A stretch of DNA of 57,216 nt, taken from positions 1 through 57,216 of IMG/VR virus record IMGVR_UViG_3300009194_000013. The stretch is one strand, 5' to 3'. The notes under the pieces are model-generated. The model saw only the letters and a list, made by a program, of their open reading frames with translations. It ran no database searches and had not been told where the DNA came from. Each line of letters begins with the position of its first letter. The first letter of the stretch is position 1. The DNA comes from a virus. Taxonomy: Duplodnaviria > Caudoviricetes. The position numbers and the translations under genes are program-made. This document shows positions 1 through 57,216 of this stretch, piece after piece.

Positions 1-123
1 CTGCATCACTGCATCACTGCATCACTGCATCACTGCATCACTGCATCACTGCATCACTGCATCACTGCATCACTGCATCACTGCATCACTGCATCACTGC
101 ATCACTGCATCACTGCATCACTG
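1..123. repeat. Perfect tandem array (CTGCATCA)x15 + CTG, left end
   Basis: Read directly; the contig begins inside the array. Confidence 0.99.
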
Positions 124-357
124 GACATACATACGTGACGCTATGCACACGATCAGCTAGAGGCGCGACAACGGTCAATCAAATGGTGTGGATACCCTAT
201 CGGGGGCCCCTAGCGTTTCCCGTAACGTGCGGGGACGAAGAAGCCCGACCTTCGCGAGTTTTTGAGTTTTTAAGTTTGAATAAACAATGTTGCGTTTGTA
301 GGTTAGGGTATCTACTACTGAGTTAAACTGATTCTCAGCATTAAATTGTGCGACTGT

Positions 358-386
358 TGGACTTCATTTCGCACTCGCGTAATAAT
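358..386 (+). promoter_or_regulatory. Putative sigma70 promoter of terS (TGGACT-17-AATAAT), operator in spacer
   Basis: 17-bp spacing; ATG at 394 lies close to the predicted start site (possibly leaderless); TTCGCACTCGCGTA at 368-381. Confidence 0.5.
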
Positions 387-393
387 CCTCACC

Positions 394-852
394 ATGAACA
401 AAACCATTGATGAATTCTTTGCCGACGCAACGCTGATAAAGACGTCAGTTGGTCGAGGTGGAGCCCGCCCCAACACTGGCCCAAAGCGTGGCCATAAGAG
501 CGCAACCTCAAATACACCTGAAGGCGAGCTAACGGACTATCAGCGACTTGAACGAGCAAAAGCCGACAAAGAAGAACAGCAAGCTCGCTCAGCTAAGGTC
601 AAAGCTGACCTCGACGAAGGTTCAGTCGTTTACCGTGACGCAGTTGAAAGCGCTGCCGCCCAGGCATTTGCAGCATGTAGTCAATCAATGGACGCAATAC
701 CCGACGCACTTGAGCGTGACGGTATTGACCCGGACATTTGCATAAAGGTCGGCGAGATCATCAACACGGCAAAAATGCAGTTGATGAAAGACCTTGAGAA
801 GACCTATACGCAAGCTAAGGCCGAAGAAGCTGAAGCGGATGAAAATGATTGA
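394..852 (+). CDS. terS: Terminase small subunit (DUF1441/Nu1-like)
   Basis: Overlaps terL start; helical protein with ...AFAACSQSMDAIPDALER segment typical of lambda-type small subunits. Confidence 0.75.
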   Translation: MNKTIDEFFADATLIKTSVGRGGARPNTGPKRGHKSATSNTPEGELTDYQRLERAKADKEEQQARSAKVKADLDEGSVVYRDAVESAAAQAFAACSQSMDAIPDALERDGIDPDICIKVGEIINTAKMQLMKDLEKTYTQAKAEEAEADEND

Positions 853-2986
853 ACACGAAAGTCGAGCTATCGCGGGCGTATTCAGCCCATACCTGGCGTT
901 TCAACCAGCCCGCAAAATATCAGTATCGCAAGGCGCAGCCGACAACCTGATATTCAAGCAGCCTGGCATGATTCCGACGAAATGGTCGGCTGAGTTAACA
1001 CCGTACATGGTCGAGCCAATGGATATGCTCGCCAGTCGACGACATGAGGGTGTTGCATTTGCAGGCCCTGCCCGCACAGGTAAGACAGGTGGTCTTCTGC
1101 TCGGGTGGTTAGCTCACAATGTCGTAAACGATCCAGGCGACATGCTGTTCATTCAGATGACCCAGGACAAGGCTCGTGAGTTTTCAAAGACAGATATTGC
1201 GCGTGCCCTTACTCATTCCCCTAAGCTACACGCGCTCATGGGTCGCACGCAAGACGACAACACGCACGACAAGATGTTCAAGCACGGTATGTGGTTGCGC
1301 ATCGGCTGGCCAACCGGCCCAAACGTGGCGGGCTCGTCGTATCGCTACGCAGCCATTACCGACCTAGACCGCATGGAGAATGCGGAAAACGTCAACGGGG
1401 AAGGCCCATTATTCAAACTGGTGCTGAAACGAACCGCAACTTTTATGTCACGGGGCATGTGCCTGGTCGAGTCAAGCCCAGGTATACAACTAACTGACCC
1501 ACACTGGCGCCCAGCCACGCCGCATGAAGCCCCGCCAGTCACAGGTGTGCTCGGGGTGTACAACCAAAGTGACCGAAGACGCTGGTATTGGAAGTGTTGG
1601 CATTGCTCTGAGCGATTTGAAGCTGAACCGGGGCTGAGATTGTTTGGTCTACCCGGTGACGAAGAGTTGCTTGAGATAGTTCGTGAAGCCGATCTTGAAG
1701 AGATCGCAACGCAATACAACCGAGTTATCTGCCCTCACTGCAATGGGCCGATGGTGCCACGCCAGCGAAAGCAGTTGAATGCTGAAGGCGTATGGCTACA
1801 AGATGGTCTGCGAATGGATAAGTATGGCGACGTTCACGGAAAGGCGATTGAAAGCTCTATCGCAGGCTACTGGCTTGGCGGTGTAGCTGCGGCGTATCAA
1901 TCATGGCGCTCGCTGGTGCTTCGCTACTTGCAGGGGCTACGTGACTACTCGCTGACGGACAGCGAAGAAACGCTGAAGACCACGGTCAACACCGACCAGG
2001 GCATGCCGTACATGAGTCGACTGCTAAACGACGCGAAGAAAAACGCTCAAGACCCGTCGTCTCGTGCTGAGAAAGACTTGTTGCGTTACATCGTTCCGCC
2101 TGAAACAAGGTTTCTGGTCGCAACGGTCGACGTGCAAGGTGGCATGAACTCTCGCTTCGTCGTGCAGGTACATGCAGTCGGCCCAAACCGCGAGAAGTGG
2201 ATTGTTGACCGCTACAGCATCACCTCGTCTAACCGTCAAGGCATGGGGGACGAGTTTGCGCCAATCGACCCAGCCCGTTATGAGGAAGACTGGGACATGA
2301 TTACCGAGAAGGTCGTTCGCGCCACATACAAGACGACAATCGAAGGTAAAGAGCTTCGTATCCGAACAACGGTTGTCGATACGGGTGGTGAAGATGGGGT
2401 GACTGACCGAGCATATGCTTGGTATCGACGTATCGGTAAGCAAGGTCTCGAAAGTCGAGTCATGCTCATCAAAGGTGAGGGGCGCGATCAGAAAGCCAAC
2501 TTCCCATTCATCAAAGAGACGAAGGTCGGTGGTAAGGACGGTAAGCAACACGACATCACGCTATACCTGCTAAACACGAACAAGCTCAAGGATGTGATCG
2601 AGACGGGCATTCGACGCGACGTACCAGGGCCTGGCTACATCCATGTTCCTACATGGTTGCCGCGTGCCTGGTGGGATGAGCTACAGGCCGAAGTGCGCAA
2701 CGAGCGAGGTCTATGGGTTCAGATACGAAAGCGCAACGAAGCGTTCGACTTGCTGGCCTACTGCGAAGCCGCGTGCCTACGTCTTGGTGCAGATCGCTTC
2801 AATTGGCAAGTACCACCCACCTGGGCGCGTCCGCTTGAGACGAACAGCGATTTGATTAGCCGTGATGAGCGACGAGACGAGCAAGAGGATCGGCAGATTG
2901 CGTCTATGCCAATCGCCGAAGCGCGACCAGCCGCATCAAGACGCCCGAAAAGACGCTCAGCATCGTCGAGCTATGTCCGGGGTTGA
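845..2986 (+). CDS. terL: Terminase large subunit, GpA family
   Basis: TPYMVEPMD, Walker A GPARTGKT, CxxC zinc motifs, ATVDVQ, VDTGG, RNEAFDLLAY. Confidence 0.95.
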   Translation: MIEHESRAIAGVFSPYLAFQPARKISVSQGAADNLIFKQPGMIPTKWSAELTPYMVEPMDMLASRRHEGVAFAGPARTGKTGGLLLGWLAHNVVNDPGDMLFIQMTQDKAREFSKTDIARALTHSPKLHALMGRTQDDNTHDKMFKHGMWLRIGWPTGPNVAGSSYRYAAITDLDRMENAENVNGEGPLFKLVLKRTATFMSRGMCLVESSPGIQLTDPHWRPATPHEAPPVTGVLGVYNQSDRRRWYWKCWHCSERFEAEPGLRLFGLPGDEELLEIVREADLEEIATQYNRVICPHCNGPMVPRQRKQLNAEGVWLQDGLRMDKYGDVHGKAIESSIAGYWLGGVAAAYQSWRSLVLRYLQGLRDYSLTDSEETLKTTVNTDQGMPYMSRLLNDAKKNAQDPSSRAEKDLLRYIVPPETRFLVATVDVQGGMNSRFVVQVHAVGPNREKWIVDRYSITSSNRQGMGDEFAPIDPARYEEDWDMITEKVVRATYKTTIEGKELRIRTTVVDTGGEDGVTDRAYAWYRRIGKQGLESRVMLIKGEGRDQKANFPFIKETKVGGKDGKQHDITLYLLNTNKLKDVIETGIRRDVPGPGYIHVPTWLPRAWWDELQAEVRNERGLWVQIRKRNEAFDLLAYCEAACLRLGADRFNWQVPPTWARPLETNSDLISRDERRDEQEDRQIASMPIAEARPAASRRPKRRSASSSYVRG

Positions 2987-3011
2987 CGGAACGTAAAGCA
3001 AGTGCTAAATT
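2983..3011 (+). promoter_or_regulatory. Sigma70 promoter TTGACG-17-TAAATT with extended TG
   Basis: Near-consensus boxes; overlaps operator AAAGCAAGTGCTAA at 2995-3008. Confidence 0.65.
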
Positions 3012-3015
3012 CACA

Positions 3016-3102
3016 TCGCTTTACGTGGAAGTGAGCACCTGGAACCCGAGCCGTAGGGTAAAGCGGCAGGCGAAGGCCCTGAGTCGAAAGTCTCAGGGTC
3101 TT
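3016..3102 (+). ncRNA. Candidate structured small RNA
   Basis: CGCTTTAC (3017-24) pairs with GTAAAGCG (3058-65), then hairpin GGCCCTGAG/CTCAGGGTC (3075-3100); own promoter; no annotated ORF. Confidence 0.45.
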
Positions 3103-3292
3103 AGTCTTTCTGCCGTTGGTAATCCGCATAGGCCACGCTAGCCGCTGCGCGAACCCCCGCCGACAAATTACCCTTGCCGAGCACCTTTAGCATGCGTTCG
3201 GTCATCTCATCAATCGTCACTTGTTTGCGCTTCAAGGTCTCGCCGTTAATCAAAGGCTTTGGGCCGCGCTTTCGAGGGGGTTTCTTTTCCAT
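3101..3292 (-). CDS. Small basic DNA-binding protein (AT-hook-like N-terminus + RHH-like)
   Basis: RKRGPKP, KQVTIDE, GNLSAGVR pattern; only antisense gene in the left arm. Confidence 0.6.
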   Translation of the reverse strand: MEKKPPRKRGPKPLINGETLKRKQVTIDEMTERMLKVLGKGNLSAGVRAAASVAYADYQRQKD

Positions 3293-3332
3293 GCGTAAAT
3301 CATACAGCACTATTTATACGACTTTGGTATCA

Positions 3333-3376
3333 CGCAAATGATCCGCAGCGGTTGACTACATATCGGACTGCATAAT
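3333..3376 (+). promoter_or_regulatory. Late promoter 1: CGCAA-N6-CGCAG-N22-CATAAT
   Basis: Same architecture at 8670 and 13043. Confidence 0.7.
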
Positions 3377-3403
3377 TTGTCACTACTCATTACGGTGTAC
3401 AAA

Positions 3404-3631
3404 ATGGCAGTCACCCAAGCTCAGATAGACGCACTGAACGACCAGATCGCATCAGCCGAGCGTCAAGTCACCAACGGCTCGCAGAGCGTGACGTACCGCT
3501 CCATTCAGGATTTGAAGACGGCTCGCGATGACTTGCAAAAGCAGTTGACCGCTCAGGAAGTTTCGAGCGGTGCCCAAGCTCCGCGCTCCAAACACACCCG
3601 CGTGTACTACGCGGGTCGGGGGTACAAGTAA
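3404..3631 (+). CDS. Head-tail joining protein (gpW-like)
   Basis: SVTYRSIQDL motif; directly precedes portal. Confidence 0.85.
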   Translation: MAVTQAQIDALNDQIASAERQVTNGSQSVTYRSIQDLKTARDDLQKQLTAQEVSSGAQAPRSKHTRVYYAGRGYK

Positions 3632-5310
3632 TGGCGCGAACTCCTGCAAAGCCTGCCAAACCAGCCGCCAAGCCAGTTGCTAGAACGCAGCCGGTGAGTC
3701 GCCGCGCTGTTGCGTCAAAGCCCGCTGCGAAGACCTCAGTCAAGCCAGCGGCAAAGACAACAAGCAGGACCAAGGTAGCTGCCGCCATAGGTACGACGTT
3801 AGGTACGGTGGTCAATCAGTACGACGCTGGTGGCCAGGGTCGCCGAGTGAAGGGCTGGAAGGCTCCAAACAGCGGCCCAAACGCAGCGATCAAAGGTCTT
3901 CAGACCATTCGCAACCGCTCTCGCGATGCGGTTCGCAACGACTGGACAAACGCGTCAACCCTTCAGCACTGGACGACCAATCTGATCGGCACAGGCATCG
4001 TGCCTCGTGTCGACAAGATTGAAAGCGAAAGCCAGCGCGAAGTCGTTGAGTTGCTTTGGGACGACTGGTGCAAAGTCTGCGATGCAGACAGCTTGCTCAA
4101 CTTTTATGGCCTGCAAACGCTGGCAACCCGTGCATGGCTTGAGTCGGGTGAGTGCTTTGTACGCATTCGTCCGCGTCGTATCGACGGTGGCATGGAAGTG
4201 CCGATGCAGATTCAACTGCTCGAAGCCGACATGGTGCCCATGCTCGATGCCGACACCTGGCCACGCATGCCAAGCGGCAACAAGATTCGCAGCGGCATCG
4301 AGTTGAATCGCTCAAACCAGAAAGTCGCCTACTGGGTCTACAAAGAGCATCCAGGCGACAAGCCTTGTAGTCCGAGCGCGGATCAATTGGTTCGTATCGC
4401 CAAGAGCCAGATGCTTCACATCATGGAGCCAAAGCGCATCGGTCAATTGCGCGGCGTACCTGACTTCGCGCCCGTGCTTGTGCGCGTTCGCAATACGCTC
4501 GATGTCGATGACGCCGTGATTGAACGCTACAAGATCGCCAACTTGTTTGCAGCATTCATCAAGCAAGACAGCTTGCCAGGTTTTAACGACGGCACCGATC
4601 CAGTCACAGGTAAGGCAATCGAAGCCGAAGAAGATGGCGATCCAATGGTTGGCCTTGAGCCCGGCATCGTTCACAAGCTGATCCCAGGTGAGTCGATGGA
4701 GTTTGCAAACCCGCCTGAAGCGGGTACGACTTATTCGGAGTTCATTCGAGGTCAACACATCGGCTCCACAGCGGGCGTCGGCATGCCTTACGAACTCGCA
4801 TCTGGCGACATTCGCGAGATTCAAGATCGCACGCTGCGCATCATCATCAACGAGTTCCGTCGTTACGCCGAGCAGCGTCAGTGGCAGATCATCATCCCTC
4901 AGATGTGTCAGCCGGTGCGCGAAGCGTGGGTCGACATGGCAACGATTGTCGGCAAGATCGGCTTCAGTCTCGCTGACAACTGCAAACGCGTTCAATGGGC
5001 GCCCCAAGGCTGGGCATACATTCACCCGACGCAAGACGTTGAAGCCAAGACCAAGGAAGTCGAGGCAGGCTTTCGCTCTCGCGACTCGGTTATCGCTGAG
5101 CGTGGTGACGATCCGAACACGGTCGACAAGGAGCGTGCGGCATCGAAGAAGCGTGCGAAGCGACTCGGGCTTGACAACGAGCAGGTTAAAACAAAGCCAG
5201 CGCAACCCAATCCGAACCAACCGAAACCCGATCCAGAAGCGCTGCTTGAGCAAATGCTCAACTTGCTCGCTGCTATCAAGAACCACGCCGAATCAACCGG
5301 CGCAATTTAA
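3631..5310 (+). CDS. Portal protein, lambda family
   Basis: RNRSRDAVRND, QLLEAD, SGIE, GQLRGVP, GMPYELASGD; K/A/P-rich N-terminal extension. Confidence 0.93.
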   Translation: MARTPAKPAKPAAKPVARTQPVSRRAVASKPAAKTSVKPAAKTTSRTKVAAAIGTTLGTVVNQYDAGGQGRRVKGWKAPNSGPNAAIKGLQTIRNRSRDAVRNDWTNASTLQHWTTNLIGTGIVPRVDKIESESQREVVELLWDDWCKVCDADSLLNFYGLQTLATRAWLESGECFVRIRPRRIDGGMEVPMQIQLLEADMVPMLDADTWPRMPSGNKIRSGIELNRSNQKVAYWVYKEHPGDKPCSPSADQLVRIAKSQMLHIMEPKRIGQLRGVPDFAPVLVRVRNTLDVDDAVIERYKIANLFAAFIKQDSLPGFNDGTDPVTGKAIEAEEDGDPMVGLEPGIVHKLIPGESMEFANPPEAGTTYSEFIRGQHIGSTAGVGMPYELASGDIREIQDRTLRIIINEFRRYAEQRQWQIIIPQMCQPVREAWVDMATIVGKIGFSLADNCKRVQWAPQGWAYIHPTQDVEAKTKEVEAGFRSRDSVIAERGDDPNTVDKERAASKKRAKRLGLDNEQVKTKPAQPNPNQPKPDPEALLEQMLNLLAAIKNHAESTGAI

Positions 5311-5328
5311 GACTGAAAGGAAATTATC

Positions 5329-6795
5329 ATGTCTTTCGTTATTCGACTGTTGACTGAATCCGGCATGAGCCACGAGGGCGCCGTCGCACTGAGCGAGCGT
5401 CTTTTACACACTGACGACAAGCGAGTCGTACCAGCAGGCTACGCTCTCAATGCGCTGACTGAAGCTATACGCGGCTTCGTTCCTGCGGGAGTGAAATTTG
5501 CATTGGCAGGCGATTCGCGTTTTTATCAAGCGGCTCAAGGCGGCAGGGACCAGCAGATTTGGTTATACAACCTGAACATGTTGCTTGGCGGGTGTATCAA
5601 TATCCGTCAGCACTTGGCTGCTGGTGGGGCGTGGATGACAAACTCACTGACGGAGCAATTTGCATTTGCTCGCTCTGACATCGGTGGTTTCATCACTGAC
5701 TTCGGTATCAATGACATCATTCTGTCTCGTCGAAACCTTGCTGAGCTGAAGGCGTACCACATCCAAATCATGAACTGGATGCGAGCCAGGGGGGCTTACT
5801 GGATTGACACAACAACAACAACGGCGCAATCTCTGACACTCGCAGAACGCAACGTACTTGCGGCATTCAACACTTGGCGCCTGACGAACGATCACGGCTA
5901 CGCGAAGTACAAGTGCATTGATATTGCCCGGTACACAAACAAGCCAGATTTGTCCAACATTCGAGACACCTGGCACGACGACAATTTGCATCTGAACCTT
6001 TTTGGCTCTTGGTCGCTTGCTTATTCGGTTGTAGATGATTTTTCTGGTGTTTTCGCCCCAGTTGGTAAGAATCTTCCCGCGCTACAAATGCTCCCAAATC
6101 CCGACCTGCTTGGGTTTTCATCAGGGGCATATGGGCCGCAGCCAGCGGGTTGCGCTGTTGAGCCAGATGGCGGGGCGACCATTGTTTCATCACTCAGCTA
6201 CGACTACAACCCAAACGGGTCATGGAAGATTGTCGTTACAGGCACGACTGCATCAAGTCTTGCGTACATTGCGATGGGTCGGCTCGCTATTCTCCCCTGG
6301 GTCGCATCGCGGTTCTTGCAAGCAGGTAACTGCATCAAGCCTACCGTCGCCAACGGGGTTATCTATCAAGCATTGAGCGAAGGCTCTTTGGCATCTGGCA
6401 GCGACCCAACTGCGACCTGGCCAACCACACTTGGCACGCTATTCCAGGCGGGCAGTGTTGTGCTGCGCCCCGTGCCCGAGGTGTCATTCCAGACTCACGA
6501 CCTTGATGTGCGTGCGGACCTGGCTTATGTCAAGTCGAGCGCTCTCGGGGCTGTCGACATCCTCAACTTCGGGTTTGATGCTGCCGGTGGCTTTCAATTC
6601 GGCACATCGTCGCCAACTTTCGGCGCATCGCCAAGCACACCCCTGCGAGGCCCTGGTATGCGTGTTGGTACAGGTGGGATACCTGTGCAGCCAACTACGG
6701 CAAGCATTAACCCGCAGCTTCGGATTCATGCTCCCGCTGGAGAAACAACTACTGTGTACATCGACCGCATCGCGGGCACGCTGACAGAGCGTTGA
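5329..6795 (+). CDS. SGNH/GDSL hydrolase-domain protein with beta-rich C-terminus
   Basis: LAGDS, FGIND and DNLH blocks. Confidence 0.7.
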   Translation: MSFVIRLLTESGMSHEGAVALSERLLHTDDKRVVPAGYALNALTEAIRGFVPAGVKFALAGDSRFYQAAQGGRDQQIWLYNLNMLLGGCINIRQHLAAGGAWMTNSLTEQFAFARSDIGGFITDFGINDIILSRRNLAELKAYHIQIMNWMRARGAYWIDTTTTTAQSLTLAERNVLAAFNTWRLTNDHGYAKYKCIDIARYTNKPDLSNIRDTWHDDNLHLNLFGSWSLAYSVVDDFSGVFAPVGKNLPALQMLPNPDLLGFSSGAYGPQPAGCAVEPDGGATIVSSLSYDYNPNGSWKIVVTGTTASSLAYIAMGRLAILPWVASRFLQAGNCIKPTVANGVIYQALSEGSLASGSDPTATWPTTLGTLFQAGSVVLRPVPEVSFQTHDLDVRADLAYVKSSALGAVDILNFGFDAAGGFQFGTSSPTFGASPSTPLRGPGMRVGTGGIPVQPTTASINPQLRIHAPAGETTTVYIDRIAGTLTER

Positions 6796-6827
6796 TTCGG
6801 CCATTTAACCATTAGGAGAAATTCACC

Positions 6828-7052
6828 ATGAGTAGTTTCAAGTTTGAAGAGGGGCAGTCAGTACAGGTTACTGAGACTGGCGGCAGAGGGCGTGTCATAG
6901 GTCGGCGGGCGTTCCCCGGCTCGGCGTCTGCGTACCTCATTCGACTCAACGAACCGCAAGAGGCTGTGTCAGGCGAGACATGGGGACGTGAGACCACCCC
7001 CAATGATGTTTGGTTGGGTGAAGGCTTGATTCGCGTTGCGCCAACCAACTAA
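6828..7052 (+). CDS. Hypothetical protein (SH3/KOW-like)
   Basis: AGGAG RBS; FKFEEGQSVQV...GRGRVIG. Confidence 0.6.
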   Translation: MSSFKFEEGQSVQVTETGGRGRVIGRRAFPGSASAYLIRLNEPQEAVSGETWGRETTPNDVWLGEGLIRVAPTN

Positions 7053-7082
7053 CCCAACCTCGTAACATATAGGAGATTCAGC

Positions 7083-7526
7083 ATGCAAACACTTATTCAC
7101 GGTCTCGGTAGCGATAACAAGATGACGCCAATTCCTTCAGACCCAACGGGCGGTCTGAAAGTCATTGCAGGTGCTGTCCGCAGCGTAAGCTCTGCGACAA
7201 TTGCAAATGGCGCTTCTGTCAGTTCGGTAATTGACTTGAATCAGACGGCCCTCATCGGCTTTCTGATGCCAGCGGCATGGACGTCGGCTGCGTTGAATAT
7301 TGAAGTAAGTTCAAACAACGCGGATTGGAATGTAGTCGGCGTTTACAACTCCGATCAATCAGTCGCAAGCACCTGGGCAAGTCCTGTAGTTGGGGGCGCC
7401 TATTCGGTCGACGTGATGGCCCTTTTACCCTGGCGTTACATTCGCTTCCGATCTGGCACGTCAGGCTCGCCGATCAATCAAGGCGCGGCTCGCGCTATCA
7501 ACGTCATCACGCGAGCACTAACATGA
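7083..7526 (+). CDS. Hypothetical beta-sandwich virion-associated protein
   Basis: AGGAG RBS; TIANGASVS...MPAAWTSA...RYIRFRSG. Confidence 0.6.
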   Translation: MQTLIHGLGSDNKMTPIPSDPTGGLKVIAGAVRSVSSATIANGASVSSVIDLNQTALIGFLMPAAWTSAALNIEVSSNNADWNVVGVYNSDQSVASTWASPVVGGAYSVDVMALLPWRYIRFRSGTSGSPINQGAARAINVITRALT

Positions 7527-8323
7527 GCCTTATGACGCTATGTAATAGAAGCCCACAGCGGCGCCGCATAGCTGCTGGCTTTGCAGTCCTTCGCCGCTTG
7601 GGCGCGGATGCACACTTGTATCTACCCGGTATCGGCTATCTCAATGGTGTCGATGCGGGTAACTATGCGGACGCCACAGCAACGCTGGCGTCTGTGGACG
7701 GCCCGGTTGGGCGGGTAGTTGATCCATTCGGCGGCATCACGGCAAACAACACGACTACAGCGCAAAAGCCGATATTGAGGCTCGATGCGTCAGGACGCTA
7801 CACATGGCAGTTTGACGGCACGGATGATCGGCTGACTTTGGCATCAATGCCGATCCAGATGGCTGACGATTTCGTGATGCTCAGTGTGTTTTCAGCCACT
7901 TCAGCTACATCGGCTTCGGGCAGAGTTTTGGCTGCGGCAGGACATTCGGTTGACAGCCTTGCGCTTGCTCGGCTCAGCGTCCTAAATACAGGACTGCTTG
8001 AAATGTTGTGGCGAGACTCGGGTGGCGTTGTTCAGCGTGTCACGTCATCGGCTTCTGTGGTGGCAGGTACGACATACGTGACCTGCGGGCGCAAGTCCGG
8101 GGCTAACAAAACGCTTCGAGTAAACAGTGTTTTACAGGGCACGAACACAGGCTCGCTAGCCTCCACCACTTTTAACAATTACTTACTCGGGTCGCGCAGC
8201 TATGGTGGCGAGTTTTTTGACGGAAAAATGGCCAGCCATGTTATTTGTCGCGGAAACTTATCTGATACTGAATTGGTAACGCTCGAAAGAGCCTTTGCTG
8301 CGTGCGCGGGGTTAGTGATATGA
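7523..8323 (+). CDS. LamG/concanavalin-like domain protein
   Basis: QFDGTDD, LGSR..FFDGKM, LSDTE; ATGA overlap. Confidence 0.65.
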   Translation: MSLMTLCNRSPQRRRIAAGFAVLRRLGADAHLYLPGIGYLNGVDAGNYADATATLASVDGPVGRVVDPFGGITANNTTTAQKPILRLDASGRYTWQFDGTDDRLTLASMPIQMADDFVMLSVFSATSATSASGRVLAAAGHSVDSLALARLSVLNTGLLEMLWRDSGGVVQRVTSSASVVAGTTYVTCGRKSGANKTLRVNSVLQGTNTGSLASTTFNNYLLGSRSYGGEFFDGKMASHVICRGNLSDTELVTLERAFAACAGLVI

Positions 8324-8658
8324 CGATATACGACGCACACATAACCATCACGGTGCCCGCCTCGCTCGCCAGTGTTGCGGCGATGGTTGGCCGGGCTATG
8401 GACCCTGACACGGGCGGGTCTGAATCCTTTGCTCGTGATGTTGTTGATTACGTGGAGGGTGAGCCCGTATACGCTGACACAATCACTTGCAGCACGGTAT
8501 GCCGTTCGGCGTTCAAAGACCGCGCCAGGGTAATGCTGGCCGACCCGTCCGTCCTGTATTACGCATGCGCGCAGGACTACGCACAGCGCTGGCCCACCCT
8601 GACGCCTCCAACCCTTGAGCAGTGTGCTGCTTTTGTCGCAGCCGCAACGCTTACTTAA
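8320..8658 (+). CDS. Hypothetical protein
   Basis: ATGA overlap with upstream gene. Confidence 0.6.
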   Translation: MTIYDAHITITVPASLASVAAMVGRAMDPDTGGSESFARDVVDYVEGEPVYADTITCSTVCRSAFKDRARVMLADPSVLYYACAQDYAQRWPTLTPPTLEQCAAFVAAATLT

Positions 8659-8669
8659 CAACACCATCG

Positions 8670-8713
8670 CGCAAAAGGAGCGCAGCATCATGAACCTATT
8701 TGATTCGCATAAT
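8670..8713 (+). promoter_or_regulatory. Late promoter 2: CGCAA-N6-CGCAG-N22-CATAAT
   Basis: Identical spacing to the 3333 and 13043 copies. Confidence 0.7.
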
Positions 8714-8740
8714 TCGTCGCATTTGGGAAAGGACGAAGGT

Positions 8741-8992
8741 ATGCACGAGAACGACACACCTATTGCATTTTTGAAGATAGCCGCAGCATGGCTGTTCGCA
8801 GCAATGGCCGAGGCTTGCACTTTTGTCTTCGGTCTGTCGCTGTCTCAGTGGGTGCAAGTCGCCGCCCTGTTGTTCACGGTGGCTCAGTTGTATTTCCTGT
8901 TGCGCGACAAGTGGTGGCGCGACCCTAAACGCACGCGCTCTACACGCCGACTGCAATACGACCGCAGCAAGGCTGACAAGCCACGCACATAG
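8741..8992 (+). CDS. Small membrane protein, holin-like
   Basis: Two hydrophobic segments, GLSLSQWVQVAALLFT, basic C-terminal tail. Confidence 0.55.
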   Translation: MHENDTPIAFLKIAAAWLFAAMAEACTFVFGLSLSQWVQVAALLFTVAQLYFLLRDKWWRDPKRTRSTRRLQYDRSKADKPRT

Positions 8993-9016
8993 AATCGCAG
9001 CCAACAGAGGACGCAT

Positions 9017-10057
9017 ATGAAGACTTGGTACACCGTCAAGGCGAAAGCCGACAAACCCGAAGAAGCTGAAATCGACATTCATGACGAAATCGGCGTTTGG
9101 GGTATCACCGCTCGCGACTTCATCAGTGATTTGAAGAAGTTGCCTGACAGCGTGAAGAACCTCACCTTGTCCGTGAACTCACCAGGCGGCTCAGTGTTCG
9201 ACGGATTCGCCATCTACAACGCACTGAAGAATGTTCGCGAAGGTGGCGTGACGATCACAGCCAAAGTCATGGGTATCGCGGCGTCTGCTGCGTCGTTCAT
9301 CGTCATGGCGTCCAACAAGATCGTCATGCCTGAGAACTCCATGATGATGGTTCACTATGCGTCGGCCCTGGCCTGGGGCAACGCGGAGGACATGCGCGAT
9401 ACTGCGGACATCCTCGACAAGATCGACAACTCACTCGTCGGCATCTACGTCGCACGTACCGGCAAGACCGAAGACGAAGTTCGCGCATTGCTCAAGGACG
9501 AGTCTTACATGAGCGCGGAGCAAGCGAAAGAGCTTGGCTTTGCGGATGAGGTTACGGAAAACGTGCGGGCTACCGCCAGCTTTGAGATTGATCGCCTGCC
9601 TGCAAATGTGCAAGCGCTGTTCCGCACTGTGCAAGCGCAACAGACTTCGCCACAGAACGAGCCGAAAGCCGATCCGGTTGTAGACGCTGAGCCGACAGTC
9701 GCTGAGCAGGTCCAGGCCCTGGCCAAAGAATCTGGCTTCGAGGCCCAAGCTGCATTCTTCGCAACCAACTACGCAAGCGTGGCCGACGCCAAAGCAGCAC
9801 TCACGAATGCTCGTGAAATTGCGGCTCTGTGCGCAGTCGCCAAGAAGCCTGATCTGAGTGATCGCTTCATTCAGGACAAGAAGTCCGTCGCCGATGTTCG
9901 CGCTGAACTCTGCAACAGCCTCGCTAGCGAGGATGAGCAGAAGCCAACGAGCAGCGCACGACGCAATGAGCACACGCCATCCGATCCGCAGCCGGTGGCG
10001 GGTTTGAAAACCGCTGACGTTTGGGCTGCACGTCGTAACTCTCACAAAGGAGCCTGA
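9017..10057 (+). CDS. ClpP-type prohead protease with scaffold-like C-terminus
   Basis: NSPGGSVFDG, GIAASAAS, MMVH, ESYMSAEQAKELGFAD. Confidence 0.93.
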   Translation: MKTWYTVKAKADKPEEAEIDIHDEIGVWGITARDFISDLKKLPDSVKNLTLSVNSPGGSVFDGFAIYNALKNVREGGVTITAKVMGIAASAASFIVMASNKIVMPENSMMMVHYASALAWGNAEDMRDTADILDKIDNSLVGIYVARTGKTEDEVRALLKDESYMSAEQAKELGFADEVTENVRATASFEIDRLPANVQALFRTVQAQQTSPQNEPKADPVVDAEPTVAEQVQALAKESGFEAQAAFFATNYASVADAKAALTNAREIAALCAVAKKPDLSDRFIQDKKSVADVRAELCNSLASEDEQKPTSSARRNEHTPSDPQPVAGLKTADVWAARRNSHKGA

Positions 10058-10059
10058 AA

Positions 10060-10404
10060 ATGGCATTGACACAAGGTAAGCTGACCGGCGAGTTTTTGCT
10101 CTCGGAAGCCAATGGCTACCAAAGCCGCGAAAACATCGTCATTGACTCAACCGCAGGCGCGATGGTGCCCGGCACGGTGGTGGGCAAGATGGCCAATGGC
10201 CGTTACAAAGCCTACGCCAATGGCAACAGCGCTGGCGATGCCGACGTCGCAGCAGGCATCCTGTACGCAGGTGTGCCCGACACGGCGACCAATCAAAAGG
10301 CCGTCATGATCGCTCGCTTGGCTGAAGTCCAAGACTCCATGCTGACCGGCATCGACGCGAATGGTCGCGCCGACCTGGCTGCGGCCATGATCCTCTTCCG
10401 CTGA
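10060..10404 (+). CDS. Head decoration protein
   Basis: EFLLSEANGYQSRE, PGTVVG, AAGIL; between protease and capsid. Confidence 0.85.
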   Translation: MALTQGKLTGEFLLSEANGYQSRENIVIDSTAGAMVPGTVVGKMANGRYKAYANGNSAGDADVAAGILYAGVPDTATNQKAVMIARLAEVQDSMLTGIDANGRADLAAAMILFR

Positions 10405-10441
10405 TTTCCGGCGTCATCCAACTCTACAGGAGAACTCTGTC

Positions 10442-11437
10442 ATGGCATCACTCGACATTTTCAATGATGACGCCTTCAGTCTGCAATCGCTGACCAAGGC
10501 CATCAACGACACCCCCTACCAGCCGATGCGCATCGGCGAACTGAACCTCTTCGGCGAAGAGTCCATCAACACTACTTCAGTGAGCATCGAACGCCTGGGC
10601 TCTACCCTCGGCCTGGTGCCCGTTTCCGCACGCGGCTCGGTTCCAACTCGCAATCGCGACGAAAAGCCCAGCATGTTCGACATCAAGACCGTTCGCCTGG
10701 CCAAAGCCGACGCGATGATGGCCGATGAAATCCAGAATGTTCGTGCTTTTGGCAGTGAAACAGAACTGGAAACGATTCAAAACCGCGTGAATCGCAAGCT
10801 CGGCAAGCTCCGTCGTGACATTGACGTCACCCTGGAATATCAGCGCATGGGCGCACTGAAGGGTCAAATTGTTGACTCGGATGGCAGTACCGTTCTGTTG
10901 GACTGCTACACGCTGTTCAACCTGACCAAGCAGACCCATGACATGGTGCTCGACAACGACACGACCAAAGTCAAGCTCAAAGCGGTCGAAGCCAAGCGCA
11001 AGGTCGAAAACGCTCTCGGCGCCAAGATGTATCGCGGCCTGCGCGCATTCTGCTCGGCGTCGTACTTCGATGCCCTGGTTGGCCATCCCGCTGTGGCGAA
11101 AGCCTATGACTTGTGGCTCGAAGGCCAGTTCTTGCGCGAAGATCAGCGTGGCGGCTTTCCCTTTGTCGGCATTCAATGGGAGGAATACCGTGGCGCTGTC
11201 AGCGGCCAGGCATTTGTTCCTGACGGCAAGGCCATTCTTGTGCCAGAAGGTGTCGCAGATATGTTCGTGACGCACTTTGCGCCTGCTGACTACGTCGAGA
11301 CGGTCAACACCAACGGCCTGCCGTACTACTCGAAGCAAGAGCGCATGCGCATGGATCGTGGTGTCGAGATCGAAGCTCAAACGCAGACCATCTCGATCAA
11401 CACGCAGCCCGATGCTGTGATCGAACTGTCGATCTGA
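10442..11437 (+). CDS. Major capsid protein (gpE family)
   Basis: DIFNDDAFS..LT.AIN, TLEYQRMGALKG, FAPADYVETVNT.GLPYY. Confidence 0.93.
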   Translation: MASLDIFNDDAFSLQSLTKAINDTPYQPMRIGELNLFGEESINTTSVSIERLGSTLGLVPVSARGSVPTRNRDEKPSMFDIKTVRLAKADAMMADEIQNVRAFGSETELETIQNRVNRKLGKLRRDIDVTLEYQRMGALKGQIVDSDGSTVLLDCYTLFNLTKQTHDMVLDNDTTKVKLKAVEAKRKVENALGAKMYRGLRAFCSASYFDALVGHPAVAKAYDLWLEGQFLREDQRGGFPFVGIQWEEYRGAVSGQAFVPDGKAILVPEGVADMFVTHFAPADYVETVNTNGLPYYSKQERMRMDRGVEIEAQTQTISINTQPDAVIELSI

Positions 11438-11442
11438 GTACC

Positions 11443-11748
11443 ATGCACCCTGCGTTTGTCAGGGCCGCAAAGAGCGTTCGATCCCGTTTGGGGTTGGACG
11501 CTCTTTTTGCAGGTACCCATGAAACAAAGGCCCCGCTCGAATGCGGGCTCGAAGTCGTTGACGGTCAAGGCAACGTCACGGTGGCACAGTTTGTTGCAAC
11601 CCTGGACAAAGCGCTCGATCCACAAAAGGGCAATACCCTGGTGTACCTGCATTCAGACGGCAACCCTATTGTCGGTGAGAGCTATACGCTTGATGTGATG
11701 ATCGCTGACAACGGTGCAAATCAGCGCTGGATTTTGCTGAAAGCATGA
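11443..11748 (+). CDS. Head-tail adaptor (FII-like)
   Basis: Position and size; beta-rich. Confidence 0.55.
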   Translation: MHPAFVRAAKSVRSRLGLDALFAGTHETKAPLECGLEVVDGQGNVTVAQFVATLDKALDPQKGNTLVYLHSDGNPIVGESYTLDVMIADNGANQRWILLKA

Positions 11749-12584
11749 CAATGGCTACCGCACTCGTAAGCTACGATCTTTCTGAGCTTGAGGTACTGGC
11801 CAAGGGCTTGGGTAGCCTGGACGCCAACACCCTGGGTGGGACAGCTATACGCACAGTCAACGAAGTCACAAAACGAGGCTTTGCTACAGCCAAGCGGCAA
11901 ATGCTTTCGGGGGTTGCGCTTTCAGAGTCGTATGTCAACGAGCGTATGACCGTGGAAGAGGCGACTGATCCAAAAGAGCCGACTGCAACAATCATTGCGT
12001 TTCGTCCGGGCGGCAAGCGCAAGCCTGCTACAAAGCCAGTGAACTTGCGCCAGTACGCTGCTCGCATTGAGCAAGAGTTCACCAACTGGCGCAATGACGG
12101 CACGGCTCGAAACAGCGGTCGTCAGGTTTTCGTCACGACAATGGGCGGCGTGTTGCCGAAAGGTCAGGCCGGGGCCGTCAACCAAGGCGCCATGTACGAG
12201 AACCCTCGTAAGCCCGGCTCGAAGCTGCCGTTCAAAAAGCGAATCGGCAATCAAGTGCTTGGCTTGCCGGTTGGTACAAAGGCCAAAGACATCTCAGTCG
12301 AGGTTCGTACCGGCAATCGAAAGATCATACGACCTTCATCGAAAGGTTTCAAAGCCTTCATGCAGCGCATGCCCAACGGCGAGGTGCTGCTTATGCGCCG
12401 CACGACCAAGACAGGTGGCAAAGGCAACAAAGGAAAGATGGAGTCGTTGCATTCGCTTTCAGTTTGGCAGTTGTTCAATGCTGAGCGCACGAAAGCAAAG
12501 ATCATCCCTCTGATAATGGCCGATCTCGAATCGACGGCAGTATCAGACTTCTCCGAGCAGATTGAGAAAGCATTCAAGCTATGA
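11745..12584 (+). CDS. Tail completion/neck protein (gpZ-like)
   Basis: Basic protein in gpZ position, AIRTVNEV, SLSVWQLF. Confidence 0.6.
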   Translation: MTMATALVSYDLSELEVLAKGLGSLDANTLGGTAIRTVNEVTKRGFATAKRQMLSGVALSESYVNERMTVEEATDPKEPTATIIAFRPGGKRKPATKPVNLRQYAARIEQEFTNWRNDGTARNSGRQVFVTTMGGVLPKGQAGAVNQGAMYENPRKPGSKLPFKKRIGNQVLGLPVGTKAKDISVEVRTGNRKIIRPSSKGFKAFMQRMPNGEVLLMRRTTKTGGKGNKGKMESLHSLSVWQLFNAERTKAKIIPLIMADLESTAVSDFSEQIEKAFKL

Positions 12585-13042
12585 GCAAAGCGAAGACACT
12601 GGCCGCGAACATCTCAGCGCGTCTTAGCGAGATACGCATCGCCAACGGCTATCTGACTGACATCGGCGCGTCAGTCAAGCGCGGCAAGCTGACTTTCAAC
12701 GAAAGTGAAGCGCCGTGCATCGTCTTGGTTGAAGGCGACGACGACCCAATTGAGCAGCAGAATCTGCAATGCCGACTTAGCTTGAGCTTTATTGCTGAAG
12801 GTCATGACGTATGCGATCCAGAAAACCCCAACGACAAGATTCACGACATCGCGACTGACATCAAGAAAGCCATCTTTGGCGATGACACGACGTTCGGTGG
12901 ACTGGTCAAACCGAATCGCAATGCCACCCCCGGTCTGCGCTATACCGGCAGCAGCAAAGGTGTGCGCGAGGACGGCTCAAAGCTGGTGTCATGTGGCATT
13001 CAATTTGAATGTGAGATCGTAGAAGACCTGTCGAACCCGTAA
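12581..13042 (+). CDS. Tail terminator-like protein
   Basis: [12 protein letters not shown] motif; precedes tail tube. Confidence 0.65.
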
Positions 13043-13086
13043 CGCAATTCTCCCGCAGTTGTTTCGGGTTCGTCATTACTTACACT
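13043..13086 (+). promoter_or_regulatory. Late promoter 3: CGCAA-N6-CGCAG-N22-TACACT
   Basis: Identical spacing to the other two copies. Confidence 0.7.
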
Positions 13087-13126
13087 TGCGGGAACTCTTT
13101 AGAGCGACTTTTTTGGAGATTCAATC

Positions 13127-14091
13127 ATGAGCAACGCACGCGGTTTCTTGGGGCTGGCGATCTGTACATCGCCCGTTATGAGGGTGGTGTATTCTTGGAC
13201 TACGAAGGCCCTTTCGAGTGCCGCAAGTTTGAGATCAAGCCCAACGTCGATCTGAAGGAACTCGTTTCCAAGGGTCGCTTCACCTACGGTCAAACCATTG
13301 AATCGGTTCCAGTGCCGCAGCCGTCTGACCTGACAGTCGAATTGTCCGAAGTCAACAAGACCTCCCTGGCCATCGCCTTGCTGGGCACCACCTCAAGCGT
13401 GGCTCAGACATCAGGCACTCTGACCAACGAAGCCATCGTCTCTTCGATTGACAAATGGGTTGCGCTGTCGAAGGTGTCTCTTACAGGTGCTCAAACAGTC
13501 GCTGGTGGTGCAGTCACCGCCGCAGTTACCGGCGCGATCAGCGGCACGACCTTGACGGTGAGCGTTGTTTCTTCCGGCACTTTGTCTGTCGGTCAGGCCA
13601 TTTCCGGCTCAGGCATGACAGCCGGTACACGCATCACCGCATTCCTCACAGGCACAGGTGGCACAGGCACCTATACGGTCAACAACAGTCAGACTTTTGC
13701 GAGCGCTTCGATCACAGGCGCGGCGGGTGCCACCTACGTTGAGGGTGAAGACTTCATCGTGAACAAGACACTGGGCTGGATCAAAGCCCTGTCTAGCGGC
13801 GACATCATCGACGATCAACCTTTGAAGGTCACGACCACTTACGGCAGCGTGAGCGGCGTTGAAATCAAGGGCTCGACACAAGCGCAGGTTCGCGCCAAGT
13901 TCAAGCTGGATGGCGTGAACTTCGTTGACAACGCAAGCTGCATCGTCACCGTGCATGAAGGCATCATCGCCTCGGACAGCGCCTTCGACTTCCTGGCCGA
14001 CGACTTCAACACCGTCACGATGCCTGGTCGCATGAAGACACCTACCGGCTTCATTGAGCCCTACACGGTTCGTCTGCTGGACGCAGCATAA
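13127..14091 (+). CDS. Major tail tube protein (apparent -1 frame break near 13150)
   Basis: GGAG RBS + ATG 13127 reads MSNARGFLG; the -1 frame continues [22 protein letters not shown] into the 13195-14091 ORF; gene precedes tape measure. Confidence 0.8.
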
Positions 14092-14130
14092 GTCGTACAC
14101 GACAAGTCCCTGACGGCTAGGCCGACAGGC

Positions 14131-14170
14131 GCGGGGTGTCAGGGTAATTCCTGGCACCCCGTTTTCTTTT
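14131..14170 (+). terminator. Rho-independent terminator
   Basis: GCGGGGTGTCAGG/CCTGGCACCCCGT stem + T-tract. Confidence 0.75.
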
Positions 14171-14185
14171 AACCGGAAGAAAGCA

Positions 14186-17100
14186 ATGGCAACACAAAAG
14201 AAAGACGTCGAACTCGGCATTGGCGTAAACGTCAAGAACACCGAGCGCGTCAAGGCCCTGACGGAAGACTTGAACAGCCTGGCGCAAAGCGGTAAAGCCG
14301 CTACGCCTGAATTTGAGCGACTGGCTTCTGAGCTTGAGCAGTTGGGTAAGCAAGCGGGTGCCGCAGAGAGCTTGCAGCAAGTCGAAACGGAGTTGACGCA
14401 GACGGCTGAAGCCATGTCTCAGGCTTTCGACAAGTCTGAGCAACTGGCTCGCTCGCTCGATGAGCAGCGCAAGGCTACGCAGAATGTGCGCGATGCTCAG
14501 AAGATCGCTCAGGAGACTTACGACAACACCCGAATCAAGCTCGCTGAAGTAAAAGGTGAGCTTGATGAGCTTCGCGCTTCCACAGACCGCGCAGGTAAAA
14601 GCTCAGAAGACTATATCGACCGTCAGCGCAATCTAAAAGAACAGATCGCTGGCTTAGAAACGTCGGCGAAGAAGCAGGGTATTGCGCTTCAGCAGGCCAA
14701 TCGCGAGCTTCGAGATTCAAACGCCGAGTTGGGGCGCGCCGAAAGTGCTGCTAACAAGACGCAAAAAGCTGTCGATCAGTTGAGTCGTAAGTACGACGAG
14801 CAGACGCAGGCGGTTATCAAGGCCCGTGATGCACTCACGCAGACGGGCGCTTCTGCCGATGCAGCTGAGCAGGCTCAGCAAGCGCTCGCGGCTGCTATTG
14901 ATGACGTTGCAAAAGCATCGACTGAGTACAACCGACTGCGCACGCAATCCGCTGAGATTGAAGCCGCAGTCGCTGAAGCGAACGAGCGAAATGTAAACCT
15001 AGCCAAACGTGCTGCGGCTGAACGTGAGACTGCGGCTCGGGCGGCAAAGGCAGCGGCCAATGAGCAGGCTGCTGCTGAAACTAAGCTGAGCTACGCCTTG
15101 GATGAGGTCGCTGCCCGTGAAGCAGAGGTCGCAGAGAATGCCAGGCAAGCCGGAAATGCGCTCGACAAGGCATTCAGTGTCACAGGGGCTCGCTCAATCG
15201 CAGCGATTAAAGCTGACATCGACGAGGTGAACCGTTCGCTGGCATTGCTTCAATCGCAGGGATTGAGTAAGCTGGAACTCGACCGGGCGTTTGCCGGTGC
15301 CAATGAGCGTGTCAAAGAACTCAAGCGTGAGCTTTCGTCGGTGCCCGGCCAGTTCAATCTTGTTGGTGCAAGCGTTGACTTTCTGAAAAACCAGTTCGTA
15401 CAGCTTGCCGCCGCGTACCAAGGCATCGACCTGGCCAGCAAGTTCCTACAAGCCAACATCCAGATCGAAGGTCTTCGTCGCACTTTGACGATCTCGACCG
15501 GCTCGTTTCAAGAAGCTGAGCGTCAGATTGCGTTCTTGCGTAAGACGGCTGATTTAACCGGCCAGTCTTTTTCTCAGATTGCGGACGAGTACAAGAAGTT
15601 CAGCATTTCATTGAGTACGAGCGGCTACTCGTTGTCACAGACAGAGGAACTGTTCTTGGCCGTGGCCAGTGCAGCGGGTAAGTTGGGTCTGAGCAGCGAT
15701 AAGACCGGCAATATCCTGAACGCTCTATCGCAGATCGCCAACAAAGGCGTTGTGTCGATGGAAGAGTTGCGCGGTCAGATGGGTGAATCGCTGCCAGGTG
15801 CGTTGCAGTTGGCGGCAGATGCTACAGGCATCTCAACGGATCGCCTTATCAAGCTGATTGAGACGGGGCAGGTGCTGTCTCGGGACATGCTGCCGTATTT
15901 GGCCAAGGCTATGACGGATAAGTTTGGCGATGCCAAGGAAGAAGTGCAGGGCTTCCAAGCTGAGTGGAACCGTTTGTCAAATGCAATAACGAAGCTGTCG
16001 CAAGACGCTAACGACAGCACGTTCTTCAAAGCGCTCACTACGTCGGTAGCTTTTGCTGCGGACAACTTCAAGGGACTCGCGGATGCTGCGTTCATCGCAG
16101 GTAAAGCCTTTGCGGCGTTCAAGCTACTAGACTACCTGGGTCAAACCAAAGCCGTTGCGGAAGCTACGCGCCTGCTTACGACAGAGCAAAAGGTAAACAC
16201 CGAAGTCGTAAAGCAGAATACGGTTCAAAAGGAGCTGAACACCGTAGCCGAGGCACAAGGCTCTGTCGCGAGAAAGAAGGCCGCTGCGGATGTAGTAGCT
16301 GAGACTGCCGCGCTGCAAGCCAACACAGCTGTCACCTCGACCAACACTGCGTCGAAGACCGGCGCTATCGCATCACTTGGTCGCATGGGGCAAGCGGTAA
16401 CGGCGACAGCGGGCTCCGCAGCCGCGATGGCGTCTACTCTTGCAGCAGGTATCGGTCGGTTTGGCGCGTGGGGTGCAGCCGCGTACCTGGCTTACAGCGT
16501 GGCAAAAGACCTTAGCGATGTAATCGCAGATGGCGTGTTTAAGCTGACCGGCTACAACGAGCGCATAGCCGAAGCTGAGCGAGTGTCGGCGTCTTTGCAA
16601 AAAAGACTGGCCGAGGCCGAGGAAGGTCGTCGGCAGTCGTACCTGCTCATCCAAGATCGCTTTCAAGACGCTATAAAAAGCTCAGAGCAAGCCGTTGTTG
16701 TTGCAGACAAAGAAGTCAAAGCCATAGAAGCTCGCAGCGCTATGCAAGTAGGTCTTGCGAAACTTTACGGGGACACCACTATTGCAGCCGTTGCAGAAGC
16801 AAAGGCGTCTGAGAACATCGCCCAGGCGTTGCAAGGAGAAGCTGACGTCCGGGAGCTTCAAGCCACGCTCCTGGAAAAGAAGGTATCAGCCCTACAAGCT
16901 GCCGCAGAAGCAAACAACGAGAATAACGAGACTGTTCTTGCCTCAATCGAGTCGGAACGCAAGAACGCAGAAGGCTTGCGCGCCGCTGCCGAAGCTGCCC
17001 GTGCAAAAGCACAAGCCGCAAACGACGTGGCCACCGCTTCTCAGTCAGCCGCTTTGGCGCTTAAAGACAACTCCGGTCGAGTCGATGAGTTGAAGCTGGC

Positions 17101-18160
17101 ATACGAAGCCGCGAGCAAAGAAGTGGAGACGCTGCGCTACATGCAAGAGCGCGGGGTTGTCACCGGGGAAACGGTAGCCGCAGGTATGCGACAACAGGTA
17201 TTGGCGTTGAACGCGTATCGAGACGCCCTAGCCGATTCCGCCGCACGCTTGCGTCTTAGCATTGAGACTTTGCGCGTAGACACGCAAACGCGTCAAGCCG
17301 GCCTGTCTGTAAAGCTGGCCGAGGCTCAGGCGTCTGAGAAGGTCGCTCAAGCCTACGGTAATGAGAGAGGCGCCTTAGATGCTCAAATCGTACAAAAGCG
17401 CGTGTCGATTGAACAGACCCGAGCCGCCGCGCAGGCAAAAATAGACGAGGCAGACGCGACCATAAAGGAGTTACAGCTTCAGAAGGAGTTGATAACTGGA
17501 TCAGACGACTTGGCAGTTCGTCAACGTGCCGAGATTGAGTTGCGAATCAAGTCAGAACAAGCCAAAAAGAAAGAAGCCGAAGCTAGCGACTCTGTTGTAA
17601 AAGGCTTGGAAGCCGAAATTGATGCTGTTGAGCGTGCCGCTCGTGCGAAGGCCATTGCGAACCAAGCCAACAACGTCGGCGGCATCCGCAATGCAAGCGA
17701 CAACATTCAGATCGACGAGAACGGTCGCAGTGACTATCAGCGCAACCTGATGTCACAACAAGGTGGGCCGGTCGACAACAGTTTCATCTTCCAATTGCGA
17801 GACAGACTGGCCAGGGGTGATAGCTTCGCAGCTAGTGAGTTGCCTGCGATTGAGAACGCATATCGTGTAGCTCTTGAGAACCAGAAGATGATGGCTAGCA
17901 CAAAGGTGCCGTCGCTTGAAGGTATGCGCGATGCCGATTCTTGGGTCAACACTTTACGCAACGTCGTAGAGCGTGCTGGTGGTAGCACTTCAGGTGGTAT
18001 TACATCGGGTAAGAGTGTGGGCCTAAATACATCGTCGCATACAGTCACGGTTAAGTTCGGCAGTTCATCAAAGACGGTAAACACGGCCAGTGCCGCTGAC
18101 GCGAAGCAATTGAGCGATCTGTTCAAGGAACTTGAGAATCAATCTAACCGAGCATCGTAA
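14186..18160 (+). CDS. Tail tape measure protein
   Basis: 1324 aa, Ala-rich coiled coil; ALSQIANKGVVSMEELRGQMGESLPGA tape-measure domain. Confidence 0.93.
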   Translation: MATQKKDVELGIGVNVKNTERVKALTEDLNSLAQSGKAATPEFERLASELEQLGKQAGAAESLQQVETELTQTAEAMSQAFDKSEQLARSLDEQRKATQNVRDAQKIAQETYDNTRIKLAEVKGELDELRASTDRAGKSSEDYIDRQRNLKEQIAGLETSAKKQGIALQQANRELRDSNAELGRAESAANKTQKAVDQLSRKYDEQTQAVIKARDALTQTGASADAAEQAQQALAAAIDDVAKASTEYNRLRTQSAEIEAAVAEANERNVNLAKRAAAERETAARAAKAAANEQAAAETKLSYALDEVAAREAEVAENARQAGNALDKAFSVTGARSIAAIKADIDEVNRSLALLQSQGLSKLELDRAFAGANERVKELKRELSSVPGQFNLVGASVDFLKNQFVQLAAAYQGIDLASKFLQANIQIEGLRRTLTISTGSFQEAERQIAFLRKTADLTGQSFSQIADEYKKFSISLSTSGYSLSQTEELFLAVASAAGKLGLSSDKTGNILNALSQIANKGVVSMEELRGQMGESLPGALQLAADATGISTDRLIKLIETGQVLSRDMLPYLAKAMTDKFGDAKEEVQGFQAEWNRLSNAITKLSQDANDSTFFKALTTSVAFAADNFKGLADAAFIAGKAFAAFKLLDYLGQTKAVAEATRLLTTEQKVNTEVVKQNTVQKELNTVAEAQGSVARKKAAADVVAETAALQANTAVTSTNTASKTGAIASLGRMGQAVTATAGSAAAMASTLAAGIGRFGAWGAAAYLAYSVAKDLSDVIADGVFKLTGYNERIAEAERVSASLQKRLAEAEEGRRQSYLLIQDRFQDAIKSSEQAVVVADKEVKAIEARSAMQVGLAKLYGDTTIAAVAEAKASENIAQALQGEADVRELQATLLEKKVSALQAAAEANNENNETVLASIESERKNAEGLRAAAEAARAKAQAANDVATASQSAALALKDNSGRVDELKLAYEAASKEVETLRYMQERGVVTGETVAAGMRQQVLALNAYRDALADSAARLRLSIETLRVDTQTRQAGLSVKLAEAQASEKVAQAYGNERGALDAQIVQKRVSIEQTRAAAQAKIDEADATIKELQLQKELITGSDDLAVRQRAEIELRIKSEQAKKKEAEASDSVVKGLEAEIDAVERAARAKAIANQANNVGGIRNASDNIQIDENGRSDYQRNLMSQQGGPVDNSFIFQLRDRLARGDSFAASELPAIENAYRVALENQKMMASTKVPSLEGMRDADSWVNTLRNVVERAGGSTSGGITSGKSVGLNTSSHTVTVKFGSSSKTVNTASAADAKQLSDLFKELENQSNRAS

Positions 18161-18162
18161 TC

Positions 18163-18555
18163 ATGCCAATCACATTAACTTACGACACGACAAACATCGA
18201 ACTGCCAGAAGACCTGTACTGGTCAGACGAAGATTGGTCGCCCATTGAGCAGACGTCTGATTATTCAGTTCGCGGTGCGCTCATCATCCAAGAGGCTGTT
18301 AGAACGAACGGCAGACCGATCACCTTACAGCCTGAAGATGACCGTAGCGCAGCTATGTCGAGAGCTACCTTTGACATCTTACGCAATTGGGCCGCAGTCG
18401 CCGGGCGGCAGATGACCCTTACACTGCGAGGTGAAACATACAACGTCATATTTCGGCATACAGAGCGAGCAATTGAATCACGTCCATTCGTTCACTACAG
18501 CGACGTGCAATCAACTGACTACTATCTTACAACCCTGCGTTTCACGGTGATCTAA
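18163..18555 (+). CDS. Distal tail-like protein
   Basis: LPEDLYWSDE, GALIIQ, GRPITL; follows tape measure. Confidence 0.7.
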   Translation: MPITLTYDTTNIELPEDLYWSDEDWSPIEQTSDYSVRGALIIQEAVRTNGRPITLQPEDDRSAAMSRATFDILRNWAAVAGRQMTLTLRGETYNVIFRHTERAIESRPFVHYSDVQSTDYYLTTLRFTVI

Positions 18556-21500
18556 ATGGCAATACAAGCTGGCGACGTAAAACTCATCAAGTCTCAAGTG
18601 ATGGATGACGTACCTGAAGGCGGCGGGGCACCCGTTGCAGCAGTCGTTGTCGATGGCACGAGCAACGGCATATTTAACGACATCAGTGAGCTTGACCGCG
18701 CAGGCGGGCGAGTCAACTTAGCCAAAGTCTTTGCCGGTGTTCGCACATCTGACGTCGACGGTTATTTTGGCCTGAATGTCATCGTCTCCGATCCCCCCGA
18801 AGACCCAAACGTGTCGATCACGCTTTTCACAACAGGCGATCAGTTCGACAGACGCGACTCGGCGTCGTCTCGAATGGAGTCGTACTTAGCCCGTGGCCCC
18901 GCTTATCAAGGTTATCTGTTCGGGGACCATATTCAAGGGCAAATGCGAGTCACGCTTTTGCAAAGAAACGAGGCACCAATCCCGTCAGTCGGCACGACAT
19001 TGGTACTAACCAAGGCTCTCGGTCTTAGCAATGAGTTTTCGCAGTATGTGCGTGTAACAGATGTCGCAGTCAGCGTGCGTAATTTCACCGATAGTCAGGC
19101 TGATTTCTCACGCACACAAGTCATTCTTGACATCAGCGATCAATTGCAAGAAGACTTCCCAGGGTTTGACGCGCTACGTCAAGACAGCACGATGAACTAC
19201 ACGGGTAAAACCAAGACATTTGAAACCATTGTCGCCGACGCGGCACGTTATTACGGTGTCGTAGCTTTGGAAGAAGTCGCGACCCTGGGCGATTACACCG
19301 TAAAAGCCGAAGGCATCTATACCCAGCTTGTTCCGAGTACACGCACGGAAGTACCCATTGCCGATGCTCGAATGAACCAACAACTGGTCGCCCAGGTTTC
19401 GACAGGTGGCGCGATCACCAGCAATCTGACCCTGGCCTTTACCACAACGCAGTCTCTGTATATCGGCGGCTCAATCATGCCGAACAGTCTGAGTATTTCT
19501 CGCTCAGGTACAACCTTGACCGATAAAGGGGGGCTGCTCATGCAGAGTGGTACGCCAGTCGGCACAGTTGATTACGACAATGGCATCGTAGCTTTGAGTA
19601 CGAATGTGTTCGGCACATCGTCAGGTGCGCACAGCGTCATCTACGAGCCCGCAACACAGCCGACCATTGTGTCTGAGACGCTGGGTATTGCGGTTACTCA
19701 AGAAGGCCAACGGCTGTCGTATACAGTCACGCTTGACCCAGTTCCACTGCGCAAGACGCTGCAAGTCAGTTATCGTGCGCAGGGCCGCTGGTATGTTCTG
19801 ACCGAAGACGGTAGCGGGGCCATTCGAGGCTCGGACAGCAGCTTTGGCGCAGGCACCCTCAACTACAGCACAGGCACTGTGTCACTGACGCTCGGTGCGC
19901 TGCCAGATGTCGAAAGCCGAGTTATCTTGCTTTGGGGTTCGTCAGCCCCATCGCGCCCTGAGACGCTTGTTCCAGACACTGACCCGATTACGTCGACGTC
20001 AAAGGTTTTTGCAAAATTCGTGACAATCGGTCAGGCCATCAAGCCAGGCACCGTAACGCTTGCATGGAATGACGGGTCGGCGAAGACCGCTACAGACAAC
20101 AACGGCGTGTTGACTGGTGACGCGGTTGGTTCGGTTTACTATGGCGCAGGGCAAATCTATTTTGCACCAAACGTGCTTCCTGCAAAAGGCACAGCCGTAA
20201 CGCTGACTGTATCCGAGGCCGTTCAGCACACCGGAACTGTTGGAGCATTCACTGACGGCGGCTCTGTGTGGAACTTTTCGCTGACTGCTCCGGTAAAGCT
20301 GCGCTCAGTCGAACTCAGCATCATCGGTCAATACGCGAGCCGCGAATACCCTGGCACCGATGCGACCGCGAAAGAGAGTATTCGAGTGTTCGATGATGGG
20401 ACAGGTAATTTGCAGATAGCCAACGTCACTGCGAACTTGACTGTCGGTAGCATCAACTACACAACGGGCGCCTGCTCTATAAGTAAGAGCGTCAGCGGGT
20501 TCAAGTCAGACCAGCCGACATTTGCAAACCGAGTGCCACTCGGGGCGAGTGACCCATCCAGCTATATTAAGCAGACGGGTTACGAGTTGCGCACCGTAGC
20601 TTTGACCGTGCTTAACGGTTCAGGTGGCGCGACGATAGGGCGTCCATCATGGGCTTGGTGGACCGGCACGCAGGGTGATGCTGCCATGTTGCGATACGCT
20701 GGCTCAGATGGCGCGACCGCACAGAACTACCCATTTACACTGGATGAATTGATATATCGCAAGACACGCTTCTTGAATGCATTCGGCTGGGGGGCGGATA
20801 GCTTTTCGACTTTTTATATAGGCTCAGAGCGCCACGTTGTTGCCTCCGAGGGTATTGTGCGAAACCCGTCGCCTGCAACAGGGGAGGGTACCGTTGTGGG
20901 CAACTCGTCATCAAATACACTGACTTTGACTGAGTGGATTCCAGGGGTTAGCCCCGTGCCGGATAACACGCGCTCTACCAGTGTTGTACCCGTATCCGGG
21001 GTCGGTACTCTATTACTGACAGACACTGCAACTTTTCGTACTGCCGTGGCTCCGCTTATCAATGGAGGCTTCAGCATTATCGGCACATGGCAAGACGGAG
21101 CCACATTCAACGCGACTGCAAACTCTTCAGGCATCATCTCAACCGGATCGGCACCTGTTGGCGAGACGCCTGGTAGTCGCGGCATTTTTGGCGTCGTTGA
21201 TTACGAGATGGGCATCGCTGACGTGCGCTTCGGTCGCCGCGTTCCAGCGAGCATGGCCGCTGAGTCCGATGTGATCGACATCAGCGAACTCGGCCTAGTC
21301 GGGGTCACCTACATCCAAAGCCGAGGTGTGCAAAGTGACAGTCTGCGATACAACGCAGTCGGCTACGCATACTTACCGCTTGACCCAGTGATTCTCGGGC
21401 TCAACCCTGTGCGCCTACCTGCCGATGGGCGTGTGCCTATCTTCAGGCCAGGATCGTTTGCAGTCATTGGTCATACCGGAACCGTTGGACCAGCTACCGT

Positions 21501-22239
21501 TAGCAATGGGCAAACGATCAATTGCGGTCGAATCCGCCTGTCTCGCGTGCGAGTCATCGGAAACAACGGTGTCGTCATCAACACAGGTTACAGCGCCGAT
21601 CTCGACACCGGCCTGGTCACATTTAGCGACGTAACCGGCTACTCTCAGCCAGTTACGGTCGAGCACCGTATTGAGGACATGACCCTGGTGCGTGACGCTC
21701 AGATCAACGGGCAGTTGAGCTTTACTCGCCCTGTTACGCATGACTACCCGGTTCCCGGTTCCTACGTTTCCAGTGCTCTTGTCGGTGGCGACGTGCGTGC
21801 TCGTACTTCGCTTGTTTTCGATCAGCTCACTTGGACGAATGTGTGGAGCGATTCTGTCATCGGAGGCGCGGCTAACGGCACATATAACGACGCTCAGAAT
21901 CCAATCACCGTCACAAACAGCGGAGCCTTGACCGAACGCTGGGCGTGTGTGTTTACCAGCAGCACAGCGTTCAATGTCATAGGCGAGCATGTCGGGATCA
22001 TCGCGACTGGCAACACCGGCAGCGACTGCGCCCCTAACAACCCGGCGACGAGCTTGCCGTACTTCACCATCCCATCGGCAGGCTGGGGTCTTGGCTGGGC
22101 TGTCGGCAACGTCCTTCGCTTCAACACGATTGCTGCGATGGCACCTTTGTGGGTTGCCCGCACAATCCTGCAAGGCCCTGAGACAGTGACCGATGACAAC
22201 TTCACGATCTTGATCCGTGGCGACGTAGACCACCCCTAA
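18556..22239 (+). CDS. Large tail tip/baseplate protein
   Basis: 1227 aa, T/G/S-rich; repeated G.VDY..G motifs; LGLNPVRLPADGRVPIFR. Confidence 0.75.
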   Translation: MAIQAGDVKLIKSQVMDDVPEGGGAPVAAVVVDGTSNGIFNDISELDRAGGRVNLAKVFAGVRTSDVDGYFGLNVIVSDPPEDPNVSITLFTTGDQFDRRDSASSRMESYLARGPAYQGYLFGDHIQGQMRVTLLQRNEAPIPSVGTTLVLTKALGLSNEFSQYVRVTDVAVSVRNFTDSQADFSRTQVILDISDQLQEDFPGFDALRQDSTMNYTGKTKTFETIVADAARYYGVVALEEVATLGDYTVKAEGIYTQLVPSTRTEVPIADARMNQQLVAQVSTGGAITSNLTLAFTTTQSLYIGGSIMPNSLSISRSGTTLTDKGGLLMQSGTPVGTVDYDNGIVALSTNVFGTSSGAHSVIYEPATQPTIVSETLGIAVTQEGQRLSYTVTLDPVPLRKTLQVSYRAQGRWYVLTEDGSGAIRGSDSSFGAGTLNYSTGTVSLTLGALPDVESRVILLWGSSAPSRPETLVPDTDPITSTSKVFAKFVTIGQAIKPGTVTLAWNDGSAKTATDNNGVLTGDAVGSVYYGAGQIYFAPNVLPAKGTAVTLTVSEAVQHTGTVGAFTDGGSVWNFSLTAPVKLRSVELSIIGQYASREYPGTDATAKESIRVFDDGTGNLQIANVTANLTVGSINYTTGACSISKSVSGFKSDQPTFANRVPLGASDPSSYIKQTGYELRTVALTVLNGSGGATIGRPSWAWWTGTQGDAAMLRYAGSDGATAQNYPFTLDELIYRKTRFLNAFGWGADSFSTFYIGSERHVVASEGIVRNPSPATGEGTVVGNSSSNTLTLTEWIPGVSPVPDNTRSTSVVPVSGVGTLLLTDTATFRTAVAPLINGGFSIIGTWQDGATFNATANSSGIISTGSAPVGETPGSRGIFGVVDYEMGIADVRFGRRVPASMAAESDVIDISELGLVGVTYIQSRGVQSDSLRYNAVGYAYLPLDPVILGLNPVRLPADGRVPIFRPGSFAVIGHTGTVGPATVSNGQTINCGRIRLSRVRVIGNNGVVINTGYSADLDTGLVTFSDVTGYSQPVTVEHRIEDMTLVRDAQINGQLSFTRPVTHDYPVPGSYVSSALVGGDVRARTSLVFDQLTWTNVWSDSVIGGAANGTYNDAQNPITVTNSGALTERWACVFTSSTAFNVIGEHVGIIATGNTGSDCAPNNPATSLPYFTIPSAGWGLGWAVGNVLRFNTIAAMAPLWVARTILQGPETVTDDNFTILIRGDVDHP

Positions 22240-22253
22240 CCTGAGAGACCATC

Positions 22254-23426
22254 ATGGCTGACACATCCGTAAAATTCTTCCATAGCTCCATGAGTGGGGC
22301 GCCAGTGCTCAACGGCGTTGCCGGTGCGATGATCGGGCTTCTCGACGCTTGCCTGGTCAACGGCTTCGGCTCAGGCAACGTCGACAGCATCGTCATCGCA
22401 AGTGGCGTGGCCACAGTCACGCGCTCAGCAGGGCATCCGTTTGAGGTCGGCAGCGTTGCGCTGATCGCAGGGGCTACCGTTACGGGCGGCTCAATCAACG
22501 GCGAGCAGAAAGTGCTGTCTGTTACGACCAACACATATACGTTCGCGTGTGCAGGTATTTCCAATCAGACGGCCACCGGAACGATCACACACAAGCTGGC
22601 ACCGCTCGGCTGGACGAAGCAATACAGCGGCACGAACTTGGCGGCTTACAAGTCGTCTGACGTTACATCGACCGGACTTTTTCTGCGCGTTAACGACACG
22701 GGTACAACAAGCTCTCGGGTTGTAGGCTATGAGACGATGAGTGATGTCGACACGGGTATTGGCGCTTTTCCAACAGGCGGACAGATGTCAGGCGGCCTCT
22801 ACTGGCCAAAATCCAACGCCGCCGATTCGACATCGCGTCCTTGGATTTTGATTGGCGACGGTCGGATCATGTATTTGATGAGCACCTACAGCACGAATCA
22901 ATCCGGCAACTACGGTTTTGATTCCGTGTTTGGCGACATCAACTCAGTTAAAAGTTCTGATGCGTATGGCTGTCTAATAAACGGCTTTACGAATACCTCT
23001 TTTGGCACAGCCGGTCAAAACTCCTGCGACTACGATACGTCAGACATAGGCGCGGCGTCAACCGGACTTTATGTTGCGCGACCATACACGGGTTTAGGGG
23101 GTTCAATTGCTGGGCGCAGAGCGTTCCCGTGCCTGGTCGGTAGCCAGACACGTTCTGGTGCTACGGGTGGTAACGCGCCAATGACGTATCCAAACCATGC
23201 CGATGGCGGCATTTACTTAACGCAGGCGTACATTGCAGACTCAGGTCTGTCAGTGCTCCGGGGTACTTCGCCAGGTTTTTATTGCTCCGGTCAGACTATC
23301 GGCGTATCAGTTTTCGCATCTCGGGACAAACTAACGGGTGTCACCGGGCTGAGTGGCAAGACGCTCATGGCTGTTAACTCGTTAGTTGGTGTTTTCTTCT
23401 TTGACATTACAGGGCCTTGGAGATAA
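22254..23426 (+). CDS. Tail fiber/tail-associated protein
   Basis: GAPVLNG..GAMIGLLDACLVNGFG N-terminus; DITGPW C-terminus. Confidence 0.65.
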   Translation: MADTSVKFFHSSMSGAPVLNGVAGAMIGLLDACLVNGFGSGNVDSIVIASGVATVTRSAGHPFEVGSVALIAGATVTGGSINGEQKVLSVTTNTYTFACAGISNQTATGTITHKLAPLGWTKQYSGTNLAAYKSSDVTSTGLFLRVNDTGTTSSRVVGYETMSDVDTGIGAFPTGGQMSGGLYWPKSNAADSTSRPWILIGDGRIMYLMSTYSTNQSGNYGFDSVFGDINSVKSSDAYGCLINGFTNTSFGTAGQNSCDYDTSDIGAASTGLYVARPYTGLGGSIAGRRAFPCLVGSQTRSGATGGNAPMTYPNHADGGIYLTQAYIADSGLSVLRGTSPGFYCSGQTIGVSVFASRDKLTGVTGLSGKTLMAVNSLVGVFFFDITGPWR

Positions 23427-23428
23427 GC

Positions 23429-24472
23429 ATGACACCTTTTGAGGCCAGTACACTTTTATTGACGCACTGTGATGACTTCACCGATAAAGCCCCGCGTCGG
23501 CAAACGCTTTTTCAATCCTTTCCGACGTATCCTGTATCAATCAATACAACTACGAAAAAGTTTGGAAGCGGCGCTATTGATCTCGGCGATGGCGTGCAAG
23601 TAAGAGGGGCATACTGCGTGTGCCGTAGACCTGAAAGTCTCCCTTTTACTTTAGAAGGATGGGTTTATATTCGCAGCAACGCGGCGACGTCCAGGGCCTT
23701 ATTCGGGCTGCACATGCAGCCTGCCGCATCCGGCATCCCTATAGTTAGCTTAACGATCAATTCCTCTAACCGTCTGACGCTGAATCTACGCCTTAGTAAC
23801 GGTACCTACCTTGACGCTAGCGACACGAGCGACATAACGCTAAACCAGTGGCTGCATGTGGCTTATACGCGAGACCATGAGAACACGTTACGCCTATTTT
23901 TAGGTGGTCAGCAGGTGGGGGTCGTCAGTCAATCTGTCAGTGACGGGACTTACACGCCGGACGATTACAACTTCGCGCTAGGACGCCCGCCCGGCAGTGC
24001 ATTGCCGGTAGCCGACGCACTGGTCGACGAAGTTCGATTCGTTGCAGGCTATTGTGTTTACGCGGCTGACTTTACACCACCGGCAGCACCATTCGACGAC
24101 TGCCCGCTCGTGGATTTAGGCTTTATTTATCCAAGCGATCTAACGCGCAAAGAGCCTACATTCACGTCAATCACAAAGAAGTATGTGGCGCCGATCCCGT
24201 CATTGATGGACGTGTACCACGGCGGTGATGGACGCATTGACGCCACCGTCAAAGAAAAGGGCACGCCAGACATGCCGCTTCGTCGTAAAGTGCGCCTGGT
24301 CAGAGAGCGCGACGGCACTGTAGTCCGCGAAACATGGAGCGATCCTGTTACGGGCGCGTACAGCTTCACCAACATCAACCGCAATGAGCGCTACACCGTC
24401 ATCAGCTACGACTACGAGTTCAACTACCGTGCTGTGATTGCCGACAATCTGCAACCGGACGCAATGACATGA
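23429..24472 (+). CDS. LamG-domain tail protein
   Basis: FTLEGWVY, NQWLHVAYTR, VDEVRF, FTPPAAPF; C-terminal RKVRL...SDPVTGAYSF domain. Confidence 0.75.
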   Translation: MTPFEASTLLLTHCDDFTDKAPRRQTLFQSFPTYPVSINTTTKKFGSGAIDLGDGVQVRGAYCVCRRPESLPFTLEGWVYIRSNAATSRALFGLHMQPAASGIPIVSLTINSSNRLTLNLRLSNGTYLDASDTSDITLNQWLHVAYTRDHENTLRLFLGGQQVGVVSQSVSDGTYTPDDYNFALGRPPGSALPVADALVDEVRFVAGYCVYAADFTPPAAPFDDCPLVDLGFIYPSDLTRKEPTFTSITKKYVAPIPSLMDVYHGGDGRIDATVKEKGTPDMPLRRKVRLVRERDGTVVRETWSDPVTGAYSFTNINRNERYTVISYDYEFNYRAVIADNLQPDAMT

Positions 24473-24861
24473 CGCTTCATATATCAACTACGCACGCGAA
24501 TGACCGACTCAATGGAACCGTGAGTAGTCTCGATAGAGGCACGGCTCACGCCAAGATTCGCCTGTACAACGGTACACAACCAGCGGCAGGCGGATCAGCG
24601 ACGACACTTCTCGCTGAGATCGTCCTGACAAAGCCATGCGGCACCGTGACAGGTGGCGTGCTGACGTTGACGCAGGAGAATGATTACGACATTGCCGTTG
24701 CCAATGGTGTCGCCACCTGGGCACGCTTCATCGACGGTGACGGCAACTGGTCAATTGATTGTGATGTCAGTGATGCGGCAGGCTCAGCACCAGTCAAGAT
24801 CGACGACACCTCGATCATTGCCGGTGGCCAGGTTATTTTGATGTCGGCTGTATTGGGGTAA
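24469..24861 (+). CDS. Tail-associated protein
   Basis: IRLYNGTQP, GVATWARF, DCDV. Confidence 0.65.
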   Translation: MTLHISTTHANDRLNGTVSSLDRGTAHAKIRLYNGTQPAAGGSATTLLAEIVLTKPCGTVTGGVLTLTQENDYDIAVANGVATWARFIDGDGNWSIDCDVSDAAGSAPVKIDDTSIIAGGQVILMSAVLG

Positions 24862-24864
24862 CGC

Positions 24865-26730
24865 ATGGCTAGTGCTGACCTCATATTTGAGTACCCGCCA
24901 GCGTCGAATGGCGATCTGATATTTGGGGGCGCGCCTGTACCTGAAGGCGCATACGAGGTCACGGTAAATGCAACCCTACCTTCACTGGTTATCGCAGTAG
25001 TTATCGGCGATCCAAGGGAAGTTGAAGTAGATGCACTGCTACCCAGCCTGTCGCTCGCAGTTGAAGTCAGTTACGACATTGCAGTTGAGCGTCCGGTCGT
25101 AGGCTCGGTGGCCACCGATTGGCAGAAGGCTGGCCAGGCTAAGAGCGGGAGCGAAGTTCGCGCTCAAGGTGTGCAGCATCTGCCATACGGGCGGCAGACA
25201 ACTTGGCAGACTGCTAAACCAGTTGACGCAAGTACAACCGTCCGCAAGCCAAAGACCTTCAAGTCACTCAAGACGTCAAACACACCTGCCAACCAAGACG
25301 GCGCTCAGATGTCTGCTCAGACTAAATCGGCTCACCATGTCATGCTGCGCGACAAGCGCGTGACGCAGGTTTCTCGTTTCCAAGATGGTATAGACCGACG
25401 CGCAGAAGTCGCGACAAGCTATCAAGATCGCTATAGAGATCGCAGACCGTCGCTTAAAAGTGCCATGCAGACGGCGCAAGCGCTTCGCAAGATGGTGGCA
25501 GGATCGTTCGGTGTTGGCGTCAGCGTGCGTGTGGCGAGACTGGCCAGGCATCAAGACGCGATGCGCCCACCGGCAGGCATTGAGACTGCTGTTGTCCCTC
25601 CGACGCCAACACCTTGCTACACACCTTCCCCGCATGTGCTGTTCAGTCAGATACCTGGCGGCAGCAACTTGCTTTTCATTTGCAACAATCATGTCTTGCC
25701 TGGTGGCGAGACCGTAATCGTTCCTGTTCGGAGGGTCTATATGGTTATCAACGACGTCTACTTGCGTCGAGTTGCCGGTAATGTTTATTTGCCGAACTAC
25801 TCGATGTCACTCTCGATTGACGTTGACTCTTGGACATGGGGCTTCAACGCATCGCTGCCTGCCGAAATGCTCGGCAATCTGCAACCTGACGTTGACGGCG
25901 AGCCAGTCGAGCTTGAGGCTAGCATCAATGGCAATGCGTATCGCATCCTGGCCGAGAACATCAGTCGAGACCGCACTTTCGCAAATGCTCGAATCAGCGT
26001 GTCGGGGCGTGGTAAGGGTGCGCTGCTCGCGTCGCCATATTCCCCTGTGCTCACGTTCGCCAACACCATTGACCGCACGGCTCAGCAACTGATGGCCGAT
26101 GTGCTGCAAGTCAACGGCATTCCGCTTGACTGGGATATTGACTGGCAGCTTGACGACTGGCTGGTGCCCGCAAACGTGTTCAATGTCCAGGGTAGCTACA
26201 TGGATGGCTTAAACGCGATAACAGGCGCAGCCGGGGCTTACTTGCAGCAACATCCCGTGTCGCAGCAATTCAGCGCTCTGTTGCGCTACCCGGTGGCGCC
26301 TTGGGAGTGGGGCGACGTGACACCCGACTTCGAGTTGCCAAGCGACGTCACTGAGCGCGAGAGCATTGAATGGCGCAATCGTCCGAACTACAACCGCGTG
26401 TATGTGAGCGGCACAAGCCAGGGTGTTTTGTGTCGCGTCAGCCGCGAAGGCAGTGCTGGCGACTTGGCGGCGCCTATGATTGTTGATCCGCTCATCACTG
26501 CGGCTGCGGCTGGTCGTCAGCGAGGTCTTAGCGTACTGGCCAATACAGGGCGCCAAGCGATGATCGGGCTGCGTCTACCTGTGCTACCTGAGACCGGCAT
26601 CATCACACCCGGCAAGTTCGTTCGCTACGTTGATAATGGCTTGTCGAGGATTGGCTTGGTGCGAGGTGTCTCAGTCGACAGCCGCCATCCGGCTACCTGG
26701 CAGTCGTTGCAGTTGGAGACACACGAATGA
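24865..26730 (+). CDS. Tail tip/hub-like protein
   Basis: In tail operon; DSWTWGF, YPVAPWEW, YNRVYVSG. Confidence 0.65.
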   Translation: MASADLIFEYPPASNGDLIFGGAPVPEGAYEVTVNATLPSLVIAVVIGDPREVEVDALLPSLSLAVEVSYDIAVERPVVGSVATDWQKAGQAKSGSEVRAQGVQHLPYGRQTTWQTAKPVDASTTVRKPKTFKSLKTSNTPANQDGAQMSAQTKSAHHVMLRDKRVTQVSRFQDGIDRRAEVATSYQDRYRDRRPSLKSAMQTAQALRKMVAGSFGVGVSVRVARLARHQDAMRPPAGIETAVVPPTPTPCYTPSPHVLFSQIPGGSNLLFICNNHVLPGGETVIVPVRRVYMVINDVYLRRVAGNVYLPNYSMSLSIDVDSWTWGFNASLPAEMLGNLQPDVDGEPVELEASINGNAYRILAENISRDRTFANARISVSGRGKGALLASPYSPVLTFANTIDRTAQQLMADVLQVNGIPLDWDIDWQLDDWLVPANVFNVQGSYMDGLNAITGAAGAYLQQHPVSQQFSALLRYPVAPWEWGDVTPDFELPSDVTERESIEWRNRPNYNRVYVSGTSQGVLCRVSREGSAGDLAAPMIVDPLITAAAAGRQRGLSVLANTGRQAMIGLRLPVLPETGIITPGKFVRYVDNGLSRIGLVRGVSVDSRHPATWQSLQLETHE

Positions 26731-26951
26731 GTCTGAATCTATTCAAACAGTTCAAGTCGCTGATCCCTACGCCGCCGCTTTTTGTCGGCGAGGTGATTAC
26801 GTTCATCAACGGGACGGCGACAATCGAGTTACCTGACGGCGGGCGCGTACAGGCTCGCGGTGAGGCGACGATAGGTGATCGGGTATTTGTGCATGACGGG
26901 ATCATTCAAGGCCCTGCACCTGATCTGACTTTGGAAATCATTGAAGTTTGA
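26727..26951 (+). CDS. Small OB-fold-like tail protein
   Basis: LFVGEV...ARG..IGDRVFV.DG.IQG. Confidence 0.65.
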   Translation: MSLNLFKQFKSLIPTPPLFVGEVITFINGTATIELPDGGRVQARGEATIGDRVFVHDGIIQGPAPDLTLEIIEV

Positions 26952-26962
26952 AAGGCACTGCG

Positions 26963-27481
26963 ATGGACTTCGACAAAGCATTCGAGCGGCTGATTGGCCA
27001 TGAAGGTGGATTTCAGCGCGACCCACACGACCGAGCCAACTGGTCTACTGGAAAGATCGGTCAAGGTGAGTTGCGCGGCACCAAGTACGGCATCAGCGCA
27101 ATGTCATACCCAGGTGAAGACATTGAGAACTTGACGCTTGAGCGTGCGAAGTTTCTCTACTACCGTGACTTTTGGGCAGCGGCTGGTTGCGACTTGGTTC
27201 CGGTGCCGGTCAAGTACGCGCTGTTCGACACAGCAGTGCATACCTCGGCACCAGGCAAACCAGTGACTGCGATCAAGATGCTTCAGCGCTCAGTCGGTGC
27301 GCACGACGATGGTATCTTGGGTAGCCGCACTGCGATGGCCATCGCCAACTTCGATCCCTACCGATTACTGGCCAGGTTCATCGGTGAACGTATTGACTAC
27401 ACGAACAACAATCGAGAGCAGTGGGCTCGTTACGGGGCCGGTTGGAGTCAGCGTTTTGCTGAGATTTTGAAAGCAGCTTGA
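26963..27481 (+). CDS. Endolysin, glycoside hydrolase family 108 with PG-binding C-terminus
   Basis: IGHEGG, TKYGIS, LFDTAV, DGILG..T, YGAGW..R. Confidence 0.9.
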   Translation: MDFDKAFERLIGHEGGFQRDPHDRANWSTGKIGQGELRGTKYGISAMSYPGEDIENLTLERAKFLYYRDFWAAAGCDLVPVPVKYALFDTAVHTSAPGKPVTAIKMLQRSVGAHDDGILGSRTAMAIANFDPYRLLARFIGERIDYTNNNREQWARYGAGWSQRFAEILKAA

Positions 27482-27493
27482 AAGGAAAGCATC

Positions 27494-28087
27494 ATGGATT
27501 GGAAAAAAGTAATCGGTGCGATTGCACCTGGTCTTGCGACTGCATTGGGTGGCCCTCTCGCCGGGGCCGCAGTTGGCGTCTTGGCTGAGAAGGTTTTAGG
27601 CGGCTCAAGTGGCGATCCTGTGACGGACGAAGCCAAGCTGGCGGGTATCCTGAGCGGAGGCATGACGCCTGAGTTGCAAGCCAAAGTCATCGAAGCAGAG
27701 ACCGCGCTGAAGCTCGAAGCCATGCGCATGGGGCTCGAAGAAAAGAAGCTGGATGCTGCCACCGATCACGCCTACTTGAACGACGTGTCGGATGCTCGCA
27801 AGAACACTTCAATGGACAAGGACGTGCTTGGACTTGGCATTGCTGTTTTGATTGTGTGGGGTGTCTTGACCGCAGGCACTTTGTTGGGCTTGTACAAAGT
27901 ATTGATCGGAGGCATCGAGATCGAAGACATCGGTATTGCTGCCACGGTGTTTACGGTACTCGGCTCGATCATTGGCTATGTGAGCAACAGCGCACAACAA
28001 GTTTTGGGTTACTACTTTGGATCGTCTCGCGGCTCAAACCAAAAGACAGCCGCAATGGCCGAAGCGATCAGCAATATCCGCAAGTAA
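27494..28087 (+). CDS. Holin-like membrane protein
   Basis: APGLATALGGPLAG, two TM segments, YYFGSSRGS. Confidence 0.7.
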   Translation: MDWKKVIGAIAPGLATALGGPLAGAAVGVLAEKVLGGSSGDPVTDEAKLAGILSGGMTPELQAKVIEAETALKLEAMRMGLEEKKLDAATDHAYLNDVSDARKNTSMDKDVLGLGIAVLIVWGVLTAGTLLGLYKVLIGGIEIEDIGIAATVFTVLGSIIGYVSNSAQQVLGYYFGSSRGSNQKTAAMAEAISNIRK

Positions 28088-28106
28088 CAAATCTCGCAGG
28101 GCCTTA

Positions 28107-28143
28107 ACCCAGGGTGTCGAAAGACCCCTGGGTCTTTTTATTT
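28107..28143. terminator. Terminator between convergent arms
   Basis: ACCCAGGG/CCCTGGGT stem + T-tract. Confidence 0.75.
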
Positions 28144-28308
28144 AAAGTAGAGTGACCCGAAGCCGCTGTAGTTGCACCCGTCAATTTTTAAAGACGTGAC
28201 AACCCCGATGTAACCAGGCGTCTTCTTGTTATCTCGATGTATTCGAGCCACGGCTCTACGAATACGTTGCCTAGCTGCAAACCGATCTTTCTTAGACTGA
28301 CGGCTCAT
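28138..28308 (-). CDS. Hypothetical basic protein (56 aa; not in ORF track)
   Basis: MSRQSKKDRF...; ATGA overlap with upstream gene. Confidence 0.55.
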   Translation of the reverse strand: MSRQSKKDRFAARQRIRRAVARIHRDNKKTPGYIGVVTSLKIDGCNYSGFGSLYFK

Positions 28309-28535
28309 GACTTCGAGGCATCGTCTTTGGCCAAAGCATCGCGCATCGCTTTCAACTCGGCTTCCACCCTTTTGTTGATGACGTGTTCGCCCAGTATTTC
28401 AGACCAACGCTGCGGAGCCATCCAGCCCAGCACGAAGCTGGTGTGTGCGAGCCTGGCCAGGGTGCCGAGCAGGCTAAATGGGGAGAAGAAAACAAGACCG
28501 AACAATGAGCCGATTAGTGCGATTGCGAGTTTCAT
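28305..28535 (-). CDS. Hypothetical membrane protein
   Basis: Hydrophobic N-terminus; ATGA overlaps. Confidence 0.6.
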   Translation of the reverse strand: MKLAIALIGSLFGLVFFSPFSLLGTLARLAHTSFVLGWMAPQRWSEILGEHVINKRVEAELKAMRDALAKDDASKS

Positions 28536-28840
28536 GTGTTGCCTTTCAAACGAGGAACATCCTCAATGATCCTGGCGTCAACGTCGATGACGTCTTTTCG
28601 CGCAGGGGGTTGATATACGAACTCGACTGTGCCGGTTGATTTGTATTCCATCCAGTCGAGTCGACCATGACCGATGATTCGATCAGATTCTTCAAAGCCT
28701 TCGGGTGACGCGTCCCACTCAGGGCACAACCTGATTTGTTCGCCAGATTGGCGAACAGGTATACCGGCTGCACGCAGCTTTTTAACGACGCAAGTGATGC
28801 CTTGTTCTTGCTCGGCTCGGGTGACACGGACGCGGATCAT
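28532..28840 (-). CDS. Hypothetical protein
   Basis: Tiles in operon. Confidence 0.55.
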   Translation of the reverse strand: MIRVRVTRAEQEQGITCVVKKLRAAGIPVRQSGEQIRLCPEWDASPEGFEESDRIIGHGRLDWMEYKSTGTVEFVYQPPARKDVIDVDARIIEDVPRLKGNT

Positions 28841-28841
28841 T

Positions 28842-29201
28842 TCAAACCTGCTTTCTTTGTCGCATGTGTGGTGGCACGAAGTCAGATGGGTACGCCCCAT
28901 TGCTGAAACGCGGTGTCCAATCTGGCATTGGGGCGATTATTGACATGGTGACGCCAAGTTCTTTTAGACCAATTGCAATTGCGTCAAAGTCAAGGCGAGA
29001 CATCACCGTCAACAAGTCGTGACCAGCCCTGTCGATACGCGCATAGATACGTGCGCCAGCAGACGGATGACATGAGTATTCCATCAGGAAGGCGATGAAG
29101 GCATCCTTGTCATTTGGCAGGCCGTCGAAGCGCAGCCCAACGCCTTCGTACTCTGCGTATGGCCAGGGCTCTTGCCATAGTGATTTGAAGCGAGGTGTCA
29201 T
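28842..29201 (-). CDS. Hypothetical protein
   Basis: Tiles in operon. Confidence 0.55.
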   Translation of the reverse strand: MTPRFKSLWQEPWPYAEYEGVGLRFDGLPNDKDAFIAFLMEYSCHPSAGARIYARIDRAGHDLLTVMSRLDFDAIAIGLKELGVTMSIIAPMPDWTPRFSNGAYPSDFVPPHMRQRKQV

Positions 29202-29404
29202 CAGTAAAACCTCAAAGGAATAACGAAATCAGCAAAGCCCTCGCAGTGACAGCGGGCTTCTTTTTGAAATGCTGAGCAAACATGCAAGCGGGTCGGCGAC
29301 TCGTGCAGCCGAAAAGTACCGTAGTGCAAACCCCACGCCAGGCCATGTTTACTACAGTAGCGGCAGGTGTAGTTGAATTCAAGCCGCCTTGCGTCGTGTC
29401 TCAT
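29201..29404 (-). CDS. Hypothetical zinc-binding protein
   Basis: CRYC...HVC. Confidence 0.55.
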   Translation of the reverse strand: MRHDARRLEFNYTCRYCSKHGLAWGLHYGTFRLHESPTRLHVCSAFQKEARCHCEGFADFVIPLRFY

Positions 29405-29841
29405 GACTTCTCGGGCGGCAAAAGCACGGCGTCAATGTGGAGTCGGATTGAGCCATCTTTAGCAGTCGACCAGTTCATGGCATTGGCGTGAGGAAGCGCA
29501 AGTCGACAGCCAGATTTAATGCCGTCAACGAAATGCTGCAAGGTTTCAGCCGCCAGCATACCTTCGGGTTTTCTTTGATGTATGAGATTGCCTTGCGAGT
29601 CACGAACCTCAAGCATCTTCAGCTTGTCTTTACACTCCATGATGTCTGCGATTTGACGCAACTGGCTCGCGCTAAAGCCACCATCTAAGCCCACTGTAAG
29701 AGGGTGCAGTGCTTTGAAATCTTCGTCGTAGTCGTAATCGACTTCCCCGACCCAGTTTGAACCATTCGCGTCAACAGCGATTGAGCGAATATCTTCCCTC
29801 ATCGCATCCAGTTTTTCCTGTGAGTAAAATTCGCCGGTCAT
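29401..29841 (-). CDS. Hypothetical protein
   Basis: AGGAG RBS, ATGA overlaps. Confidence 0.6.
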   Translation of the reverse strand: MTGEFYSQEKLDAMREDIRSIAVDANGSNWVGEVDYDYDEDFKALHPLTVGLDGGFSASQLRQIADIMECKDKLKMLEVRDSQGNLIHQRKPEGMLAAETLQHFVDGIKSGCRLALPHANAMNWSTAKDGSIRLHIDAVLLPPEKS

Positions 29842-30404
29842 TTCTTGAATCTCCTAAAGCCGCCTCGTTCGCTTTTCCATTGAGCCGTCTTTCGACCGCG
29901 ACTAAAGTTCTTTTCGTACTGAATAGTCAAGGGTGCTCTAAACGACCCTGGTGTGATGAGTATCGTTACGGTGCCTTTGTCACAATCAATACGAACTCTG
30001 TCGGCAGGTATGAACTGGCCGTTCTCGTCGATGAAGGCGTCCCCTCTGATCGCATGTGCTTCGCGCAGCGCAGGGTGATTGAGTGCTTGCTCGAAAGCAT
30101 CTTCACTCATTTCAATCTGAGCCAACGCATCGCCAACTTCTTCTTGAAGTCGTTCAAAGTCTTTCTCAGGAAAAGCATGCCATCCAAAGCCGAGCGCATC
30201 CGCAGGAGGCTCGTCGGGCTCGACAAGCGACGGGAAGCGAGCATGCGGTTCATACTCAAGAACCTTGTCCCAAGGCTTGCCGCTCTTTGTGAGACTGCGT
30301 TTGTCAAATTGAGCAACGACGCAGCCATGCGTGGTCGTTCGGATGATTGCAGTCTCACCCTTCAGATGTGCAATCGGGCCGATGTAGATGGCGTGAGTAG
30401 TCAA
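29838..30404 (-). CDS. Hypothetical protein
   Basis: Probable TTG start overlapping the upstream stop. Confidence 0.55.
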   Translation of the reverse strand: MTTHAIYIGPIAHLKGETAIIRTTTHGCVVAQFDKRSLTKSGKPWDKVLEYEPHARFPSLVEPDEPPADALGFGWHAFPEKDFERLQEEVGDALAQIEMSEDAFEQALNHPALREAHAIRGDAFIDENGQFIPADRVRIDCDKGTVTILITPGSFRAPLTIQYEKNFSRGRKTAQWKSERGGFRRFKK

Positions 30405-30715
30405 AACGCGTCCCCTCGCATAAGCCCTTCCCAAACCGCCATTTGCTCGACCTTCTTTGCGCCTCGCTCTTTGATGAAATCTGTACGCAAGCCAAAGGCG
30501 TCTACAGTGCATTCAATCTGAGCCAGCACATCGGCCAGTTCTTCTTCGAGCCGCAAGCGATTTGTCTTTCCGCTGCTCGGGTCAATCTCGTCGATGCCCT
30601 GGATGATGCAGCGGCTAACAACCGCCATAGCTTCACCGAGTTCTTCGCCGGTCTTGCCGAGACGACGCAGGCGCACCGGGTCGCTTTCATGAATCCATTC
30701 GGTTACTGGCATCAC
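30401..30715 (-). CDS. MazG-like NTP pyrophosphohydrolase
   Basis: EELGE...EEELADV. Confidence 0.7.
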   Translation of the reverse strand: MMPVTEWIHESDPVRLRRLGKTGEELGEAMAVVSRCIIQGIDEIDPSSGKTNRLRLEEELADVLAQIECTVDAFGLRTDFIKERGAKKVEQMAVWEGLMRGDAF

Positions 30716-31896
30716 TTGCCTCCAAGACGAGCTTCGCCAAACAGACCGCAGTAAGCAATCAAGTCTTCAACTGAATCGCGGTGCGGGGCTCCCCTGGACT
30801 GGCTTCGCACCATCTTGAGCAAGGCCATGAGCAGCCAGCCTTCCGACTCCTTGAGCGCGTTACCTGTGATGGTGTTGAATGCATCGACGGTGGCCTTCAT
30901 AGAGCGCTCGCCTTCCGGCTTGTCGTAGGTGGCAATGCGATCACGCATGTGAGCGGCAGCGGCGTCGAGCAGTTCATCTGCTGCAAACGCAGGCTTTTTA
31001 CCAACTGGCGGTGCCCACATTTCGCCGCCGCGATATTCGTAGCCCAGGTGGTCGAGTGTCTTGCATGCAGCCTCGTAGACTCGATACTCGTCTTCGCGCA
31101 CAACCTGAACCCCTAAATCCTTAGCCTGCGCTTCATTCAATGCAATCTTCAAAGCACGGGCGAGTGAAGTATTGCCCGCTCGCTTGGCAACTTCCCTGAG
31201 CCTTATTAAGTGGGTGGTGCTGCCGTAAAGGGCATTGCGAAGAACGATTTCATCCGACTCGGCGATCTCTTTGACTGCCTGCGTCAGTTGTACTTGTACG
31301 GCATTGAGACTTTCAATCAACTTTTCAGCAGTTGTAGTGCCGATGGCGACTGCTGCTCGGGTGTTGACTGCGATGCTTCGAGCGTGGCCAATCAAGCGAA
31401 CATAAGTCGGCTGCTCGGTAAATGACGGACGCTTTGCCTCATCGTCGCCCTGGCTTTCGGCGGCAGTCGCATTGCTTATACCTGTGTCGGATGTCGTATA
31501 CGTCTGTAAACCGTCAACCCCCTGGCTTACAAGTTGACCGCGCTTTATGTCTTCGCTGGCTACGCCGATTGGGGGTGCGTATTCAGTACGAACTGACACA
31601 TCCCCTGCTTGAACTGTGCGTGCCGAAACCAGTGGGGTGGTAGCGTCTGCGATAACAGTTGCCGCGTGCATGCCGGTGAGCAGCCAGTCTATTGGCGCCC
31701 CTTCATCACCCGACAGCACGACAGATACGTCATCAATGACGCGATACGACACGACGTCACCTGGACGTTCTTGCGACGACCATCTGATATTTTCGGCAAA
31801 AGCCGCACACGTTGAGCCGTCACGCGAAATAATTTGGACTTTTGTATGCGGTGCAACCGGGCATTCGCCGCCTGTCCATTTGATGAAGTCGCTCAT
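30712..31896 (-). CDS. Mosaic protein with C-terminal DUF6378-like domain
   Basis: N-terminal WTGGECPV module; C-terminal YDKPEGERSM...LLKMVR...DSVEDLIAY. Confidence 0.65.
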   Translation of the reverse strand: MSDFIKWTGGECPVAPHTKVQIISRDGSTCAAFAENIRWSSQERPGDVVSYRVIDDVSVVLSGDEGAPIDWLLTGMHAATVIADATTPLVSARTVQAGDVSVRTEYAPPIGVASEDIKRGQLVSQGVDGLQTYTTSDTGISNATAAESQGDDEAKRPSFTEQPTYVRLIGHARSIAVNTRAAVAIGTTTAEKLIESLNAVQVQLTQAVKEIAESDEIVLRNALYGSTTHLIRLREVAKRAGNTSLARALKIALNEAQAKDLGVQVVREDEYRVYEAACKTLDHLGYEYRGGEMWAPPVGKKPAFAADELLDAAAAHMRDRIATYDKPEGERSMKATVDAFNTITGNALKESEGWLLMALLKMVRSQSRGAPHRDSVEDLIAYCGLFGEARLGGK

Positions 31897-31927
31897 TGCT
31901 TGTTACCTTTCTGTTGTTCAAGTTCAG
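31893..31927. repeat. 35-bp direct repeat, copy 1
   Basis: TCATTGCTTGTTACCTTTCTGTTGTTCAAGTTCAG. Confidence 0.95.
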
Positions 31928-31932
31928 TTTGG

Positions 31933-32106
31933 TTAATCGCAGCTTGGACACTCGACGTCATCGCCCATGTCGCACATGCAACACTTCTCTGAATCGCAGT
32001 GCGGACACGTCTCAAGTCCTTGAGGGCTGTTCGGTTTGTTGTGCTTGCGCTCGGCGGCAGTTGATCCGCAAGATGGGCATTCTTCTGGTGTTTCGCGGTA
32101 GTTCAT
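31933..32106 (-). CDS. Cys-rich small protein
   Basis: Four CxxC motifs in 57 aa. Confidence 0.6.
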   Translation of the reverse strand: MNYRETPEECPSCGSTAAERKHNKPNSPQGLETCPHCDSEKCCMCDMGDDVECPSCD

Positions 32107-32107
32107 A

Positions 32108-32428
32108 TCAGCACTCACTGATGTCGCGAATTTTTTCAGATGAAACAAGCCGAACCGGTTGACGGGTGCGATCCTTGGCGGTCTCAATGACGCAGTGATA
32201 CTGAACGCTGACAGATGTCGGGCGAGTATAGTGCGCTTGGCTGAAGTTGTAAGTATGAATTTCTGGTGTGCCGATTCGGGCTCGTGTCGGCGTCTTCTGA
32301 TTAGCGTGCAACATGACGCCAACGTCAGTGCCTGGCGGGTGCATTGCCCTGGCCAGTTCAAGGAGCTTGTCGTGTGCATCGCGCACAGCCGCAATGGCTG
32401 CGTCGATTTCCTGTGTAGTGGGTTTCAT
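32108..32428 (-). CDS. Hypothetical protein
   Basis: RBS and ATG lie within the 35-bp repeat. Confidence 0.6.
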   Translation of the reverse strand: MKPTTQEIDAAIAAVRDAHDKLLELARAMHPPGTDVGVMLHANQKTPTRARIGTPEIHTYNFSQAHYTRPTSVSVQYHCVIETAKDRTRQPVRLVSSEKIRDISEC

Positions 32429-32459
32429 TGCTTGTTACCTTTCTGTTGTTCAAGTTCAG
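32425..32459. repeat. 35-bp direct repeat, copy 2
   Basis: Identical to 31893-31927. Confidence 0.95.
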
Positions 32460-32646
32460 CACATGTCGTCATGAGACGAACAATCGCGCCACGCACCCTG
32501 GGCATATCATCACCAACATAACCAGCGACAAACGCTAAGGCGTTACTCTCGTTGTTTGTCCAGTCGTACTGCTTGTTGCTTCGGATATTCTCAATCGCAG
32601 CATCAATTGCTTTGATGAGCGTTTGTTCAGCCTTGCTGGTAGCCAT
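32425..32646 (-). CDS. Hypothetical protein
   Basis: Downstream of putative promoter. Confidence 0.6.
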   Translation of the reverse strand: MATSKAEQTLIKAIDAAIENIRSNKQYDWTNNESNALAFVAGYVGDDMPRVRGAIVRLMTTCAELEQQKGNKQ

Positions 32647-32679
32647 GATGTTGCGTTCGTCTACGTTGTTTATGTAGAG

Positions 32680-32708
32680 AATGTAGTTTTAAGTTAATGA
32701 CATTGGAA
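32680..32708 (-). promoter_or_regulatory. Putative sigma70 promoter TTCCAA-17-TACATT
   Basis: Intergenic, AT-rich, 17-bp spacer. Confidence 0.5.
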
Positions 32709-32721
32709 TAGGGGGTTACCC

Positions 32722-34179
32722 TTATCCGCGTCGTATCATCGCCAGCTTCAACGAATCCTGCACACTGGCCTTTGTCTCTGTACGTTCAACCATCTCTTCT
32801 TCAATCGTGCGCTCAGCAATCAGCAGATGTACGAACGTGTTGCGAAAGTAGCCAGCGGACACCTGGCGCACGTTGCCAATGCGCTCAATGACTTGCTCAA
32901 ACTCTTCAAGGTTCCACGTCTGAGAGAAGAACGCGATGTGATTGCACACGTCTTGCATGCCGTCAATGCCGTGGCCACCACTGGCCGGATGGATGAACAG
33001 TTGCGGTATTCGACCCGCCCGAAACTCAGCTAAGGTCTTCGGGTTGTCGTCGAAGTAACGACCGTTGGGAAATGCTTCGAGCAACCTGGCCAAGTCACTG
33101 CGGAACTGATAGGTGACAAGCAGAGGTTCGCCGTTAAGCTCTGAGACTAGATCACGAAGCGCGTCGATCTTTTCGTCATGCACCGGCAACCAGGGTGCCG
33201 TGTCGTTGCCTGGATCGGGCTTCGTGTAAACCGCACCGGACGCAAGCTGTCGCAGCTTCATCGACTTGCTGCCCGCGTTGAACGCTTCAATCTCATGGCC
33301 AACAAGCTCGATGAAAAACTCCTTTTCCATCTGCTTGTACAACTCACGCGATTTGGCGTTAAGGCGTACCGGAATCTTGTTGTACACCGTGTCGGGCAAC
33401 TGCATGTAGTCACGAGCGTTTAGAGCAATCGTGCGAGGACGCATCAACTCTTTGATCTCAGCGTCTGCCCAGGGTGTTGGCTTGTACAGCACCTCAAATG
33501 CATTGTCCGAAGACTTGATTGCGTTGAACCAGCGCTCTTTGAACGCGGTGAAGCTGCGCCCAAGCGTGGCGCCGCCGTCGATGTACCAATGCTGCCCCCA
33601 AAGGTCAACTAGACCGTTCGGTGCTGGCGTGCCCGTCATGTTGAACCAGTATCTAACCTTCTGATGGCTTGTTGCGGCCAGGGCGTATGCTCGGCTGGAA
33701 CCACCCGACTTGCGCTTTGATAACTTTCCGGTTTTCTCACTCTTGCGTATGTCAATGCGCAACGACTTCAGCTTCGTGCTTTCGTCCGGTATGACCATGT
33801 TCCAACGCCACTCATCGCCCATCACTTCGGCAAGCCAGGGTAGATTCTCGTAGTTGATTGTCGTGATGTCAGCGTTAGCTCGCAGCGCGGCTAACCGCTG
33901 ATCTGGCGTGCCGATGGCTTCTGCAATTGACAGATGCTCGAAGTTCTCCCACTTGTCTCGCTCATTACGCCAAACCATCGACGCAATGCGCTTTGTCGAT
34001 ACGACAAGAAGTTTGTCTACTTCGCCGAAGAACTTCAGATAGCTGTACGTGGCTAAGCCTGTTGCCGTCTTTCCGCTACCAGGTCCAGCCCAGTCGTTAG
34101 CTCGCCCTGCGCTGATGTTGAAGTCGCGCATCTGCTTTTGGTAAAGCCGAGGCGTCCATATCTTCTTTTGGTTCGACAT
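32722..34179 (-). CDS. SNF2-type SF2 helicase
   Basis: PRLYQ, GPGSGKT, DEST, TGTP.PNG, HPASGGHGID, QVIERI. Confidence 0.9.
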   Translation of the reverse strand: MSNQKKIWTPRLYQKQMRDFNISAGRANDWAGPGSGKTATGLATYSYLKFFGEVDKLLVVSTKRIASMVWRNERDKWENFEHLSIAEAIGTPDQRLAALRANADITTINYENLPWLAEVMGDEWRWNMVIPDESTKLKSLRIDIRKSEKTGKLSKRKSGGSSRAYALAATSHQKVRYWFNMTGTPAPNGLVDLWGQHWYIDGGATLGRSFTAFKERWFNAIKSSDNAFEVLYKPTPWADAEIKELMRPRTIALNARDYMQLPDTVYNKIPVRLNAKSRELYKQMEKEFFIELVGHEIEAFNAGSKSMKLRQLASGAVYTKPDPGNDTAPWLPVHDEKIDALRDLVSELNGEPLLVTYQFRSDLARLLEAFPNGRYFDDNPKTLAEFRAGRIPQLFIHPASGGHGIDGMQDVCNHIAFFSQTWNLEEFEQVIERIGNVRQVSAGYFRNTFVHLLIAERTIEEEMVERTETKASVQDSLKLAMIRRG

Positions 34180-34213
34180 AGATAAACGCCCCTGGCTAGA
34201 GGGGCGTCGTTGT

Positions 34214-34468
34214 TCAGTTGAAGAAGTTGTCTAATGAGAAGTCAAAGCTGAAGGGCTCGGCGATCTTGTCAGGAGCGCCATAGAGCAAGTAGTTCGCAAG
34301 CCTGGCCTTGATTGTCCAAAAGTCTGCTGCACTCCACATACCGCTGTCGTCTGACTGCATGCCGCGCTCGTCGCATTGCTGTACGTTGAGCGTCTTTGAG
34401 ATCAACTCAGCGTCAAGGGTTACGCCGAGAGTCGAATTGATCTCACCCAGCGTAACCCTGCGCATCAC
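34214..34468 (-). CDS. Hypothetical protein, paralog of the upstream gene; FSFDF tail
   Basis: Alignable by eye to the N-terminal domain of 34465-34863. Confidence 0.6.
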   Translation of the reverse strand: MMRRVTLGEINSTLGVTLDAELISKTLNVQQCDERGMQSDDSGMWSAADFWTIKARLANYLLYGAPDKIAEPFSFDFSLDNFFN

Positions 34469-34863
34469 TCGAAGCTGAAGCCGGTGTCGTCAGCAGCAGG
34501 GGCTTCGTCACCAAAGCTGAATCCAGTGTCTTCGGCAACAGGGGTGACATCGCCGAATGTGAAGCCGGTGTCTTGAGCAGCAGGGGCGTCATCACCAAAG
34601 CTGAAAGGTGCGGCGTCACCGGAAGCAGTCGTATCGCCTTTTGGCTTGGCAGGCTTCTTGTCGGCCACAGCTTTGGACGTGCGGCGCGAGTTGATGTGTG
34701 CGATCAGCTTGTCGCAGATGTCACCAAATTGGCTTTCAGACCAGTAGACGGCTCGCTTTTCCTTTTCGACTGGTTCGACCTTCAGTTCACCTTCGACGAA
34801 GGCGCCTGTGATGGGCACCCCGAGACGTTCTTGAATGGTCTTGATGTTGATCTTGTCGGTCAT
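34465..34863 (-). CDS. Hypothetical protein with acidic FxFG-repeat tail
   Basis: FSFGD, FTFGD, FSFGD, FSFE. Confidence 0.75.
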   Translation of the reverse strand: MTDKINIKTIQERLGVPITGAFVEGELKVEPVEKEKRAVYWSESQFGDICDKLIAHINSRRTSKAVADKKPAKPKGDTTASGDAAPFSFGDDAPAAQDTGFTFGDVTPVAEDTGFSFGDEAPAADDTGFSFE

Positions 34864-34914
34864 TGTCTTCGTTCCTATGGTTAGGCGTTGGTGGGAGACG
34901 TTAGTGTATGCGCC

Positions 34915-35352
34915 TTAGTAGCTCTTGCCGCCTTCGGCAATGCGATTTTCGATCTTGTGATCGGCGCGTTGGGCGTTGAAGGCCAGCTTGTCTGCAATGG
35001 CGTCGCCGATGTCCATATTCATGGCGCCAGCCAAGTCAAAGATGCGAATCAACGCATCGGCCAGTTCGACTTCCAACATCTTGCGCTGCGGCAACTTGTC
35101 GTCCATCAAACCCTTGCGATGACCTTCCATACCTTCGCTGATCTCGCTGTGTGTCAAACACAGCTTTTGGGCGACCAGGGCACCGCCGAGCAGCTTTTGC
35201 AATGGGTCTTTCGGATCGTTGATGACCTCGCAAAGATCGAGCCCTGTTGCATGGTGAGTCCACCAGCCCGCTTCTTTGCTTGCGCCGTGACAGATTTGCT
35301 GAAGAAGATTCCCGCAATGGGATACTTGAAGTTCATTTACAGGGGCGTTCAT
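34915..35352 (-). CDS. MazG-like NTP pyrophosphohydrolase
   Basis: LTHSEISEGMEG.RK, EVELADALIRIFD, K..FN..R.DH. Confidence 0.85.
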   Translation of the reverse strand: MNAPVNELQVSHCGNLLQQICHGASKEAGWWTHHATGLDLCEVINDPKDPLQKLLGGALVAQKLCLTHSEISEGMEGHRKGLMDDKLPQRKMLEVELADALIRIFDLAGAMNMDIGDAIADKLAFNAQRADHKIENRIAEGGKSY

Positions 35353-35597
35353 TTGGATTTCTCCGTTGGTTGAAAAAGGGTTGCGTTAGGGCCGCATGGC
35401 ATCTCGGGCTCGCGCATGTCAATGCAGTAGCCGCGTGTACGCGATTTGGCGATAACCAGTTCGTTGCATCGCAGGACGCGCACAGTGGCGTCACCCGACT
35501 TGAGGTCTTTCTGAATGCATTTGCTGCACGCCAGGCATTGCTTACGCTCTTGGAACCAAAGCGCAGTGCGCGCATCGAGTTTGTCGTCTCGTTTCAT
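35349..35597 (-). CDS. Cys-rich hypothetical protein
   Basis: CLAC...C..MR....CGP.A.LF; ATGA overlaps. Confidence 0.6.
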   Translation of the reverse strand: MKRDDKLDARTALWFQERKQCLACSKCIQKDLKSGDATVRVLRCNELVIAKSRTRGYCIDMREPEMPCGPNATLFQPTEKSK

Positions 35598-35890
35598 ATT
35601 GGAAATTCCCGGTCAATGGCTTCGACTGTTGTGAGGACAAGAACGACCTCGCCAAGCATCCGCATGCGATCAATCTCGCGCTGCTGCCCACTGCTGAGCA
35701 CGCCATCCTTACCCGCCTTGGTCTCAACCCAGCAGTTACGGCTGTAGAAGGGTGAGCCGTATGCGAAGCGCACGCGGATGTCAGGGCAGTTGCGGCGTCC
35801 AACATACTTGACGAACACAAGCTCGCCGCCGAGCGCTTGAACCCGCTGCTTCAAGTAGTCCTTTACTTTGCCTTCCGGCGTGCGGCTCAT
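35594..35890 (-). CDS. VRR-NUC nuclease
   Basis: PEGKVK, PD...WVETKA, LS..Q. Confidence 0.85.
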   Translation of the reverse strand: MSRTPEGKVKDYLKQRVQALGGELVFVKYVGRRNCPDIRVRFAYGSPFYSRNCWVETKAGKDGVLSSGQQREIDRMRMLGEVVLVLTTVEAIDREFPI

Positions 35891-35891
35891 G

Positions 35892-36122
35892 TTACACCTT
35901 ACCTTTACTGGCCAGGTCGATGTTGGTGTAGAAGTATTCGCCGATCTTCATTTGAGCGAGGTCGAACGACACCATGCCGATAGCCAGCATTGGGGCGAAA
36001 GGTCGAGTACCTACGCTCTCAATGTCAATCATCGCGTGCGGGTACTTCAGCGGGGCGCTACCGAAGCTGAACGAAAAGTCGTTAGCTGCGCTGCCGCCGA
36101 AGTCGAATGAAAAGTCGCTCAT
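35892..36122 (-). pseudogene. Truncated DEDD-type 3'-5' exonuclease
   Basis: HAMIDIESVG...AIGMVSFD...FYTNIDL followed by a stop; later exo motifs missing. Confidence 0.6.
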
Positions 36123-36123
36123 G

Positions 36124-36603
36124 TCAGCTACCAAAGAAGTCGTTGACGAAAGCTGCGGTTTCATACGCGGCTTCGATTGGTGCTACTGACTCGATGACTG
36201 GTTCCGCAAAGAAGTTTTCAGGTGAAACGACTTCTTTGATTTCGACAGCAAGACCCTTGATCTTCAGCGGCTCAGACTTCCAAGGCTGAATGACACCATC
36301 GTCGTCGGTCATGACGGTAAAGCCTTCTGGTGGCACGATACCCGACCATTCAAAATCTTCCCACACGCCAATGTTGTAGTGACTCGTGTGAGCTTCGAGC
36401 AGCGCCTCTTCGATGGTGGCGCAATCGCGATACCACTTGTCGCCGTCCCAATATGCAAAAGTATCGGAATCATCCGGGCTAGGGCGTTCAAGGCGACGTT
36501 TGTAAACACCCTTGAAGCCGGGCTTCTCGTAGCCTGGGAAGTAATCGGTGGCAACCAGTTGAATTTCGGCGAGTGTGTCGGGGGTCACGGTGAGTCCTTT
36601 CAT
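36124..36603 (-). CDS. Hypothetical protein
   Basis: KP...GVYKR...AYWDG..W...WSGI module. Confidence 0.65.
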   Translation of the reverse strand: MKGLTVTPDTLAEIQLVATDYFPGYEKPGFKGVYKRRLERPSPDDSDTFAYWDGDKWYRDCATIEEALLEAHTSHYNIGVWEDFEWSGIVPPEGFTVMTDDDGVIQPWKSEPLKIKGLAVEIKEVVSPENFFAEPVIESVAPIEAAYETAAFVNDFFGS

Positions 36604-36647
36604 GATGTGTGTATCTTCGTTTGTATGCTTTGTTTATGCCATTGGGG

Positions 36648-38528
36648 TTAACCCCATGAAAACTCAGTTTGCGTTGCCTTTTTGGCACGAGGTTTGCGAA
36701 CCTTTGGCGGCGGTGCAGTGTGGCCAATCGCAATTAGCATGTCGTTGGCGATCTGGATGTAGCGCTCGTAGTCGATGTCAGATGGGAACTCATCTGGCAA
36801 CGTCATGAGCGGTCTACAGCCATCGCTGTTGGCTACCTTGTTGTTGGTGCCATGCACGTTGGCCTTGCGGTAGTACATCGGAGCGGGGTTCTGCTTGGTG
36901 TAAATCCAGCGCACGGTCTTGCCGACAAACTGGCCATGCCAGGTAGCGCCGCCCGTCACGCGCTGAACGCTGACGAAGTGTCGAATGTCGCGGCACATGC
37001 GTATGAACAACTCAATATCAACGCCGTGCTCAAGGTACGCGCAGACCGCCTGGACACAAACTTGATTGGTTGGGCTTGGCCAGGACGATGCGACTGGTTC
37101 GGGCTCGGCAAAGTCACCCTTGAGCTTTACGCCGCCCTTTTCTTTGATGGCGATGTATGAATTGACACTGGCCGAGTACAGAGCCTTGTAGCGCGTCTCT
37201 TCAGTCTCAAAGCCGGTGTCCACTTCCCACCAACGAATGATGTCAATCAAATCGTCGTAAGCATCCTTGCGGCACTTGATTACGATGCCGTCTGTATTGC
37301 CGGATACGACCTTGATGAAGTCGTTGGACTCAATCTGCTCAATCAACATGAGCAATGCCAACTGGCCGGTGAGTGTCACCTGAATCATCAAGTCTGGTGA
37401 GTAGAGCGCTGAGTAGACGTTTCCGAACTTGCCGAAGGAGCCGTTGAGCACAATCTTCAGCGTGTCGGCCAGGGTCTTGTTACCCATACGCTTGGCTTCA
37501 ATGCGCGTATTGAAAATGTCGGTGTAAACGCTCAGGAAATGCCGCCCCAAATGCTGCGGGAACAACAAGGTCTTGATGATGATCGCTGGGTAGTAGCTGG
37601 CGACATCGCGGTCGACTAAAATCCAATCGTCGTCAGCTAAGTGCGCGACAGCCTTCTCGGTTGAATGTAACCCGCCGATACCCAGCTTGTACGTCGAATC
37701 GCCGATAGTGACTTTGCGGCCTTCAATAGTCTTTGGAATCTCAACCTTGCCGCTGTGCTGGACATAGAAGGTCGCGTCACACACGTCCTTGAATATGGCT
37801 TGCAACTCAGGCGTCTTGAAGCTAAGCCACTTTGGCGGCGTGTACTTGAACGACTTGATGTCGATGTCAGGCTTGCCGATTTTCCAGCCGATGATTCGAC
37901 TGATGCGCTCCTTCAGCACAGCTTCGGCAATCTGAGCATCTGACTTGCTGCGTAGATCAATTCCGTACTCGCGGCTCATGCGCTCGCGGATTTCAATCTG
38001 TGCTTTGAACTTCCTGGCCGCGTCTTCGGTTAAGTCGCAGTCGTTACCGCAATAGAGCGACAAGTCGTCTCGCTCGCTCGGTGAGATGCTGGCGTCAGGC
38101 TCAATGGGCAAGTCTTGCAGCGTCTTGCTGTGCATCTTGCCGCCATACGTCTTGAGCGAGTTGATGCCCGGCATGATCTCAATCAAGTCGATGTGATCGT
38201 ATTGAGGAATCTTGAAGCCGTAATTGCGCTCAGCATGCCAGGGGCTCAGGCCTGTCAAGATCAACTCATCGCTCAGCCGCTTCAGCGCTTCGTTGCTAAA
38301 GCCTTGGAGCGCTGCGCCAATCATCACCATGTCGTACTTGTGGCCGTTGAAGGTGAACAAGCGACACGCTTTGAGCGTTGCGTCGACCATCGCTCGATTC
38401 AGCGCATGTCCAGGGTACATGCGGAACTCGCGCCGAGCCCCTGTGTCCATGCGCTTCAACTTGATGAGAAAGAAGTCGCGATAACACTCCGTATCGAGCG
38501 ATGCGTCAGGCTTTGGTGCGACGATCAC
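36648..38528 (-). CDS. DNA polymerase, family B, with N-terminal 3'-5' exonuclease
   Basis: DTE, FNGHKYD, YC.ND; DVASYYP, KIVLNGSFGKFG, NTDG. Confidence 0.92.
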   Translation of the reverse strand: MIVAPKPDASLDTECYRDFFLIKLKRMDTGARREFRMYPGHALNRAMVDATLKACRLFTFNGHKYDMVMIGAALQGFSNEALKRLSDELILTGLSPWHAERNYGFKIPQYDHIDLIEIMPGINSLKTYGGKMHSKTLQDLPIEPDASISPSERDDLSLYCGNDCDLTEDAARKFKAQIEIRERMSREYGIDLRSKSDAQIAEAVLKERISRIIGWKIGKPDIDIKSFKYTPPKWLSFKTPELQAIFKDVCDATFYVQHSGKVEIPKTIEGRKVTIGDSTYKLGIGGLHSTEKAVAHLADDDWILVDRDVASYYPAIIIKTLLFPQHLGRHFLSVYTDIFNTRIEAKRMGNKTLADTLKIVLNGSFGKFGNVYSALYSPDLMIQVTLTGQLALLMLIEQIESNDFIKVVSGNTDGIVIKCRKDAYDDLIDIIRWWEVDTGFETEETRYKALYSASVNSYIAIKEKGGVKLKGDFAEPEPVASSWPSPTNQVCVQAVCAYLEHGVDIELFIRMCRDIRHFVSVQRVTGGATWHGQFVGKTVRWIYTKQNPAPMYYRKANVHGTNNKVANSDGCRPLMTLPDEFPSDIDYERYIQIANDMLIAIGHTAPPPKVRKPRAKKATQTEFSWG

Positions 38529-38716
38529 TTGCGACCTTTCGTGACCTCTTTGCGCTGCGTGTCTTCAATGCATGGGCGCACGCACTCTTTATGCACGCGA
38601 TGCTCGCTGCCGTCGACTTCTTGCACTGTTGCGAAGATGAAGCCGCCACCTCGCTTGTAAACAAGGCGGTTGAGACAGTGCCAGCATAGCGACGGGCCGT
38701 GATCTTTTTTCCACAT
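38525..38716 (-). CDS. Small zinc-binding protein
   Basis: CWHC...HKEC. Confidence 0.6.
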   Translation of the reverse strand: MWKKDHGPSLCWHCLNRLVYKRGGGFIFATVQEVDGSEHRVHKECVRPCIEDTQRKEVTKGRK

Positions 38717-38809
38717 AGGTGTTTCCGTTGTTGCTCTTTGGTGAGAGGGTTTTCAGGTGCAGGGAGCGAACATCGAAGTCGTTGTGCAATCCGTATTCAC
38801 CCTCTCGCC

Positions 38810-38828
38810 AAAAAGCCCCCGAAGGGGC
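38810..38828 (-). terminator. Terminator GCCCC-TTCG-GGGGC-TTTTT
   Basis: GC stem, UUCG loop, T-tract. Confidence 0.65.
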
Positions 38829-38975
38829 GCGTGACTAAGCGAAATCACTTACCACGCATGCGCTGAATGCGAAGCCACACGCCGCGCACCTGCCAGCCGA
38901 TCCAACAGCCGACAAGAAGCGCGAGCATCATAGCGAGGACAACATCACCTCGCCCTGCAAAAATGCCGACCGGCA

Positions 38976-39389
38976 TCATTTGGCGATCTTCGGAAGTGGA
39001 TGCGGCACCTTCGATGTAGGTGCGCACTTGCCGTCTTCAGATGCGTAAGGCGACTCCTTGAAGTCTGCATCTGTGCGGCACCCAACGGCGTTGCTGACGG
39101 TGCTGCACTTGAGCTTGGCGACTTTGCCGCCGTCTGCATTGAGCACATCAATGGTGGCCCAGCCGTCGCCTTGCGGGCATGTAGGTTCTTGTGTGCTGTC
39201 GCCACGGGATACGATCTTCAGATCGCCACCGCTTGGCATTGACGAGCGAAACACTTGTGCGTTGAACTCGGCGTTTTCGCGTGCTTGTTGACGGGCTGTT
39301 TCCAGGGTGTTGAATGAGACGTCGGCCTCACCGCACGCTGTCAAAGCGATGACGGCAACAATGGACAAGGCAAGGAACTTCGTTTTCAT
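38976..39389 (-). CDS. Lipoprotein
   Basis: MKTK + hydrophobic stretch + LTAC lipobox. Confidence 0.75.
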   Translation of the reverse strand: MKTKFLALSIVAVIALTACGEADVSFNTLETARQQARENAEFNAQVFRSSMPSGGDLKIVSRGDSTQEPTCPQGDGWATIDVLNADGGKVAKLKCSTVSNAVGCRTDADFKESPYASEDGKCAPTSKVPHPLPKIAK

Positions 39390-39450
39390 GGTTTAACTTT
39401 CAAAGGTTTTGAGGGCTGGTATCCGGCGCCCTCTGAATGCCGGTAAAGCG

Positions 39451-39795
39451 TTAGACTTTCTTTTGCTTCGAGCGATTGAGCGGCGAGATGCTGTCTTCGG
39501 GCTTGACGGCCCAAACGCGCACAACGGGCGTACCGTCTGAGTTCAAGTAGGGCATGCCAAAGTTCTCAGCGTTGTTGTCACGAACTATGAAACTCTTGCT
39601 CGGGCCTTTGCGATGACGCCACGACGCAGCCGCTGTACGAACGCGCTGTGCGCACGCTTTAAGCGTCTCCTTAGCCCTGGGCTGTACGTCGATGTACGTC
39701 CCTGGCTTCATGGCGTCGAACGGGTAGTCACATGGGCGACCACCGGCGCGACTTGGTTTAGGAGGCGGCATGCCCTTCTTGATCTCAAACGACAC
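39451..39795 (-). CDS. Probable DNA-binding protein
   Basis: IKKGMPPP...YPFDAM.PG...VRVW. Confidence 0.6.
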   Translation of the reverse strand: MSFEIKKGMPPPKPSRAGGRPCDYPFDAMKPGTYIDVQPRAKETLKACAQRVRTAAASWRHRKGPSKSFIVRDNNAENFGMPYLNSDGTPVVRVWAVKPEDSISPLNRSKQKKV

Positions 39796-39805
39796 GTTTG
39801 ATCCT

Positions 39806-40024
39806 TCAGTAGAACTTCACTTGACTCGGGCGAACTGTCACATCGCCGTTGTCCTTGGTCTTGACGACGACCCAGTGACCGCGCAAGCCTTCGTAGACTT
39901 TGCCGATGGTGCCCTGGCCAGTGTGGGTACGGGCGTTGTATTTCACACGCTTGTCAACGCTGCTCTTGAGCTTGGCCAGGTGTGCGGCGGCTGGATCGAC
40001 TTTGGTCTTGGTTGTGGTTGCCAT
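39806..40024 (-). CDS. Hypothetical basic protein (SH3-like)
   Basis: GAAAGGA RBS. Confidence 0.65.
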   Translation of the reverse strand: MATTTKTKVDPAAAHLAKLKSSVDKRVKYNARTHTGQGTIGKVYEGLRGHWVVVKTKDNGDVTVRPSQVKFY

Positions 40025-40090
40025 GATGGTATTGTCCTTTCTAAGACAGAGTTTGTGATGGGTAAATACCCTTGGTTTGTGACTTTGGAG

Positions 40091-41098
40091 TTACAGGGTA
40101 TTGGTGCCTTCGACGCCGCGCTGAATGCGGTTGGCTGTACGCGATTGGAAAGCGTTGATGGCCAACTTCATGTAGCGCAGTGCCAGGACATTTTCGTCGC
40201 ACGGGAAGCGCTCGTTGAGAATGGTCGTGCGGTGAATCAAGATCGCAAGCAGATGCTCGTTCTGGACACCTGTGACGCCGACTTCCTTGACAGGCCCGTG
40301 CTGGAACTCGAAATCGCAGAGGCTACCGCGTCCGTCTGCACCGACAACGACGTAGCTGTGCGCCAGCAGATCAGGACGGTGCGCCGCAAACACGCGAGTC
40401 TCGTTGCCGTCTGTGAGGATAGGGTGGTAGTCTTCACTCGCGATTTGATCTTTGAGCGTGCTCGGCAGTTGTGTGAAGGCTTCAGTCGTTGAGGTAATGC
40501 TTGCTGCCGTTGCGTCCGGGGTTGGCGTGACTTCTGGGCAGTCAAGAGCTTTTGCAGCTTCGTCGCGCTTCTTCTTCGCTTGCTCGCGCATGAGTTGAGC
40601 GCCCATGCGAATGTAGTCGCTGCGCATCTTTGGCCTGGTCTCGCTCCACAATTCAATGCTCATCCCGGTCGTTTGCAAGACGAACTGAATGATGGTGGCA
40701 ACATCGACGTTTTCGCCTTCGATGTCGATGAACGCGGGTATGTGACTGATCTCGACTTTATCGCCAGTCTCATCGACGATAAAGGTATCGCCGCGAGCAA
40801 AGCGTGTAGCAGGCTCAGTCCCGATAATGTAGAGGTCGTCAGTCTCGTGCGTGACAGGAAAGTCGTAAATCTCGAACGACCAGGGTAGGGTGTGCTTGTG
40901 CGCGCCTTCTTGCGCTTTACCGTGTTCGACGAGTTCGTCGAACGTGTACTCACGCACAGCGCCCTCGTTGTTGTCTTCTGGCTTTGCAGTAGTGGCGCTG
41001 TCCTTCTCGACAACAGCGGGTGCAACCGCTGGCGCGAGCGCTTTCTCGGTAGTTGCAATGACAGCGGCCAAAGCCGCTAATTGTTTCTTGGGTGGCAT
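40091..41098 (-). CDS. Multidomain protein with C-terminal Tad1-like (anti-Thoeris sponge) domain
   Basis: FQHGPVKEVGVTGVQNEHLLAILIHR...FPCDEN..AL...RTANRIQRGVEGT matches the recalled Tad1 pattern. Confidence 0.7.
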   Translation of the reverse strand: MPPKKQLAALAAVIATTEKALAPAVAPAVVEKDSATTAKPEDNNEGAVREYTFDELVEHGKAQEGAHKHTLPWSFEIYDFPVTHETDDLYIIGTEPATRFARGDTFIVDETGDKVEISHIPAFIDIEGENVDVATIIQFVLQTTGMSIELWSETRPKMRSDYIRMGAQLMREQAKKKRDEAAKALDCPEVTPTPDATAASITSTTEAFTQLPSTLKDQIASEDYHPILTDGNETRVFAAHRPDLLAHSYVVVGADGRGSLCDFEFQHGPVKEVGVTGVQNEHLLAILIHRTTILNERFPCDENVLALRYMKLAINAFQSRTANRIQRGVEGTNTL

Positions 41099-41111
41099 GA
41101 TTGAATCACTT

Positions 41112-41286
41112 TCAGTCAGTTGATTGGCGGACAAACGCCGCCTCGTGCATTGGATTGCCTGTGACATCCACGCAGAGACCTGCGTCGTATGAAGAGTCGT
41201 AGAAAGCGTCCAGTTCGGACGCCTCCATTTCAAACAACGACTCGCTCTCTGCGTGGTATATCAAACGACGCGTTGAAGCTGGATCA
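41112..41286 (-). CDS. Small acidic ORF lacking a clear start; possible +1 extension of SSB
   Basis: RRLIYHAESESLFE...GLCVDVTG fills the gap between two genes. Confidence 0.4.
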
Positions 41287-41997
41287 GGAAAACGAAAAAG
41301 GTGCGTCCTCCTTTGCAGCACCGCTACCAAAGAAGCCGTCGTCACCTGTAGCCGCAGCAGATGTGTCGGCACCGAAGCCGAAGCCGTCGTCAGCGGATGC
41401 CGATGCGCCGCCGTCTTCAGCGTAGTCGAAGTCAGCTTCATCGAAGCCTGCGCCGCCGCTGAATGCTTCGCCGTCGTCTTCAAACTGGATGGCCAGGAGC
41501 TTGGCGTTGATGCGCTTGCCGTAGCCGTTTTCCTGAGCCCAAATGTCCAGCTTCACGTTGACGTAGCAACCGGAGTAGGGGGCCTTGACACGGTAGTTGT
41601 CGATCTTCTTGCCGTCGATGAAGCCGTCACCATTCTTGTCGATGTAGACGACCTTGCCTTCGTACTTGGCTTTGCCCACCACAGCAGGGCGCGACTTGTT
41701 GCTTGCGCTCAGGTAGTAGTTGCCGGGGAAGCCGTCGTACTCTGATTTGGTGTTGCCGTCATGCAGACACAGATCGCCTTTGGCGCGGAGCGACTTGAGC
41801 ATGTCCTGGGCTTTGGCGCCCCACTTCTCATTGGCTACGGTTGTCATGGTGTTGACAATCGCCTGCATGATGAGGGCTTGAGCCTTCGGGTCGATCAAGA
41901 ACGACGCATCGCAGCGAGGCTCGCCGTTGCCGTTGAATGGCTTTGGTTCCCAAATGTTGGGGAAGGCCAGGCGCACGCGTTTGAGATTGAGTTCCAT
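41284..41997 (-). CDS. ssDNA-binding protein (DUF2815/T7 gp2.5-like)
   Basis: VRLAFP, YSGCYVN, L.AIQF..DGEAF, acidic aromatic tail. Confidence 0.88.
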   Translation of the reverse strand: MELNLKRVRLAFPNIWEPKPFNGNGEPRCDASFLIDPKAQALIMQAIVNTMTTVANEKWGAKAQDMLKSLRAKGDLCLHDGNTKSEYDGFPGNYYLSASNKSRPAVVGKAKYEGKVVYIDKNGDGFIDGKKIDNYRVKAPYSGCYVNVKLDIWAQENGYGKRINAKLLAIQFEDDGEAFSGGAGFDEADFDYAEDGGASASADDGFGFGADTSAAATGDDGFFGSGAAKEDAPFSFS

Positions 41998-42027
41998 AGA
42001 TACCTTTCAAAGTTTGATTTGCCGTCT

Positions 42028-43419
42028 TCAGTCGAAGTCAAAAGACGATGTGAGGTCGATAGTGATAGCGGGTCGGGGGTCGATGTCTTCGACGACCTTT
42101 GTACCCGATGGGGGAGCGCGGTGAATGATGGTTTGCAGCTTGCCCCAGGCTGCTTTGCTCAGCTTCGGCTTCTTGCCTTTGGTCAGCTTCTCAGCTTGCG
42201 CTGGCGATATGAGACTTCGCTTGGTGTATTCGATTTGCGGCAAGCCTGCTTCTTGAAGCAAGAACTCAGCGTCAAACTCGCTACCCCATTTGCGGTCACC
42301 CTCGTCACCAGCCACCAGCTTGTAGCCATCCACCGGCCTATTTGCTTCGAGTTCGGCGCGAGTGCGGGCGTCGATGAAGTCGCAATACTTGCGAAGCATC
42401 GGAAGCATGCGCTTCATCTTCCCCAGCTCTTGAACAGATGGGCGCCTGGTTTCCTGGGCATCCATCTTCTCGAAACTCTCGAATGCGACTTCGAGAGCCA
42501 TGCGCTCAGCTTCATAGCAGGGATACGCCTTGCAGAACTGACAGACGTCCGGGCTCGGGTGAGCCTTTGCCATCGGGTCGCGTGTGTTTTCAGCTTGCTC
42601 GCTGATCCACGCTACCCACTTCAAATGTTCTTCCACGGATACGACGTACTCGTCGATGTGGTCGAGCGTAGGTTGCACGATGATGTAGCGAATGCGCTTT
42701 AACTTGTGCAGTTGATCCTGCAACTCGTTTCGAGCAGCTTCCGCGTACATCACCAATTGCGTGTTGGGCTTAAATGACGGCCCACCAGCAAAGAGTGCTT
42801 CCATTTGAATGTCCTTCGGTGCGGTCGAAAAATGCAAGCCTTCCAGCTTGTACTTCGCGTAGACCTTCTTGAATCCGCACTTCAGGTCGATGATCGTCAG
42901 TTCGTCAGGCGGGAACAGCACCACTGAATCACTGGTGCCCTTTGCATCAGGCTCGCCCGTGATGTGCTCAATGCTCAGTCGCGCCTCGACCATGAGCGTC
43001 CCACCGGCTTTGACCATCTCGCGCACAAACTCGATGTAAGTCTGCGCCCAGTCGATCATGTCTTGCGTAACGACGATGCCGCCGTCAGAAGACTCACCAC
43101 CAAGCCGGTAGGTGACTGTTCCGTCGTCATGAACCAAAGCGTTCTTGTTCAAGGCCATTGACAACAGAACGTCGTCGTCAGCCTTCAAACACTTTTCGCT
43201 CAGGTCATGACAGATCGTCCCCGTGTTCGCTGCCTCGCCGCTGGTATCGGGCAAGCCCTCTTCCATGCGAGGTGACACATGACAAATAGTCCAACGGCCT
43301 GAACCCGAAGCGCCGAGCTTCGCATGCACTTTCGCTTCGACAATCGGGATCGTCCGTTTGGGCGCCATATCGAAGAAGCTATCGAGCATGCTTGACTCGG
43401 GCTCAGGTTTGCCGCTCAT
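42028..43419 (-). CDS. DUF2800/Cas4-like PD-(D/E)xK nuclease
   Basis: HAKLGAS...RW..C, GTSD, IIDLK.G, QLVMYA, CQFC, SPAQAEK. Confidence 0.88.
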   Translation of the reverse strand: MSGKPEPESSMLDSFFDMAPKRTIPIVEAKVHAKLGASGSGRWTICHVSPRMEEGLPDTSGEAANTGTICHDLSEKCLKADDDVLLSMALNKNALVHDDGTVTYRLGGESSDGGIVVTQDMIDWAQTYIEFVREMVKAGGTLMVEARLSIEHITGEPDAKGTSDSVVLFPPDELTIIDLKCGFKKVYAKYKLEGLHFSTAPKDIQMEALFAGGPSFKPNTQLVMYAEAARNELQDQLHKLKRIRYIIVQPTLDHIDEYVVSVEEHLKWVAWISEQAENTRDPMAKAHPSPDVCQFCKAYPCYEAERMALEVAFESFEKMDAQETRRPSVQELGKMKRMLPMLRKYCDFIDARTRAELEANRPVDGYKLVAGDEGDRKWGSEFDAEFLLQEAGLPQIEYTKRSLISPAQAEKLTKGKKPKLSKAAWGKLQTIIHRAPPSGTKVVEDIDPRPAITIDLTSSFDFD

Positions 43420-43421
43420 GC

Positions 43422-44012
43422 TCAGGCCAGGGCTTTGTCAGCGGCTGCACACAGGTCAGCCCACAGGTCGGGACGCGTTTGCACGTCACCGAAGCCCTTC
43501 AGAGCGTGCTCGCCCATCAGCTTGCCGAAGGCGCCCTGGTCTTTCGTCGCAAAGGCCATCAGCTTGGCTTTGACATCGTCCAGGGTGTACGCCTTGTCGG
43601 ATGCAGGGGCAGCGGGCATGTCGGCACCCAGGTACTGCATCAGTTCAGTCCACTTGTCGGATGCCTTTTCAACGTCGTTCATGTTCTTGAAGCCGAACTT
43701 CAGCATGGCGCCGTTGAAAGCGGTTGCGTCTGTCTTGTGGTAGGCACCCAGGGCGCTCTTGACTTCATCAAACGTGTACGTTTGGGTCGAACTTTGGGTT
43801 GCCACGGAAGCCGTACTGGACTGCTTCGTGTCTGACGCAGCGGCCACCTCCACCGAGGCAGTAGACGGCGTATGGGCAGTCTGAGCAGACGGTTTTGCGG
43901 TCGCTGACGTGGAGGGTGCGTTTCCCACGACCAAACCTTCGAGCTTTTGCAAGGAAGGCACGGCGGCTGCGAGTGCTGCCAGGGAAACGAAGTTGAGCGT
44001 AATGGATTGCAT
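43422..44012 (-). CDS. Hypothetical protein with duplicated helical domain
   Basis: TYTFDEVK.../AYTLDDVK... internal repeat; first gene of the replication operon. Confidence 0.7.
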   Translation of the reverse strand: MQSITLNFVSLAALAAAVPSLQKLEGLVVGNAPSTSATAKPSAQTAHTPSTASVEVAAASDTKQSSTASVATQSSTQTYTFDEVKSALGAYHKTDATAFNGAMLKFGFKNMNDVEKASDKWTELMQYLGADMPAAPASDKAYTLDDVKAKLMAFATKDQGAFGKLMGEHALKGFGDVQTRPDLWADLCAAADKALA

Positions 44013-44068
44013 GAGAGTCCTTTCGGGTTGGTTGAGTTTGCATGTCTCAGTTTGCGAGATGCAGATTG

Positions 44069-44153
44069 AAATGTAGCAGACGTATCAGTCGTTACGCAAG
44101 TGCGAAATGCTGGTATAAACCCCTATTGCTTCGCAACTGCGAAACGTCACAAT
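44069..44153. promoter_or_regulatory. Divergent promoters with two operators
   Basis: - strand TTGCGT-18-TACATT; + strand TTGCTT-16-CACAAT; operators at 44093-44106 and 44130-44143. Confidence 0.6.
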
Positions 44154-44183
44154 CTCAATCACGCAAACCAACCGGAGAAACCA

Positions 44184-44834
44184 ATGCGTCTTTGTAATGT
44201 CATCAAGTCTTGGTTTAAACCCAAGCCACCTGCCGCCGCAGCGAGTCGTATCGACGCTGAAGATAAGATGAGGGGGATGCCGTATGTCAAGGAGTTACAC
44301 GGCAGTAACAAAGAACTCATAGACCGTCGAGTTTTCCACGCTGCTTTGTTCAACTCATCAAGGTCGTATGAACTGCACGACTATCAGAAGGCTGCACTTG
44401 ACGCGCTTGAGCGCAAGTCGCCTGATGAACTGCCAACCAAGCGCAGCCCTCCCTCCCCTGAGACCCTGGCCTGGCTTGAGCGAAAGTCACCTGATGAGCG
44501 CCCGTCAATCACGCTGTCGCCGTCCCCCGAGACGCTGAACACCTGGCTTGAGCGCCAATCAGATGGACAATCCAAAGCGATCCCTTTCAAGGCGCCCGCT
44601 CGCAAAGGTCATAGCGACAGCTTGCTCAAGAGCTACACCGACGATGTGATGGCCACGCAAATGTTGATGCAGACCTCCTACACGACCACTACGAGTCTTG
44701 CCGATACGCCTGCAACCGGCATCGAGTCGGGCAATGGCGGTGACTTTGGCGGGGGTGGTGCTTCGGGAAGTTGGGACTCATCATCCAGTGATTTTTCTTC
44801 AAGCGACTCGTCGTCGTGCTCATCAACTGACTGA
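44184..44834 (+). CDS. Hypothetical protein with internal repeat and G/S-rich tail
   Basis: GGAG RBS; LERKSPDE...PSPETL repeated. Confidence 0.65.
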   Translation: MRLCNVIKSWFKPKPPAAAASRIDAEDKMRGMPYVKELHGSNKELIDRRVFHAALFNSSRSYELHDYQKAALDALERKSPDELPTKRSPPSPETLAWLERKSPDERPSITLSPSPETLNTWLERQSDGQSKAIPFKAPARKGHSDSLLKSYTDDVMATQMLMQTSYTTTTSLADTPATGIESGNGGDFGGGGASGSWDSSSSDFSSSDSSSCSSTD

Positions 44835-44859
44835 TACCTTCAACCAAAGGAGTCACATC

Positions 44860-45054
44860 ATGCAGATCATTCAAACCATCGTCGCGGCTTTCAAGCCGAT
44901 GAGTATCGAGAGCATGCTGCAAAAGCAACTCGAAGAGGCTGAGCGACAACTCGTCGAAACGATTCATCATCTTGAGTCGTATGAACACAACGAAATGCTC
45001 TTGCGAGCCCGCATTGAGCGCATCAAAGCACAACAACTGAAGAAGGAACTGTGA
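44860..45054 (+). CDS. Hypothetical coiled-coil protein
   Basis: AAGGAG RBS. Confidence 0.6.
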   Translation: MQIIQTIVAAFKPMSIESMLQKQLEEAERQLVETIHHLESYEHNEMLLRARIERIKAQQLKKEL

Positions 45055-45476
45055 TGAAACGAGTAATCGTCTATGAAGTAAGCCAAGCACACCATGACGT
45101 CGTTGGCTCGCACGTTGAAATGTACGACCGCGATCCGATTGGCGAGACTAAAGTAACTGCCTTCTCGCTGCCAGCCGGTGGGCCGCCACTGTTCGCGTTC
45201 GGAGACAAGATTCGGCGGTTCAGCCTGCCTGTACAAGAAGTCAGATACGAAGGCAAAACTGAGTATCTGGCCATTGGCCCTAAGTTGCATCGAATGCTCG
45301 ACATCGCTTTGCGCGGTGAATACGAGGATCGCGAAGTTGAGTTGAAAAGTATTTTTCAGCGCCGCGCCATCCTTGCTGAGCAGGAAAACAATCGCTTGCT
45401 GCAATGCTTCGAGCGCTTCCACGCAACCAATCGCTTCAAGCGGGCATGGTTAGCCTTCTTCGGGAGACTGCCATGA
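45054..45476 (+). CDS. Hypothetical protein
   Basis: Coupled to neighbours. Confidence 0.6.
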   Translation: MKRVIVYEVSQAHHDVVGSHVEMYDRDPIGETKVTAFSLPAGGPPLFAFGDKIRRFSLPVQEVRYEGKTEYLAIGPKLHRMLDIALRGEYEDREVELKSIFQRRAILAEQENNRLLQCFERFHATNRFKRAWLAFFGRLP

Positions 45477-45658
45477 GCAGCCCGCTTGAAGACTATGAAG
45501 ACGCTGAGTTGACTCGCGCAAAGATGTTTGCAATCGAACAACTGGCAAATGAGCGCCGACACAAGCGTGCTTGTTATTCACTGTTGTGGTGGGGTTGCTT
45601 CGTCGTATGTTGCGGCGCGGCTGTTGTGGTGATTACTTTGAGGGGGATTGGGCAATGA
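45473..45658 (+). CDS. Small membrane protein
   Basis: C-terminal TM segment; ATGA overlap. Confidence 0.55.
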   Translation: MSSPLEDYEDAELTRAKMFAIEQLANERRHKRACYSLLWWGCFVVCCGAAVVVITLRGIGQ

Positions 45659-45852
45659 GCCGACAAAAAGACGCACGCGACTGCGTAAACCTCGCATACA
45701 AATACTCGTCACTTCGGGGTGCCGTCCGAGACCGGTACCCTGACCTGCTAAACGACAGTGTGTTGATGATTCTCGATGTGAAAATTGCGGCTCTCAATGC
45801 AGCATTTGATGCTCGGGTAAAAGAGATTGCAGACGAAGGAGACGGATCATGA
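45655..45852 (+). CDS. Hypothetical protein
   Basis: ATGA overlaps. Confidence 0.55.
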   Translation: MSRQKDARDCVNLAYKYSSLRGAVRDRYPDLLNDSVLMILDVKIAALNAAFDARVKEIADEGDGS

Positions 45853-46469
45853 GCGAATCAATCACCGTCGCAGACGGCAAGTACACGGCAATCAACGACA
45901 ACGGTAAGCTCACGGCACTTCGCCACGGTAAACCCTGGGCGCGTGACCTTATTGGCGACAATCTCGTTTACTGGATGTTCGTGCGCATTCGGGAGTTGGA
46001 AGAAGCGGCTCGTGTTGCAGCACCGGCAGTGCGGGAGGGTGGCATTACCCAGGTACAGCAAGAGGACAATCGCTTCATCCAGTGCGAGAAATGCACGCAC
46101 ATGAGCCTCGTAGCCGCTACACCTACGCTCGACATCGAGACGCTTCGCAGTGACGCCTACTTCATCTTTGACGCAGTGAACGCCGATCAAGTGGTTCGCG
46201 ATGTGATCGAGTGGTATCACGCATCGCTCGATACGGCATTGCGGAAAGGAACTGCCGCTGGGGCGCTGGCTGCACCGGAAGTCCAGGGGGGTGGCGAGGC
46301 GTTATGCGTCTTGAAAGAGCTTGAATGGTCAGGGGAGTCGCCTTTACCGGGCGGAAACTGGCAGCAGTATTGCTGCCCAATCTGCGAAGAGTCTGAACAC
46401 AAAGGCCACCTGTCGGGCTGCAAGCTGGCCGCTGCCATTGCACAGGCACAGCAAGGGGGCGGATCATGA
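45849..46469 (+). CDS. Mosaic hypothetical protein
   Basis: Modules separated by AAP-rich linkers; CPIC...H..GC. Confidence 0.6.
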   Translation: MSESITVADGKYTAINDNGKLTALRHGKPWARDLIGDNLVYWMFVRIRELEEAARVAAPAVREGGITQVQQEDNRFIQCEKCTHMSLVAATPTLDIETLRSDAYFIFDAVNADQVVRDVIEWYHASLDTALRKGTAAGALAAPEVQGGGEALCVLKELEWSGESPLPGGNWQQYCCPICEESEHKGHLSGCKLAAAIAQAQQGGGS

Positions 46470-46771
46470 GCACCAAAAGCAATAGGGTCGCCAGCGTGGG
46501 TAGCCACGCCTTCAGGACACCTGAGATTAAAAACCAAAGGCTGATAACCGACTACTTGATCTCGCAGCAGGACAAGACAAGAGCGCTGATGCAGCCCAAG
46601 CAAGGGGGCTCTCATAACCGCAAGCTGACAGACGATCAGGTGCGTCAAGTCCGCATTGATCTGCGCACGATGAGTATCGCCAAGGTCGCTGAGACGTATG
46701 GCGTTTCAACATCCACCATCAAAGGTATACGCGACGGTATCAACTATGCAAATGTGAAGGACTCAAAATGA
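46466..46771 (+). CDS. HTH DNA-binding protein
   Basis: KLTDDQVRQVR...IAKVAETYGVSTSTIKGIRDG. Confidence 0.75.
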   Translation: MSTKSNRVASVGSHAFRTPEIKNQRLITDYLISQQDKTRALMQPKQGGSHNRKLTDDQVRQVRIDLRTMSIAKVAETYGVSTSTIKGIRDGINYANVKDSK

Positions 46772-47703
46772 CTGGAATCGTTATCCAATGCCCACTTTGT
46801 ACCGACTTCGATCCACATGCGACGTGTCGGTTCTGCTCACTCATACCCGATGAGGATGTAGCTGAGTGGAAACGTGCGGTTAGCTCTGCTGAGCCGGTGC
46901 CGAACACTGGTGTTGTATATGTTCGAGCGCACACCCTACTAGCCATCAATCGAGCGATTGTCAATGCGATTGCTGCACAGGGGGCTGAGCCAACAAGCGT
47001 ATCTGAGTTGTATCAACTGCGTGATGGTTGCGGGGTCGATGAGCTTCCCGGCATGTGGGATCAGTCAGATTTTATAGGCGGGGAGACCGACTGCACATTG
47101 TTAAACGAGGCACACGAAAAGGGGTATGCGGCTCTGACGTCAGCTAAACAACCAAACGGCGACGAGCTTGATGAAGATCATCCTTTGTGGGGTGTCAACG
47201 AGCAGATCAAAGGTTTGATGGAAGGCATTGGTGCTACCGAGGATCATGAAGACGTCATCGCGTTCTTACTGGCCACTGGCCTTCCCGAGCCAACTGTTGA
47301 CCGCATGCACAAGGCGTTGGTGTTTGGGGATACGAAGGTTGTTGTGCCTGTTGGTAAAGATGAAACCGAAGCCTTTGAAAACTTGATGGGGCTAAATTTC
47401 TTCTTCTCCCCATCCGACTTCAGCGACAAACTGGCCGGTGATTTGCCGCATGCGGGTGAGTACCGTAACTTCACCCTTCGCGACTATTTTGAAATTTGGA
47501 AGAGCGCTTTTACTTTTGCGAAAAGCACTGCGGGTAGTCGAGTAGCTGAACCAGTTTTCGTCGTCGATCATGTTAGCTCTAGCTACGGTGACGGCCCTGG
47601 GGATAGCACGATGATTGTCGGCAACAGTGCAAAGACCAAAGAGATGAAGCGCGGTACGAAGCTCTACGTTTACGACGAGCCTGGCTACATTAAAAACAAC
47701 TGA
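46768..47703 (+). CDS. Mosaic hypothetical protein
   Basis: ATGA overlap; AEP linkers; GTKLY. Confidence 0.6.
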   Translation: MTGIVIQCPLCTDFDPHATCRFCSLIPDEDVAEWKRAVSSAEPVPNTGVVYVRAHTLLAINRAIVNAIAAQGAEPTSVSELYQLRDGCGVDELPGMWDQSDFIGGETDCTLLNEAHEKGYAALTSAKQPNGDELDEDHPLWGVNEQIKGLMEGIGATEDHEDVIAFLLATGLPEPTVDRMHKALVFGDTKVVVPVGKDETEAFENLMGLNFFFSPSDFSDKLAGDLPHAGEYRNFTLRDYFEIWKSAFTFAKSTAGSRVAEPVFVVDHVSSSYGDGPGDSTMIVGNSAKTKEMKRGTKLYVYDEPGYIKNN

Positions 47704-47714
47704 AAGGAAACGAC

Positions 47715-47939
47715 ATGAACATCTACGCATTTATCATCGGTTGGCTCGTCGGCTTTGTTTGCTTGCGCATACTCGACCGTCTCAAGCGCAAGCCGGATGA
47801 ACCCAAAGACGGTTGTCACGATCCACTCATGCAATGCGACGACCCAATGGCGTGCTACGGAGGCAAAGTAAAGCGCTGCAAGAACTCAAACGTCGTTGAC
47901 GGCAGTGAGTTGTTATTCAAGGACGACGGCAAGTCATGA
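47715..47939 (+). CDS. Small membrane-anchored protein
   Basis: GAAAGGA RBS; N-terminal TM segment. Confidence 0.6.
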   Translation: MNIYAFIIGWLVGFVCLRILDRLKRKPDEPKDGCHDPLMQCDDPMACYGGKVKRCKNSNVVDGSELLFKDDGKS

Positions 47940-48154
47940 GCTACATCCTTCTCAACAAGCGCAACCGTCCTGCCGGTGGCCATCGACTTATCCGCGAGAC
48001 GGTAGGCGAGAGTGCTGCGATGTTCGCTCGCTTTTGGGACTTACATGACAGCGACAACGCACCTCACCGCTGGCACGACATCAACAAGAAGCCGCAAGAA
48101 GTCGGTCTGTGTGAACAAACGACTCTCTTCCAATCGGACGACCTCACGTCGTAA
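47936..48154 (+). CDS. Hypothetical protein
   Basis: ATGA overlap. Confidence 0.55.
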   Translation: MSYILLNKRNRPAGGHRLIRETVGESAAMFARFWDLHDSDNAPHRWHDINKKPQEVGLCEQTTLFQSDDLTS

Positions 48155-48272
48155 GTTCTCATAGCCCATACAGCTTCTCGTATGGGCACCTCTGTTATCA
48201 AAACACCCCCTGGTTGCGGCTCGGTGCGCAACCCTTATAGTCACTTACTTCGCACTTGCTAAACTGCCGTCC

Positions 48273-48542
48273 ATGAACACCGAACCCATCACCCCCCTCT
48301 TAGCCTGGCTGCGTAAGGCTACCCCTGAGCAAAAAGAGCGAGCCGCGACTCTCGCAGGCACCAAGGTCAACTACCTCTTCCAGCTTGCCTCAGAGGGCGG
48401 CAACCGGGGTAAGAACATCTCGGCAGCACTGGCCTTCCGCATTGAAGACGCCATGCGTGTCGTAGAACAAGAGTCGAAGGGGTCGCTCAAAGCAGTCAGT
48501 GCCCGCGAGCTTGCGTCCATGTGGACAGTCGCGGGGTTCTAA
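48273..48542 (+). CDS. Cro-like HTH regulator
   Basis: AATLAGTKVNYLFQLA...SAALAFRIE; operator at 48249-48262 just upstream. Confidence 0.7.
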   Translation: MNTEPITPLLAWLRKATPEQKERAATLAGTKVNYLFQLASEGGNRGKNISAALAFRIEDAMRVVEQESKGSLKAVSARELASMWTVAGF

Positions 48543-48546
48543 CGTC

Positions 48547-51135
48547 ATGAATCAACCAGCATCACTCCACGCGCTCCCACGCCTTCTGAAAGACTGCAAC
48601 ACATGGCTTGTGTGGCGGCTTACCCAAATTGAGGGGGAAAAGAAGCCCAAGAAAATCCCCTACTACATCAGCGGTGCGCCGCGCTCCAAAGAGATACCTC
48701 AGGGTAGCCCTGAAGACTTGAGCGCATTGACCTCACTGCAAAACGCCATCGACACAGTACCCAGGCGCAACTACAGCGGTGTTGGCTTGGCCATGATCGC
48801 TGCGAACCAGTTGGTAGCATTGGACTTTGACGATTGCGTGACAGATGGCGTCATATTGCCCGCCGTGCGCGAGCTTATCCAAGGGACATACAGCGAGTTT
48901 AGTCCGAGCGGCACTGGTATACGAGCCTTCTTCAAAGGCGCATGCCGTGACCGCAAAGATCACAACGAGAAGAAGCGCTTTGAGTTCGGCATTGAGTTCT
49001 TCCACGCTGCCGGATACGTCACGGTGACCGGCAACAGCACCCCTGATTGCTCGTTCTTCGGATGGGACATCGCCGAGATGCCTGAGAGCGTGCATGTGCT
49101 TTACAAGCAGCGCTTCGGTGCCCCTGCCTCAATGGTGGCCTATGACAGTGCGCAATCGGGCGGGATGCTGGGCGCTGTATCTGACGATGACTGGTTCGCC
49201 ACCTCGCAAGAGATCAAGCAGAAGATCGGCATGAGCATTGAGAAGGCTCGCGTGCTGCTTGAGCACCTGAGTGCTGATTGCGGCTATCAAGAGTGGTTGC
49301 AGACCGGCCAATCGCTGCATCACGAGTTCGACGGCAGCGATGAGGCGTTGGAGTTGTGGAAGGAATGGTCTAAGACATCGAACGAGAAGTACCCTGGCAA
49401 CAAGGCAGTTGAAGCAAAGTGGAACTCGTTCGGCTCTTACACAGGCCCCTCGATCACAGGCGCGTATCTGCTGCGTCACGCAAAGGACGCCAAGACGCTT
49501 GAGAAGTATGAGGCGGTTGCCGAGTGGAAAGAGCAGATCAAAGAGTGTGAAGAGGAAATGCAGATTCGCGAGAAGCTGTGCCCTCAGATCGCCAAAGACA
49601 CGCGCCTGCAAGACATTGATCGCGAGTCACTTGCTCAGACGCTGCTTGAGAAGTTCAAGAAGTTCGGCACGAAACTCACGATTGCCTTTTGCCGCAAGCT
49701 CATCACGCCGCCCGATAAGCTGACACCCACCGTCAAGCAAAAGAGACCGCTCACCGAGTTTGGCAACTGCGACCGCATGCTGGACAAGTACGGTGACTCG
49801 CTGATGTTCGTTCCTGAGACGGACGCCTGGTACTGCTGGACAGGCGTGTATTGGAAGCGCAGCACCAAGACCGAGATTGAGTTCTATGCCAAAGAGACGA
49901 TCAGAGGTTTGGTACATGAGGCGGGTGAGCATGAGCAAGACATCGCTGAGTTCTACGACTTCTGCAAGATCAGCCAGCAAGCAAAGATGGTGCGCAACGT
50001 CGTTGACTTGGCCAGTAGTGATCCTCGCGTTTGCGTGCCTGCTTGTGAGTTGGACAAACACAAGGGTTTGCTGTGCGTGCAGAACGGGGTTGTCAATCTG
50101 CGCACAGGTGAGTTGATGCAGCCTGACCCTGCGTACCGGATGACCAGGGCATGCGCGTGCGATTACAACCCAAAAGCACAAGCGCCGCTTTTCAGGAAAG
50201 TGCTCAGCGATGTGTTCAATGATGACCGTGAGATGTGTGAGTTCTTCATGCGTCTGATTGGTTACGCGGCGGTTGGCGATCCGGTAGAAGACGTGATGGT
50301 CATCCCCTACGGCAACGGCTCCAACGGCAAGAGCACGGTCTTCGGAACGATCCGCAAAGTGTTAGGCACATACGCTAAGTCTGCGGCGCCTGAAACTTTT
50401 GTGAGCGATGGACGCAGCAATTCAGGCAGCGGACCGCGTGAGGACATCGTGAGACTACAAGGCGCACGCTTTGTCTACATCGCTGAGCCTGATGAGGGCT
50501 CTGAGCTACGAGAAGGTGCTATCAAGTCAATGACAGGTGGCGATGCGATCCCTGCACGCGCAATGTATGCCCGCATGTCGATTGAGGTAGAGCCTTCATG
50601 GGTGCCGTTCATGCCTACCAACCACAAGCCGGTTGTCAAGGGTAACGACAATGGTATTTGGCGCCGCCTGGTGCTGCTTCCATTCACCCGTAACTTTGAG
50701 AACGACCCACTGATTACGAAGGATGAAGATTTGGCGCAAAAGCTCGAAGCAGAAGCCGAGGGGGTATTAGCACTTGTCGTGTTGGCGGCGGGGGCCTACC
50801 TGGCAAGAGGCTTGTTGCTGCCTGAGTCTGTCAAGAGGGCACGAGACGAGTACCGGGCGCAAATGGACTTGTTGTCCGAATGGTTGGACGAGAGATGCGA
50901 GATGCAGTCCGAGTATCGCGAGTCGATGAAATCGCTGTGGGCGTCTTGGGAAACCTTCGCAAAACAGAGGGGTGTTTTGCAATATGTGAAGTCAAGCATT
51001 GCCCTTGGCAAGCGCTTGGAGCAGCGTTTCCCGCCGTTCAAGGACGCGTCTGGTCAAAGGTGGCGTTTAGGATTGAAGCTCAAGTCGATTGATGTCAATG
51101 CTGACGATTGGGCTGACGGCTTTTTTGAATCGTGA
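48547..51135 (+). CDS. Primase (AEP-type + PriCT-2-like) fused to D5/P4-type SF3 helicase
   Basis: LDFD, SPSGTG, GYVTVTG; W.EWS..S..KY; GNGSNGKST, IKSMTGGD, TNHKP, WRR. Confidence 0.93.
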   Translation: MNQPASLHALPRLLKDCNTWLVWRLTQIEGEKKPKKIPYYISGAPRSKEIPQGSPEDLSALTSLQNAIDTVPRRNYSGVGLAMIAANQLVALDFDDCVTDGVILPAVRELIQGTYSEFSPSGTGIRAFFKGACRDRKDHNEKKRFEFGIEFFHAAGYVTVTGNSTPDCSFFGWDIAEMPESVHVLYKQRFGAPASMVAYDSAQSGGMLGAVSDDDWFATSQEIKQKIGMSIEKARVLLEHLSADCGYQEWLQTGQSLHHEFDGSDEALELWKEWSKTSNEKYPGNKAVEAKWNSFGSYTGPSITGAYLLRHAKDAKTLEKYEAVAEWKEQIKECEEEMQIREKLCPQIAKDTRLQDIDRESLAQTLLEKFKKFGTKLTIAFCRKLITPPDKLTPTVKQKRPLTEFGNCDRMLDKYGDSLMFVPETDAWYCWTGVYWKRSTKTEIEFYAKETIRGLVHEAGEHEQDIAEFYDFCKISQQAKMVRNVVDLASSDPRVCVPACELDKHKGLLCVQNGVVNLRTGELMQPDPAYRMTRACACDYNPKAQAPLFRKVLSDVFNDDREMCEFFMRLIGYAAVGDPVEDVMVIPYGNGSNGKSTVFGTIRKVLGTYAKSAAPETFVSDGRSNSGSGPREDIVRLQGARFVYIAEPDEGSELREGAIKSMTGGDAIPARAMYARMSIEVEPSWVPFMPTNHKPVVKGNDNGIWRRLVLLPFTRNFENDPLITKDEDLAQKLEAEAEGVLALVVLAAGAYLARGLLLPESVKRARDEYRAQMDLLSEWLDERCEMQSEYRESMKSLWASWETFAKQRGVLQYVKSSIALGKRLEQRFPPFKDASGQRWRLGLKLKSIDVNADDWADGFFES

Positions 51136-51145
51136 CGATTGGTTT

Positions 51146-51244
51146 TACGGCAGGTACGGCAGGTTTAAGCTCTTTTACATGAACTAGTTCACCTCACACG
51201 AGAGGGTTCTATAAAAAGGGTATTAACCTGCCGTACCTGCCGTA
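51146..51244. other. Probable replication origin: perfect 20-bp inverted repeats around an AT-rich spacer
   Basis: TACGGCAGGTACGGCAGGTT (51146-65) / AACCTGCCGTACCTGCCGTA (51225-44); palindrome TGAACTAGTTCA at 51180-91. Confidence 0.65.
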
Positions 51245-51294
51245 GAGGGTTTAGATTAGTAACTGAATGATGTTTTCTGAAAGGTAGGTTCTCA

Positions 51295-51921
51295 ATGAGA
51301 CAAAAGACACACGGGATTCTTGAAGATGTAGCGGCTGAGATCGGGTACACAGCTACGTGCCTACTGGTCGATTGGTTCGGTGGTATTGGTCAGTTGTATG
51401 TACCGACTGAGGTCAATGAGGATCATCCAATCACGAAGGTCATTGGCGTGCCCGCAATGAATCGCCTGGTCAAGTTGTTTGAGGGATCAGACGTGCATGA
51501 GCGATTCGTTTGGCTCAACCAGAACGAGCAGCGTGACATTGCACGCAGAGACCGATTGATTGCAGCGCTCTTGTTCATGGGTCTTGGTGCCAAGCAGATC
51601 GGCGTGCTCTCAGGCATGAGCGAGCGGCATGTATTCCTGGCCCGTCAGCGTGTCGAGCGGCTTGGTATCTTGCCGATGATCCTGAGTCGTTCAGGTGTGC
51701 GCAAGCTGCATATCGTTCCGATTGAGAACGACGAGCTTGAAGAATCGCCGGATGAAAGTTATACAGAAAACCCAGGGGCAAAACCCAGGGACAAAACCCA
51801 GGGGCAAAACCCAGGGGCAAAACCCAGGGGCAAAGACTCTGCTTGTGTGGCCATGCGCGATGCGTTGACGCAGACAAAGCCACCTGTGAAGAAAACTCGG
51901 CGCGTGCGTCGTAAGTATTGA
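51295..51921 (+). CDS. Mor/C-like late transcription activator
   Basis: IG..AT..LV..FGG...LYVP, RRD..I, C-terminal HTH GMSERHV. Confidence 0.7.
   Translation: MRQKTHGILEDVAAEIGYTATCLLVDWFGGIGQLYVPTEVNEDHPITKVIGVPAMNRLVKLFEGSDVHERFVWLNQNEQRDIARRDRLIAALLFMGLGAKQIGVLSGMSERHVFLARQRVERLGILPMILSRSGVRKLHIVPIENDELEESPDESYTENPGAKPRDKTQGQNPGAKPRGKDSACVAMRDALTQTKPPVKKTRRVRRKY
51767..51834. repeat. Tandem 13-mer (AAAACCCAGGGGC)x5, one variant unit
   Basis: Read directly; lies inside the activator CDS. Confidence 0.95.
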
Positions 51922-51934
51922 AAGGAGATCGGAG

Positions 51935-52255
51935 ATGAGCCAGCAGCCTTATGCGATTACTGATGAGCAGGTATGTCGTGCGGTTGACCACTATTGGTGT
52001 GGTCGGCGTAGGTGGGGTAAAGCTAGCAATCCGCTTTACATACTCATGACTATGACTCAGAGGGGGCGCGATGAATGCTTAGCTGCAATGCGCCTCGCAT
52101 TCAACAAGCAGTTGATTCAGCACAACGTCTACATCGAGTTGTCGTGGCTAACCAAAGCGGGATACGACTTACTCGACAGAGACATCCCGCTTGATACGCC
52201 CGTCTTTAACGAAAGCGATTCAACAGATCATTGCACTCAGATGAAGGGTACGTGA
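51935..52255 (+). CDS. Hypothetical protein
   Basis: AAGGAG RBS. Confidence 0.55.
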   Translation: MSQQPYAITDEQVCRAVDHYWCGRRRWGKASNPLYILMTMTQRGRDECLAAMRLAFNKQLIQHNVYIELSWLTKAGYDLLDRDIPLDTPVFNESDSTDHCTQMKGT

Positions 52256-52523
52256 TCTCATCGGGCATGTCGGCAAGCTCTGCAATGGAGCCCGACAGCC
52301 GGTCCATGTCAATCGCACACGCCCGCAACTGATCGAGGGTGATGTTGTGCGCATTGCAGTAGCAGCGAACCGCTTCAGCAATGATTAGATGCATGCTGTG
52401 ACCCATCGTCACACAAACCTGGGCGCCGAGCACGTTCAGGTTAACAAGGTAAACGACCTCGGCGGTGTGCGTCTGAGTGATACGAATCATCTCGGCTTCG
52501 TATTCTGCTTGTGTCATGGGCAT
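52206..52523 (-). CDS. Hypothetical protein
   Basis: Plausible ORF with purine-rich upstream sequence. Confidence 0.5.
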   Translation of the reverse strand: MPMTQAEYEAEMIRITQTHTAEVVYLVNLNVLGAQVCVTMGHSMHLIIAEAVRCYCNAHNITLDQLRACAIDMDRLSGSIAELADMPDEITYPSSECNDLLNRFR

Positions 52524-52824
52524 GGTGCTTGTCTTTCCGGTGTTAAGTGAAAACTGGAATTGAAAATTGAACAGGATAGCTTTTCTGGAAATGCTGTTTT
52601 TGTTACGACTCCTTTCTCTCGCTCACCGCGCCGCGCTCTGATCGCCAGGAAAAGCCAAGTTGCTCAGAATCGCGTTTAGTCAGCGGATTGCATGCATTGG
52701 ATTGCGTATCGTAAGCATGCGTAACGCGTGCCAGTTGAACTATCAGAGAGTGGTCAAGGGGTAGCATAGTGTTTGGCTTTTATTCGCTCAGAATCGGCTT
52801 TGATGCGTTTTGAATGCATGCATG

Positions 52825-52961
52825 AAAAAGGGGTCACGCCCCATTACCGAAGCGTGACCCCTAGGCCGTTCAGGCTCATTGCCCGGTTTGAAATGCACAA
52901 AGGCTAGCCACCCCCGAGAGAGTGGCTAGCCCCTAGGCAATTCGCAGGCCGTCAGCCTGCG
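52825..52961 (-). terminator. Cluster of three hairpins ending the early block
   Basis: Stems at 52829-62, 52902-31 and 52943-61; the first two are followed by T-tracts on the - strand. Confidence 0.6.
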
Positions 52962-52983
52962 GTTTAGCTTGTTTGTGCTGGCG

Positions 52984-53394
52984 TTACGTCATTCGTTCAA
53001 AGTATGCCTTGCCATCGTCACCGATGTACAAATTGTTTTCAGGGAAGAGGGTGCAGAAGCCGCATAGCTTGCTGATTCGCTCGCCTATCTTCATGGGCTT
53101 CAATTCTTTTCTATCCCAAAAGCCCGTGCCGTGGCCATTGCGGCTTAGTGCGAAGTCATGCCCCCACTGTGCGAGCGTGTAGCCGTCTTGCTGTAACGCC
53201 AGATCAAAAAGCAAGCCGCATGCGCTGGCGAAGTTCTTACAGTCTGCTTCGGCCTTTTCGCGTACACCTTCGCCTAGGTCGCAGTGAATGGACAGACTGT
53301 CGCCGGGGTTTTCGTTGTCGTCGTCACCCGGCATGACCCAAAGCAGGCAGACGAGATAACTATAGGTTACTTCTTTTAATTGGTCGCTTGTCAT
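52984..53394 (-). CDS. Phage hypothetical protein (early block)
   Basis: GHDFALSRNGHGTGFWDR; GAGGGG RBS. Confidence 0.7.
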   Translation of the reverse strand: MTSDQLKEVTYSYLVCLLWVMPGDDDNENPGDSLSIHCDLGEGVREKAEADCKNFASACGLLFDLALQQDGYTLAQWGHDFALSRNGHGTGFWDRKELKPMKIGERISKLCGFCTLFPENNLYIGDDGKAYFERMT

Positions 53395-53396
53395 GA

Positions 53397-53705
53397 TTAA
53401 GCCCCCTCTATGTCCACAGTTGCCCGCTCGCCTGTTGGTTTGAGGCGCCCAATATAAAGCGTGCCCGCATTTGAATAAATGCGGCTGTAAACCCTTCGCC
53501 ATTTGCCGCCATGAAAAACCATGTAGCGGGTTGGAATACGTGACCCATAGCCCGCCCCGGTGAAGCTAAGGCCGCCGACATGGTGCGGTAGTTCTTTTAT
53601 TTTTACAAGGCAATCTGTAATTGTGCGGCAGTTATACACGGGCTGTGCATCGTAATGCAGCTCTGATTTGTCGCGATATGTCGATAATTGAATTATGGCT
53701 TTCAT
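53397..53705 (-). CDS. Hypothetical protein
   Basis: GAGG RBS; GYGSRIPTRYM...WRRVY...SNAGT. Confidence 0.7.
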   Translation of the reverse strand: MKAIIQLSTYRDKSELHYDAQPVYNCRTITDCLVKIKELPHHVGGLSFTGAGYGSRIPTRYMVFHGGKWRRVYSRIYSNAGTLYIGRLKPTGERATVDIEGA

Positions 53706-53850
53706 TAAAGCACCTCATGAAAAATAAAATAGGGGTTTGGTTTGCACGGTCTTGCCTTTTTCTTTTTCGTTTTTTGCAAATTGCCGTGCCGGGCGTCGCT
53801 GAGTGAATTTATGGGGGGTGCCGTTCACGATAACTAGCCATTGTGTGGGT

Positions 53851-54078
53851 TTAGCCATTCAAAACCTCCAGTTCAACGCAATTGCAGTCTCTACGCAAAT
53901 AGACAAGGCACTGGTTTGCAGTGGGGTATTCGGGGGATTCGGCAAAGCCGATACCTGGGGCACTGCACAAATGCAGCGTGTAGCCGTTGTCTGTTTGCCA
54001 AATTTCAGCATGCGTTATGCCGTTGGCCTTGAGATATTGAGCCCGCATAGTGGGATTGTTTGCGTATGCGTTAAGCAT
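53851..54078 (-). CDS. Hypothetical protein
   Basis: Tiles in operon. Confidence 0.5.
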   Translation of the reverse strand: MLNAYANNPTMRAQYLKANGITHAEIWQTDNGYTLHLCSAPGIGFAESPEYPTANQCLVYLRRDCNCVELEVLNG

Positions 54079-54259
54079 TTTTCAACACCTTATAAAAGGA
54101 TTTGAAAAAATGGCACGCTTCGCGGTAAGTGTCACACGTAATTTTGTCGTGTAGTTCGCCGGATGCTTTTCGGGCAATCACTGAATACATGCCAGATGGT
54201 TGCAGTTTTTCCATTTGCACGGATGCACCATCGGGGGTTAATTTAATTTTTGTTTTCAT
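54071..54259 (-). CDS. Hypothetical protein
   Basis: Tiles in operon. Confidence 0.55.
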   Translation of the reverse strand: MKTKIKLTPDGASVQMEKLQPSGMYSVIARKASGELHDKITCDTYREACHFFKSFYKVLKNA

Positions 54260-54602
54260 TTAGAAACCTTATCAAATCAATTTGTTTAATTGCTTCTGCC
54301 AGCAATTCCCGTGCAGTCATATGACCGAATTTAGGCGCGTGGCAGTGCGCGTAATAGTCAATTGTTTCATCTCCTTCTTGGTATTCTTCGCCAGAATAAC
54401 CAAGAAAATGCAATGCAATGCTGGCCACATAATCCGCCCTTTGTTGATATGCCTGCGCTCGATTGTGTGCTGCGAATGGCTCAGAACCCGCTACTTCCGG
54501 GCTTGTCATTTTGTATGGCTTGTAAACGTGCCACCGACCACTTATATAGTGCGGCATACTGACGTGTAGTGCTGCACGTTTTAATGCTTGTTTGCGGTTC
54601 AT
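54243..54602 (-). CDS. Hypothetical protein
   Basis: GAGGG RBS. Confidence 0.55.
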   Translation of the reverse strand: MNRKQALKRAALHVSMPHYISGRWHVYKPYKMTSPEVAGSEPFAAHNRAQAYQQRADYVASIALHFLGYSGEEYQEGDETIDYYAHCHAPKFGHMTARELLAEAIKQIDLIRFLNENKN

Positions 54603-54613
54603 GGTTTGACCCC

Positions 54614-55150
54614 TCAAATTGTTACAACGTCACGTTCAGCCCAGTATTCACGCTCGGCGCTTTCCTTTTGGGTGGCTTGCCTGTGCCCACTTATTGCGTG
54701 CTCGGCTTCTGCTATGGCGCATTCTGTCGCGTATTTTTCATCGTCGTATCCCCCGCAGTAATCCTCTTTTATTTGCTCGCCTTCCGGGCTTGTCACTGCG
54801 CATTTGTAATAAAGCCAATGCCACTCATTGCGAAGCCATCCGCGTAAATAGTCAATATCGGCTTGTACTGCCAGTGCGGCTTTCTGGCGTTTTGTGATAC
54901 CTGCGGGCTCATTCTCGCTGCCCCATCCGTCGCGCAGTGCTTCGGCTTGTGCGGCTTGCAGGTCGTACAGGTGATAATAATCACGGTCTCGGTGGATTAC
55001 CACTTCGCCGGGTTTTTTAGCGGGCTTGTGCGCCCATGTATAAACCTCGCGCACCTTACCGTGCCCGTCATTTTCAATCCACGGGGCTCGCATGTCGGTA
55101 TCTTGCTCTATTTCTATTTCGACCGTGTAGCCGTTGATGATGGTTTTCAT
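54614..55150 (-). CDS. Phage hypothetical protein (early block)
   Basis: APW..DGHG, YLRGW...W, YWAERDV. Confidence 0.7.
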   Translation of the reverse strand: MKTIINGYTVEIEIEQDTDMRAPWIENDGHGKVREVYTWAHKPAKKPGEVVIHRDRDYYHLYDLQAAQAEALRDGWGSENEPAGITKRQKAALAVQADIDYLRGWLRNEWHWLYYKCAVTSPEGEQIKEDYCGGYDDEKYATECAIAEAEHAISGHRQATQKESAEREYWAERDVVTI

Positions 55151-55410
55151 GGTTGATTGTCCTTTGAAAACGTCAGAGCGTTATATAACGCGTCAACCTC
55201 TTTAAACAAATCCGGGTGTTTCATTGCGGCTAGACAGCCCCTGAATTCTTGATTACGTGAAACATCCAGACCGAACAATTTAAACAAGCCGTTTACACAC
55301 TCCCCCACAATATCGGCTTGCGCTTTGTTTGCGTCGTCTTCGTCTTCAAACAAACGCCCGTCGCTGGTTTTATATGCCGTGGTGGCCACTGTCTTGAAAT
55401 TGGTTTTCAC
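55147..55410 (-). CDS. Hypothetical protein
   Basis: AYKTSDGRLFEDE..A. Confidence 0.6.
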   Translation of the reverse strand: MKTNFKTVATTAYKTSDGRLFEDEDDANKAQADIVGECVNGLFKLFGLDVSRNQEFRGCLAAMKHPDLFKEVDALYNALTFSKDNQP

Positions 55411-55421
55411 GGTCTACCCTT

Positions 55422-55706
55422 TTAAATTCGAGTTATTGAGGCAATACCTGCCTCTTTTAAAAGCCATGCCGCACCGTATATACGTGAGCCATTGGCGTGC
55501 TTTGCAAATGCTGATTTCGGCATAGCCTTATTTATTTCAGCACACATCATGAATAGCTGAAATTCACTCACATATGTTTCTGTAAGTGTCCCGATTAAAA
55601 CAGGCTCATTTCTTTTTATTTTGTATATTTTTACCGTTTTATGGCAGTGCCATGAACCATTGCTTTTTCTATCTTTTTCTTCATATGTGTAAATGAAGTG
55701 CAGCAT
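55422..55706 (-). CDS. Hypothetical protein
   Basis: GAGGGG RBS. Confidence 0.6.
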   Translation of the reverse strand: MLHFIYTYEEKDRKSNGSWHCHKTVKIYKIKRNEPVLIGTLTETYVSEFQLFMMCAEINKAMPKSAFAKHANGSRIYGAAWLLKEAGIASITRI

Positions 55707-55707
55707 T

Positions 55708-56442
55708 TTAAACACCCCCCTCTTCAACAATTCCGCCGATTGCGTCATTTAACGTCACGCAATCATCTGGCGTCACAATCGAATCGGAATAGTCAGAGAG
55801 AAATAAATATCTGTGGTCGCTAGAGGTTTTAACCGGCCCTGTGTCCCCGCTCGCGTAGCTCAGATAATGGGATGAGTGCGCTCGTAAGATTGCATTCTGG
55901 GCAAAATGTCTCGCCACTAGCTTATTAAGCACCCGGTCTTCTTTGGTAACAGGTGCCAACTGCGGACACATGCCAATGTAAGCGGTACCGAAGTCAATAG
56001 ACACTTTGAAAGCAACCGAATCGACCGACGCGAAAAAATCAAACGATGCGCGGGTGTGGCTTTGGTGTATGTGGGACACACAAAGCATAGCCGCATAATC
56101 CCCGCTATGCATACTGTCTATTTTGTAGCCTTTTGACTTTTCTTTTTCAGGTAAAAGCCGCTCAGGGTGCAGCATTGTGCAACTGTTTTTCAGTATGTTA
56201 AAAGGCACGATTTGCTTGAATTTCTTGAAAATTTCAAAGGCTTGTTGTAAACCTCTCAGGTTTTTATTGCCGTTCCGGTATGTAACACCAATGGCCCCAT
56301 AAAGTGCGCCGCCAATATAGTCAGGTACAGGCAAACCATTGTTTGCAAACATTTCTAAAATCCTAGTTTCTCGCTCCAATGCTTTTACTGCTCGCTCATG
56401 CGCGGCTTGTATTTCTGCGAGTTTTTCAGCGTGAGTTTTCAT
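55708..56442 (-). CDS. Hypothetical protein
   Basis: 244-aa ORF in AT-rich block. Confidence 0.65.
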   Translation of the reverse strand: MKTHAEKLAEIQAAHERAVKALERETRILEMFANNGLPVPDYIGGALYGAIGVTYRNGNKNLRGLQQAFEIFKKFKQIVPFNILKNSCTMLHPERLLPEKEKSKGYKIDSMHSGDYAAMLCVSHIHQSHTRASFDFFASVDSVAFKVSIDFGTAYIGMCPQLAPVTKEDRVLNKLVARHFAQNAILRAHSSHYLSYASGDTGPVKTSSDHRYLFLSDYSDSIVTPDDCVTLNDAIGGIVEEGGV

Positions 56443-56447
56443 GATCG

Positions 56448-56597
56448 TTACTTTCCAAATTTGATAAAAGAAACCACACGCGCCCAAACAGACACACGCT
56501 TGATGGTGCGCACTGGCGCCGGGTGCTTGAATGTGTGGCCGATTTGGGGGGCTGATTGTGCTAACAGGACGTTAGCTGCTTGTTCGCTGCGCATCAT
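56448..56597 (-). CDS. Small hypothetical protein (49 aa; not in ORF track)
   Basis: ATGA overlap with upstream mini-gene. Confidence 0.45.
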   Translation of the reverse strand: MMRSEQAANVLLAQSAPQIGHTFKHPAPVRTIKRVSVWARVVSFIKFGK

Positions 56598-56668
56598 TTG
56601 ACAGGCCCAAAGAAAGCCCATACGAGAATGGCGACTGCCGCGATAGTTGCGATGATGTCAGGGGTCAT
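56594..56668 (-). CDS. 24-aa hydrophobic peptide (not in ORF track)
   Basis: TAGGA RBS; MTPDIIATIAAVAILVWAFFGPVK. Confidence 0.5.
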   Translation of the reverse strand: MTPDIIATIAAVAILVWAFFGPVK

Positions 56669-56738
56669 TTTGTTTCCTAAAACTTTCGGGTAGTGTGGCC
56701 CGGCGTCACGCTGCATGCCGTTCACATGCAGTAAGGGG

Positions 56739-56774
56739 ATTGTGACATGCAGTTTTACATATTGCAAGTGCTAA
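56739..56774 (-). promoter_or_regulatory. Early promoter TTGCAA-17-CACAAT with overlapping operator
   Basis: Boxes at 56762-67 and 56739-44; TTAGCACTTGCAAT at 56761-74. Confidence 0.65.
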
Positions 56775-56777
56775 ACG

Positions 56778-57020
56778 TCACGCTTTTAGCGATGCTTCAA
56801 CAATCGCTTTAATTTTTTCAGCTTGCCGCTTTTTGTTGGCAACGATCACATAGGGTTTACCCGCAAGCACCCATGCACCGGCGAGCATGCATTCGCGTCG
56901 AATGATTCGACCGACCGATTCGACTGCGCGTACCTTGGTGCCATCTGAATATTCAATCTGGTAGGCCATCTCACTGGCCCCGCTCATGCTGTAGCGGCTT
57001 GTATTTTTTACGGTAATCAT
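56778..57020 (-). CDS. Hypothetical protein
   Basis: First ORF inward from the right-hand array. Confidence 0.55.
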   Translation of the reverse strand: MITVKNTSRYSMSGASEMAYQIEYSDGTKVRAVESVGRIIRRECMLAGAWVLAGKPYVIVANKKRQAEKIKAIVEASLKA

Positions 57021-57093
57021 TTGGTGTCCATGTGGTTTGTGACATTGAGATATTAACACTCAGATTGTCATATCCGTATAGGTAGAAACCCTA

Positions 57094-57216
57094 ATCACTG
57101 CATCACTGCATCACTGCATCACTGCATCACTGCATCACTGCATCACTGCATCACTGCATCACTGCATCACTGCATCACTGCATCACTGCATCACTGCATC
57201 ACTGCATCACTGCATC
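57094..57216. repeat. Perfect tandem array (CTGCATCA)n, right end
   Basis: Read directly; same orientation as the left array. Confidence 0.99.

What the first reader, a model, noticed from the sequence alone, without database searches (positions are those of the whole stretch)
34214..51135. Shared acidic FxF/FF motif on the termini of most replication proteins: candidate phage assembly-tag or condensate system
Seen: 34214 gene ends EPFSFDFSLDNFFN; 34465 gene has FSFGD/FTFGD/FSFGD/FSFE; the exonuclease remnant starts MSDFSFDFGGSAANDFSFSFG; 36124 gene ends NDFFGS; DNA polymerase ends TEFSWG; SSB ends DDGFGFG..DDGFFG..EDAPFSFS; the Cas4-like nuclease has DSFFD near its start and ends SSFDFD; the primase-helicase ends DDWADGFFES; TerS starts TIDEFFAD. 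Virion proteins do not visibly share it. Known: acidic aromatic tails of SSBs (T7 gp2.5, E. coli SSB) dock on partner proteins, and FxFG repeats drive multivalent interactions in nucleoporins. Inference: unrelated proteins carry one tag that either binds a common hub or lets them co-condense into a replication compartment. This is my best candidate for an undescribed system.
Basis: partly seen in the sequence, partly recalled or inferred. Interest (0 to 1): 0.85.

Follow-up and report, generated by a model that had tools for sequence, protein, structure and literature searches.

The report
Shared docking tails on phage replication proteins
Most replication proteins of this phage end in the same short phenylalanine-rich tail as its DNA-coating protein, and related phages carry their own version of the tail, which suggests that each phage lineage has a private tag for assembling its DNA-copying machinery.

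Summary
FF/FxF lies in the last six residues of 7 of 75 called proteins (one a doubtful ORF): 0 of 26 structural, 7 of 49 others. Composition gives 0.95, and 0 of 2000 shuffles reach 7.

The window is a complete Casjensviridae-like phage with a DUF2800 nuclease, T7 gp2.5-type SSB, PolB and D5-type primase-helicase module.

In related phages and prophages the same proteins carry acidic tails with a lineage-specific tip (DLF, EEL, DLV, LI, LA, FF). Tips match within a genome far more often than between genomes: two independent sets of 31 and 37 clusters, with no permutation reaching the observed value. The untagged SNF2 helicase serves as control.

Closely related Xenorhabdus prophages switch both tips together.

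Here the tip is multiplied into arrays: SSB x3, a conserved "tag-array" protein x4 and the exonuclease N-terminus x2.

Best reading: these are short docking motifs for one shared phage-encoded receptor, extending the known T7 gp2.5/gp4 tail principle. The receptor is not identified. The condensate idea is untested, but FG-repeat SSB tails in relatives keep it open.

This is a new variant of a known kind.

The parts
41284..41997 (-). T7 gp2.5/Enc34-type SSB (DUF2815). OB core at residues 1 to about 180. Disordered tail with three tag copies (GFGFG, GFFG, terminal PFSFS). Archetype carrier of the tag.
   Evidence: Pfam PF10991 E 5e-32. PDB 5odj E 7e-11. AF2 pLDDT 88-98 in the core and 47-65 in the tail. 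Sequence.
42028..43419 (-). DUF2800 (Cas4/PD-(D/E)XK-like) nuclease. C-terminal SSFDFD and N-terminal LDSFFD.
   Evidence: Pfam PF10926 E 3e-59. Tags. Its tip co-varies with the SSB tip in relatives.
48499..51135 (+). Primase-helicase (PriCT_2 + D5_N + DUF5906) ending DDWADGFFES.
   Evidence: Pfam hits. Tail. Orthologue tips co-vary with the SSB and DUF2800 tips. The nearest relative L011 has DADDFFDE near its end.
36648..38528 (-). Family-B-like DNA polymerase. C-terminal extension PPPKVRKPRAKKATQTEFSWG: a basic linker followed by an F-x-W-G tip.
   Evidence: Weak PolB matches in Pfam and to PDB Pol II. 46% identical to AchV4 and ACF1 polymerases. Tagged C-terminal extensions in ACF1, JS26, AH2, L018, L019, L023 and L058. 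Tips co-vary.
36124..36603 (-). p159: small phage domain (residues about 16-91) plus a disordered tail with NFFAE and a terminal VNDFFGS.
   Evidence: The Atlas structure rows match a family of viral proteins of about 73 aa of unknown function.
35892..36122 (-). Truncated DEDDh 3'-5' exonuclease (76 aa; orthologues are 184-197 aa). N-terminal double tag MSDFSFDFGG..DFSFSFG.
   Evidence: Pfam PF16473 covers profile positions 2-46 of 177 only. Five of 6 full-length orthologues carry an N-terminal FF tag.
34465..34863 (-). p132, the 'tag-array' protein. Folded N-terminal domain of about 64 aa, a basic linker, then four 14-aa repeats each holding F-[ST]-F-[GE].
   Evidence: Sequence. 42-nt tandem repeats, 73-88% alike. 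AF2 pLDDT about 80 for residues 1-64 and below 50 after that. Homologues keep 3-4 repeats of their own lineage's motif. The family has 351 hits at E<=1e-3.
34214..34468 (-). p84: small protein ending EPFSFDFSLDNFFN (FxFxF plus L-D-N-F-F).
   Evidence: No family match.
394..852 (+). Small terminase subunit. I-D-E-F-F at residues 4-8 if the ATG at 394 is the start. The C-terminus is acidic with no hydrophobic tip.
   Evidence: PHROG 57/141. Motif. JS26 and AH2 TerS carry their lineage's C-terminal tip. The start is uncertain.
43422..44012 (-). p196: conserved small protein upstream of the nuclease, with two internal repeats of about 55 aa. Untagged here, tagged in AchV4, ACF1, AH2 and JS26. A weak lead for the tag receptor.
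   Evidence: PHROG 18562. Tails in relatives. In Xenorhabdus prophages its family separates by tip class better than any other 3-versus-4 split (19 columns, rank 1 of 35). No function found.
32722..34179 (-). SNF2-type helicase of the same module, untagged. Used as the internal negative control.
   Evidence: Pfam SNF2-rel_dom. Tail ...LKLAMIRRG. No tip co-variation with SSB or DUF2800 (1813 of 5000 and 4927 of 5000 permutations reach the observed value).

Best explanation
The F-rich termini are short linear docking motifs.

In phages and prophages that carry the DUF2800 nuclease and gp2.5-type SSB replication module, the SSB's disordered acidic tail ends in a short hydrophobic tip. Other replisome, recombination and packaging proteins of the same genome carry the same tip at a free terminus. 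In different lineages these are the nuclease, primase-helicase, polymerase, exonuclease, a tag-array protein, small proteins and TerS.

All these tails therefore compete for, or are recruited by, one shared receptor surface that co-evolves with them. That receptor is most likely phage-encoded. This phage uses FF / F-x-F-(G) as its tip and has multiplied it (SSB x3, p132 x4, exonuclease x2, p84 x2-3), which gives multivalent binding.

Shown here: the motif, its enrichment, its conservation, its within-genome co-variation and its concerted switching.

Inferred: that the tails bind a common receptor and so order recruitment and hand-off at SSB-coated DNA, as the T7 gp2.5 and gp4 tails do on T7 polymerase.

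Not identified: the receptor. My candidates, in order, are:
1. The SSB core's concave beta-sheet, where tails dock in trans in crystals.
2. The p196-family protein.
3. The polymerase or primase-helicase.
For: 1. Enrichment in the window: 7 of 75 C-termini against 0.95 expected, with 0 of 2000 draws reaching 7.

2. The SSB is gp2.5/Enc34-type. T7 gp2.5 ends EDGDF and gp4A ends NDTDF, while gp5 is untagged. Passages read describe the acidic gp4 tails binding basic patches of gp5 and the gp2.5 tails competing for gp5/trx. A passage read says PDB 6P7E holds a DTDF peptide that mimics the gp4 tail.

3. Named relatives share per-genome tips:
- ACF1: NSDLF, GNDLF, SADLF.
- JS26: ETEL, GEDL, EQEL, EYEL, DEEL.
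- AH2: ..DL or ..GL.
A crude tag rule flags 5 of 9 replication and packaging proteins against 1 of 17 others in JS26, and 5 of 11 against 1 of 14 in AH2.

4. Tip co-variation, by permutation over clusters at 60% identity:
- DUF2800-SSB: 31 clusters, 0 of 20000.
- Independent metagenome set: 37 clusters, 0 of 5000.
- Primase-helicase with SSB 26 of 5000, and with DUF2800 0 of 5000.
- Polymerase with SSB 23 of 5000, and with DUF2800 0 of 5000.
- SNF2 controls are not significant.

5. Concerted switch in one host genus. Five Xenorhabdus prophages have an ..LI tip on both proteins and 4 have ..[MIV]F-x on both. SSB identity is 88% within a class and 85% between classes.

6. The tag type follows the genome in the accessory proteins too:
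- p132 homologues carry DDLF x3 where the nuclease ends DLFQE (L010).
- They carry DDPF/DDFFG x4 where the SSB ends DGFFA (L011).
- They carry GFDFGG x4 in P0002 and P0003.
- P0003 and the SSB P0008 are each listed with a longest contig of 12379 bp, possibly the same contig, and both end GFFN.
- Exonuclease orthologues carry N-terminal FF tags in 5 of 6.

7. Crystal precedent for a receptor on the SSB core. The Enc34 paper says the C-termini lie in the concave seven-stranded sheet of neighbouring molecules, burying 842 A2, and that the same is seen in both DUF2815 structures and in gp2.5 (passages read).
Against: - No binding was shown, and no receptor pocket was identified.
- In the window the aromatic pair is followed by 1-2 more residues (S, D, N, E, G, GS, ES). 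The T7 rule of a terminal Phe carboxylate is therefore not met.
- The polymerase tail is basic.
- N-terminal instances are not enriched on their own, and the TerS start is uncertain.
- The structural-versus-other contrast in the window alone is weak (Fisher p = 0.087).
- The permutation tests remove near-duplicates but not deeper phylogenetic non-independence.
- Many nucleases lack the terminal tip and share only the upstream D-F-D-D part of the SSB tail, for example L112, L115 and L118.
- Identical last two residues occur in only 8 of 31 and 8 of 37 clusters.
- The p196 lead rests on 7 sequences. Its best possible rank is 1 of 35, and the gene lies next to the nuclease gene.
Confidence: 0.6

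Rival explanations
1. Sticker-and-spacer condensate. The F-x-F-G and FF motifs are cohesive stickers, like FG-nucleoporin repeats. The SSB (multivalent tail plus ssDNA binding) is the scaffold of a replication condensate, and tagged proteins partition into it through Phe-Phe contacts without any folded receptor. This is not exclusive of docking.
For: - Multivalency is a conserved feature of this clade. Eleven of the 120 best SSB relatives, the window's own included, have 3-4 separate FF/FxF sites in the tail. Some have non-acidic Ala/Pro spacers between GGF[SGA]FG units (P0012, P0014, P0050, P0053).
- Twenty-three of 125 p132-family members have at least 3 motif sites.
- Scaffold and clients carry the same motif, as a homotypic model expects.
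- The search listing includes papers on E. coli SSB phase separation through its disordered linker. I saw titles and abstract starts only.
Against: - Most lineages of the family have a single, strongly acidic tip (DDLV, DEEL, DLF). Such tips would repel rather than cohere, yet they show the same co-variation.
- Three or four repeats are far fewer than in nucleoporin FG domains (recalled).
- Nothing here measures condensation.
- The spacers in the window's own tails are acidic.
Confidence: 0.15
2. Host hub. The tails dock on a conserved host protein, either the beta sliding clamp or the partners of host SSB, so that phage enzymes hijack host machinery.
For: - ACF1-type tips (x-x-D-L-F-COOH) resemble the last three residues of the clamp-binding consensus QL[SD]LF. 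Clamp-binding motifs often sit at C-termini, Pol II included (review passages read).
- The T4 polymerase and sigma factor gp55 share SLDFL[FY] near their C-termini. p84 ends SLDNFFN.
- Some SSB relatives end DDDIPF, KIPF or NLPF, and the NP1 helicase ends DLDDDIPF. These resemble the bacterial SSB tip as I recall it.
Against: - None of the window's terminal tags matches Q-phi-x-[LM]-[FL].
- No clamp gene was found: no Pfam hit, and no significant similarity to the NP1 clamp (best tblastn E 0.017, inside an unrelated gene at 3631-5310).
- Tips differ between phages of related hosts, and they switch in concert between closely related prophages of one genus, Xenorhabdus. If one invariant host pocket accepted both classes, the two proteins would have no reason to match each other.
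Confidence: 0.12
3. Independent cis-acting tails. Each DNA-binding enzyme has its own acidic, aromatic, DNA-mimicking tail that folds back on its own DNA site as an autoinhibitor. The similarity arises because the same physics is selected in each protein.
For: - All tagged proteins act on DNA.
- The Enc34 paper reports that removing the SSB tail lets the SSB bind dsDNA as well as ssDNA (passage read).
- The title of a reference cited there says the gp2.5 tail and ssDNA compete for one surface (reference list seen).
Against: - This does not explain why the exact tip residues match within a genome and differ between genomes (LI, LV, LA, LT, LF, FF, EL).
- It does not explain the concerted switch.
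- It does not explain tag arrays on p132, a small protein with a domain of about 64 aa.
Confidence: 0.08
4. Common degradation tag. A shared terminal degron lets a host or phage protease remove the replication proteins late in infection.
For: The motifs sit at free termini and occur on early proteins only. No direct evidence from any call.
Against: - The SSB precedent (T7, Enc34) points to docking.
- Acidic tails do not resemble the C-terminal degrons I recall.
- Arrays and N-terminal copies are not expected of a degron.
- Lineage-specific switching within one host genus argues against a host protease.
Confidence: 0.03

Closest known systems
Bacteriophage T7 replisome tails: gp2.5 SSB and gp4 primase-helicase acidic C-terminal tails that dock on gp5 polymerase
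   Same: - The SSB fold family is the same: Enc34/DUF2815 is gp2.5-type (abstract read).
- The tails are disordered and acidic.
- The SSB and the primase-helicase share one tip: T7 has EDGDF and NDTDF, the window has APFSFS and DGFFES.
- In T7 the tails compete for one receptor (passages read).
   Different: - Here at least 6 proteins carry the tip, not two. They include a nuclease, an exonuclease, small proteins and, in several lineages, the polymerase itself and TerS.
- The aromatic pair is not the very last residue.
- The tip is multiplied into arrays.
- The primase-helicase is D5/PriCT-type rather than gp4-type, and the polymerase is PolB-like (PolA in other lineages).
- The receptor is unknown.
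- The lineage-specific tip code with concerted switching was in none of the papers I listed or read.
Bacterial SSB C-terminal tip (SSB-Ct) as an interaction hub
   Same: An acidic disordered tail with a hydrophobic tip recruits partners. Abstracts seen describe a nine-residue tip and at least 17 partners. Some family members end DDDIPF, KIPF or NLPF.
   Different: The topology is reversed. In bacteria one tail meets many pockets. Here many proteins carry the same tail, which implies one pocket or very few. The window's tip is FF/FxF, not I-P-F.
T4 sliding-clamp-binding C-terminal motifs (gp43, gp55) and bacterial clamp-binding motifs
   Same: Several unrelated proteins share one short hydrophobic motif at or near the C-terminus for one hub. 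T4 gp43 ends SLDFLFG and gp55 ends SLDFLYEAND. The window has SLDNFFN, VNDFFGS, LDSFFD and IDEFFAD.
   Different: No clamp or clamp loader was found in the window or in the related loci. The canonical Q-phi-x-[LM]-[FL] motif is absent from the tags. The SSB itself carries the tag, which I do not recall for clamp motifs.
FG-nucleoporin repeats and SSB linker-driven phase separation
   Same: F-x-F-G and G-F-x-F-G units are separated by low-complexity spacers and repeated 3-4 times in the SSB tails and tag-array proteins.
   Different: There are few repeats, and the spacers in the window are acidic. No evidence of condensation exists. Single-tip lineages show the same co-variation.

Membership tests
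T7-type replisome tail docking (gp2.5/gp4 tails on polymerase) | SSB of the gp2.5/Enc34 OB-fold type | tested here: met
   Pfam PF10991 E 5e-32. PDB 5odj E 7e-11. The AF2 core is confident.
T7-type replisome tail docking (gp2.5/gp4 tails on polymerase) | Disordered acidic C-terminal tail on the SSB, and the same kind of tail on the primase-helicase | tested here: met
   SSB tail pLDDT 47-65. In the last 30 residues the SSB has D+E 5 and K+R 1, and the primase-helicase has D+E 6 and K+R 4. The tips are PFSFS and GFFES. T7 comparison.
T7-type replisome tail docking (gp2.5/gp4 tails on polymerase) | The aromatic residue is the C-terminal residue (Phe-COOH) | tested here: not met
   The window's tails end S, D, N, E, GS, ES and G after the aromatic pair. 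Many relatives do end in FF, LF or LV.
T7-type replisome tail docking (gp2.5/gp4 tails on polymerase) | The tails bind basic patches of the DNA polymerase | not testable with these tools
   No binding assay is available. The one complex prediction gave no verdict (see Tried and rejected).
Bacterial beta-clamp-binding motif (CBM) | Q-phi-x-[L/M]-[F/L] or Q-phi-x-[L/M]-x-[F/L] (review passage read) | tested here: not met
   The regex scan finds no CBM in any terminal tag. The only matches are internal, inside folded parts of the polymerase and primase-helicase.
Phage-encoded sliding-clamp system (T4-like) | A clamp (and loader) gene in the genome | tested here: not met
   No clamp family in the 30 non-structural proteins scanned against Pfam. 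The NP1 'putative replicative clamp' has no significant similarity in the window or in loci L002-L089. A divergent clamp of unknown sequence family is not excluded.
Bacterial SSB-Ct mimicry | An acidic tail ending in the I/L-P-F tip (motif recalled) | tested here: not met
   No window protein ends in [IL]PF. Three of the 120 best SSB relatives do.
FG-repeat cohesive domains / condensate scaffold | Multiple F-x-F-G or G-F-x-F-G units in a disordered region | tested here: met
   p132 has 4 units, the SSB 3 and the exonuclease N-terminus 2. The regions have low pLDDT.
FG-repeat cohesive domains / condensate scaffold | Phase separation or selective partitioning | not testable with these tools
   Needs in vitro droplet assays or live-cell imaging.

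The most novel reading that the evidence does not exclude
In this clade the tip has evolved from a single docking motif into an FG-repeat system. The SSB tail (3-4 GF-x-FG units, in some relatives with Ala/Pro spacers) and a dedicated DNA-bound tag-array protein (p132 family) would form a selective, nucleoporin-like phase on ssDNA. The nuclease, primase-helicase, polymerase, exonuclease and terminase would be admitted by carrying the same sticker. That would be a lineage-specific 'password' for a membrane-less phage replication compartment, one that also excludes proteins of co-infecting relatives with another tip.
Probability: 0.15. Interest if true: 0.9.

Novelty: new variant of a known kind. 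Interest (0 to 1): 0.62.

Why it matters
If the tails are a shared docking code, this large and widespread replication module has a simple, portable rule for replisome assembly. The module is found in Casjensviridae-like phages and in many prophages of Proteobacteria.

- A few terminal residues would decide who joins the machine. That would help explain how polymerases can be swapped between lineages. The passage read reports PolA/PolB swapping in Casjensviridae: a newcomer would only need the local tail.
- The lineage-specific tips with concerted switching offer a natural, directly testable case of co-evolution between a short motif and its receptor. They also suggest a possible incompatibility barrier between co-infecting relatives.
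- Practically, the tips give peptides for pulling down the unknown receptor and tags for recruiting cargo to phage replication sites.
- The F-x-F-G arrays make a bacterial-virus test case for FG-type multivalency.

Tried and rejected
1. Complex prediction: polymerase + SSB core (1-185) + SSB tail (186-237) as partner. Score 0.09 and 0.04 against a mark of 0.32, so no verdict. The controls were not run. It counts neither for nor against binding.

2. AF2 of the full SSB to see cis-docking of the tip. The last block has pLDDT 65 against 47 for the linker. That is too weak to interpret, and no contacts are available.

3. Search for a clamp. No clamp family turned up in three Pfam scans of 30 non-structural proteins. 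The NP1 'putative replicative clamp' gave nothing by tblastn or phmmer.

4. DNA-repeat artefact or gene conversion between tags. Rejected: only p132's internal 42-nt repeats are DNA repeats.

5. Function of the tag-bearing small proteins.
- p84: no family, and no similarity to p132.
- p159 and p196: Atlas leads only, unnamed viral clusters.
- p132 N-domain: Foldseek against PDB gave 0 matches at E<=0.001. The best, at E 0.4-1.1, are MerR-type, RacA, GlnR and excisionase winged-helix DNA-binding domains. This is a lead only.

6. Close relatives at the DNA level in the phage collection: none.

7. Rfam and tRNA scans of the window: nothing. A DUF2815-associated ncRNA mentioned in a preprint (passage read) was not found at gathering threshold.

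8. Receptor hunt by class-separating columns in Xenorhabdus prophages. Only the p196 family stands out. With n = 7 this is a lead, not a finding. Families sampled 2 against 2 were dropped as uninformative.

9. Supplements of the papers are closed. Supplementary Fig. S1 of the Enc34 paper (tail contacts in crystals) and the supplementary figures of the DRT4 preprint were not seen.

11. Limits of the counts. My gene list is longest-ORF calls curated by hand, with no gene finder. For loci, orthologues are best blastp hits among ORFs of at least 50 aa. Over-extended starts do not affect C-termini. L104's exonuclease ORF (446 aa, over-extended) was left out of the 5-of-6 count.

Full report
**What the window is.** The window is a complete virus record with direct terminal repeats. 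It has no close DNA relative in the phage collection.

The gene order and the protein matches place it with Casjensviridae-like siphophages. The polymerase is 46% identical to those of Achromobacter phage AchV4 and Acidovorax phage ACF1. The order primase-helicase / regulator / small protein / DUF2800 nuclease / SSB / polymerase / ... / SNF2 helicase is the same as in AchV4, AH2 and JS26.

The module proteins are:
- a DUF2800 PD-(D/E)XK-type nuclease (E 3e-59);
- an Enc34/DUF2815 SSB (E 5e-32);
- a D5_N/PriCT_2 primase-helicase;
- an SNF2 helicase (all);
- a PolB-like polymerase.

The SSB family has a solved structure and is a T7 gp2.5-type OB fold with an unstructured acidic C-terminal segment (abstract and passages read; PDB match).

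Among my 75 ORF calls, FF or FxF lies within the last six residues of 7 proteins. These are p84, p132, p159, the SSB, the nuclease, the primase-helicase and one doubtful ORF at 45051-45476. None of the 26 structural and lysis proteins has it. Composition-preserving draws give 0.95 on average and never reach 7 (0 of 2000).

The more specific words are also enriched and terminal:
- F.F[GDES]: 21 sites against 6.2 expected; 9 terminal against 0.89 expected; 0 of 1000 shuffles.
- [LIVM][DN].FF: 5 sites against 0.5 expected. Four are terminal, and they are exactly p84-C, p159-C, nuclease-N and TerS-N.

Results against the observation:
- N-terminal FF/FxF alone is not enriched.
- Fisher's test for other versus structural proteins gives only p = 0.087.
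- The polymerase's extension is basic and ends EFSWG.
- The TerS start is uncertain.

The tags are not a DNA repeat copied between genes. Only p132's four units are a 42-nt tandem repeat. Between genes the similarity is what the shared amino acids force, and Ser is coded by both AGC and TCN.

**The same thing in relatives, with other letters.** In the named relatives the orthologous proteins also end in acidic tails, but the tip differs by phage:
- ACF1 has NSDLF, GNDLF and SADLF on the nuclease, SSB and polymerase.
- JS26 has ETEL, GEDL, EQEL, EYEL and DEEL on the primase-helicase, small protein, SSB, polymerase and TerS.
- AH2 has ..DL or ..GL.
- AchV4 has ..LF, ..LL or ..LA.

A crude rule (hydrophobic last residue, at least 2 acidic residues in the last six, at most 1 basic in the last twelve) flags 5 of 9 replication and packaging proteins against 1 of 17 others in JS26. 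In AH2 it flags 5 of 11 against 1 of 14.

I then took 80 IMG/VR loci around polymerase homologues. I compared the last residues of orthologues within and between genomes, after collapsing loci at 60% identity.

For the nuclease against the SSB (31 clusters), no permutation of 20000 reached the observed similarity for the last 1, 2, 3 or 4 residues. For the last three residues:
- primase-helicase against SSB: 26 of 5000;
- primase-helicase against nuclease: 0 of 5000;
- polymerase against SSB: 23 of 5000;
- polymerase against nuclease: 0 of 5000;
- SNF2 helicase (untagged) against SSB: 1813 of 5000;
- SNF2 helicase against nuclease: 4927 of 5000.

An independent set of 61 metagenome loci (37 clusters) repeated the nuclease-SSB result, with 0 of 5000. 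Matched pairs there include DLA/DLA, ALT/ALT, DLI/ALI, EFI/EFV, DLV/DLV and DFF/DFFS.

Caveats:
- Clustering removes near-duplicates, not deep shared ancestry.
- Only 8 of 31 clusters share the last residue, and only 8 of 37 share the last two.
- One clade of nucleases shares only the upstream D-F-D-D-[VL]-T part of the SSB tail.

**A natural experiment.** The genome collection returned 42 loci, 13 of them from Xenorhabdus, and these gave the cleanest case.
- Five prophages have ..ADLI on the nuclease and ..[AE][AE]LI on the SSB (..ELIS in one).
- Four have ..[DG][MI]F[SAV] on the nuclease and ..D[VI]F[NS] on the SSB.

The SSBs are 88% identical within a class and 85% identical between classes. 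The nucleases are 83% and 79% identical. The two tips have therefore switched together, recently, inside one host genus. A single invariant host pocket that accepted both classes would give the two proteins no reason to match. This favours a co-evolving, phage-encoded partner.

I looked for that partner by counting alignment columns that separate the two classes:
- The small protein encoded just upstream of the nuclease (the family of the window's p196) has 19 such columns, 12 of them in its last 50 or so columns. That is the best of all 35 possible 3-versus-4 splits.
- PolA has 4 (8 of 126 splits do as well).
- The SSB has 2, both in the tip.
- The nuclease has 4, two of them in the tip.

With seven sequences this is only a lead.

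**The F-type clade and the arrays.** The nearest relatives keep F-type tips. L011 has SSB ..DGFFA, primase-helicase ..DADDFFDE.., a small ORF upstream of the SNF2 gene ending ..EDFFG, and a p132 homologue ending ..DDFFG. L090 has nuclease ..ADFF and SSB ..GDFFS.

Of the 120 best SSB relatives, the window's own included:
- 52 have FF/FxF in the last five residues;
- 11 have 3-4 separate sites in the tail;
- some read GGF[SGA]FG with Ala/Pro spacers (P0012, P0014, P0050, P0053);
- three end in [IL]PF.

p132 belongs to a widespread family (351 proteins at E<=1e-3). It has an N-terminal domain of about 64 aa (AF2 pLDDT about 80, with only weak winged-helix-like fold matches), a basic linker and a tail. 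Among 125 members of at most 240 aa, 27 have an F-type tip, 54 have an acidic L-type tip, and 23 have at least three motif sites.

The repeat unit follows the genome's tip:
- DDLF x3 in L010, whose nuclease ends DLFQE;
- DDPF/DDFFG x4 in L011;
- GFDFGG x4 in P0002 and P0003.

P0003 and the SSB P0008 are each listed with a longest contig of 12379 bp, possibly the same contig, and both end GFFN.

Full-length exonuclease orthologues (184-197 aa) carry an N-terminal FF tag in 5 of 6. The window's copy is cut to 76 aa but keeps a double tag.

**Mechanism.** The closest established system is T7. gp2.5 ends EDGDF and gp4A ends NDTDF, while gp5 has no such tail. The passages I read describe the acidic gp4 tails binding two basic patches of gp5/thioredoxin, and the gp2.5 tails competing for gp5/trx. 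They also mention a DTDF peptide in PDB 6P7E that mimics the gp4 tail.

The present family uses a gp2.5-type SSB and extends the principle to many more proteins, with a tip that differs by lineage. I therefore read the tails as short docking motifs for one shared receptor, used for recruitment, hand-off and competition at SSB-covered DNA.

The receptor is unknown. One candidate has crystal precedent. In Enc34 ORF6, in both DUF2815 structures and in gp2.5, the C-terminus of one molecule lies in the concave sheet of its neighbour, burying 842 A2 (passages read). Proteins that mimic the SSB tail could then bind the SSB core. The p196 family and the polymerase or primase-helicase are the alternatives.

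**Rivals.**
- A condensate built on F-F stickers fits the arrays. It does not fit the single, highly acidic tips of most lineages.
- A host hub (clamp or SSB partners) fits some tips: DLF, SLDNFF compared with T4's SLDFLF, and the IPF endings. It fails the canonical clamp motif. No clamp gene was found. It is hard to square with the Xenorhabdus switch.
- Purely cis-acting DNA-mimic tails do not explain the matching of tips within genomes.
- A degron has no support.

**Novelty.** My searches listed no paper describing shared, lineage-specific tips across this module, or FG-type arrays in phage SSBs. I saw listings only, apart from the papers in which I read passages. The library does not hold most subscription journals, and supplements were closed.

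Because the T7 principle is well known, I rate this a new variant of a known kind. It is of real but not extreme interest: the co-varying 'tip code', its concerted switching and the dedicated tag-array protein are new, testable features.

Noticed in passing
window 35892-36122 (-), with 35594-35890 (-) downstream: The 3'-5' exonuclease is cut to 76 aa. Only profile positions 2-46 of 177 are matched, and orthologues are 184-197 aa. A VRR-NUC-like nuclease gene follows directly; relatives have it downstream of the polymerase. The remnant keeps its N-terminal double tag, so it may now act only as a tag carrier.
   Followed up: partly
window 34465-34863 (-); proteins P0002, P0003, P0124-P0272: p132 belongs to a large family of small phage proteins of unknown function (351 hits at E<=1e-3). 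The family has a conserved domain of about 64 aa, possibly winged-helix-like, followed by an acidic tail or an array of lineage-specific tips. In some hits the domain sits at the C-terminus of proteins of 370-800 aa.
   Followed up: partly
window 43422-44012 (-); L191:4916-5695 and its orthologues: p196 has two internal repeats of about 55 aa after a low-complexity Ser/Thr/Ala stretch. In Xenorhabdus prophages the C-terminal domain of its family separates by tip class (rank 1 of 35 splits). It carries the tag itself in AchV4, ACF1, AH2 and JS26, but not here.
   Followed up: partly
L006 (Pseudomonas phage NP1) 9871-11646; proteins P0010, P0012, P0014; L116: The NP1 helicase ends DLDDDIPF. Some DUF2815 SSBs end DDDIPF, KIPF, NLPF or DDIPF. 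These resemble the bacterial SSB tip (recalled), which suggests that some lineages aim the same tail position at host SSB partners.
   Followed up: no
window 44100-44834 (+); L090:857-1438 (-): An ORF of 244 aa ends in a Gly/Ser/Asp-rich stretch: GGDFGGGGASGSWDSSSSDFSSSDSSSCSSTD. An ORF in relative L090 ends GGDFGGGGASESFRND. This may be another low-complexity tail with D-F-G units. There is no family match.
   Followed up: no
window 38976-39389 (-): An ORF of 137 aa inside the replication block begins like a lipoprotein signal peptide (MKTKFLALSIVAVIALTACGE...). It has no family match.
   Followed up: no
L009 (Serratia phage JS26) 17237-17608: One small protein in the head-gene region of JS26 ends DANDDGEL, the same tip type as its replication proteins. 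This is a possible link between the tag and capsid assembly or packaging, alongside the tagged TerS.
   Followed up: no
window 36648-38528 (-), last 21 residues: The polymerase's C-terminal extension is Pro/Lys/Arg-rich (PPPKVRKPRAKK) before the EFSWG tip, unlike the acidic linkers of all the other tags. In most related loci the polymerase ends without any extension (..ILxDxG..).
   Followed up: partly
window 1-57216: There are no tRNA genes and no Rfam family at gathering threshold. The ncRNA reported upstream of some DUF2815 SSB genes (preprint passage) was not detected. Only 30 nt separate the nuclease and SSB genes.
   Followed up: yes
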